From NCBI GenBank assembly GCA_947630415.1, contig CANRHM010000002.1:1-34546 (forward strand): DNA of 34,546 bases, in the 5' to 3' direction. A model generated the notes under the pieces. The model ran no database searches. It saw only the letters and a program-made list of their open reading frames with translations, and had not been told where the DNA came from. This DNA is from an uncultured Bacilli bacterium (GTDB lineage Bacteria > Bacillota_I > Bacilli_A > RF39 > UBA660). This document shows positions 1-34,546 of the stretch, in pieces (the first letter of the stretch is position 1; each line of letters opens with the position of its first letter). The position numbers and the translations under genes are program-made.

Positions 1-45
1 TTTGCAAGATTTTTATTTATAACTAGGGACTTTTCGTCAGAAATT

Positions 46-54
46 TGGTACAAT
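46..54 (+). promoter_or_regulatory. Candidate extended -10 promoter element upstream of trpS
   Basis: TGgTACAAT at 46-54 (TGn plus a near-consensus -10). AAGGA Shine-Dalgarno at 61-65 and ATG at 75. No convincing -35. Confidence 0.35.
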
Positions 55-74
55 GAATACAAGGACGTGATCAT

Positions 75-1082
75 ATGAAAAAAAATATTCTAACTGGAAT
101 TAGACCGACTGGAAATCTACATTTAGGTCATTATTTTGGAGCCAGTCGTAACTGGATTAAATTACAAGATAATCCGGAATATGATTTTCATTTAGAAATA
201 GCCGATGTACAGGCCTTAACCGATCATTTTGATAATCCTAGTAAAGTACGGGAAAATGTCTATGAATTAGCTATGGACCTACTCTCTATTGGACTTGATC
301 CTAAAAAAGTACATCTCTTTATTCAATCTCAAATTCCAGAAATTGCTGAATTGACCGTTTTCTATTCCAACTTAGTGACGATGGCAAGACTTTATAGAAA
401 CCCTACTGTAAAGACGGAAATCAAACAAAAGAAAGTACTTTTTGGAAATGAAGGAGAAAGTGTTACCTATGGATTTGTAGGTTATCCTGTTAGTCAAGCA
501 GCGGATATTACGGCTTTTAACGGAGAATTAATTCCCGTTGGTGAAGATCAATTACCTTTAATTGAGCAATGTCGTGAAATTGTTCGTAAATTTAATTCTA
601 TCTATGGAGATCTTTTAAAAGAACCTGAACCGCTTCTCTCCTCTACTCCTCGGATTAAAGGATTAGATGGAAATGATAAAATGGGAAAAAGTTTAGGAAA
701 CGCCATCTATTTAAAAGACTCTGAAGAAGAGATTTCTAAAAAAATTATGAACGCCATCACAGATCCTAATAAAATTAAAAAAGATGATCCTGCTAATCCA
801 CAAGTTTGTATGGTTTATTACTATCATCAATTAATTCAAAATCCCAATCTTGAAACCGTATGTGAAGAATGCAAAAAAGGTCATCGTGGATGTGTTCAAT
901 GTAAAAAAGAACTTATTCAAAAGATGAATGAATTCTTAGATCCAATACGAGAAAAAAGAAAATATTATGAAAATCATCATGAGGAAGTAGAAAAGATTTT
1001 AAAAGAAGGCACCGAAAGTGCTAGAGCTACTGCAAAAGAGACAATGAAAAAAGTAAGAGAAGCCATGAAAATCGATTATTAA
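75..1082 (+). CDS. trpS: Tryptophanyl-tRNA synthetase (class I aaRS)
   Basis: 335 aa. HIGH-type motif TGNLHLGHYFG near the N-terminus, KMSKS-type motif KMGKS at aa 202-206, and typical TrpRS length. Extra Cys cluster at aa 245-276. Confidence 0.95.
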   Translation: MKKNILTGIRPTGNLHLGHYFGASRNWIKLQDNPEYDFHLEIADVQALTDHFDNPSKVRENVYELAMDLLSIGLDPKKVHLFIQSQIPEIAELTVFYSNLVTMARLYRNPTVKTEIKQKKVLFGNEGESVTYGFVGYPVSQAADITAFNGELIPVGEDQLPLIEQCREIVRKFNSIYGDLLKEPEPLLSSTPRIKGLDGNDKMGKSLGNAIYLKDSEEEISKKIMNAITDPNKIKKDDPANPQVCMVYYYHQLIQNPNLETVCEECKKGHRGCVQCKKELIQKMNEFLDPIREKRKYYENHHEEVEKILKEGTESARATAKETMKKVREAMKIDY

Positions 1083-1085
1083 AAT

Positions 1086-1119
1086 GAAAAAGCATGTTCT
1101 AAAAAAGAGCATGTTTTTT
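1086..1119. terminator. Bidirectional intrinsic terminator between convergent trpS and the 201-aa gene
   Basis: Stem CATGTTCT (1093-1100) / AGAGCATG (1106-1113), 8 bp with one G-U pair, and a 5-nt A loop. An A-run lies upstream and T6 (1114-1119) downstream. The stop codon of the minus-strand ORF sits in the stem/loop. Confidence 0.6.
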
Positions 1120-1704
1120 ATTGTCTTGTAATAGAATTGCATTCCTTATTAATCGATAGATAATACGAATGCCTGAATAAGTCAAAGTATAGGCATATAA
1201 ATCTTTTAAAACATCTTCTCTTGATGAAAACAAGTCAGACTTTACAATAAGTTTATTTTTTAAACTCAATAATTGAAATAATTTCAAATCATCAAATGTC
1301 AAAACATGAAATCTCTTTCTCACTTCAGAACAATTAAATAATTTGCAAGTTAAATTTTTAGTAGAGCATCCATGACAAGTTTGATATAGACATTTTCTAC
1401 AACAACCATTACATAAATTGGTATTTTTTTGGGTATAGCATTTTCCATTTTTAAAACCACAGATATTTTTATCTCCTATTCTATCATCGATGATTTTACA
1501 AGACTGATCATAAATGTATTGAATTCGTTCTTTCCTATTCTTAATATTTAATGCTTCAACAACATATTCAATATAAGGAATTTGTTTATTATTTTCGATA
1601 GTAAAACAAGTTCTGTGATACCAAAAAGTTTTATAGAACTTCAATTTTTTTAAAAAAGCATTATAATCATGTTCATTATTTATTACGATCGATTTCGTTT
1701 TCAT
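1099..1704 (-). CDS. Cys-rich cytoplasmic protein of unknown function (possible metal or Fe-S binding)
   Basis: 201 aa with an ATG start and no signal peptide or TM segment. Of its 12 Cys, 10 lie at aa 82-125 (ICGFKNGKCYTQKNTNLCNGCCRKCLYQTCHGCSTKNLTCKLFNC). It starts 9 nt after the stop of the 946-aa gene with no obvious SD, which suggests translational coupling. Confidence 0.6.
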   Translation of the reverse strand: MKTKSIVINNEHDYNAFLKKLKFYKTFWYHRTCFTIENNKQIPYIEYVVEALNIKNRKERIQYIYDQSCKIIDDRIGDKNICGFKNGKCYTQKNTNLCNGCCRKCLYQTCHGCSTKNLTCKLFNCSEVRKRFHVLTFDDLKLFQLLSLKNKLIVKSDLFSSREDVLKDLYAYTLTYSGIRIIYRLIRNAILLQDNKKHALF

Positions 1705-1713
1705 GAAAATTCA

Positions 1714-4554
1714 CTATACTCCTCTACAAACCATATAAACCATAAGAATAGCAAGCACACAAACAACTCCTATTATAAGAGAAAAAGTTAAAACACTAGC
1801 AAATCCACCTTTAGGATTATTGTTTGAATTATTTTTCTTTACGAATTGTCCTGTTTTACTAGATTCTGTTTGAATTATTCTATCTTCAGATTTAGATTGC
1901 TTAAAACTAGTTAAAGATTGTTCGATTGCTTGTTTTCGTTCGGGATTGTTAGTTGTTCTTTGTTCCGTCAGCCACGTTACAACACTCACATATTCTTCTT
2001 TTTTATCACAACCTATTTCCATGGCCTTAATAACATCATTTTTGGCACGCATAATACAATCTTGTTGCTTTGCTGATTGAGTTACTTGCATTTTATCGTT
2101 GAGTCCTTTTCCAATGCCTACTACTAATTCTTCAGAATTTAACTGATTTGATAATCTACTTGTAACTTCACTCATTACTTGATGAACAAACTGTGATTCA
2201 ACTGTTAAAGATGTATCTTGTTTTCCTGGAAAGACTAAAGATTTATCTTCCAAATTAGAATTTATCTTTTTAAGAACCTCATAATTTAATTGATTCTTTT
2301 TTCCATCGACATAGTATTTTTCATAGAACTGATTTCGAATAGGAACAACACATTCATTTTCATTATCATAATTTGGTTCTCGTCCATACTTCTTTTTAAA
2401 ATTTTCTATATAACTATAAATATTTTGATCGATGTCTTGTCTTACTCTATTCATCGTTTCTATTACTTTAGGATCTTTAGCATAATATCCTATTAAATTT
2501 GCCGCATCTTTCCATTTTTTATCTAATATGTGAGCATCTTCTTTTAAATGTTTAACATTCCAAATATAAACTTCGAAAGAAGACATAAAAGAAGATAGTT
2601 GAGCCTCTTTAGAATAATCATGAACAACTCTTAATCTTTTCTTATCTTCTAAATAATTTAATAAATCCATCGCCTTAAAAGACACCTGTTGGATAGGTCT
2701 AACACTTTCTTCAGATACCCATTCACCAGTTCTTGCTGCTGTAGTAGGAGCCGTATATTTATGAAATTTATCACTAGGTAGTTTATAAATTGTAATATAT
2801 TTTGAATCTAAAGTATCCTTGATAGAGCCTTCAAAAATCTCTTTAATGGCTCGAACTGGGCGCTCTTTTTTTTCATCCAAATAAACTTCACTACGCGGGA
2901 AAATCAACGAAACACGAAAGGCTGCCATCGTGAAACAGTTGACCGGATTTATTCCAGCATAAACATAAGAACCTTTTTGAGTACTTTCAGTGGGTTGTAA
3001 TTCTTCTATTCCTGGATTTAAGGAAGCATGAAACATGTTTTCTTCACCACGTTCAAAAGCTTCTATCCATTGTTCTAACAATTCATAATTATTGAGTATG
3101 GGAGCACCACTACTTTTTTCTTTATCACGAATAATCGTCTCACAATAATTCTGATAAAAAGAATCACTAAGGAAATATATTTCTTTGGCTTCCGATGTTC
3201 TTAAACGATTGATATCACATGTTCCCATCGGAGCAGGATAATTTAGACGGTTTCGATCCAAGGCATCGGCATCTTTTAATATATCGGACATCAATTGAAT
3301 TTCTTTCTTTTCAGCATCCGAGAAAGTATCATCCGTAAAAGTAATCGTGTCAGAATCTAGAGCATGTTGTTTAATAAGTAAAGAAACTATTCTGATATCT
3401 TTATCAGCCATTTTACCTTTCATCATCTGTTCGAATCTCGTTGCTCCCACTTCTCCATGTTCTTGATTAGATGCTCCTGTTGTTTTGCCAATATCATGAT
3501 AAAGACCTGCAATCATTAATAATGACGTGTTAATAGGTGAAGTTATTCTATTGGCAATCATTTTGCTATAGGTAAGAACTTTTTCTATATGTTTTAAATC
3601 ATGCTGATAATCTAAAGTATCAATATATAACTTCTCTGTAATTGCTCTATCAACTAGTGAACTAATAAGATTTTGATCATCTAAAGTGAGACCATATTTA
3701 GAAAGCATTTCACTTGAAAATAGTTTAAGATAACTTTGTTCTTTCGAAAGTCCTATCTTTCTTAAAAATTCTTCATCTTGTAATTCCTTTTTAATAGAAA
3801 CTATTAACTGTGGATTTATCTTCGAATTCTTTTCAATTAAATTTTTAGTAAAATCAACAATTTGTTCTTTATAAATCGATAGTATTTGTTCATCTTGATC
3901 CGTAAAATTACCACGATGATATTTTTTATTTTTATCAAGTGTATACACTCTATTCATAAACTGAGCAAAATCCATAAACTTATTTTCGGTGAGCCGATTG
4001 AATGATTCTTCAAATGAAGTATCATTTCCTAAATATTGATTAGCCAGTTTATCCTCGCCTATCAATACTTTCATTACCCGCATGATATTTTTTATAAAAT
4101 AAAGATAATCTTCACTTTCACTCAATCGTGTTTGTTCAATGTCTTCAGCAAAAACTTGTGTGCAAGCTTCATTAATTCCTGTATAAATGCTTTCGGAGTC
4201 TATATAAGGATATCCAAAAGTGAATTGCTTTCCATCTCTCGTTTCGGAAAGACCATGTAATATTTCATGTGTAAGTTGAAGGCGAACCAACTCTAAATGA
4301 TCTAATGCAAAAGTTTCATCAGCATAAATTTCAGTTCGATTAGGAAAGGGCCAGCAAACTAAAGAAGAACCTCTTATTTGACGTACAGGAGCATAGTAAA
4401 ATGAAAATTCATCTCTTAGATTTTTCTCTAAATTCATAACAGGAACTCTTTTTCGAAAGTATTCCCAAGCTTTACGTTTCTTTTCATTGATGACATCCAT
4501 TGATTGTATCTTTCTATATCTTACTAGTTCATTGTATTGCTCTTGTATGGTCAT
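1714..4554 (-). CDS. Multidomain tail-anchored protein: zincin-like HExxH region, HD-domain phosphohydrolase, uncharacterised middle domain, C-terminal TM helix
   Basis: 946 aa. HEILH at aa 96-100 (nt 4255-4269). HD signature H322 ... LYHDIGK (aa 351-357) ... LIKQHA ... LKDADALDR. The C-terminus is NNNPKGG, then a ~25-aa hydrophobic stretch, then CRGV. GGAGG SD lies 9 nt upstream of the ATG. No N-terminal signal peptide. Confidence 0.85.
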   Translation of the reverse strand: MTIQEQYNELVRYRKIQSMDVINEKKRKAWEYFRKRVPVMNLEKNLRDEFSFYYAPVRQIRGSSLVCWPFPNRTEIYADETFALDHLELVRLQLTHEILHGLSETRDGKQFTFGYPYIDSESIYTGINEACTQVFAEDIEQTRLSESEDYLYFIKNIMRVMKVLIGEDKLANQYLGNDTSFEESFNRLTENKFMDFAQFMNRVYTLDKNKKYHRGNFTDQDEQILSIYKEQIVDFTKNLIEKNSKINPQLIVSIKKELQDEEFLRKIGLSKEQSYLKLFSSEMLSKYGLTLDDQNLISSLVDRAITEKLYIDTLDYQHDLKHIEKVLTYSKMIANRITSPINTSLLMIAGLYHDIGKTTGASNQEHGEVGATRFEQMMKGKMADKDIRIVSLLIKQHALDSDTITFTDDTFSDAEKKEIQLMSDILKDADALDRNRLNYPAPMGTCDINRLRTSEAKEIYFLSDSFYQNYCETIIRDKEKSSGAPILNNYELLEQWIEAFERGEENMFHASLNPGIEELQPTESTQKGSYVYAGINPVNCFTMAAFRVSLIFPRSEVYLDEKKERPVRAIKEIFEGSIKDTLDSKYITIYKLPSDKFHKYTAPTTAARTGEWVSEESVRPIQQVSFKAMDLLNYLEDKKRLRVVHDYSKEAQLSSFMSSFEVYIWNVKHLKEDAHILDKKWKDAANLIGYYAKDPKVIETMNRVRQDIDQNIYSYIENFKKKYGREPNYDNENECVVPIRNQFYEKYYVDGKKNQLNYEVLKKINSNLEDKSLVFPGKQDTSLTVESQFVHQVMSEVTSRLSNQLNSEELVVGIGKGLNDKMQVTQSAKQQDCIMRAKNDVIKAMEIGCDKKEEYVSVVTWLTEQRTTNNPERKQAIEQSLTSFKQSKSEDRIIQTESSKTGQFVKKNNSNNNPKGGFASVLTFSLIIGVVCVLAILMVYMVCRGV

Positions 4555-4630
4555 AGAGATATCCTCCTTTCTTTTTTATAGTTTTTAAAATGATTTTTTA
4601 GATTAAAACGTCATATTTTCTATACTTTCA

Positions 4631-4659
4631 TTATATAAAATTATCCACAAAAGAACAAG
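4631..4659 (-). promoter_or_regulatory. Candidate sigma-A promoter for the 946-aa gene
   Basis: On the minus strand, TTGTTC (4654-4659), a 17-nt spacer, then TATAAT (4631-4636), about 75 nt upstream of the ATG at 4554. Confidence 0.35.
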
Positions 4660-4728
4660 TAAAGATCCCGTATGTTTACATCGGTATAAATATCCATAAA
4701 AACATTTATAAATAAGATGAAATAAGGG

Positions 4729-4758
4729 CAAAAATAAAACGTCCTTTTTTTGAACGTT
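4729..4758 (-). terminator. Intrinsic terminator after the YjbA-like gene
   Basis: The minus-strand RNA reads AACGUUC-A7-GGACGUU (7-bp stem with one G-U), followed by UUAUUUUUG. The stem begins in the stop codon. Confidence 0.55.
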
Positions 4759-5408
4759 TATATGCCTTTTGTATGAGAAAGTTTTAAAAGTTGATAAAGA
4801 TTTTCATGTTTTCCATTAAAACTTTCAAAACTATCCATTAATCTTTGATACATCAAATCAAAATCTTCTTCCATCTCATTAAAATATTCTTGATAAAGAT
4901 ATTCCATCTTTTCTTTTTCCTTTTTTTGATAAGTAGAAGAGATTTCATTTAATAGATATTTTTTCTTCTCTTCTTCACTTCTCGTATTAAATCCTTTTTC
5001 TAAGACTTTTTTTCCTTTTTTGTAAGTAATCGTATGAAACTCTAGTCGACTTACTAAATCAATGACATCTTCTTCTTCATCTAAAAGCAATCTACTATGG
5101 AAGATCTGTTCTCCTTTTTTGTTAAATTCAGTAGCAATGCATCTTACTCCATCGGATAACACACAAGCATAGGGAAGCACTTCTATCTTTTTGTTGCGAT
5201 ACACTTCAGTTAAATCTTCTATTTTATCAAGAAGTTCTTCGTCTATTTTAATCTTAAAATGTATAAAATCAGATAACGTTTTACTATCTACTTTCAATAA
5301 TGGAATTCGCTTCACATGTTCAATGGTATCTTTTTTATCCCATTCATAAAAGTCATATAATAAATCTAAATCCGTCCAATTTAGTAAAATATCATAAATG
5401 TAAATCAA
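4758..5408 (-). CDS. YjbA / UPF0736 (DUF3603)-like protein
   Basis: 216 aa. The N-terminus MIYIYDILLNW...YDFYEWDKKDTIEHVKRIPLLKV matches the pattern I recall for B. subtilis YjbA (LHDVWVNW...[22 protein letters not shown]). TTG start with a GGGGA SD 8 nt upstream. Confidence 0.7.
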   Translation of the reverse strand: MIYIYDILLNWTDLDLLYDFYEWDKKDTIEHVKRIPLLKVDSKTLSDFIHFKIKIDEELLDKIEDLTEVYRNKKIEVLPYACVLSDGVRCIATEFNKKGEQIFHSRLLLDEEEDVIDLVSRLEFHTITYKKGKKVLEKGFNTRSEEEKKKYLLNEISSTYQKKEKEKMEYLYQEYFNEMEEDFDLMYQRLMDSFESFNGKHENLYQLLKLSHTKGI

Positions 5409-5619
5409 ATCGATTATCCCCTTTCCAAAAAATAGCTAGTGTCATCATAATAAAGCCGATGAGGGCAAATATACATTCGATTCTAGAAAATGTAAAACGA
5501 AAGTATTCGGTCACCGAAAAACCAATGGAAAAGAAGTTTAGATAAATAACCCAATAAGTGGATCCTATAAGTGTAAGTCCAAAGCCTAGAAGAAAGAAAA
5601 AAAGACGCAAGATGATCAC
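5392..5619 (-). CDS. Small hydrophobic membrane protein (hypothetical)
   Basis: 75 aa with two or three predicted TM stretches. GTG start and a weak SD. It overlaps the YjbA-like gene start by 17 nt. An antisense ORF on the + strand is less plausible. Confidence 0.4.
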   Translation of the reverse strand: MIILRLFFFLLGFGLTLIGSTYWVIYLNFFSIGFSVTEYFRFTFSRIECIFALIGFIMMTLAIFWKGDNRFDLHL

Positions 5620-5716
5620 CTATCTCATTTTATTTATCATTTCTTCTTTTTATTATGATTATTTATAGTATTAGATAAAAAAGGATTTTTATTCAAAGAA
5701 AAAACCTTAACGGTTT

Positions 5717-6301
5717 TTACTTTTTCTTAAATAGACCATAGCCTAGTGAATAGACTCCACTTCCAAAGAAAGCGATTAACATATCCGTCATGGTATCATC
5801 GACGCCAGAGGTTTGAACCCATTGTGTATCACTTCCCGAGACTTTATCCATGGTAAATTCCATAAATTCCCAACAAGATGCCACGGCAAGGGAAAAGATA
5901 AGCATAAAGAAGATGGTAAAAGCCTTATGTTTTAATGGATTAATAGGACTTTCTTTTAAGAATAGGTAAGCAATATAACAAGTAAGTGCTCCTGATAAAC
6001 CATGAACAAACAAATCCCACCACGGAATACTACTATACCAATTCTGAACACTTCCTAAAATATGTGCTAAAAGAATAAACACTAAATAAATAAATTCGGT
6101 GGATTCTTTTAAATCGTAACGCAATATCTTTCGCACTAAAAACGGAACTAAAATAACTAAGAAAACAGCGGCTACAGTAAATAGGCGTTCAAAATCGTTT
6201 TGATAAAACATTAAGATAATTTTGTATAAAGCAAAAAGAGCAAACGCAATTTTAATAATGTTATTCCAAATTTTTAGAGATTTCATTTTCTTCACCTTCA
6301 T
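5717..6301 (-). CDS. Polytopic membrane protein (possibly YjdF/DUF2238-like)
   Basis: 194 aa with about 5 hydrophobic segments and the motif WWDLFVHGLSG. GGAG SD lies 6 nt upstream of the ATG at 6301. It overlaps the rmuC 3' end by 41 nt. Confidence 0.7.
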   Translation of the reverse strand: MKVKKMKSLKIWNNIIKIAFALFALYKIILMFYQNDFERLFTVAAVFLVILVPFLVRKILRYDLKESTEFIYLVFILLAHILGSVQNWYSSIPWWDLFVHGLSGALTCYIAYLFLKESPINPLKHKAFTIFFMLIFSLAVASCWEFMEFTMDKVSGSDTQWVQTSGVDDTMTDMLIAFFGSGVYSLGYGLFKKK

Positions 6302-7367
6302 TTAATTTCTCCATTTGTACTCCACTAATTAAATCAAACTTTTTAGTAATTTTTTCGGTCGTAATATTGACGTTTTCCACATCTCTATTAACGGCTTGAA
6401 TGCTTTTAGCAAGATGCGTCCAACGTTCCTTATAACGAGCAAATTCTTGACCTAGTTTATTTAATTCATCATGAATAATCGAAGTATATTTATCTCGCTC
6501 CATATTTTTAATAATCATTTGAATCACCGTCAAAGTAGAGATTAGTGTGGTAGGAGATGTAATCCATACTTTTTTCTTATAAGCATAATCCACAATATCT
6601 TGATGGTAGGCATTAATCTCTGCAAAGATAGCTTCAGCTGGTAAGAATAAAATCGCTTGATCAGTCGTAACACTTGGAATAATATATTTGCTACTAATCG
6701 CATCAATATGTTTTTTGACATCGATTTTAAATTGTTTTTCAAATAGTTCACGGTCACGACTTGAAATCGTTTTATCCACCATTCGTTGATAACTTTCTAA
6801 TGGAAACTTTGAATCAATACAAATCGTTCCCAAAGGTTCAGGAGCATAAAGAATCGCATCCGCAATGGTATCGTTCGGCAAAGAGGCTTGCAATTTGTAA
6901 ATAGACTCGTTATTCTCGCCAAAGACATTTACTAGAATGTGTTTTAAATTGACTTCACCAAAGATTCCTCTACTCTTTTTATCGGTTAAGATGCTTTGCA
7001 AAGAAACAATATCTCCAGAAAGTGTTTCAATTTTCTTTTGTGCTTCATCAATCTTACTTAATCGTTCTAAAACCGAAGCAAAAGTTTTATTGGTCTTTTC
7101 AAAGTTTTGATCCAAGCGTTCGTTTACTCGATTATTAATTTTATCAAGACGATTTTCGATCTTTTCATTTAACTGAGTAAAGTCACCATTAAGTTCTCTA
7201 CTTAAACTAGACTTAAATTCACCCATTTCCTTGGTCATACTTACTTCTAATTTACCAAGACGTTCCACCATACTATTATTATCGTTTTTCTTGGTTAATG
7301 TTATACCTATAACCACCAACAATAAAATAACCAGTGTTACTAATAAACCAATTATAATATAATCCAT
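6261..7367 (-). CDS. rmuC: DNA recombination protein RmuC
   Basis: 368 aa. N-terminal TM helix, a long coiled-coil region, and the conserved C-terminal nuclease-like region including VWITSPTTLISTL. Confidence 0.9.
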   Translation of the reverse strand: MDYIIIGLLVTLVILLLVVIGITLTKKNDNNSMVERLGKLEVSMTKEMGEFKSSLSRELNGDFTQLNEKIENRLDKINNRVNERLDQNFEKTNKTFASVLERLSKIDEAQKKIETLSGDIVSLQSILTDKKSRGIFGEVNLKHILVNVFGENNESIYKLQASLPNDTIADAILYAPEPLGTICIDSKFPLESYQRMVDKTISSRDRELFEKQFKIDVKKHIDAISSKYIIPSVTTDQAILFLPAEAIFAEINAYHQDIVDYAYKKKVWITSPTTLISTLTVIQMIIKNMERDKYTSIIHDELNKLGQEFARYKERWTHLAKSIQAVNRDVENVNITTEKITKKFDLISGVQMEKLNEGEENEISKNLE

Positions 7368-7420
7368 AATACCATCATCCTTACTTCTATTTTATCACAA
7401 ACAGCATCCATTCAAAATAG

Positions 7421-7708
7421 TTATTTCAGTTGTTTTTCATACGCATAAAATCCATCTTTAATTTCAATAATATGATATCCTAATTCATTTAGTACTCTTC
7501 CTATTCGTTTCGTTTTATAACCAAATTCACAATAAACATAGTATTTTTCATTTTTATTTAAATAACGTTCAGGATCTTTTACTAACTCTTCCATTGGAAT
7601 ATTAATAGCTCCTGGAATATGACTTTCTTGATATCTTCTTTTAGATCTTATATCGATAGGATGAATATAAGGATACTTTAAAATTTCTTCAATTAATACT
7701 TGTTCCAT
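7421..7708 (-). CDS. Single-domain rhodanese-like sulfurtransferase
   Basis: IDIRSKRRYQESHIPGAINIP plus the active-site loop YVYCEFGYKTKR. The track ORF starts at a GTG (7720). The ATG at 7708 with a GGTGA SD is the more likely start. Confidence 0.85.
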   Translation of the reverse strand: MEQVLIEEILKYPYIHPIDIRSKRRYQESHIPGAINIPMEELVKDPERYLNKNEKYYVYCEFGYKTKRIGRVLNELGYHIIEIKDGFYAYEKQLK

Positions 7709-7730
7709 AGTCTTCACCACTTTATTGTAT

Positions 7731-7764
7731 GAAAATCAAAAAGAAAAGATGAGGGCTACTCATC
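7731..7764 (-). terminator. Intrinsic terminator closing the T4SS block
   Basis: The minus-strand RNA reads GAUGAG-UAGCC-CUCAUC (arms 7748-7753 / 7759-7764). The TAG stop of the coupling-protein gene sits in the loop, followed by UUUUCUUUUUGAUUUU. Confidence 0.55.
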
Positions 7765-9942
7765 CTCATCATCAAAAAAATCATCAAAGAAATTATCATC
7801 GTCTAAATCAACTTCTTTTGTACCCATTGGAACTTCATGAATAATTGGTTTTGTTTCTTCCTTAACTGGTTGAGCTGTAACTGCTTTCTTATCCTTCTTC
7901 TCTTGTTCTTTAGCTTTCGCTTCTGCTTCTTTTTCTTCTTGTTCAATTTGAGCAAGCTTTTCATCGATTCGTTTAACTAAGTCGTCAACATCGATACTTG
8001 GAGCAGCATTGTTATTAGGAAGTGGACTTGGTTTCGGTTCTACAAGAGGTTGTTCTCTTGGTGGAATTGGAACTCTTCCCATCGACTCAAACATAGGATT
8101 TCCAAAAGGTGATGGAGCTCTATCCATGCCTCCACTCATTGGTGAAAACATTGGAGGAACGCCTGCAAAACCACCAGGCATTCCGCTAGGCGCGGCATCT
8201 GGATTCTTATTGGCTTCTTCCATCATTTCAAATAATTTTTGTCTTTTCTTCTCTTTAACAAATTCACGAATATCAAAAGTATGAACTGGCTCTTTTTCAC
8301 GTTCAGGATACTCGGCCATTGGATACTTAGTACCAAAGTCTAATTTATAATAAGGTATAAATTTTGTTTTAAATGGTTGTTTACGTAAACGCAAAATAAT
8401 AACTTCATTCTCCTTCATACGTTGTAAATCACTTACCGTAACCAGTGGTGTAGAAGCCGTTTTATCATCTTTTTTAGATTTTACTTCTCCACACATCTTA
8501 CTAATTTCTTCCAAAGCTTTTAACTCAGTAGTAATCAAATAAATAATATTTCCACAGTTACCACGAATGGTTTCTGCATTTTCTTTTCCATAAACTTGGT
8601 CTAGCTGTGCAAAGTTCTGAATAATCATGGTAAAACGTATTCTTCTAGAACGGGCTGCCGTAATCATGGTCGTAACATCCTTTAATGGTGGCATGTTGGC
8701 AAACTCATCTAGTAAGAAGTTGGTTCTAACAGGAAGTTTTCCACCATGTTGTTGAGCCGTTGCAATTAACGTTTCATAGACTTGTTTTAATAAAATCGTA
8801 ACTAAAGAGTGATAGGTTTTCTTTTCATCTTGAATAACGATGAATAATGCCGTTGGTTTAGTTCCAATCGTCTCTAAATCAATATCGGTATGAGATAACA
8901 TCTCACTCAAGTTTTCGCGTGATGCAAACAATTTTATTTTTTGTTTAAATACGGCTAAGATACTACCTTTTGTTTCATTCGGTGCCATAATCGTACTCGA
9001 TGCATTAATAGCAGCAGCACTAGCAGGGTCTTTTCCTGCAAAATATTCCTTTACGTAAGTAGATCCACCAAATTTTTCTTCTCCAACCGTGGTCATTAAA
9101 CTGATGCTATTGATGTTTATTTCTTCTGGTTTAGCATCTTCAAAAAGTCCTAAAGCAATTCCTGAGAAGTAATCTGCAGAAGTTTTTTCCCAGAATGGAT
9201 CAGCATTTCCGTTATTTTCTTCATACAAAATATTTAAGGCTAAATCATCTAGTAATTCGATTGCTTTATCTTGATTTCCCGTACGATACATTTCATAGGG
9301 TAAAGTTAAAGGGTTCCAAGCATTACCATTTTGAGGGTCACGGAAGTTTAAAAGCAATATCTGATATCCACGATCTCTTAACAATTCAGAAGTTTTTTCG
9401 TAAATTTCACCTTTTGGGTCGGTAATAATCATCGATTCTTTTGCTTTTGCTAAACTTTGTACCGTAGGTAAAATACATGTCTGGGTTTTACCAGATCCAG
9501 TAGCACCGATTACTAAAGAATGGTACTCTCCATTATCTACCCACATTTCATTATCTTTAATAATAAGTGGAACTCCTGCAACCTTAGAATCCTTATCTTT
9601 TATACCAACACGTTCAAGTTCTGTTTTAATTTCTTTTTCTTTCGCCCAACGGCTATATCCTTTATCAGTCTTCTCCGTTGAAATCCCTATTCCTTTTTCC
9701 CGCTCAAAAAAGTAAGAACTAACACTCATGAAAAGAGCCGCTAAGGCAATGAGATAAAAGACAAGGGTTGTAAATAATAAATCACCTGAAAAAGCAGGAA
9801 GTGGATTCAATCCATAAAATCTACCTTCGTTAGCAAGCATCGGTAAGTTTAATACACCTAAAGCTACAACATAAAGTAAAAATATTGCAAACAAAACAAA
9901 GATTAAAATGTCTTGTGGTTCGGCCTTAAATTTTAATTTCAT
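7756..9942 (-). CDS. Type IV coupling protein (VirD4/TraG family)
   Basis: 728 aa. Two N-terminal TM helices, Walker A VIGATGSGKTQ, ITDPKGE, Walker B-like FLLDEFANMP and RSRRIRFTMIIQNFAQL. The C-terminus has a Pro/Gly/Met-rich and Lys/Glu-rich tail ending in DLDDDNFFDDFFDDEDE. ATGA overlap with the upstream gene. Confidence 0.9.
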   Translation of the reverse strand: MKLKFKAEPQDILIFVLFAIFLLYVVALGVLNLPMLANEGRFYGLNPLPAFSGDLLFTTLVFYLIALAALFMSVSSYFFEREKGIGISTEKTDKGYSRWAKEKEIKTELERVGIKDKDSKVAGVPLIIKDNEMWVDNGEYHSLVIGATGSGKTQTCILPTVQSLAKAKESMIITDPKGEIYEKTSELLRDRGYQILLLNFRDPQNGNAWNPLTLPYEMYRTGNQDKAIELLDDLALNILYEENNGNADPFWEKTSADYFSGIALGLFEDAKPEEININSISLMTTVGEEKFGGSTYVKEYFAGKDPASAAAINASSTIMAPNETKGSILAVFKQKIKLFASRENLSEMLSHTDIDLETIGTKPTALFIVIQDEKKTYHSLVTILLKQVYETLIATAQQHGGKLPVRTNFLLDEFANMPPLKDVTTMITAARSRRIRFTMIIQNFAQLDQVYGKENAETIRGNCGNIIYLITTELKALEEISKMCGEVKSKKDDKTASTPLVTVSDLQRMKENEVIILRLRKQPFKTKFIPYYKLDFGTKYPMAEYPEREKEPVHTFDIREFVKEKKRQKLFEMMEEANKNPDAAPSGMPGGFAGVPPMFSPMSGGMDRAPSPFGNPMFESMGRVPIPPREQPLVEPKPSPLPNNNAAPSIDVDDLVKRIDEKLAQIEQEEKEAEAKAKEQEKKDKKAVTAQPVKEETKPIIHEVPMGTKEVDLDDDNFFDDFFDDEDE

Positions 9943-10775
9943 GACTCCATCTCCTTACAGGTTTTAACTTGTTCATAGTGATCATTTTGATACAAATATA
10001 ATGTAGGACATATATTTAATTCGCCCATTGATTTATACTTGTTTAATACTATACCATACTTTTCTTCATTTGGTAACTTAATTATAGAAATAATTTGATG
10101 TGCCGTAATATTATCTTTTCGTTCTTCATTTTTAGGAACATAATCATTGCTTAACACTTGACTATTTTCTTCATCGTAATATAACACTATTTGAAATGAC
10201 CTTGTTTCTTCGGTTATTTCATCATAAGAATCATAAAGATTAGTAACTGCATAAAATGTTTCTTCTTTTCCATCTAAATCAAAATCAAAAGAAGTTTTTT
10301 CTACATAAGTAAAATTTGTATTTTGATCAAGCGTATATCCCTTTTCTTTAGTAAACTGATTTAAAATCTCATAATCCTTTTCTTCTAAAGTTTCAATTTT
10401 AGTATTTGCTACTTCGATGGAACCTGGACCAGTGTAGGCTACCATAGGATATTTTATAAAAGTAGCGCCCTTATTAGAAGGATACTTCCAAGTAGAATTT
10501 ATAAATTGTATTTTGGACTTAGTTACAAATTGATTTTGACTATAAATTTCAAATTCTTTTGTACGTAACAAGTCATTAATTTTATTTTGATCAATCACAT
10601 CGGTTATATTTCCGTTATCTATCTCCCAAATATTATTATCATATAGTAATAAATAAGCTTTATTTTCTTCTTGAATATGTTGATAAAGGAAAAAACCACC
10701 TAAAATAACAAGAATTAATACTGAAATGGAAACTAAAAAAACCGTAATTTTAATTTCTCTATTATATTTTTTCAT
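9939..10775 (-). CDS. Membrane-anchored extracytoplasmic protein (candidate VirB8/TcpC-like scaffold, unverified)
   Basis: 278 aa with a single N-terminal TM helix (ITVFLVSISVLILVILGGFFLY). AGGTGA SD. It sits between the wall hydrolase and the coupling protein. No motif recognised. Confidence 0.6.
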   Translation of the reverse strand: MKKYNREIKITVFLVSISVLILVILGGFFLYQHIQEENKAYLLLYDNNIWEIDNGNITDVIDQNKINDLLRTKEFEIYSQNQFVTKSKIQFINSTWKYPSNKGATFIKYPMVAYTGPGSIEVANTKIETLEEKDYEILNQFTKEKGYTLDQNTNFTYVEKTSFDFDLDGKEETFYAVTNLYDSYDEITEETRSFQIVLYYDEENSQVLSNDYVPKNEERKDNITAHQIISIIKLPNEEKYGIVLNKYKSMGELNICPTLYLYQNDHYEQVKTCKEMES

Positions 10776-10783
10776 TCCATCAC

Positions 10784-12676
10784 CTACATACGCAATTCAT
10801 ATACTCGTATACCATAGATTCCACTATAAGTTGTTTGTGAAAGAGGTTTAATTGTTTCCGGAACACCTTCTCGAGCAACTGTATCACTAATCATAATTTC
10901 TCCATTTTCTATTCCCGTAAATGCTACCCAGTGCTCATTCTTAATAACTTTTATTACTAATAGATACCCTTCATTGGCAAGAGATAATACTTGTGAATAG
11001 CAATCACCTGCTGGACATTCGATACGATTGATATATTGAATTCCCGGTGCAACTTTACTTGCTACATCCCAGTAAATCATTCCACCTGACGAAAAGCCAC
11101 CATTCGCTTTCATTGCGGCAGCAAAAGATCCCGGATTAAAATCTCCATTTATAAAAGTTGAAGACGCTCCCGACATAGCAATTATTTTAGAAAGTGATGT
11201 CATAGCACACCCAATCTCGTAAATGGAAGTGTCAGGCGTACTACCTAATAAGAAACTTTGCCAAGGCTCGTGCTTTTGACTCCATGTAACCCAATCTCCT
11301 GCTACAACTCCTGGGAAAGGGGGCGTATTAACGTATAATCCTATTTCCGAAAAATCAAGTGGGAGATTTCCCATAATCGTTTCATATAATTCATAAATTT
11401 TTTCTACAATACGGAGTTGGTTTTCCTCACTTATTTCTCCATCATCTGTTTTAACTAAATAATCATAATATTTAGATATAAAACTATCTTCTGTTTCCAC
11501 TGGGAAGAAAAGAATATAATTAACCATAGGAGCCATCAAGCGATAATAATATAATCCTTCCCGATTATAGTTTACTGTGTATCGTATAGTTTTATAAGGT
11601 GCTTCAGAGCAACCATTAAAAAAATACTCATTTTTCTTATATACAGGTGCACTTCGTACATATGGACAAGTAAAATTAATAGTATTACTTCCTGGTGGAT
11701 CATTTACGATTCCCTTTTCACCCCATTGCGTAAATAAAAAGTTTTTATTGTGATCATATACATCTGTTGCACGTTTACAATCGTAACTATCTGTATCATT
11801 TTTACAATAATTTTGAACGCTTGTATAACTTTTTTGCAACGTACTATACGAATGTGAATTTTGATATTTCTTTATATATTTTGCACCATCATCTTCATAA
11901 GGACAACTTCCCGGTTCATCTTTATCACCATTGTAAGGAGTGACATAAGTGGCCTTTTGAACGGCTGCACCCGACATCGAATTATATTCTGATTTAGCTA
12001 ATTCAGGATAAGAGGTTGGGGTAATGCTACTACTAGCCGTATCTCCGCAACTGTAAGTACTTTCTGTTCTAAGAAGCATAAATCCAGCTAATGTCTTAAT
12101 ATATTTTTTTGCTTTTTTATTATATTCAGGATCATTAAACCAAGATGAAAAATTTTCAGCTGTAAGTGTATTGGTAGCAGTCTCACATTTTTCTCCATTT
12201 CCTTCAGCGTCACAAGCTTCACCAGTGTATCCTTCGTTCGTATAATCAGCATAAGTTCTACCATAGAAAAGCGTTGCTGTAATAAGCATAGGATTAATAG
12301 TTACTCCATAATCTTCCTTGTACTCCATAGTTACTTTATACAATTCTTCACAATATTCAATAGTTGTTTTACCTTCTTCTGAGTTTTCATCCTGAATATT
12401 GAAATCAATTAGACATTTTTCTTTTCTACCTTCTTTAGTAGTCATATCTGGTTCAGTATCTTCTTCATCAGGAGTAAAAAAATCTGTTACTTTATCCCAA
12501 GTAGATGCAAAAAAATTAGAAACTGCGACCGTTGGATAGGTTACAGTAATAAATGTAACTAAAATAATGGCAAAAATGGAAATAATGCCTGTACCAATTA
12601 AAAGAGCAACTATTGGATTTTTTTTGGCAAAATCTATTATCTTTCCCATTAAATTAAAGTCATTATTTTCATTCAT
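10784..12676 (-). CDS. Membrane-anchored cell-wall hydrolase with a C-terminal papain-fold (C39-like/CHAP/NlpC-P60 superfamily) domain
   Basis: 630 aa with an N-terminal TM helix. The C-terminal ~170 aa have a Cys...His arrangement (YEIGCAMTSLSKII ... NEHWVAFTGIENGEIMISD) typical of C39-like peptidases. 13 Cys. It lies immediately downstream of VirB4, as in Gram-positive T4SSs. Confidence 0.65.
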   Translation of the reverse strand: MNENNDFNLMGKIIDFAKKNPIVALLIGTGIISIFAIILVTFITVTYPTVAVSNFFASTWDKVTDFFTPDEEDTEPDMTTKEGRKEKCLIDFNIQDENSEEGKTTIEYCEELYKVTMEYKEDYGVTINPMLITATLFYGRTYADYTNEGYTGEACDAEGNGEKCETATNTLTAENFSSWFNDPEYNKKAKKYIKTLAGFMLLRTESTYSCGDTASSSITPTSYPELAKSEYNSMSGAAVQKATYVTPYNGDKDEPGSCPYEDDGAKYIKKYQNSHSYSTLQKSYTSVQNYCKNDTDSYDCKRATDVYDHNKNFLFTQWGEKGIVNDPPGSNTINFTCPYVRSAPVYKKNEYFFNGCSEAPYKTIRYTVNYNREGLYYYRLMAPMVNYILFFPVETEDSFISKYYDYLVKTDDGEISEENQLRIVEKIYELYETIMGNLPLDFSEIGLYVNTPPFPGVVAGDWVTWSQKHEPWQSFLLGSTPDTSIYEIGCAMTSLSKIIAMSGASSTFINGDFNPGSFAAAMKANGGFSSGGMIYWDVASKVAPGIQYINRIECPAGDCYSQVLSLANEGYLLVIKVIKNEHWVAFTGIENGEIMISDTVAREGVPETIKPLSQTTYSGIYGIRVYELRM

Positions 12677-12714
12677 TTTTCACACCACCTTCATACGAAC
12701 AAAGAAGGAGGATT

Positions 12715-14502
12715 TTAGAATCCTCCACCAGAACCAAATGATTCTAATTCTTCTTTAGTAACAATTATATTAATGCGCATACGCCTATTTCCACAAACGA
12801 ATAAGGCTTCTCCTTGAGCATAACGTTTAATACTTTCTTTTTCATTTTCATTTAAATCAATTAACTTAGCTAAATCTTCTGTCGCTTGTTTACGAAGTCC
12901 CATAACGATATAGTAAGATGCATTATCGAAAATAGCTTTACCTTGTGTAATAACACTTGGATCTGCAAAGTCACTTGGTTGTTGTGTAATAATAATGGAT
13001 CCAGTGTTATATTTACGAGCACGTCTTTGTACTTGAGCTAAGAAATCTGCTCCAATGGCATTACTTCCGCTTAATAATACATGGGCTTCATCTACCATTA
13101 AAACCGTATTAACGTCTTTATTTAAACAAAGACCCCAAGCATACTTCAAAACGTTAAAGAATAAAGCATTTCGGATATTTTCATCAGCATTCATCAATTC
13201 CTTAATGTTAAATACCATGAAATCACTTTGTTGTGTAATCGTCGTATGTCCATCGAAATAATATTTTAATTCTTTTGTTAATGGACGAATTTTTAACTCT
13301 AATCGTTCCATGATATCGCGTTCATGCGTATGATCGGTCATAGACATGATTCTACCTTTAATTGTGGCATATACATCTGAGAATGTTGGATAATCATTAG
13401 GCCCATAACTTGAAAAGTCCGTATTGAAATCAATTCCAAAACGTTTATAGGTATCTTGTGCTACTTCACTAAACATTGTAAGTACATCTTCTTCAATAGA
13501 TGGATCGTAGTATTTCAAGAAGGCTTTTAAAAATTGTAAAGTTCTAGTTAATACCGTATAGCCTAATCCTTGTTTAACCTCATCTTCGTCGGCATCAAGT
13601 ACCACTTGAAGAGGGTTAATCATACCGAATTCTCCACCCTTACCTAAGTCAATGGTATCTCCACCAAAAGTTTTGGTCATTTCTTCTAGTTCGTTTTCAG
13701 GGTCGATAGCAACAATTTGACAACCATTACGAATATGGCCACGAAGCACTAGTTTAGCAGCAGTTGATTTACCACTTCCGGAAGTACCTAAGATAATGAG
13801 GTTGGCATTGTTTCGGTTATTTTCTTTTTTAATTTGATATAAGAATTGATTAAATAAAATAACTCCTCCTGAGAAATCAACGCCTAGTAAAGTTGATAAT
13901 CCAGGATCTTTAATTGTATCAAAAATGAAGGGATACATGGCTGCAATGGTAACCGACGGAATCGGTGTTCCAATACGATCTTCAATATCCTGTTTAGGGA
14001 ATATTGGTAAAATTGATTTTAATACTTTTTCTTGTTCAAAACGAAGCGATACTGCCTTTAATTCCATGGCATCCAAGTAGTTTTTAACATTGACTTTTTT
14101 CATTTCCAAATCTTCTTTGGTATCCGCTGTAATCATAATGTGCATTTGGAAATCAAAAATTCTAGCTTGGCTTCCTGCTAACATGGAAATAAAATATTCT
14201 AGTGATTCCGCATCTTGTCTTACCCGTTCACGAACAGTATTATCCTTTTCCTCTTGATAACGAACACGTAAATCGGCAATTTGTTTATTTAACATTTTAG
14301 ACATGGTTTGAAAAGGTACTGGAATATGTTTGATAACGATTTTTATTCCAGACATACTAGTTAACTGTGATAGATATCCAGGCGTAATATATTTTGGGTA
14401 AGACACAACACTTAAAATCGTTGCATATTTATCACTAATAAAGAAATCACTTGGATTAAATTGTAATCCTTTAGGAGCCAATTGCGATTTTAAATCGATC
14501 AT
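12715..14502 (-). CDS. VirB4-family T4SS ATPase, C-terminal three-quarters
   Basis: 595 aa. Walker A ILGTSGSGKST and Walker B LMVDEAHVLL. It begins at the point where the middle domain of full-length Gram-positive VirB4 proteins starts (LAPKGLQFNPSDFFISDKYATILSVVSYPKY). Confidence 0.9.
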   Translation of the reverse strand: MIDLKSQLAPKGLQFNPSDFFISDKYATILSVVSYPKYITPGYLSQLTSMSGIKIVIKHIPVPFQTMSKMLNKQIADLRVRYQEEKDNTVRERVRQDAESLEYFISMLAGSQARIFDFQMHIMITADTKEDLEMKKVNVKNYLDAMELKAVSLRFEQEKVLKSILPIFPKQDIEDRIGTPIPSVTIAAMYPFIFDTIKDPGLSTLLGVDFSGGVILFNQFLYQIKKENNRNNANLIILGTSGSGKSTAAKLVLRGHIRNGCQIVAIDPENELEEMTKTFGGDTIDLGKGGEFGMINPLQVVLDADEDEVKQGLGYTVLTRTLQFLKAFLKYYDPSIEEDVLTMFSEVAQDTYKRFGIDFNTDFSSYGPNDYPTFSDVYATIKGRIMSMTDHTHERDIMERLELKIRPLTKELKYYFDGHTTITQQSDFMVFNIKELMNADENIRNALFFNVLKYAWGLCLNKDVNTVLMVDEAHVLLSGSNAIGADFLAQVQRRARKYNTGSIIITQQPSDFADPSVITQGKAIFDNASYYIVMGLRKQATEDLAKLIDLNENEKESIKRYAQGEALFVCGNRRMRINIIVTKEELESFGSGGGF

Positions 14503-15047
14503 GAAGACATCACCGTCCCAAATTCAGTGGTACTTCCACCATTTAAGAAATTATCTAGAATAATACGCATATCTTCATTACTTGTTTGTGAAGAAGATAA
14601 TCCACAAGAAGCAAGTCCATTAATCATTAAGCGTACTTTTTTCTGAAGTATTTCTAAATTTTTCTCTTTAAATAATAGGAAGTATTCCGTATCTACCACA
14701 TTATTACTTGTAAACGTATTCCCTTTTTGGATATCTTCATTAATTAATTTTCTAATCGCAGGATTCTGCGTATTGTTATAAAGAAGTTGCAATTGAGACA
14801 TATAAATTGAAATATCTACCGGTCTATCAGCAACTACTAACCAGAACTCAAAATCCAATTGGTTATAAAAGTTCTTTAAGGCAATCAAAATATTTTGTTG
14901 TGAATCTTCATCTAAGATAAAAATATTACGAGGAGTAATTTTTACTCCGCAAACTTTCATCTGTCCAGGAAGTAAAATCATTCCATTGTTAATTCCTTGT
15001 ACTGGGAGCCAATCTTCTGTGTATTTGCTTCTATTTGTCCTTGCCAT
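14499..15047 (-). CDS. VirB4 N-terminal domain encoded as a separate ORF
   Basis: 182 aa. DWLPVQGINNGMILLPGQMKVCGVKITPRNIFILDEDSQQNILIALKNFYNQLDFEFWLVVADRPVDIS resembles the N-terminal domain of PrgJ/TcpF/ConE-type VirB4. ATGA overlap with the 595-aa ORF. 182 + 595 aa is close to the usual VirB4 length. Confidence 0.6.
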   Translation of the reverse strand: MARTNRSKYTEDWLPVQGINNGMILLPGQMKVCGVKITPRNIFILDEDSQQNILIALKNFYNQLDFEFWLVVADRPVDISIYMSQLQLLYNNTQNPAIRKLINEDIQKGNTFTSNNVVDTEYFLLFKEKNLEILQKKVRLMINGLASCGLSSSQTSNEDMRIILDNFLNGGSTTEFGTVMSS

Positions 15048-15351
15048 CTAAATAACACCAACCTTTCCAATATAAACGTTGTCTTGTTGTTATAAACTCA
15101 TAGGTTTCCACTAATACATTCAAGACATTGTGATAGTATGGTACCGGCGCCACTAGCAAGCCACAGACAAGTGCTGGGGCAAGACAAGCAACGGCAACCA
15201 TGGTATTGGATAATAAATTTTGAAAAATCAAAATAGCAAAGAAGGTAATTCCAACACCGGTTCCAAAGATTCCTAAATCAATAGGACGGAACAATCCAAA
15301 TATCAGTGTACCCCTTTTCGTATTAGCAGGAATTAAGTAAGTACCATTCAT
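15031..15351 (-). CDS. PrgI/VirB3-like small membrane protein
   Basis: 106 aa. The N-terminal LIPANTKRGTLIFGLFRPIDLGIFGTGVGITFF is followed by two TM helices. It lies directly upstream of VirB4 and overlaps it by 17 nt. Confidence 0.6.
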   Translation of the reverse strand: MNGTYLIPANTKRGTLIFGLFRPIDLGIFGTGVGITFFAILIFQNLLSNTMVAVACLAPALVCGLLVAPVPYYHNVLNVLVETYEFITTRQRLYWKGWCYLDGKDK

Positions 15352-15383
15352 CTAGTATCACGCTCCTTTTTATTCTTTTAATT

Positions 15384-17177
15384 TTAACTTTTTTTGTTTG
15401 GATCAAATTTTTGTTTAGGCGTAAAGTCTGGTTTTGGTAAAGTTCTTGCTTCGTAATTCTTTTTACCTTTTTCGAAGTTACGCTGTGCTGCTGCAGCAAT
15501 TTGCTCTTGTTGAGCATAAGCAACTTGTGCATCCATATATTTTTTTCTTGCAGCGTATTCTTCTGTTCCTGCGTATGCTTGGAAAGCAATACGCTGAGTC
15601 TCCCAATCTCTATATTTTGTTCCATAATCTTTATTAAAGGAAGCTCGGGCTTTACTATATTCGTCATAAGAACTATAGTCAGATTGTTTAGGAACAGCAG
15701 GGCCAGACCATGTACCAGGATCTTCTGCATAAGGTACAGAAGCTTTTGGTGTACGCATGAAATCGGCTTGAGCCATATCCATAGCAGCTTTTAATTCATT
15801 AGCCTTTTGTTGTTCTGCTAACATATTACTTTTAGCCGCATTAACATTAGCTTCAGTAAGATTAGATCTTGCTGCTGTCCTCTTCATAGCTTGTCCTTGT
15901 GCAGCAGTCGTTAATCTACCCATCAATCCACCTTTAGCGTTTTTATCACCTGTTCTAATTTGAGCAGCAATATCACTACCTCTACCCCAAGCACCTGGTG
16001 CTTGTTTGCCTTGTGCATTTGCTTCTGAAGCTTCGTGCATGGAACTAAGTGAAGCAGTACCTGCAGCTGCAAGGCTTCCAACAAAACCCATACCACCCAT
16101 TAAACCACCAGCAAATGCTGCTGTACCTCCAAGAAGGCCTGCCAAACCAACGGAATTATTAACGTTTTTAATACCCAATATTTCTCTAATAAATTTAGGA
16201 GCCTGTGTTAAGAAGAATAATAGACCAAGTATTAAAAAGACTGTAACCATTGATTTCATAGGTCCATCCTCTAATCCTTCAATTCCAAAGCTAATCATAG
16301 ACCCACCGTTAAATATTTCTTTTATAAAGAATAGCACAAAGTAAACAAGTGCAATTTTAATAAATAAATCAATATAAGTTGAAATAGCATTCCTTAGCCA
16401 GCCATTAAATGCACCATCTTTTTCCGATTTTGGATTTATATAACTTATAATTGGAATAGGTGCTACGACTTGTAATATGCATAATTTGATAGAACGAATT
16501 GCAATGTCTAGAGCATAGGATAGCATTATAACTAACATGATAACACCAACAACGCTACTTAATCCATATTTATATTCATAAGCATAAAAATGTTTCTCAT
16601 TTGCGCATTTGGCATCAATAATTTCCTCGTCTAATATTGTTAAATTATTAGGTGGTGTTTCAACAGGTGCTCCAGTAGCCTCACAACTAGGCGAAAAATA
16701 AACAAACGCTTGTAATGAAGTACCTGCGATTTCTTCTCCAATAGATCCGCTACTATTTAATGAATAATTGATATTAGTTGTTCTTCCTAAAACTATTTTT
16801 GGAATAACTCTAGCAATGGGATCCTGCCATTCCATTAAAGCAGGAAAAATCGCAGTAGGAACTAAGATGAGTAAAGTAAGCGAAATTAAAATTCGAGGAA
16901 TGATTTTCTGCATACCTGTTTGCTTATCCGTTAAACTATCCGGATTTACGATGCCATTGAGAAGCGAAAAAGCTAGTCTAAATAACATATAGATAGATAT
17001 GATTACATAGAATCGACTAATAAACTCTTGAACAAATTCCGAAGAAATTGTAAACTTTGTAATCTGAAAAATCAAATTGGTAACCATAGATAAAGCATTA
17101 TATATGACTCCATCCAATCTAGAAAGGAATCCTCTTATAAGGCCTGTTCCGGTGTCTACCATTTCTAGTATCTGCAT
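15384..17177 (-). CDS. VirB6/TrbL-like polytopic channel protein with an Ala/Gly/Gln-rich C-terminal extension
   Basis: 597 aa. The first ~350 aa contain at least 6 hydrophobic segments. A Gly/Ala-rich stretch (GLAGLLGGTAAFAGGLMGGMGFVGSLAAAG) is followed by a long hydrophilic tail. Strong GGAGGA SD. It lies upstream of the VirB3/VirB4 genes. Confidence 0.6.
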   Translation of the reverse strand: MQILEMVDTGTGLIRGFLSRLDGVIYNALSMVTNLIFQITKFTISSEFVQEFISRFYVIISIYMLFRLAFSLLNGIVNPDSLTDKQTGMQKIIPRILISLTLLILVPTAIFPALMEWQDPIARVIPKIVLGRTTNINYSLNSSGSIGEEIAGTSLQAFVYFSPSCEATGAPVETPPNNLTILDEEIIDAKCANEKHFYAYEYKYGLSSVVGVIMLVIMLSYALDIAIRSIKLCILQVVAPIPIISYINPKSEKDGAFNGWLRNAISTYIDLFIKIALVYFVLFFIKEIFNGGSMISFGIEGLEDGPMKSMVTVFLILGLLFFLTQAPKFIREILGIKNVNNSVGLAGLLGGTAAFAGGLMGGMGFVGSLAAAGTASLSSMHEASEANAQGKQAPGAWGRGSDIAAQIRTGDKNAKGGLMGRLTTAAQGQAMKRTAARSNLTEANVNAAKSNMLAEQQKANELKAAMDMAQADFMRTPKASVPYAEDPGTWSGPAVPKQSDYSSYDEYSKARASFNKDYGTKYRDWETQRIAFQAYAGTEEYAARKKYMDAQVAYAQQEQIAAAAQRNFEKGKKNYEARTLPKPDFTPKQKFDPNKKS

Positions 17178-17206
17178 AATGTTCCTCCTCTCATTTCTAT
17201 TATCTA

Positions 17207-18277
17207 TTAATTTTTAATTACGATATCGCAATACTTATCGCCCACTATCTCTTTAATACCATCCATTTTAAAAATTGTATTTACAATAAGTGGCAAAAAG
17301 AAAATTAAAACCGCTGCAATAGCACGTTTTACAAAATTGCTAGTAGCTTTCTTTAATGCATCTTGATCATTGGCAATAGTTGCCTTTCCAAAATCTAATA
17401 AACCAAACACAACAAGCAATAAAGGAGCTATAATTTGTATCCAGCCAAAGACCTTACTTATAATGTCTGTAATCTCGCCATATTGTTCATCACAAATAAT
17501 ATCTACTTCTTCTGTGGCACCAAAGTAATTGCTATAATTCGTATTATAAGCAGTAGAAGTTACCACACCTGTAAGATAGCTAACATTATCCTTGTCGTGT
17601 TGAGAAATATCATTACTATTTTGAACCTCTCCATTGAAACTTTTTAACGAATTTTCTAGTTTTTCTAAATCCACTCCATCATTAACTGTATTTTTAAAAT
17701 CGTTAAAATTATTACAACTGGTCCCCAAAGTTTTTTCTTGTCCATTAATCCAATTAACTAGTGCATCTTTACTTTTCAAAAAGGCATCACTTTTTTCATA
17801 AAAATCCGTCAAAGAACATGCACTAAGGCTTGTGCAATTAGCTAAGGAATTAGCATTTGTTTCCAAGGTGCTCTTTAATTCTTTTCCTTTTTCAGAGCCC
17901 CTTCGATTATACATATTGCAAGCTTCATTTTGTTGCTGTTGCTCTTGAGTTATTACTTCTTCCTCTGTAATAGTATGATCTCTTAGATAAGGTGGTTCAG
18001 TTATAAGATGTTCTCGATATCTAAAAGAATAATGAGCCTTACCAGGATTAAAGTTAAAACTTCCTTCATATTTTTTTTCACTTTCTATTTCCTCAAAATG
18101 CTCATCACTAGTAGTCAAAATAAATCCCTCATCAGCTTCTATCGTGCACGTATAATTATTTTCATTAATCTCCTTACATTGAACAGTTATTGCCTTTGCT
18201 TTAATAGGTAATATAAAAAGAATCCCCATTATTAATATTGTAAACATTTGATACTTTAAAAATTGCTTATTTTTCAT
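17207..18277 (-). CDS. Secreted Cys-containing protein with a C-terminal VirB2-like two-TM domain
   Basis: The likely start is the ATG at 18277 (MKNKQFLKYQMFTILIMGILFILPIKAKA signal peptide). The track ORF begins at an upstream TTG. The C-terminal ~85 aa are paralogous to the 119-aa protein at 20426-20785. Confidence 0.7.
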   Translation of the reverse strand: MKNKQFLKYQMFTILIMGILFILPIKAKAITVQCKEINENNYTCTIEADEGFILTTSDEHFEEIESEKKYEGSFNFNPGKAHYSFRYREHLITEPPYLRDHTITEEEVITQEQQQQNEACNMYNRRGSEKGKELKSTLETNANSLANCTSLSACSLTDFYEKSDAFLKSKDALVNWINGQEKTLGTSCNNFNDFKNTVNDGVDLEKLENSLKSFNGEVQNSNDISQHDKDNVSYLTGVVTSTAYNTNYSNYFGATEEVDIICDEQYGEITDIISKVFGWIQIIAPLLLVVFGLLDFGKATIANDQDALKKATSNFVKRAIAAVLIFFLPLIVNTIFKMDGIKEIVGDKYCDIVIKN

Positions 18278-18307
18278 AATCCACCTCAGCAAAATTTCCC
18301 TAATAAC

Positions 18308-18335
18308 ATTATAGCATAAATGAGATGGTTATCAA
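18308..18335 (-). promoter_or_regulatory. Near-consensus promoter for the T4SS core operon
   Basis: On the minus strand, TTGATA (18330-18335), a 16-nt spacer, then TGcTATAAT (18308-18316), about 30 nt upstream of the ATG at 18277. Confidence 0.6.
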
Positions 18336-18369
18336 TCATTTATTTTGCTTTTTTTATCAATTACAACTT

Positions 18370-18395
18370 AAAAAATCCTCTTTCATAAGAGAGGA
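18370..18395 (-). terminator. Intrinsic terminator after the lipoprotein gene
   Basis: Stem TCCTCT / AGAGGA (18376-18381 / 18390-18395), followed on the minus strand by U6 (18370-18375). It lies 6 nt past the stop at 18401. Confidence 0.5.
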
Positions 18396-18400
18396 CTTTC

Positions 18401-19165
18401 TTAAGTTCTGTTTAATACTTTTAAGTATTCTTCTTTATCTTTATTTTCCCAAATACTTGGAATATCTGGTTCTTCTACCGTATCTGTTAAATATTTCGTT
18501 TCAAGGTAATAATTTCCCCAGTTATAAGGAAAACGCCAATCGAAACTAAAATTATAAAATTTCTTACCTGAATCTGTTACTCTTTTGTGTAATTCAAATC
18601 CTAAATGATCTCCATGATATTGAAGTTCTTTTAAAACCCCTGCTTCATATAACTGATCAATATAATGTATTTCTACTAATGTACAATCTTGTAAATCAAC
18701 TTCTTCTCCAGTTAAGTAATCAAAGATAGAAGTTTCTGTATTTTCACCACAATTTACAAGATATACATTATATTCACCTGTCTCTTTTTGGGTAAAAACA
18801 AAGGCCGCTCCTTCTTCAGTGGTAAACTGCATCAAATAATGGTCACCATAATGAGCAGCCGTAACAGAATCAGGTAAAATGGACTCTGAAATACCATAAT
18901 CGATTTCTGTAAAAAGGACTGGTGGCTCAGGAGTCGGTGTTGGTGTAGGAATAGGTGTTGGAGTTGGTGTAGGTGGTACTACCGTAGGAACTGGTGTTGC
19001 AACCGGTTTTGCTTCCACTTTATTTTTTGCTGCGCAGCTTACAAAAGTTAAACTTCCAAGCAATGCTAAACTAATAACTCCTAATCGAATACGATTTTGA
19101 TTGTTTATCGTTTTTTTATTATGTTCTTTTTTTATTTCATCTAAATTATTAGAACTTATTTTCAT
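18401..19165 (-). CDS. Lipoprotein with a Pro/Thr-rich linker (unknown function)
   Basis: The likely start is the ATG at 19165, with a GAGGGGG SD 10 nt upstream. Signal peptide with a lipobox-like LTFVSC, then the linker PVATPVPTVVPPTPTPTPIPTPTPTPEPP and a ~170-aa globular domain. Confidence 0.7.
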   Translation of the reverse strand: MKISSNNLDEIKKEHNKKTINNQNRIRLGVISLALLGSLTFVSCAAKNKVEAKPVATPVPTVVPPTPTPTPIPTPTPTPEPPVLFTEIDYGISESILPDSVTAAHYGDHYLMQFTTEEGAAFVFTQKETGEYNVYLVNCGENTETSIFDYLTGEEVDLQDCTLVEIHYIDQLYEAGVLKELQYHGDHLGFELHKRVTDSGKKFYNFSFDWRFPYNWGNYYLETKYLTDTVEEPDIPSIWENKDKEEYLKVLNRT

Positions 19166-19230
19166 TTTTATTTTCCCCCTCATTTCGCCAGCATATTATA
19201 CTACTTTTTACCATAATTGGATGTTTTTTC

Positions 19231-19260
19231 CATATTTGGTAGAAATTTGAACATATTTGG
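19231..19260. repeat. Direct repeat CATATTTGG x2, spaced 21 bp start to start
   Basis: Copies at 19231-19239 and 19252-19260, in the 97-nt gap between the 365-aa gene stop (19261) and the likely lipoprotein gene start (19165). Confidence 0.5.
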
Positions 19261-20355
19261 TTATTTTATAAGATAAGGATCCTCTAATGTACCAATTCCA
19301 GATTTATATTGAACATTTTGTTGAAGATAAATGACTGGACGTACATCACCAAAAGTAAAAGCATTAACGGGATCTGGAACTCCTCTATTTATAATGTATA
19401 CAAATGAACTAATTCTACTATTTGCCGTAACTGTCCACCATCCTTGTGAAAATATACGCCCTAAATAGTTATAGTTTTGACAAGTTTTACTTTCTGGTTT
19501 ACAAGTGCTATCCAAGCTTGCATTCATAACATCATATGCTGGAATAAGTCCAATAGCTTCATTCTCTAATAATTTACTACATTCGGTACTGCCATCTAAT
19601 GAAGTGGTATCACTATTGCGCATACCAATACAAATCGAATGAGACGCAATCAATTTCTTTTCATTATCTGTAAAGTAATCGTTATAGAAATTGTTTACTG
19701 TCGTACGAATACGGCTTTTCTCATAGTCGTTAATTCCTTCGTTTCCATTCGTATCTACATTGTAACGATCATCCCAAACAGAACGATCAATTTTATCATC
19801 TTGTAATAAAAGCATGATATATCCATCTTTATCAACTTTAATAATACGCCAATCCACGCCTGCAAAATGAAGGATATTTTGTGGTCTTTCTCCACGATAT
19901 ACATATTCGTTGTTAAGTTCATATAAACCACTTTGGTCTTGCGTTAATACACCTAATTGATCTTTAATATGAGCCGTTAATAGCTCTGTTTCATAGGCTT
20001 CCCCACAACTAATGTAAGAAGTATAGTAATATTCTCCACGAGTATTGGTAACGGTAGCAGAACCATTACAAGAAGTGTTCTCATCTTTGGTCATATCTAC
20101 AAACGATTTAATAAGTTCTTCCTGTACTAAAGTAGATGCATCCACCGTTGCCGTTTCTCCATCTTCTTTTGGTAGCAATTCTTTGTGAAGAGCATAATAT
20201 CTTTGTCCAGCTTCAAGTAATCTTTCTTCCATTTGACTATAAGATAAACTACGATTTTGTAATAGGAAGAAAATAGCAACAATCATAATTAATAAGACAA
20301 TTGCTCCAACCACACTTCCTAAAATAATATACATTTTTTTCTTTTTAGAATCCAT
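19261..20355 (-). CDS. Membrane-anchored surface protein, paralog of the 616-aa protein
   Basis: The true start is probably the ATG at 20355 (MDSKKKKMYIILGSVVGAIVLLIMIVAIFFLL) with an AAGAGG SD. The track ORF extends 56 codons upstream across a terminator and into the neighbouring gene. Shares the motifs YY..LPKEDGE, YYYTSYISCG, WRIIKVDKDG, VRPVIYL and a C-terminal GIGTLEDPYLIK with 30570-32420. Confidence 0.75.
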   Translation of the reverse strand: MDSKKKKMYIILGSVVGAIVLLIMIVAIFFLLQNRSLSYSQMEERLLEAGQRYYALHKELLPKEDGETATVDASTLVQEELIKSFVDMTKDENTSCNGSATVTNTRGEYYYTSYISCGEAYETELLTAHIKDQLGVLTQDQSGLYELNNEYVYRGERPQNILHFAGVDWRIIKVDKDGYIMLLLQDDKIDRSVWDDRYNVDTNGNEGINDYEKSRIRTTVNNFYNDYFTDNEKKLIASHSICIGMRNSDTTSLDGSTECSKLLENEAIGLIPAYDVMNASLDSTCKPESKTCQNYNYLGRIFSQGWWTVTANSRISSFVYIINRGVPDPVNAFTFGDVRPVIYLQQNVQYKSGIGTLEDPYLIK

Positions 20356-20379
20356 AAAACATGCCTCTTTTCTTTCTTT

Positions 20380-20388
20380 ATTATAGCA
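20380..20388 (-). promoter_or_regulatory. Extended -10 promoter element (TGcTATAAT) for the 365-aa gene
   Basis: The minus strand reads TGCTATAAT immediately after the terminator U-run, 24 nt upstream of the ATG at 20355. No clear -35. Confidence 0.45.
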
Positions 20389-20418
20389 AAAAAAAAATAT
20401 GGTTACAATAACCATATT
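20388..20418 (-). terminator. Intrinsic terminator after the small VirB2-like gene
   Basis: Perfect 10-bp stem AATATGGTTA / TAACCATATT (20396-20405 / 20409-20418) with a 3-nt loop, followed on the minus strand by a U-run (A10 on the + strand at 20388-20397). It starts 8 nt after the stop codon. The stem is AU-rich, with 2 GC pairs. Confidence 0.6.
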
Positions 20419-20425
20419 CATTTTA

Positions 20426-20785
20426 TTATCCTCTTGTTCCGTCTGTAACATTTGTTCCTGTTGGGTTATTCCAGCAATCACTCCAGTTACCAGTACCTTC
20501 AACACCAGTACCACTTGTTCCAAACATTCCCATTAGAAGTGAAACAATGGTAGAAACGAAGAATACTGCAACAGCCGCAATAGCACGTTTAATTAACTTA
20601 CCAGTAGCAGCCTTGATTTCCTTATCATCACTTGATAAAACAGCTTTTCCTAAATCAATAGATCCCATAACAATTAAGATAATTGGGATACCAATTTGAA
20701 TAATGGGGAAAATACCATTTTTAACAAACGCAACAATAGGACCAATACCATTACAGTTATCTGCTAAAATTTGAAATAAATCCAT
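20426..20785 (-). CDS. VirB2/TrbC-like pilin-like conjugal transfer protein
   Basis: 119 aa. Two TM helices flank a charged loop (GSIDLGKAVLSSDDKEIKAATGKLIKRAIAAV), and the C-terminal tail is Gly/Thr-rich. GGGAGG SD. It has its own promoter and terminator. The architecture is that of VirB2-like subunits of Firmicutes/Mollicutes transfer systems. Confidence 0.6.
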   Translation of the reverse strand: MDLFQILADNCNGIGPIVAFVKNGIFPIIQIGIPIILIVMGSIDLGKAVLSSDDKEIKAATGKLIKRAIAAVAVFFVSTIVSLLMGMFGTSGTGVEGTGNWSDCWNNPTGTNVTDGTRG

Positions 20786-20811
20786 TAAAATACCTCCCTT
20801 TGTATGAATTT

Positions 20812-20840
20812 ATCATACGTTTTTTTTATTTCTTTGTCAA
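20812..20840 (-). promoter_or_regulatory. Near-consensus sigma-A promoter for the VirB2-like gene
   Basis: On the minus strand, TTGACA (20835-20840), a 17-nt spacer, then TATGAT (20812-20817). GGGAGG SD at 20793-20798 and ATG at 20785. Confidence 0.6.
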
Positions 20841-20871
20841 TAACAATTGACAACATTTGTCAATTGTTATT
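20834..20871. promoter_or_regulatory. Overlapping inverted repeats (three TTGTCAAT units), candidate operator/hairpin
   Basis: A perfect 15-bp inverted repeat, AATAACAATTGACAA (20839-20853) / TTGTCAATTGTTATT (20857-20871), with a 3-nt spacer. A second palindrome, TTGTCAAT (20834-20841) / ATTGACAA (20846-20853). Together they cover the -35 box and the stop codon of the TadZ-like gene. Confidence 0.6.
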
Positions 20872-21895
20872 CATTATTTCCACGGAATAAGTTAAAGAGT
20901 CCTCCAGCATGACTTCCGTCATTTTCACTCGGTGCCTCTAAAAGGCCTAATTTAACTAAGAAATCCGTTAAAATTGAATTTTTGATACGTTCATTAAGTG
21001 GGGGTAAATTATAAAAGAACTTTGCTTTTGACTCATATTCCAAATCATTAATATCCGTCTGATTTAACATACTTTGGCAAAGAACCATTTTCTTTCCCCT
21101 CATTTTTTCAAAAATTCTACGATCCCTTTTCATCAATTTATTGAGTCTAATCGTCGAAGGCGAAAGCAAGTAAATGACATCGGTGCAAGCATCTTCTTGA
21201 TTGGAGTCATTTAAGTCCACCAAAATAATGTTTTTATCTTGATGTTTCATGACCTCGGTTGGAAATTGATCCGCATTCGATGAATACATGTCCTTTTCTT
21301 GAAAATATTGAAAATCTCTTTTATTTAATTCGATAGCGGCTACACTTCTACCATGGGATTCAAGTGTTTGCTTTAGCATGTAAATAAGTGTCGTTGCACC
21401 CGTATGATCGGTTAAATTTTTAACTCCTAAGATGACCGTACTATTCATCATGATGATGGTATCTCCTCCCCCACTCATGGTGGGAGTAGCCATTACAGTC
21501 GGTTGAATTTGACCTAGTTGATGAATATGGGCTACATCACGATAACTATTTGGATGAGAATACAAATATTGAAGTCCTTCTAGATTGGTTGTAAAGTTAT
21601 AAAATCCCATCGAAATGAGTTGTGATAAAAAACCATTTGATGTACTATCCGGATCCGTTGGAGGCAATAATAAAATGATCTTATCAACTTCTAACGACAT
21701 CGATAACTTCTGCAAATTGGATAGATTTTTATAATCTTTTATCGCTGTAACATCGAGAATCATTTTCCCAAAATAGAAATTTTGAAACATACTGATTAAT
21801 TCATCTACATCAAATTGTCCATTAAGCGATTTAATGACATCGATATCGAGCCCAGCGACCACCGCCTGCTGTTCATTCGTTATAATTACGTTCAT
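20867..21895 (-). CDS. TadZ/CpaE-like protein (pseudo-receiver N-domain plus ParA/MinD-like domain with a degenerate Walker A)
   Basis: 342 aa. After a ~130-aa N-domain comes VILGVKNLTDHTGATTLIYML, where MinD/ParA proteins have GxKGGxGKTT. The P-loop Lys is missing. It sits within the Tad-like gene set. Confidence 0.5.
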   Translation of the reverse strand: MNVIITNEQQAVVAGLDIDVIKSLNGQFDVDELISMFQNFYFGKMILDVTAIKDYKNLSNLQKLSMSLEVDKIILLLPPTDPDSTSNGFLSQLISMGFYNFTTNLEGLQYLYSHPNSYRDVAHIHQLGQIQPTVMATPTMSGGGDTIIMMNSTVILGVKNLTDHTGATTLIYMLKQTLESHGRSVAAIELNKRDFQYFQEKDMYSSNADQFPTEVMKHQDKNIILVDLNDSNQEDACTDVIYLLSPSTIRLNKLMKRDRRIFEKMRGKKMVLCQSMLNQTDINDLEYESKAKFFYNLPPLNERIKNSILTDFLVKLGLLEAPSENDGSHAGGLFNLFRGNNE

Positions 21896-21913
21896 AAGAT
21901 CACCCTTTTTATT

Positions 21914-22426
21914 CTAATAATTGGTTCCTCCGGAATTATTTAACTCACTATTCGTTCCTGAAGAATAAATCGTTTTCGTTTCTCCGCGTACGGCAAAAAC
22001 ACGAGATAAAGCTGGTAATAGCTTATCTAAAATCGGAAAACGAATTTGTACAAAGGTCTCTACAGCATAGTGAGAACCTATATATTGAGCACCTAGATTT
22101 TGCGTATTATGAGTACCTTCGATAATTCGTTTTAAACAATACCCACCATACTGTTTTTCATAATCGGTATCGCATCTAAATTCATTCGTATTATATCCTA
22201 CTTGGTTCAAGTACTCCTGAATTTGATTACAAGCATTATCGCCGTTTACACATCCACCGTATTGTCCACCGGTAAATCCTTCGTTCTTTTCGATAATACT
22301 AATAATTTCGTTTTTTACACGGAAAGCTTTGGTATAGTTAACCGTAAACGCTAAATAAGCATTTACAATCAACAAAAAGATAATGATAATTTGGATGCTC
22401 ATTGCTCCACCAATCGCTTCTCTCAT
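21914..22426 (-). CDS. TadE-like pseudopilin / minor pilin candidate
   Basis: 170 aa. The N-terminus MREAIGG-AMSIQIIIIFLLIVNAYLAF is a short charged leader, Gly, then a hydrophobic helix. The leader is near-identical to that of the adjacent 58-aa pilin ORF. Confidence 0.5.
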   Translation of the reverse strand: MREAIGGAMSIQIIIIFLLIVNAYLAFTVNYTKAFRVKNEIISIIEKNEGFTGGQYGGCVNGDNACNQIQEYLNQVGYNTNEFRCDTDYEKQYGGYCLKRIIEGTHNTQNLGAQYIGSHYAVETFVQIRFPILDKLLPALSRVFAVRGETKTIYSSGTNSELNNSGGTNY

Positions 22427-22446
22427 ACATTATCACCACTCTTTAA

Positions 22447-22623
22447 TTAATTTGTTTGAGTTTGACCTTGATTTAAATGATAGTCTGAATCGGAAATGTT
22501 ATTCCATTGGTCTTCGATCGTAGTTTGGATTTGTGGCCATAAGATCCAGAAAAATGCAACAATAGCACCAATTGCAATGATCGTAACAACGGTCATATTT
22601 AATTCTCCTGTCGCCTCTTTCAT
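22447..22623 (-). CDS. Flp-like small pilin (ORF absent from the supplied track)
   Basis: My translation gives MKEATGELNMTVVTIIAIGAIVAFFWILWPQIQTTIEDQWNNISDSDYHLNQGQTQTN (58 aa). AAGGAGTG SD at 22632-22639, 8 nt upstream of the ATG at 22623, and a TAA stop at 22447-22449. It lies directly downstream of the TadC-like gene. Confidence 0.6.
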   Translation of the reverse strand: MKEATGELNMTVVTIIAIGAIVAFFWILWPQIQTTIEDQWNNISDSDYHLNQGQTQTN

Positions 22624-22649
22624 TAATTGAACACTCCTTTCTATTATTA

Positions 22650-22678
22650 GTTATAGCACAATTTACTTTATTGTACAA
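22650..22678 (-). promoter_or_regulatory. Candidate promoter for the Flp-like pilin gene
   Basis: On the minus strand, TTGTAC (22673-22678), a 17-nt spacer, then TGcTATAAC (22650-22658), in the 81-nt gap after the TadC-like gene. Confidence 0.45.
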
Positions 22679-22704
22679 CGTCTATTAACAACTACTTTAC
22701 ATTT

Positions 22705-23481
22705 TTAGAACATCATTAACATGGAAACAAGAATTAGAACCATGACGCCTCCACCGGTTGCAACAAGCATGATCATGGTTTGTCCTTCCATGTGGTTTAA
22801 GCGTTCCTTATATTTTTGTTCTCTTGCTTTATTTTGAAGGGAAGAAACGGTTCTTGAGAACATGAGCAAACGTTCTTGTTTTTTCTCTTGTCCACCGATT
22901 CCTAAACGATAAAGAAGCCGCATCATACGCATGGAATCACGTACGGGATAGGTATTCGCAAACTCCATATAAGGATCGATACTGGAATCTCCTGCATCAA
23001 TTCGATCAATTAATGTTCTAAGTCCTGGTTTAAAAATTTCAGGTGCATCTTCAATCGATTTACCAAGGGCTACTGGAACCGTGTAATGCTGTACCAAAAT
23101 TTCTAATCCCTTTAAATAGTATGGCAACATTATATCGATATCATGCAAATGTGCCTTATAATATTTTTTCAATTGACTGTAAGAAGATTTAAAAACTAAA
23201 TATCCTACACCTAGTGACAACACCACCGTTAAAAGGTTTAAATCCGATAAGAAAATAAACAAGAAAATGGCTGCCGTTACAATTCCATATAGAATACGTT
23301 TATTAAAAAGTTCTCTTGGATTTACTTGTTCTCCGTATTTGGCATATACTAAGAATTCGTAATCATCTTCTTTTAACATTTGGAAATATTGTTCATTATC
23401 TTTTACAAACTTTTTTCCATCAATCGTATTGTTATATAAAAGAACAAAAATAATAATCGCTGCTACTATTAGTATTTCCAT
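22705..23481 (-). CDS. TadC-like platform protein (T2SS-F/GspF-fold family)
   Basis: 258 aa with TM helices at both ends. The central region LPYYLKGLEILVQHYTVPVALGKSIEDAPEIFKPGLRTLIDRIDAGDSSIDPYMEFA fits the T2SSF-domain pattern. 1-nt TAATG overlap with the upstream gene. Confidence 0.7.
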   Translation of the reverse strand: MEILIVAAIIIFVLLYNNTIDGKKFVKDNEQYFQMLKEDDYEFLVYAKYGEQVNPRELFNKRILYGIVTAAIFLFIFLSDLNLLTVVLSLGVGYLVFKSSYSQLKKYYKAHLHDIDIMLPYYLKGLEILVQHYTVPVALGKSIEDAPEIFKPGLRTLIDRIDAGDSSIDPYMEFANTYPVRDSMRMMRLLYRLGIGGQEKKQERLLMFSRTVSSLQNKAREQKYKERLNHMEGQTMIMLVATGGGVMVLILVSMLMMF

Positions 23482-24374
23482 TATTCAGCACCTACATTCT
23501 CGTTATAATATTTTTCTCCTTTGAGAAGAAAATAACTATTAAAGATTAAAATTCCATGGAGTAATATTTTCATATACCACAAATCGAGTATTTTTAAATA
23601 GGTTTCATTCCCCAGTAAGTACTGTACCAACATAACCATTAAGTAAAGCATCATACCATATTTTAAGAAAGATTTATGGAAAGAGGCTCGTTCCATTCGG
23701 TCACGATAAACACCTTCAACCAACATATCGATATCGAGCTGCATGTTTTCCAAAGATTCTCCTGAGTCTTGTGCTTCTTCTTTGGTAATTTGTACGAACA
23801 ACTGGTGCATACTTTTCACAATATAGTAATGATAGATGTTATCGAAGTATTGAAGTGATTCATCAATGGAACCATTTTCATAGGCTAGTTCAATCATGTG
23901 GTTGACATCTCCCAAGACAGGATCTTCTAATACTCCAGAAGCCGCAACTCCTTCCAACGCTTTAACGAAACTTTGGGTCGTTGCAAACTCCATAATGGTG
24001 TTGGTGGTATAAATTTGAATTTGCTCGAAAATAAATTCACTATATACTCTTTTACAACGTAAGAAAGCAAGGTAGGGAATCGTAGCATCGACAACGATGA
24101 TGTAAACAATCGAAATTACAATGTTATAGAAATAAAGATACGATACAATTCCTGCAAAAGCCGAGAACATGAGTACTTGTGTGAGGTATTGACGTGCCGT
24201 GTACTCTTGTCCTAACTCTTTGGTCTTCTCTCTTACTAACTTAAAGGAATAAGGAGCGAATTTATCGTATACGAGACCTACTTGGTCGACGATAAAACGA
24301 TAGACATTTTGTCCACGGTAATTACGATAGACGATAACAAAGATAGCAATTAACAGTAAGACAAATAATTCCAT
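23481..24374 (-). CDS. TadB-like platform protein (T2SS-F/GspF-fold family)
   Basis: 297 aa with the same TM-cytoplasmic domain-TM layout. It lies immediately downstream of the CpaF-like ATPase. AAGGAG SD. Confidence 0.65.
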   Translation of the reverse strand: MELFVLLLIAIFVIVYRNYRGQNVYRFIVDQVGLVYDKFAPYSFKLVREKTKELGQEYTARQYLTQVLMFSAFAGIVSYLYFYNIVISIVYIIVVDATIPYLAFLRCKRVYSEFIFEQIQIYTTNTIMEFATTQSFVKALEGVAASGVLEDPVLGDVNHMIELAYENGSIDESLQYFDNIYHYYIVKSMHQLFVQITKEEAQDSGESLENMQLDIDMLVEGVYRDRMERASFHKSFLKYGMMLYLMVMLVQYLLGNETYLKILDLWYMKILLHGILIFNSYFLLKGEKYYNENVGAE

Positions 24375-24388
24375 AGTTTATCACTCCT

Positions 24389-25573
24389 TTAAATTTCTTC
24401 TAATTCTTGAGCTTGTCCTGGTTGAACAGGCGCTGTCTGAGTCGTGTTAATATCTGTGAAAGAGACTCCTTTATTCTTGAGTTCTTCTTCTTTTCTTAAT
24501 TTTTCCTCTTCTTCTTCCGTTAGAACGTTTTCAAATTTGGTATCTAGCTGAATATTTTGTCCTTGTAAGTATTCCATCAAATGACTACTTGGATTTCTTT
24601 TGATGATTTTTTCACCAATTTTCTGATAAAGAATACGATGTTGTACTTCATTGTCATCATCGACATAGAATTCGCACACTTCATCGATTTCACGGTGAAA
24701 TTGTTGATATTTTTGACTGTAATAAGCTTTGATGTGTACGCCTAACTGAATATAACGATAAATCGTTTTTAAGAATTGATCAACATCGACTTCGGTCTCC
24801 ATAAGGCTGTACATACGGAAAGGTATGGCACTCGCTTTATCGGAGTGGATCGTCGATAAGATATTGTGTCCTGAAGATATCGAGTTACGAACCGCACTTA
24901 CGGCTTCTGCACTACGAACTTCGGATAGTAGAATCCATTTCGGGTTTTGTCGCATACAAGTAACCAACACTTCACTATAGGAAGCAATGTTGTTGGTCTT
25001 CATTGCTACAATATCCCGTTGAGGGAAAATACGATCCAAGTGTAACTCTAATGTATCCTCAATTGTTATTAATTTTTCATTGGTCTTGGTATGAGCTGCT
25101 AAGTATTTAACAAACTCCGTTTTACCTGAACCTGTTTCTCCACAAACGATGATGTTGCAATGTCCTTCAACACATTTAATTAAAAAGTCGTGGATATCTT
25201 TAGTAACATAATCTTCTTTTAAAAGATTTTCTTCTTTTAACCTGATCTTAGCAGGTGTTTTACGTATAACTAACGCAACCCCATTCGTCGCAATTGAATC
25301 GTGTACAAAGTTAAGACGAAGTTCGGTACTTTCTGCATCTAGAAAGGGACTTGCCATATTGAAGGTTTTTCCCATGACGTTAGAACACTGAAAGGCAAGT
25401 TTTTCTACCATAGCATTATTAATAGCTGGATTTTCTACTCGAACCGATCCTTGTGTTAAGGAACGAATCCAAATCTGTCCATTATTAGAATAAGAAATAT
25501 CGGTTATATCGTCATTATCAATGTACGTTTGAAAGGGCCCAAAGTCTATTTGCTCAAATACATTATCATTCAT
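24389..25573 (-). CDS. CpaF/TadA-type secretion ATPase (VirB11/GspE superfamily)
   Basis: 394 aa. Walker A CGETGSGKTEF, Walker B / Asp box WILLSEVRSAEA and His box GHNILSTIHSD. Followed by two T2SSF-like genes. Confidence 0.9.
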   Translation of the reverse strand: MNDNVFEQIDFGPFQTYIDNDDITDISYSNNGQIWIRSLTQGSVRVENPAINNAMVEKLAFQCSNVMGKTFNMASPFLDAESTELRLNFVHDSIATNGVALVIRKTPAKIRLKEENLLKEDYVTKDIHDFLIKCVEGHCNIIVCGETGSGKTEFVKYLAAHTKTNEKLITIEDTLELHLDRIFPQRDIVAMKTNNIASYSEVLVTCMRQNPKWILLSEVRSAEAVSAVRNSISSGHNILSTIHSDKASAIPFRMYSLMETEVDVDQFLKTIYRYIQLGVHIKAYYSQKYQQFHREIDEVCEFYVDDDNEVQHRILYQKIGEKIIKRNPSSHLMEYLQGQNIQLDTKFENVLTEEEEEKLRKEEELKNKGVSFTDINTTQTAPVQPGQAQELEEI

Positions 25574-25588
25574 AGTGAGCCCCCTTTT

Positions 25589-26419
25589 CTATTGTATTGC
25601 GCCACTACCTGACATATCTTCGGTCCAATACGTTACATTGTTGATCCAGTCTTTTAATTCTTCACTACTGATACGTACTTCACCTGGTTGTTCTTTTAAA
25701 GATTCTCTCGTTGGTACTGGTAAAAGTGTTGCATCATATGTTCTTAAGTACATCGTTTTTCTTAACAAGATATGGTATTCTTCTGGAACGGCAAAGATCA
25801 TCATCGCAGGCGTTCTTTCTTCTTCGACATTATCGAAAACGTTTTGTCCATTTCCATCAAGAACCGCCAAAACTTTTACATTTTCAATAAGTTTTCCAAC
25901 CATGATGGTATCTTTTTGATTCTTAACATTCTCGTCTAAGTTATTGATGGCTTTTAAGTAGATATCCACATAGTTTCCTGGAATAATTTGATTACCATAA
26001 GATAACGTCATATTCAAGGTCATGTTAACAAGTACATAACCATCGGGATAATCTTCACGAATAAGTGAATCCGGTAAAGCCGATTTCTCAACGACTGCTC
26101 TTCTATAAAACAAGCTTCCTGCTGGAATGACAGAATCGAAGTTACTATATTTGTTAACCACTTCACTTGCCGTTAGATAAATACTACTATTTTGAACCAT
26201 CGAACGAGGAATTTGCATCATACCAATCATATCGGAAGTAATTTGTGTCTTTGGATTAATAGTTACGGTAGCATAAGGTACTGATATCGGTGTAATGGCT
26301 TGATTAACACGCATATTGTATCCGATATAAAGAACCAATACGCCTAGAAGAACACCTACTACTGTAACGGTATTTCGATTTGATAAAAATTTCTTAAATC
26401 CTGTAATTAAGTTATTCAT
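25589..26419 (-). CDS. CpaB/RcpC-like pilus assembly protein (SAF-domain type)
   Basis: 276 aa. N-terminal TM anchor, then VPYATVTINPKTQITSDMIGMMQIPRSMV...VIPAGSLFYRRAVV, the pattern typical of CpaB. It lies directly upstream of the CpaF-like gene. Confidence 0.55.
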   Translation of the reverse strand: MNNLITGFKKFLSNRNTVTVVGVLLGVLVLYIGYNMRVNQAITPISVPYATVTINPKTQITSDMIGMMQIPRSMVQNSSIYLTASEVVNKYSNFDSVIPAGSLFYRRAVVEKSALPDSLIREDYPDGYVLVNMTLNMTLSYGNQIIPGNYVDIYLKAINNLDENVKNQKDTIMVGKLIENVKVLAVLDGNGQNVFDNVEEERTPAMMIFAVPEEYHILLRKTMYLRTYDATLLPVPTRESLKEQPGEVRISSEELKDWINNVTYWTEDMSGSGAIQ

Positions 26420-26437
26420 CTTTATCCCTTCCTTCTT

Positions 26438-26878
26438 TTATTCTAGTTCATCCAAGACGTCTTCTACTCTACGCTCTTCTTCGTATTTCGTTTCGAGTAT
26501 GGCATCGATTTGGTTTTTAATTTGGAAACTTTCTCCCGCAAATACGACCGAAGTGGAAGATCCTACTTTAACGCTCACTTTTGGAGGTGTTTCATTGATA
26601 TCGTAAATACGAATATCGTAGTTACGATCGTTATTAACGTTTTCAGCAAAGCGACGAACGAAGCTTTCTACAAATTTTTCTTTGTCCATTCGAATTTCGC
26701 CACCCGATACTTGATAAAATCCATAATCGACCGCATCAAGCATGGCTGCTTCCGTCGTATCCTTTAATAAGTAGTAATCTAGTTCATTTCCTGAGGAGTA
26801 GTTTTGAATAATGTTGACCATTCCCAGTGTAAAAACCCCTAGTAAAATGATTCCGGTTAATAAAATACCTTTACTCAT
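26438..26878 (-). CDS. Membrane-anchored pseudopilin-like (TadE/TadF-like) protein
   Basis: 146 aa. MSKG-ILLTGIILLGVFTLGMVNII N-terminus (short leader, Gly, hydrophobic helix). 1-nt TAATG overlap with the 970-aa gene. Assigned mainly from position. Confidence 0.4.
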   Translation of the reverse strand: MSKGILLTGIILLGVFTLGMVNIIQNYSSGNELDYYLLKDTTEAAMLDAVDYGFYQVSGGEIRMDKEKFVESFVRRFAENVNNDRNYDIRIYDINETPPKVSVKVGSSTSVVFAGESFQIKNQIDAILETKYEEERRVEDVLDELE

Positions 26879-29790
26879 TATTGATTTCCTCCTCTCATAT
26901 CAACGTATTTACGTTCACATACATTTCCTTTTTGGTTGTTACATCCCACCATGCCTCGTTTTTTCAAATCCATATAATAACTGCTCGTTCCATTTACATC
27001 ATAATCACTATTGGCTCCACCATTTAGGAATTTACTTTGACATACGTTAATTCCTAATTTGGTATCACTATAACAATACATATCGTAATCTAAGTATTCA
27101 CCATTATGCTCACGGTTATATTGACGAATGGCATTGATGTTTTGTTTGGTTAAGACGATTTCGTAATCAAGTTCCTCGGATGGATCATTTTCTTGGTTAC
27201 TTGTTTCGTAAATCGTATCTCCTTTTCGAATGATTTCTAATCTCGTTTCATCCGGCATGATATTGTAACGCAAACTATTCGCTGAAGTTGTCCAGTTCCA
27301 TCTTGGGTTACGTCCAATATCTTGTTGTTCTTCTAAGAATGGTTGATTTAAGTTAATAGGACGATAGATATAAGTAAGTCCACACGTATCAATACAGTTT
27401 GCTTCTCCTGGTGCACAAGCAGTACATCCTGGATTTAAGTAGATACCCGTGTTATCTTTAATTCCATAGAAGCAATCTAAGTCGATGCTTGACCATTGTC
27501 CCCAAGAACCAAGTCCACTAAAGTTATAGTGAATATTTTGGGTAATTCCTTGAGAAGCAAAATTTCCATCTTTAATCGCTTCTTCACTGTTTGAAGTAAC
27601 CGTAGGCCACTTTTCATATAAGTTATAACCTAGGGCATTGATATTCGAATAGAACCTACGTCCCCCTTGATAATAATACTTAAGTAAATCAGGATTTACT
27701 TCAAATTGTTTTCTTCCATAACGGATATCGCCCACATTAATACTCGAAACATAAGATTCGTCTAAATAAAGTTTAATTTGACGTTTTACTTCATAACTTC
27801 TAACTTCTTTTTCTACTTGATAATGACCTGGTATTCCAATAGTTTCATTATGATTTTCGGTCATTTTTACTTCATAATCACGTGTTGTATTGTTTTCTGT
27901 ATAGTTTGTAACTTCTTTAATGACTGTCGTATCCGTTGCATCTTTATATTCAATGACTTTACCGGTATGAGAATCTACTACCGAAGCACTAAATTTTTCT
28001 GGATTTTCTTTGTCGAGAGATTCAAAAGACTCTGTCGTATATTGATTGATGGCATTTAATACATTTTGAAGTTCTGCTTCACTTTTTTCTACCTCTTTAC
28101 GATAAGCACTTTCTGGTGTTTCTGGAGGTATTACACAATTTGGACTCGTTACAAATACTTCGTAACAAAGTGTTGGATTGGTATTAGAGTTACAACCATC
28201 CAAGTAAGTAAAGGATATTCCATGTTCACTTACACAATAAGTATTCGTTGGACATCCATAGTTACTATCGGTTACATAACAACTAGAAATCGGTAATCTT
28301 GTTCGACCATAAGGTTTTCCTATTAATTCTGCACAAGTTTTATTACTTCCATGACTTAAATCTGTTGTTGAAACTGGTACTGCTTGAAGTGGATTAGCAC
28401 TAAGTGTCAATTTAGAAAAGAGTCCTTGTGTATTATAGATAGGTATATTGTTAGGATACGTCATCTTATAACATTGATCGATACAATCTTGGGTATATTT
28501 TCCACCATCGCAAGAAGCCACACATTGATCAAAGGATGATGTAGGTCCTGCTCCTGCTTGTCCTGTATGATTTGCAGGTCCTCCCCAACATTCAACAGAA
28601 TATGCACATTGTGGTTTATACTCAGGTTGTCTTAGTTGTACAGGTGTACAAGTACGAGTCATATTAATGACAGGGCTATAACTGAAACCTTGACCAGCAC
28701 TTAATCCTTTTGGTTGCTCGTAAGTGATTTCTAATTTTTCGGTACAAAGTGCACCCCAATATGTTCCTCCTACCCCTTCTAAAAATTGGGTATATTCTTG
28801 AGATGATGCCGTATGTTCACTGGTATTTGAATTTCTATTTTTATCGAAGTAGCATTGTAAATGGTCCTCTACTTTACCTGTGGATAAACGTGTTAAAATA
28901 TTTTTTGCACGATCAATATCTTCACGTACTTTTTGATCGGTATATTGGTCTACGTTAGACCAATTCATTTCTTCTTCAAAGCATTCACTGACTAAATTCG
29001 TAGCAATTCCTACTTTATCGGTTCCATTTACTTGGTTACGATAATCTTTACAAATTTGTTTATTATAAATAGGATTCGGAATGGAAGTGGAACCTGCTCC
29101 TTGAATATAACCCATGTAAGCTCCATTACAAGGATTTCCGCCACCCAAGCCTAGATAGAATGCAAGGAAATAGTCATCCCCCGGATTTACCCAAAACTGA
29201 ATGACCCCATCGTTGTTGGTAAGCCAATTGTTTCCCGGAAATTCATATACTTGACAATTTCCACTATCATCATAACTCGTACAAGTTTCACGATAAGCCG
29301 GTTGATTACCACTTGTATTTTGTTTTGTTACACGTTTAACACGATAACCTTCTGCTTTTTGAATCGTTACTTTCCACTGGCTACGAGAACTATCCCATAC
29401 TTGTGAAAAGTTTGCATTACTGTTTAGTTCATTCATAGGAGTTACCTTAGATATATCTTGTTCTAGTGGGCAAGAATAGAAAGTATATTTATCATCACCA
29501 ATATTTCCTTCTGTAATTCCGCAACTGATACCTAATGAAACCGCTTCAAAATAGTCCTCTTTTGGGCAGGTATTGGTATTTCCACCACTTTGATAACAAG
29601 AATTGATGATATCTCTTTGTGTAATTTTAGATAGTTGTACATTACTTCCTGCATTTTGAATGGTATAAATCATTCCTCCAACACAAACTTGTCCATCACT
29701 ATCTGTATTTTTAGCACTTACTAATAAAGGAAATAAAGCAAGAAGGAGACATACTCCCAATCCAATTATTTGCTTTTTTTGTTTATTCAT
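26878..29790 (-). CDS. Large secreted Cys-rich protein (candidate adhesin / pilus-associated)
   Basis: 970 aa. Sec signal peptide MNKQKKQIIGLGVCLLLALFPLLVSA|KN. By my count 36 Cys, 35 in the mature part, clustered in the N-terminal ~560 aa and C-terminal ~190 aa around a Cys-free central segment. AGGAGG SD. No LPXTG-type sorting signal and no C-terminal TM. Confidence 0.85.
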   Translation of the reverse strand: MNKQKKQIIGLGVCLLLALFPLLVSAKNTDSDGQVCVGGMIYTIQNAGSNVQLSKITQRDIINSCYQSGGNTNTCPKEDYFEAVSLGISCGITEGNIGDDKYTFYSCPLEQDISKVTPMNELNSNANFSQVWDSSRSQWKVTIQKAEGYRVKRVTKQNTSGNQPAYRETCTSYDDSGNCQVYEFPGNNWLTNNDGVIQFWVNPGDDYFLAFYLGLGGGNPCNGAYMGYIQGAGSTSIPNPIYNKQICKDYRNQVNGTDKVGIATNLVSECFEEEMNWSNVDQYTDQKVREDIDRAKNILTRLSTGKVEDHLQCYFDKNRNSNTSEHTASSQEYTQFLEGVGGTYWGALCTEKLEITYEQPKGLSAGQGFSYSPVINMTRTCTPVQLRQPEYKPQCAYSVECWGGPANHTGQAGAGPTSSFDQCVASCDGGKYTQDCIDQCYKMTYPNNIPIYNTQGLFSKLTLSANPLQAVPVSTTDLSHGSNKTCAELIGKPYGRTRLPISSCYVTDSNYGCPTNTYCVSEHGISFTYLDGCNSNTNPTLCYEVFVTSPNCVIPPETPESAYRKEVEKSEAELQNVLNAINQYTTESFESLDKENPEKFSASVVDSHTGKVIEYKDATDTTVIKEVTNYTENNTTRDYEVKMTENHNETIGIPGHYQVEKEVRSYEVKRQIKLYLDESYVSSINVGDIRYGRKQFEVNPDLLKYYYQGGRRFYSNINALGYNLYEKWPTVTSNSEEAIKDGNFASQGITQNIHYNFSGLGSWGQWSSIDLDCFYGIKDNTGIYLNPGCTACAPGEANCIDTCGLTYIYRPINLNQPFLEEQQDIGRNPRWNWTTSANSLRYNIMPDETRLEIIRKGDTIYETSNQENDPSEELDYEIVLTKQNINAIRQYNREHNGEYLDYDMYCYSDTKLGINVCQSKFLNGGANSDYDVNGTSSYYMDLKKRGMVGCNNQKGNVCERKYVDMRGGNQ

Positions 29791-29807
29791 TTCAAGGACC
29801 TCCTATC

Positions 29808-30557
29808 TTACTTGATTATATCATAGTTTGCCGTTGTTTGAACAGCATATTTTTCTACTTCTTCATTTTCTCTTAATTTACGGGCATCAATTCTAAATTG
29901 TGTTCTTCCTTCAAGTCCAAAGTATCTTGTACAAGTAATAAGAGAGATAAGCGTATCTTGTTCATTTACTTCTATATTATATCGATATAAACTGTTGTCG
30001 ATGGCGGTCTGGATATAATTTTGCGTCTCACTCAAAGAGGTCGTCGTATCTCCTTTTTCATTATCTTCTACAAAACCAACGGCATAGATAAGATAAAGTT
30101 CATCTTTTCCATCATGGGTATATTGGATATATAAGTTGTCTTTCGCAAAGTCGTAATAAACAAAGCTCATAAGTTGTTCAAAACGAACATGATTTTCGTC
30201 GGCAATAAGTGGTTCACTAGAAACGTTTTGAATATTGTGTCCATAGATGGCTAAACGGTTTTCCCCTTCTCCTGGACGATGTGCTACCCAAGTGTAATCA
30301 ATACCACTTCGATAGGCTTGAGGCGTTTCATAAATGATAGGATAATCGATATTCGTACCTTGTACCCTAATCCAACCAACGGAATTGACGTTGGCAACTT
30401 TGGTATCACTTACTTGTTCAACTCTGGAATCAATGGCGTATTTTACAAAAGTGGATCCCATTTTTTGATTGGAAACGTAAATGATTACGAATCCTATTAC
30501 CGCAAGTATTAACAATAAGGTGATTTGCCCATAGGCATTTTTACTTTTCTTTTTCAT
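29808..30557 (-). CDS. srtB: Class B sortase
   Basis: 249 aa. N-terminal TM anchor, VGWIRVQGTNIDYPIIY, catalytic-His motif AIYGHN, catalytic-Cys motif LISLITCT and a downstream Arg (FRIDARKL). Confidence 0.8.
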   Translation of the reverse strand: MKKKSKNAYGQITLLLILAVIGFVIIYVSNQKMGSTFVKYAIDSRVEQVSDTKVANVNSVGWIRVQGTNIDYPIIYETPQAYRSGIDYTWVAHRPGEGENRLAIYGHNIQNVSSEPLIADENHVRFEQLMSFVYYDFAKDNLYIQYTHDGKDELYLIYAVGFVEDNEKGDTTTSLSETQNYIQTAIDNSLYRYNIEVNEQDTLISLITCTRYFGLEGRTQFRIDARKLRENEEVEKYAVQTTANYDIIK

Positions 30558-30569
30558 ATTTTACCTCTC

Positions 30570-32420
30570 TTACTTTATATAATATGGACTAGTAACCGTT
30601 CCTTGTCCACTTGAAATACGTGCATTTTTACTAATGTAGATAACGGCTTTTATAGCATTGTTTTTAAAATCCTCAAGGGATACATCAAAGGCAATTCCAT
30701 TTCTTGAGTTGACCATAAAGAAATGATTCTCTTTATTAATTACATCCATTAAGTAGTAATTGATTCCCATGAATAAGTTATTGCTGTTTACTCCTGAGAA
30801 TAAGTCATAACTACTTGGAATTGAAAATCTTGCTCTAAATGTTTCAGTATTATATTCATCGTATTTTTTTCCTTCTTCATAGTAAGGTCTTGTAAATTCA
30901 TGTTCGATTAATAAGTTATCAGCTACATAATTTCCTAGTTCATTATTTAAAATGTAACCTAAGTTGCCTTCTACTAAAGGATTGAATTTACGAATTCTAT
31001 CTTCATCTTGATAGGTAGCAGTTAACTCTTTTCCAGTAGAACTATTGGTAAGCGTTCCTGCTCCTATAAGTTTAATATTTCCTTCTTCATCAAAACCACT
31101 GATGCGGAAGAATTGTCCGGAATAGTTTACGTATTCTCCGATATAACGAGTATTTAAGTAGTCATTATCTCTTCCAAACGTATAATCATCTAATTTATAA
31201 GGCTTTTCACCGGAGCCATCACCATCCATGACATAAAGATTTTCGGTTTTTAAATTGATGACTGGACGAACGCCTGCTAAATTTTGATTAGCAAAATCGC
31301 TTATTCTACTATTTCCATAATTATAGTAGATAAAACTGTTGGTTTCGTTTTTCTTATCAAGTAACCAGTAACTTCCCATTTGGTATAAGTAAGAAGTATT
31401 CTTGCTATCGATGGATGCTAATAATTCATTCATGGAAAGCATTCCAACAGGAAGGGCATTCGAATAACTATCACATTCTTTCATCTGTCCTAAAGAAGTT
31501 GTATTTTCACACCAAGTGCTATCTTGTTTAACATATTGACTGGCATTTTTAAGTGCTTGATAAAAAGTATTGTTCAACCATTTTGCCAAATTAGAGTTTT
31601 CAAAGTTCTCTCCTTCGTTTCGGTAAGGCATATTCGCTACATTATCGTCTAATATGAGTTTAATACTGTTATCATCGTTTACCTTGATAATCCGCCAAAG
31701 CATGCCAGAGAATAATATGTAGTTATTGGCATTTTCACCTTTGTAGGTATTGCTTTCATCGGTTGCCGATTTAATTTCATCGACGATATTGCGAACGACA
31801 TACACATCTCTTGTTACATCGCTTCGGTTATGCATTTTATCATAGACCGTATAACGCACTTTATATGATCCTATTTTTTTGGTATTAACATTAGAGGAAT
31901 CAATAAGCACTTTGCTCACATCAATATCTTGGTCATGATCATCTTTGATGCTTTCCACACCTAATTCTTGATATCCACTATTAATGGTTAGATAGTAAGG
32001 ATCATCTCCTTTTAAAGTGATGACTGGTCCTTCATGATCCACATTGGATTGATATTTTCCACAGGATAAGTAAGTGTAGTAACGGTATTCTTCTCCTTCT
32101 TTAAATACTCTAACCCATGAGTCGAGCGAACAAGTATCGTTTTCTTTAGGAATCATCAACTTCTCGATTCGCTCTAAGTCGTTTAATTCTTTTAAAGTAA
32201 CCGAGACCATTTCTCCATCTTTTTTAGGAAGTCTTGATGGATACTGAAAGTAATAATATTCGGCGGCCTCTTGGAATTTCTTTTCTTCTTGTCTAAAGAG
32301 AAAGTATCCTTCAATAAAAAGAGCATAAATCAAATACAAAAGAAGAAGACTTGCACCTAAAATGGCTAGAATTAAAGCTAATCTTTTTTTCTTTTTAACT
32401 TCCGCTGGTTGCATTTTCAT
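30570..32420 (-). CDS. Membrane-anchored multidomain surface protein (pilin-like head, Ig-like domain, two repeated modules)
   Basis: 616 aa. N-terminal TM helix, YYYFQYPSRLPKKDGE...YRYYTYLSCG, an Ig-like segment (GPVITLKGDDPYYLTINSGYQELG...GSYKVRYTVYDKMHNRSDVTRDVYVV), then two modules each with W/FRI..., VRPVINL / AVIYISK and G.G[ST]...PY.[IL]. Strong AAGGAGG SD. Confidence 0.8.
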   Translation of the reverse strand: MKMQPAEVKKKKRLALILAILGASLLLLYLIYALFIEGYFLFRQEEKKFQEAAEYYYFQYPSRLPKKDGEMVSVTLKELNDLERIEKLMIPKENDTCSLDSWVRVFKEGEEYRYYTYLSCGKYQSNVDHEGPVITLKGDDPYYLTINSGYQELGVESIKDDHDQDIDVSKVLIDSSNVNTKKIGSYKVRYTVYDKMHNRSDVTRDVYVVRNIVDEIKSATDESNTYKGENANNYILFSGMLWRIIKVNDDNSIKLILDDNVANMPYRNEGENFENSNLAKWLNNTFYQALKNASQYVKQDSTWCENTTSLGQMKECDSYSNALPVGMLSMNELLASIDSKNTSYLYQMGSYWLLDKKNETNSFIYYNYGNSRISDFANQNLAGVRPVINLKTENLYVMDGDGSGEKPYKLDDYTFGRDNDYLNTRYIGEYVNYSGQFFRISGFDEEGNIKLIGAGTLTNSSTGKELTATYQDEDRIRKFNPLVEGNLGYILNNELGNYVADNLLIEHEFTRPYYEEGKKYDEYNTETFRARFSIPSSYDLFSGVNSNNLFMGINYYLMDVINKENHFFMVNSRNGIAFDVSLEDFKNNAIKAVIYISKNARISSGQGTVTSPYYIK

Positions 32421-33993
32421 TTCCTCCTTTTAAGAAATATTCATACGTTTTATCGCGAACAACAAACTTAAACGCAACATCGGTCGCATTCATGACTTCT
32501 TTAGGTACTAGCAAATAAACATATTTTCCTTTCCAATCTCTCGATAATGGTAAGGAAAAAGTGGATTCTTTTTTGACTTGGTCGATGGTATAAACAAGTT
32601 TGGCTTGTTTGGCTAAGAAACTACTTAAAGATAAACCGGTCGTATCTTCACTAAAGTTAAGTCGTAAGATGCTTTTATTTCCACTATAGTTTGAAGCTTT
32701 TATTTTACCTTCATAAACTTTGCAATCCCACACATAGCAACTGGTGTATAAGTAAGAAGCTTCGTCCATGACTTGATAGTTGTAAAAAGAAACCGTTTTC
32801 TTGGTTGTATCATAGAACTCTAAATCCATCGCTGTATTGAGGTATGCTAAAGAGGTTTCAGTAGAAGATGAAAGATCGGTCAAATTGGTATGAATAAGAC
32901 GTAGTTTTAAATCGTTGGATCCTCTTATTTCTTGATAGTAAAGTGTATATTTAGAACCAAAATCGATGGGTTTTATTTCATAGATTAACAACATGGAATT
33001 GGTAACGCCTGGTGCAAGGGTTTGGTTCTGGTAGCCTTTTCCTAAATCCGTGAAGTATTGGTCATGACTTTGAATCGGCACATAGTAATTATGATTTGCT
33101 GTAATGATAAACTTCTTGGTATCCAAAGTTAGATTTTGATTAGTGACATTTTTTATAGATAAATCGAGGATTATATATTTTCTTCCTTCTTGGTTGATTA
33201 CATTTCCCGCATAGTCTTTATCAGTAAAGTACATCTTATTAATCTTTAACTCATAGGAATTAGCCCGGAAGGTTTGTCCCATCTTATAAGTTCTATTCTC
33301 AACAAAAATTTGGTGGTAGAGAAAGTAACTTCCTCCTAGAAAAAGGACTAAGGCAATGGTTAAGCAAATGCCTTGGTGTTCTAGTACTACGTATTTGATA
33401 CGACGGAACCGGTTCTTAACGACCCTTTTAACTTGATAAGGATCAAGTCCTACCGATACTTCGACTTCTTCTCTATCTTCTTCGTTAATATCTAAGTACT
33501 CTTCGTCTTCCCTAAAACCAAACTTTTTTAAATCGAGTCCTAAGAAACGAACGAGCAAAATCACTAAAATCGCATATTGTGGAATACTCACAATAAACAA
33601 GAAATCTCGTATTAATAACGTTTGTTGTAGATTAATGGCATCAAACCCAATATGATTAAAATAAGAACTAGCATAAATAAACGTGATCATTACAAGGAAA
33701 TATTCTAATAAGATAAGTCCATAGACCACGACTGGTTTCTTTTTATAATAAAGTAAGAAAATTAAAACAAGGCAAATGGCAAAAATAGCCACAATACAAG
33801 TAAAAAACAAAAAAGAAGTATATTCGGACATCGGAGTAGCAATAGGGTTATAGTATTTCGTATCCAAATAATTCCTTACCATATCTTGAAAGGCTAAATT
33901 TCGAAAGAGCACATAAGTAGAAAGAAGGAATAGAAGAAAATTGATTTTTTGGAAATGCTTAATTAGAAAAGCATAGGGTTTTCTAAAAATCAT
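32395..33993 (-). CDS. Polytopic membrane protein with an extracytoplasmic beta-rich C-terminal half (possibly DUF4352-like)
   Basis: 532 aa. About 5 TM segments in aa 1-160, an acidic loop, a further TM at about aa 200-225, then YELKINKMYFTDKD...GRKYIILDLSIKNVTNQNLTLDTKKFII. AGGAGGG SD. First gene of the block. Confidence 0.75.
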   Translation of the reverse strand: MIFRKPYAFLIKHFQKINFLLFLLSTYVLFRNLAFQDMVRNYLDTKYYNPIATPMSEYTSFLFFTCIVAIFAICLVLIFLLYYKKKPVVVYGLILLEYFLVMITFIYASSYFNHIGFDAINLQQTLLIRDFLFIVSIPQYAILVILLVRFLGLDLKKFGFREDEEYLDINEEDREEVEVSVGLDPYQVKRVVKNRFRRIKYVVLEHQGICLTIALVLFLGGSYFLYHQIFVENRTYKMGQTFRANSYELKINKMYFTDKDYAGNVINQEGRKYIILDLSIKNVTNQNLTLDTKKFIITANHNYYVPIQSHDQYFTDLGKGYQNQTLAPGVTNSMLLIYEIKPIDFGSKYTLYYQEIRGSNDLKLRLIHTNLTDLSSSTETSLAYLNTAMDLEFYDTTKKTVSFYNYQVMDEASYLYTSCYVWDCKVYEGKIKASNYSGNKSILRLNFSEDTTGLSLSSFLAKQAKLVYTIDQVKKESTFSLPLSRDWKGKYVYLLVPKEVMNATDVAFKFVVRDKTYEYFLKGGNENATSGS

Positions 33994-34076
33994 ACACTGC
34001 TACCCTCCTATTCTAGATACTATAATAAGTATAACCTAAATGGTATAAAAAAGAAAGAGTTTTTTATGAAAGAGAT

Positions 34077-34105
34077 TTGCTAATTTCTTGAATCGATGCT
34101 ATAAT
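34077..34105 (+). promoter_or_regulatory. Promoter for the thioredoxin-like lipoprotein gene
   Basis: TTGCTA (34077-34082), a 17-nt spacer, then TGcTATAAT (34098-34105 including the TG). An AAGGAGGG SD precedes the ATG at 34130. Confidence 0.55.
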
Positions 34106-34129
34106 GACTTTAGTCAAGGAGGGAAAACC

Positions 34130-34546
34130 ATGAAAAAGATATTTGCTTGTATCACCATACTTCTTGCAAGTCTTTGTCTTACCGGATGTGGAGGAAGTAA
34201 ATACATTCAAGAAATAGACTTAAAAACATTGAATGAAAAAGTAGAAAATAAGGAGTCTTTTGTCTTAGAGGTTATGCGTACATCTTGTTCCGCATGCCAA
34301 GATTTTGCTCCTAAATTAGAAGAAGTTACTTCGAAATATGAAGTAACAGTTTATCAAATCAATACGGAACATCTTTCCGAAGAAGATTTTAATACTTTTA
34401 AAGATGCTTATAGTGTAAGTTCTACTCCAACGGTTGTCTTCTTTACGGAAGGACAAGAGTTAACAGTAGGAACCCGTATTGTAGGAAGTGTTAGTAAAGA
34501 TAAACTAATTTCTCAATTAAAATTCATGGGTTATATTCAAGAATAA
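34130..34546 (+). CDS. Thioredoxin-fold lipoprotein (extracytoplasmic thiol-disulfide oxidoreductase candidate)
   Basis: The real start is probably the ATG at 34130 (MKKIFACITILLASLCLTGCGG, lipobox LTGC). The track ORF starts at an upstream TTG. CxxC motif CSACQDF, followed by the thioredoxin-like SSTPTVVFF. Confidence 0.8.
   Translation: MKKIFACITILLASLCLTGCGGSKYIQEIDLKTLNEKVENKESFVLEVMRTSCSACQDFAPKLEEVTSKYEVTVYQINTEHLSEEDFNTFKDAYSVSSTPTVVFFTEGQELTVGTRIVGSVSKDKLISQLKFMGYIQE

Follow-up and report, generated by a model that had tools for sequence, protein, structure and literature searches.

The locus described in this work has relatives in the experimentally studied conjugation operons of two plasmids, pLS20 of Bacillus and pZB18 of E. 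faecium. The pLS20 family was defined by Val-Calvo et al. 2021, who named its ATPase 'VirB11', treated the neighbouring genes as unknown, and reported that no pilus homologues exist (PMC8557374). In Clostridia, DUF5411 proteins co-occur with CpaF and PilC/GspF (PMC9523054). Here we analyzed a stretch of 34,546 nucleotides (the window) from an uncultured Bacilli bacterium, in which a preliminary description had recognized a Tad-type pilus module joined to a type IV secretion system (T4SS); components of both types are indeed present in the block.

Results

Organization of the block

The 23 co-oriented minus-strand ORFs previously reported at 7756-33993 are all present and intact, 98% of the span is coding, and Shine-Dalgarno-like sequences precede most of the ORFs. 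All the genes described below lie on this strand. The ATGA overlaps at 9939-9942 and 14499-14502, and the TAATG overlaps at 23479-23483 and 26876-26880, were confirmed exactly; the spacing of 1-26 nt given earlier holds for the overlaps but not for all the gaps, since intergenic distances range from -26 to +108 nt and five gaps measure 70-108 nt. The flanking genes, which encode a rhodanese, RmuC and a thioredoxin, are ordinary chromosomal genes, and the block ends, as proposed, at a terminator-like hairpin (7745..7767, minus strand) that has a 9-bp stem followed by a T-run and overlaps the VirD4 stop codon. Within the block, a promoter-like site (TTGACA-17-TATGAT; 20812..20871, minus strand) lies upstream of a VirB2-like gene and overlaps a perfect inverted repeat of 15 bp, a palindrome found only in the window and in its closest relative (L001). 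A second promoter-like site is located at 18308-18335, near the T4SS_pilin gene at 17207..18292.

The Tad-like module

The DUF5411 protein (146 aa; 26438..26878; Pfam E 1.4e-51) has a pseudopilin-like N-terminus, in which a hydrophobic helix follows a conserved 'M-N/S-K-G' leader. It precedes a CpaB/RcpC-like protein of 276 aa (25589..26419) with a single predicted N-terminal TM helix, which matches TIGR03177 pilus_cpaB over residues 18-212 (E 3.9e-9) and Pfam RcpC with E 2.4e-6, at 27.9 bits against a cut-off of 28.8. The next gene encodes a CpaF/TadA-type secretion ATPase (394 aa; 24389..25573; Pfam T2SSE E 2e-26) with more than 7,500 homologues (72-97% identity in the top 120); among solved structures CpaF is its best match (72 bits), ahead of FlaI (65) and VirB11 (59).

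Two polytopic proteins follow, a TadB-like protein of 297 aa (23481..24374; 72% median identity across species) and a TadC-like protein of 258 aa (22705..23481; 70% median identity), whose gene shares a TAATG overlap with the one upstream. The former has no profile match, distant relatives included; the only domain-level Foldseek matches of its AF2 model (pLDDT 79) are to the cytoplasmic domains of the T2SS platform proteins EpsF (2vmb; probability 0.82, TM-target 0.64) and OutF (5nbg; probability 0.63), both with E above 1. The family HMM of the latter matches pLS20 p39, and profile searches gave no T2SSF match. Membership of both proteins in T2SSF, undetectable by any sequence profile tried, is suggested by the Foldseek match with E above 1.

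A small pilin-like protein of 58 aa (22447..22623) has one TM helix, a near-invariant N-terminus ('MK[EA]ATGELN[ML]TV[VI]T..IAI.A') and a variable C-terminus in more than 70 loci. It is devoid of the Flp G/XXXXEY motif, a point against a Tad-like filament. The pseudopilin-like protein of 170 aa (21914..22426) has a hydrophobic helix behind a leader, 'M[RK][DE]A[IFV]GG', that is conserved. In a pooled scan of 82 members of three small-protein families (this protein, the 58-aa pilin and a 106-aa protein described below), two members weakly match archaeal Pilin_N, with a best E of 0.01. The TadZ-like protein (342 aa; 20867..21895), with a receiver-like N-domain and a degenerate ParA/MinD domain, has no sequence-profile match; its AF2 model (pLDDT 75) aligns over both domains with the top Foldseek match, 3fkq (E 1.1e-4, probability 0.99), the two-domain TadZ of E. 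rectale, and matches to ParA, MinD and BcsQ are confined to the C-domain. No prepilin peptidase is encoded in the locus, which is another point against such a filament. The CpaB profile, an ATPase closest to CpaF, the similarity of the TadZ-like model to 3FKQ, an EpsF/OutF-like domain and the prepilin-like leaders conserved on three proteins of the block largely support the Tad reading.

Surface proteins and hypervariable cassettes

The first gene of the block (32395..33993) encodes a polytopic membrane protein of 532 aa with an extracellular DUF4352 domain (Pfam E 1e-7) and four predicted TM helices; of 80 related loci, 70 contain a homologue, with around 33% identity. It is followed by a 616-aa surface protein (30570..32420) with an N-terminal TM/signal anchor, a bacterial Ig-like domain (Bact_surface_Ig-like, E 3.6e-13) and DUF6273 (E 2.5e-7), which is part of hypervariable cassette 3 and is only 66% identical to the closest relative, in which neighbouring genes are 94-99% identical. 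The product of the next gene (249 aa; 29808..30557), previously called sortase B, is a sortase-like transpeptidase with a visible LITC motif and a Pfam Sortase match (E 3e-4); its class B assignment (TIGR03064, E 9e-13) scores far below the cut-off. This gene is also hypervariable (58% identity to the closest relative), and no LPXTG-type sorting signal was found across the block proteins. Cassette 3 also includes a large secreted Cys-rich protein (970 aa; 26878..29790) with a signal-anchor-like N-terminus and no Pfam or NCBIfam match, for which 74 of the 80 related loci contain a homologue (median identity 30%; 54% for the closest relative).

Another DUF6273 surface protein (19261..20355; E 6.8e-7) has an N-terminal TM helix and a C-terminus ('..DPYLIK') similar to that of the 616-aa protein. 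It was listed as a 420-aa ORF starting at a TTG (19261-20523); the true start is most likely the ATG at 20355, which predicts a protein of about 364 aa, because a 364-aa homologue in L001 matches. Cassette 2 includes a lipoprotein-like protein of 260 aa (18401..19183) with a Pro/Thr-rich linker, no family match in profile searches, and 61% identity to the closest relative. The exposed parts of the block are hypervariable: they show 26-39% identity across species, and the three surface-gene cassettes differ even among near-identical genomes, with 45-73% nucleotide identity to the closest relative against a background of 90-95%.

The T4SS half

A VirB2-like pilin of 119 aa (20426..20785; Pfam T4SS_pilin E 2.3e-4), predicted as a two-TM hairpin, is kept even in loci without the T4SS half. 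The first gene of this half (17207..18292) encodes a secreted protein of 361 aa with a C-terminal VirB2-like hairpin (T4SS_pilin, residues 273-340, E 4.2e-8) and 47% identity to the closest relative; relatives have two to four hairpin genes of this kind. Next are a VirB6-like channel protein (597 aa; 15384..17177; TrbL_4 E 2e-5, NCBIfam pLS20_p028 E 3.5e-6) with five predicted TM helices, and the 106-aa protein (15031..15351), conserved in 58 loci. The earlier VirB3/PrgI-like call for the latter was not confirmed and is based on its position directly upstream of VirB4 and its two TM helices; profile evidence is limited to weak TcpE matches in the pooled scan (3 of 82 members, best E 0.014), for which the output does not name the matching members.

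VirB4 is encoded by two ORFs joined by an ATGA overlap. The N-terminal domain (182 aa; 14499..15047) covers VirB4_plasma positions 101-276 (E 6.5e-15) and its homologues carry the TraC-like domain PF26593; the ATPase (595 aa; 12715..14502) matches VirB4_plasma, a family from Mycoplasma ICEs (E 3.7e-107; 359 bits, cut-off 590), the CD1110 family (168 bits), and Pfam AAA_10 and P-loop_TraG. This split is conserved in 59 loci and therefore is not a frameshift.

The product of 10784..12676 (630 aa, cassette 1) is a bitopic protein in the slot of the cell-wall hydrolase. It had been described as such an enzyme, but it has no family or PDB match, and hydrolase domains are found only in its positional counterparts: CHAP (L086), SpoIID (L087), M23 (L093), and glucosaminidase plus CHAP (L094). 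Its last 180 aa are similar to the C-terminal end of the L087 counterpart (E 6e-11). The adjacent bitopic protein (278 aa; 9939..10775), also in cassette 1, occupies a VirB8-type slot, has one N-terminal TM helix, no family match in profile searches, and 59% identity to the closest relative. The last gene (7756..9942) encodes a VirD4-type coupling protein of 728 aa (T4SS-DNA_transf E 3.7e-59, TraG-D_C, TrwB_AAD_bind) with an acidic C-terminal tail ('..DLDDDNFFDDFFDDEDE') and more than 7,500 homologues (65-97% identity in the top 120). The T4SS reading is upheld by these profile matches to the split VirB4, VirD4, VirB6 and two VirB2-like pilins.

Distribution and conservation

At least 583 species-level genomes from uncultured gut Bacilli carry the locus on the chromosome. 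Synteny in related genomes, a check proposed in the preliminary description, showed a conserved flanking gene order: the downstream neighbours rhodanese, RmuC, DUF3603 and TrpRS are shared by genomes with only 75-76% TrpRS identity. The motor proteins are conserved to the same degree as TrpRS (median identities of 76% for the ATPase, 83% for VirB4 and around 73% for VirD4, versus 75-80%), and are under purifying selection. The block is a chromosomally fixed trait with the distribution of a vertically inherited one.

Discussion

We give somewhat better than even credence to the view that the 23 genes specify a single cell-surface machine, chromosomally fixed and inherited vertically, that belongs to the pLS20 class of Gram-positive T4SSs. 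Its upstream half would be a Tad-like filament module, with a CpaF-type ATPase, two platform-like proteins, a TadZ-like organiser and a CpaB-like protein; the candidate filament subunits are the 58-aa pilin and the two pseudopilin-like proteins with short prepilin-type leaders, and adhesin-like surface proteins and a sortase-like enzyme would be added to it. The downstream half would form a translocation channel from the VirB2-like hairpins, VirB6, the VirB3-like protein and the split VirB4, together with the protein in the wall-remodelling slot and VirD4 as substrate receptor. We infer that the cell uses its filament and adhesins to attach to a second cell and stay attached, and that the channel, powered by VirB4 and VirD4, then moves a cytoplasmic macromolecule into this second cell.

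Several other explanations bear on this proposal. A conventional ICE is contradicted by the same chromosomal neighbours across diverged genomes, and neither flanking direct repeats (att) nor tRNA genes were found; neither the window nor the flanks read in relatives, at most 10 kb per side, showed a relaxase, an integrase or att repeats, which according to the preliminary description would indicate an ICE. Profile searches agree with its statement that no relaxase-, recombinase-, replication-initiator- or HTH-like protein was recognised among the 23 products. A regulator, oriT-associated genes, SSB and primase were likewise not found in the window or these flanks. For this reason, DNA transfer is unsupported by the locus itself. 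The block may still serve pilus-assisted conjugation with a relaxase encoded elsewhere, or it may be a relaxase-independent system for protein or DNA delivery.

It is also conceivable that the two halves work separately: in some species (L003-5, L007, L009, L016) the T4SS half is missing from the site while the Tad-like half is retained, and promoter-like and terminator-like sites are present inside the block. Where the downstream sequence is long enough (67 species-level loci), the T4SS genes directly follow the Tad-like half in 62 cases. On the whole, a vertically inherited, contact-dependent transfer machine is the most likely function. Its cargo is probably DNA, because all characterised relatives of the gene set are conjugation systems; in that case, the genes for DNA processing would lie at another place in the genome, or processing would be non-canonical.

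The comparison of sequences and gene order indicates that the block is homologous to the pLS20 and pZB18 operons, both of which present the same composite order: DUF5411, a CpaF-type ATPase, two membrane proteins, small pilin-like proteins, VirB2-like, and VirD4/VirB6/VirB3/VirB4. The idea of a novel fusion first met here is rejected on this basis. The arrangement thus belongs in part to an already described family, in that the order was known, whereas a Tad-like reading of the pLS20 module was not found in the accessible literature. A difference is that the composite of pLS20 and pZB18 is accompanied by a relaxase, and none was found near the chromosomal block. In pLS20, gene 36 encodes a DUF5411 protein (E 1.4e-5) directly upstream of the ATPase p37, the counterpart of the block ATPase (family HMM, 177 bits); the closest solved relative of p37 itself is CpaF (91 bits versus 64 for VirB11). 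Weak hhalign matches pair p38 with the TadB-like protein (collinear, E 0.024) and p40 with the 170-aa pseudopilin-like protein (E 0.0036), and p39 matches the TadC-like family (HMM E 1.9e-6; hhalign E 0.0013, 135 collinear columns). Like the VirB2-like protein of the block, p45 matches T4SS_pilin (32 bits, above the cut-off), and it is followed by VirD4, VirB6, DUF5592 and VirB4; the block VirD4 and VirB6-like family HMMs match p48 (E 5e-60) and p49 (E 4e-9), respectively. In uncultured gut Bacilli, the known pLS20-type layout is fixed on the chromosome in hundreds of species.

Organization of the block and its flanks

The co-orientation reported in the preliminary description was corroborated: 23 ORFs are present on the minus strand, they run from 33993 down to 7756 and cover 98% of this span, and most of them are preceded by Shine-Dalgarno-like sequences. 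The intergenic gaps range from -26 to +108 nt, and the overlaps noted earlier are exact, i.e. ATGA at 9939-9942 and 14499-14502, and TAATG at 23479-23483 and 26876-26880. A terminator-like hairpin (7745-7767) overlaps the stop codon of the VirD4 gene. One more ORF, of 135 aa (15323-15730), lies in a different frame over the 3' end of the VirB6-like gene; it is most likely spurious and was left out of the gene count.

The left flank carries the genes encoding rhodanese, RmuC, a DUF2238 protein, a DUF3603 protein and TrpRS, and the right flank a thioredoxin gene. The VirD4 and rhodanese genes are separated by 35 bp in the window; in two more distant relatives, the loci L086 (12289-13515) and L087 (12206-13432), a conserved 408-aa membrane protein of no family is encoded between them, and this protein is absent from the window. 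Beside TrpRS, the window (1099-4554) encodes two proteins, one of 946 aa with an HD domain and one of 201 aa, and the same place in a 97%-identical relative (locus L088, 14911-19521) is occupied by a 1536-aa protein of the FtsK/SpoIIIE family (EssC-like); this region is a variable island adjoining the conserved locus. A PADLOC search of the left-flank genes gave weak Cas3-HD matches and nothing more useful, and an Rfam scan of the window identified no riboswitch or other RNA.

Composition of the T4SS half

The VirD4 assignment (7756-9942) is unambiguous, given that the protein matches T4SS-DNA_transf (E 4e-59), TraG-D_C and TrwB_AAD_bind. Its C-terminus is a strongly acidic tail with Phe (..DLDDDNFFDDFFDDEDE), reminiscent of the tails with which coupling proteins dock substrates or adaptors.

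VirB4 is encoded by two ORFs within 12715-15047, one for an N-domain of 182 aa and one for an ATPase of 595 aa, which overlap at an ATGA and cover positions 101-276 and 294-893 of the Mycoplasma-ICE VirB4 model, respectively. The 595-aa protein reaches 359 bits with VirB4_plasma (cut-off 590) and, with the Firmicutes family CD1110, 168 bits; membership in VirB4_plasma was rejected, and this is only the nearest named family. The two-ORF arrangement is kept in 59 related loci, so the split is natural and not a frameshift. The conjugative plasmid pLS20 of Bacillus subtilis also has a 192-aa ORF directly ahead of its 633-aa VirB4; homology of this ORF to the VirB4 N-domain of the window was not detectable.

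The VirB6-like component, of 597 aa, was recognized by TrbL_4 and by the VirB6 family pLS20_p028. The VirB2-like T4SS_pilin hairpin is present in two proteins, the product of 20426-20785 and the C-terminus of that of 17207-18292, and the relatives have two to four T4SS_pilin genes per locus. A perfect 15-bp inverted repeat (20839-20871; AATAACAATTGACAA-CAT-TTGTCAATTGTTATT) overlaps the stop codon of the TadZ-like gene and abuts a strong promoter-like sequence, TTGACA-17-TATGAT, ahead of the first of these VirB2-like genes; it could be an operator or a terminator, and apart from the window only L001, a locus of the closest relative, has it.

Two further assignments fared less well. The slot and the two TM helices of a 106-aa protein agree with its description as VirB3-like; on the profile side, a Pfam scan that pooled the VirB3-like, pseudopilin-like and pilin families, and whose output does not identify the matching members, gave weak TcpE and archaeal Pilin_N matches and nothing else. 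No hydrolase domain could be demonstrated in the 630-aa protein (10784-12676) that had been described as a wall hydrolase. Its counterparts in the same slot in relatives carry CHAP, SpoIID, M23 or glucosaminidase plus CHAP domains; in Gram-positive T4SSs the slot for a wall hydrolase typically varies.

Evidence for a Tad-like module

The evidence for the Tad-like nature of the upstream half is mixed, and good when combined. The CpaB/RcpC-like protein matches TIGR03177 (E 3.9e-9, 36 bits against a cut-off of 71 bits) and Pfam RcpC (E 2.4e-6, 27.9 bits against a cut-off of 28.8), so that both E-values are significant and both scores fall short of the curated cut-offs. Compared with solved structures, the ATPase (24389-25573) scores higher with CpaF (72 bits) than with FlaI (65) and VirB11 (59); in NCBIfam the result is ambiguous, with VirB11 at 115 bits, TadA-conjugal at 96 and TrbB at 91, all of them under their cut-offs. 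At the sequence level the protein is best placed among the assembly ATPases of the TadA/CpaF clade.

Sequence profiles of the 342-aa TadZ-like protein (20867-21895) gave no match in the PDB or Pfam. A Foldseek search with its AlphaFold model (pLDDT 75) returned as top match 3fkq from Eubacterium rectale (E 1.1e-4, probability 0.99), with both domains aligned; the structures of ParA, MinD and BcsQ aligned to the C-terminal domain only. As modelled, the protein would have the receiver-like domain and the atypical ParA/MinD domain of TadZ/CpaE. We take 3fkq to be the structure of TadZ. Given that TadZ is specific to Tad systems, this match is the most discriminating result. The paper on the TadZ structure is reference 47 of PMC6668835.

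The two polytopic proteins encoded 3' of the ATPase, of 297 aa (23481-24374) and 258 aa (22705-23481), have the size, position and topology of TadB and TadC. Neither is recognized as T2SSF by any profile, and Pfam scans of relatives with 22-33% identity, collected by an exhaustive HMMER search, likewise gave no T2SSF match; the families searched as profiles against PDB sequences gave nothing, and hhalign gave no convincing paralogy between them. The only domain-level Foldseek matches of the TadB-like model (pLDDT 79) were EpsF (probability 0.82, TM-target 0.64) and OutF, both with E >1, and the matched parts are the cytoplasmic domains of these T2SS platform proteins.

Three conserved leaders, each followed by a hydrophobic helix, were identified: 'MK[EA]ATG' in the 58-aa pilin (22447-22623), 'M[RK][DE]A.GG' in the 170-aa pseudopilin-like protein (21914-22426) and 'M[NS]KG' in the DUF5411 protein; their sequence pattern is that of prepilin-type signal peptides. 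The N-terminus of the 58-aa pilin, 'MK[EA]ATG/ELN[ML]TV', is conserved; the G/XXXXEY motif of Flp is absent from it, with no EY at +5/+6. No prepilin peptidase (TadV/CpaA) was found in the window or in the flanks of its relatives (up to 10 kb on either side), and its gene may be located elsewhere in the genome. DUF5411 adjoins CpaF and PilC/GspF in a predicted pilus/secretion operon of gut Clostridia (PMC9523054).

The same composite order in pLS20-class plasmids

Among plasmids, the ATPase has its best matches in the pLS20 family (33% identity, E 1e-40), and Enterococcus plasmids come next. In pLS20, the ATPase is encoded by gene 37 ("putative VirB11"), which is preceded by the genes for an adhesin and for p36 and followed by those of the membrane proteins p38 and p39, of small single-TM proteins (genes 40 and 41), and then by gene 45, VirD4 (48), VirB6 (49), a DUF5592 protein, the 192-aa protein, VirB4 (52), VirB8 (53), VirB1 (54) and the relaxase (58). 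HMMs of the families, constructed from the related loci, matched p37 (177 bits) and p39 (E 2e-6), and, by the same approach, the T4SS proteins p48 (E 5e-60), p49 (E 4e-9) and p52 (E 6e-37). The hhalign matches between the TadB-like protein and p38, DUF5411 and p36, and the 170-aa protein and p40 were weak and collinear. In Pfam, p36 matches DUF5411 (E 1.4e-5) and p45 matches T4SS_pilin over the cut-off; compared with solved structures, p37 scores higher with CpaF (91 bits) than with VirB11 (64 bits). The gene order is the same in pZB18 of Enterococcus faecium, in which a TrbC/VirB2 protein is annotated, and pAW63 carries a "VirB11" (PMC9673590).

The fusion is therefore not peculiar to the window; since pZB18 and pLS20 share this order in their conjugation operons, the composite is a signature of a Gram-positive conjugation class. 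The architecture itself is already known, i.e. that of the pLS20-class Gram-positive T4SS. What is new here is a chromosomal and lineage-wide version, without relaxase, regulators or exclusion genes, with better-preserved Tad features and with hypervariable surface cassettes. In the paper that defined the pLS20 family, genes 36 and 38-47 are given as unknown and pilus homologues are stated to be absent (PMC8557374), so the Tad-like reading of this module seems, from an incomplete literature search, not to have been recognized there. The same search found nothing relevant on RF39 together with secretion or pili.

Distribution and vertical inheritance

The ATPase and VirD4 have more than 7,500 database homologues each; the best 120 of these are 65-97% identical and come nearly all from gut metagenomes and "Bacilli bacterium" MAGs. 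A scan with one genome per species placed relatives of the locus in at least 583 genomes, and the 80 retrieved from these are all uncultured MAGs classified as "Bacilli", "Tenericutes", Candidatus Scybalousia, Onthousia or Faecimonas, obtained from human and animal guts. We take the carrier lineage to be the RF39 clade or its neighbours.

Sequence of 8 kb or more past the ATPase on its downstream side is available for 67 loci. In 62 of these the T4SS genes directly follow the Tad-like half; of the remaining five, three run into DUF3603/TrpRS and two are rearranged or expanded. The order VirD4, rhodanese, RmuC, DUF3603 and TrpRS is kept even where TrpRS is just 75-76% identical to that of the window. 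The median identities to the window are 83% for VirB4, 76% for the ATPase, 72% for the TadB-like protein, 70% for the TadC-like protein and about 73% for VirD4, and TrpRS lies at 75-80%. Given that the identities of the motors equal that of TrpRS, we conclude that the locus is vertically inherited under strong purifying selection, and is not an ICE.

Six loci (L003-L005, L007, L009 and L016) have no T4SS half; they retain the Tad-like half together with its VirB2-like and DUF6273 genes, after which they continue with YuzI, DUF3603 and TrpRS. The rhodanese and RmuC genes are also missing at this site, and since both genes are absent along with the T4SS half, the change is not a precise excision. 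In another related locus, L025, everything from the small pilin through VirD4 has apparently been lost.

The content of the block is that of a conjugation operon, and its GC content (about 0.34) is slightly above that of the left flank (about 0.30); both would fit a conventional ICE or an integrated plasmid whose relaxase, integrase and att sites lie just beyond the window. As described earlier, relaxases, recombinases, replication initiators and HTH proteins are not recognizable among the 23 products; Pfam and NCBIfam gave no match to any such family. The sequence beyond the window was read in 97%-identical relatives, and up to 10 kb past either end of the block in relatives only housekeeping-type genes are present, with no relaxase or integrase. 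Searches by tblastn with the relaxase, TOPRIM protein, integrase and SSB of pLS20 gave nothing in 1.76 Mb of related loci, in which pLS20 VirB4 gave 58 matches. In the window there are no tRNA genes, and the direct repeats in the flanks are at chance level, with no att-like pairs. The locus lacks the integrase or recombinase, the att repeats and the variable presence at a conserved target that define an ICE; its insertion context is unchanged in genomes about 75% identical in housekeeping proteins, and the divergence of its motors tracks that of TrpRS. The flanks of the relatives and the synteny across deep divergence contradict the presence of mobility genes just outside, and the ICE reading, which we consider extremely improbable, is largely refuted and essentially excluded.

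Hypervariable cassettes and surface proteins

When the window was compared with its closest relative, GCA_947623935.1 (loci L001 and L088), the nucleotide identity of the block and its flanks was mostly 90-95%, and it fell to 45-73% in three sharply bounded cassettes. The first (about 10.0-12.7 kb) encodes the proteins of 278 and 630 aa, the second (about 15.4-19.2 kb) VirB6, a lipoprotein and the 361-aa protein with the pilin domain, and the third (about 27.3-32.0 kb) a 970-aa protein, the sortase-like enzyme and an Ig-like protein. The cassette proteins are 47-66% identical between the two genomes, against 94-99.5% for their neighbours, and the products of the cassette genes are all predicted to be exposed outside the membrane. 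This sequence pattern points to diversifying selection or allele exchange, probably acting on the contact surface of the machine, and partner recognition, exclusion, or escape from phages or host immunity would fit it.

The DUF6273 surface proteins encoded at 19261-20355 and 30570-32420 have similar C-termini ('..EDPYLIK' and '..TSPYYIK'), and no LPXTG-type sorting signal was found in any protein of the block. In the related locus L045 (15735-18223), four tandem paralogous ORFs of about 200 aa and two larger ones are inserted 3' of the VirB2-like gene, before the expected T4SS genes; this insertion is an expanded variable region.

Possible function of the locus

The gene set is homologous to proven conjugation operons and fixed in the chromosome, with motors under purifying selection and exposed parts that diverge fast. 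From this we infer an apparatus in which the CpaF-type ATPase, the TadB/C-like platform, the TadZ-like organizer and the CpaB-like protein would build a filament of the 58-aa pilin and the pseudopilins; this filament, together with the large surface proteins, would bring about cell contact. A channel across the membrane and the wall would be formed by VirB4, VirB6 and the VirB2- and VirB3-like proteins, assisted by the protein in the hydrolase slot, and VirD4 would choose the substrate. We regard DNA as the default substrate, given that the characterized relatives all move DNA and VirD4 has been retained; the locus itself offers no DNA-processing function. We tentatively propose that a plasmid-type conjugation machine with a Tad-like pilus has been domesticated, without a canonical relaxase, as a core chromosomal organelle of an entire order-level group of uncultured, genome-reduced gut Bacilli, a reading that we regard as possible rather than probable. 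If it is true, the organelle could serve in DNA exchange from chromosome to chromosome, or in the acquisition of macromolecules from partner cells or their delivery, and the three cassettes would be determinants of partner specificity or mating type. As a corollary, the pLS20 class would build a Tad-type filament, which would overturn the view that Gram-positive conjugation proceeds without pili.

The two halves could instead be independent neighbours that share no mechanism, a Tad-like adhesion pilus for mucus, host cells or microbes and a separate T4SS. In the six T4SS-less loci the Tad-like half leads into DUF3603/TrpRS with no T4SS genes, the genes that start at 20785 and 18292 are preceded by promoter-like sites, VirB4 is followed by a terminator-like hairpin, and the operons of Clostridia with DUF5411, CpaF and PilC/GspF have no reported T4SS genes alongside (PMC9523054). 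All of this would fit two systems; however, the halves are adjacent in nearly all the informative species loci (62/67), both gene sets are interleaved in the single conjugation operons of pLS20 and pZB18, and a VirB2-like pilin gene lies inside the Tad-like half and stays there when the T4SS half is absent, so that we consider this separation rather unlikely.

The nature of the substrate leaves room for two other readings. The machine could deliver proteins in a contact-dependent interaction, independently of a relaxase, by which auxotrophs with reduced genomes exploit or antagonize their neighbours, as in the killing T4SS of Xanthomonas or the contact machinery of epibiotic bacteria. The lack of DNA-processing genes near the locus in any genome examined, a conserved VirD4 whose acidic tail is of the kind that typically docks substrates or adaptors, and exposed parts as variable as expected of partner recognition or an arms race are in favour of this; so would be the reduced genomes and many auxotrophies of RF39 members (PMC6784871), if our assumed assignment of the lineage holds. 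Nevertheless, no candidate effector-immunity pairs or toxin domains were identified in the block, and the characterized relatives (pLS20, pZB18, pAW63 and the Mycoplasma ICEs) are all DNA conjugation systems. Moreover, to our knowledge the delivery of protein effectors through a Gram-positive T4SS is not well established, and protein delivery seems to us a fairly improbable function. It could also be proposed that the locus takes up DNA, like ComB of Helicobacter or the archaeal Ced/Ted systems, with the filament capturing DNA as in Micrococcus luteus. VirB4 weakly matches CedD, the locus is fixed in the chromosome of auxotrophs for which DNA would be both a nutrient and a source of genes, and in some organisms Tad-type pili and T4SS-derived machines are each used in this way (in part PMC6668835). 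Against uptake, VirD4 is highly conserved, coupling proteins move cytoplasmic substrates outward, and no ComEC- or ComEA-like gene is present in the locus. ComB and Ced, as far as we know, have no VirD4 coupling protein, and a competence function is in our opinion quite improbable.

These results bear on how Gram-positive conjugation systems find and hold their recipients. Given that the CpaB- and TadZ-like parts are recognizable in the better-preserved relative carried by the window, the Tad-like nature of the "VirB11" module of pLS20 becomes visible, and a Tad-like reading of pLS20-class conjugation can be tested in a genetically tractable system. A chromosomal T4SS in at least 583 gut species is unusual, with motors as conserved as a tRNA synthetase, hypervariable surfaces and no relaxase nearby, and it raises the question of what use an order of uncultured, genome-reduced gut bacteria makes of a conserved T4SS. 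The locus may be central to the cell interactions or the DNA exchange of these auxotrophic bacteria, and such a role could bear on their cultivation.

Comparison with known systems

With the Tad/Flp systems (type IVc; Cpa of Caulobacter, Tad of Aggregatibacter and of E. rectale) the window shares a CpaF-type ATPase directly followed by two polytopic proteins of platform size, CpaB/RcpC-like and TadZ-like proteins, pseudopilin-like proteins and a pilin about 50 aa long. Unlike these systems, it has no G/XXXXEY motif, no TadV/CpaA in the locus and no T2SSF profile match, its CpaB-like protein scores under the cut-offs, and the module is embedded in a T4SS operon. The operon predicted by Miller et al. 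(2022) in Roseburia, Ruminococcus and Eubacterium is also found in gut Firmicutes and has DUF5411 beside a CpaF-type ATPase and a platform protein; in contrast to the window, it includes 8-9 genes, no T4SS components have been reported in it, and its platform protein is recognizable as PilC/GspF. The thin pilus of R64 (IncI1) shares the concept of a type IV pilus beside a conjugative T4SS that supports mating in liquid, and pLS20 also mates best in liquid (PMC11730352). Nevertheless, the R64 pilus is of type IVb, belongs to a diderm host and has no detectable orthology to the module of the window, and the likeness is an analogy only.

The best-scoring family of the window VirB4 is that of the Mycoplasma ICE T4SS (VirB4_plasma/Mbov_0397), and the two VirB2-like proteins weakly match the Mycoplasma pilin-like proteins Mbov_0395 and MMCAP2_0566. 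Mycoplasma ICEs are likewise not known to have a canonical relaxase; they are mobile by means of a DDE transposase, and no CpaF-type ATPase module is known from them.

The pLS20 class shares with the window, in one operon, an adhesin, DUF5411, the CpaF-type ("VirB11") ATPase, two polytopic membrane proteins, small single-TM proteins and a VirB2-like T4SS_pilin, and downstream VirD4, a VirB6 of the pLS20_p028 type, a small protein in the VirB3 slot, VirB4 with an ORF of about 190 aa directly ahead of it, and a wall hydrolase; homology was demonstrated for the ATPase, the TadC-like protein and p39, VirD4, VirB4, VirB6, DUF5411 and T4SS_pilin. Sequence identity is low, for instance the 33% of the ATPase. 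In contrast, pLS20 is a plasmid that encodes its own relaxase (gene 58), has an oriT and shows Rco/Rap/Phr regulation and surface exclusion, whereas the locus of the window is chromosomal, is not part of a transmissible replicon, and has no relaxase, oriT, auxiliary DNA-processing genes or regulatory genes. VirD4 precedes VirB6 in pLS20 and is the last gene of the window locus, which adds to the pLS20 plan a sortase-like enzyme and recognizable counterparts of CpaB and TadZ, and whose surface proteins are much larger.
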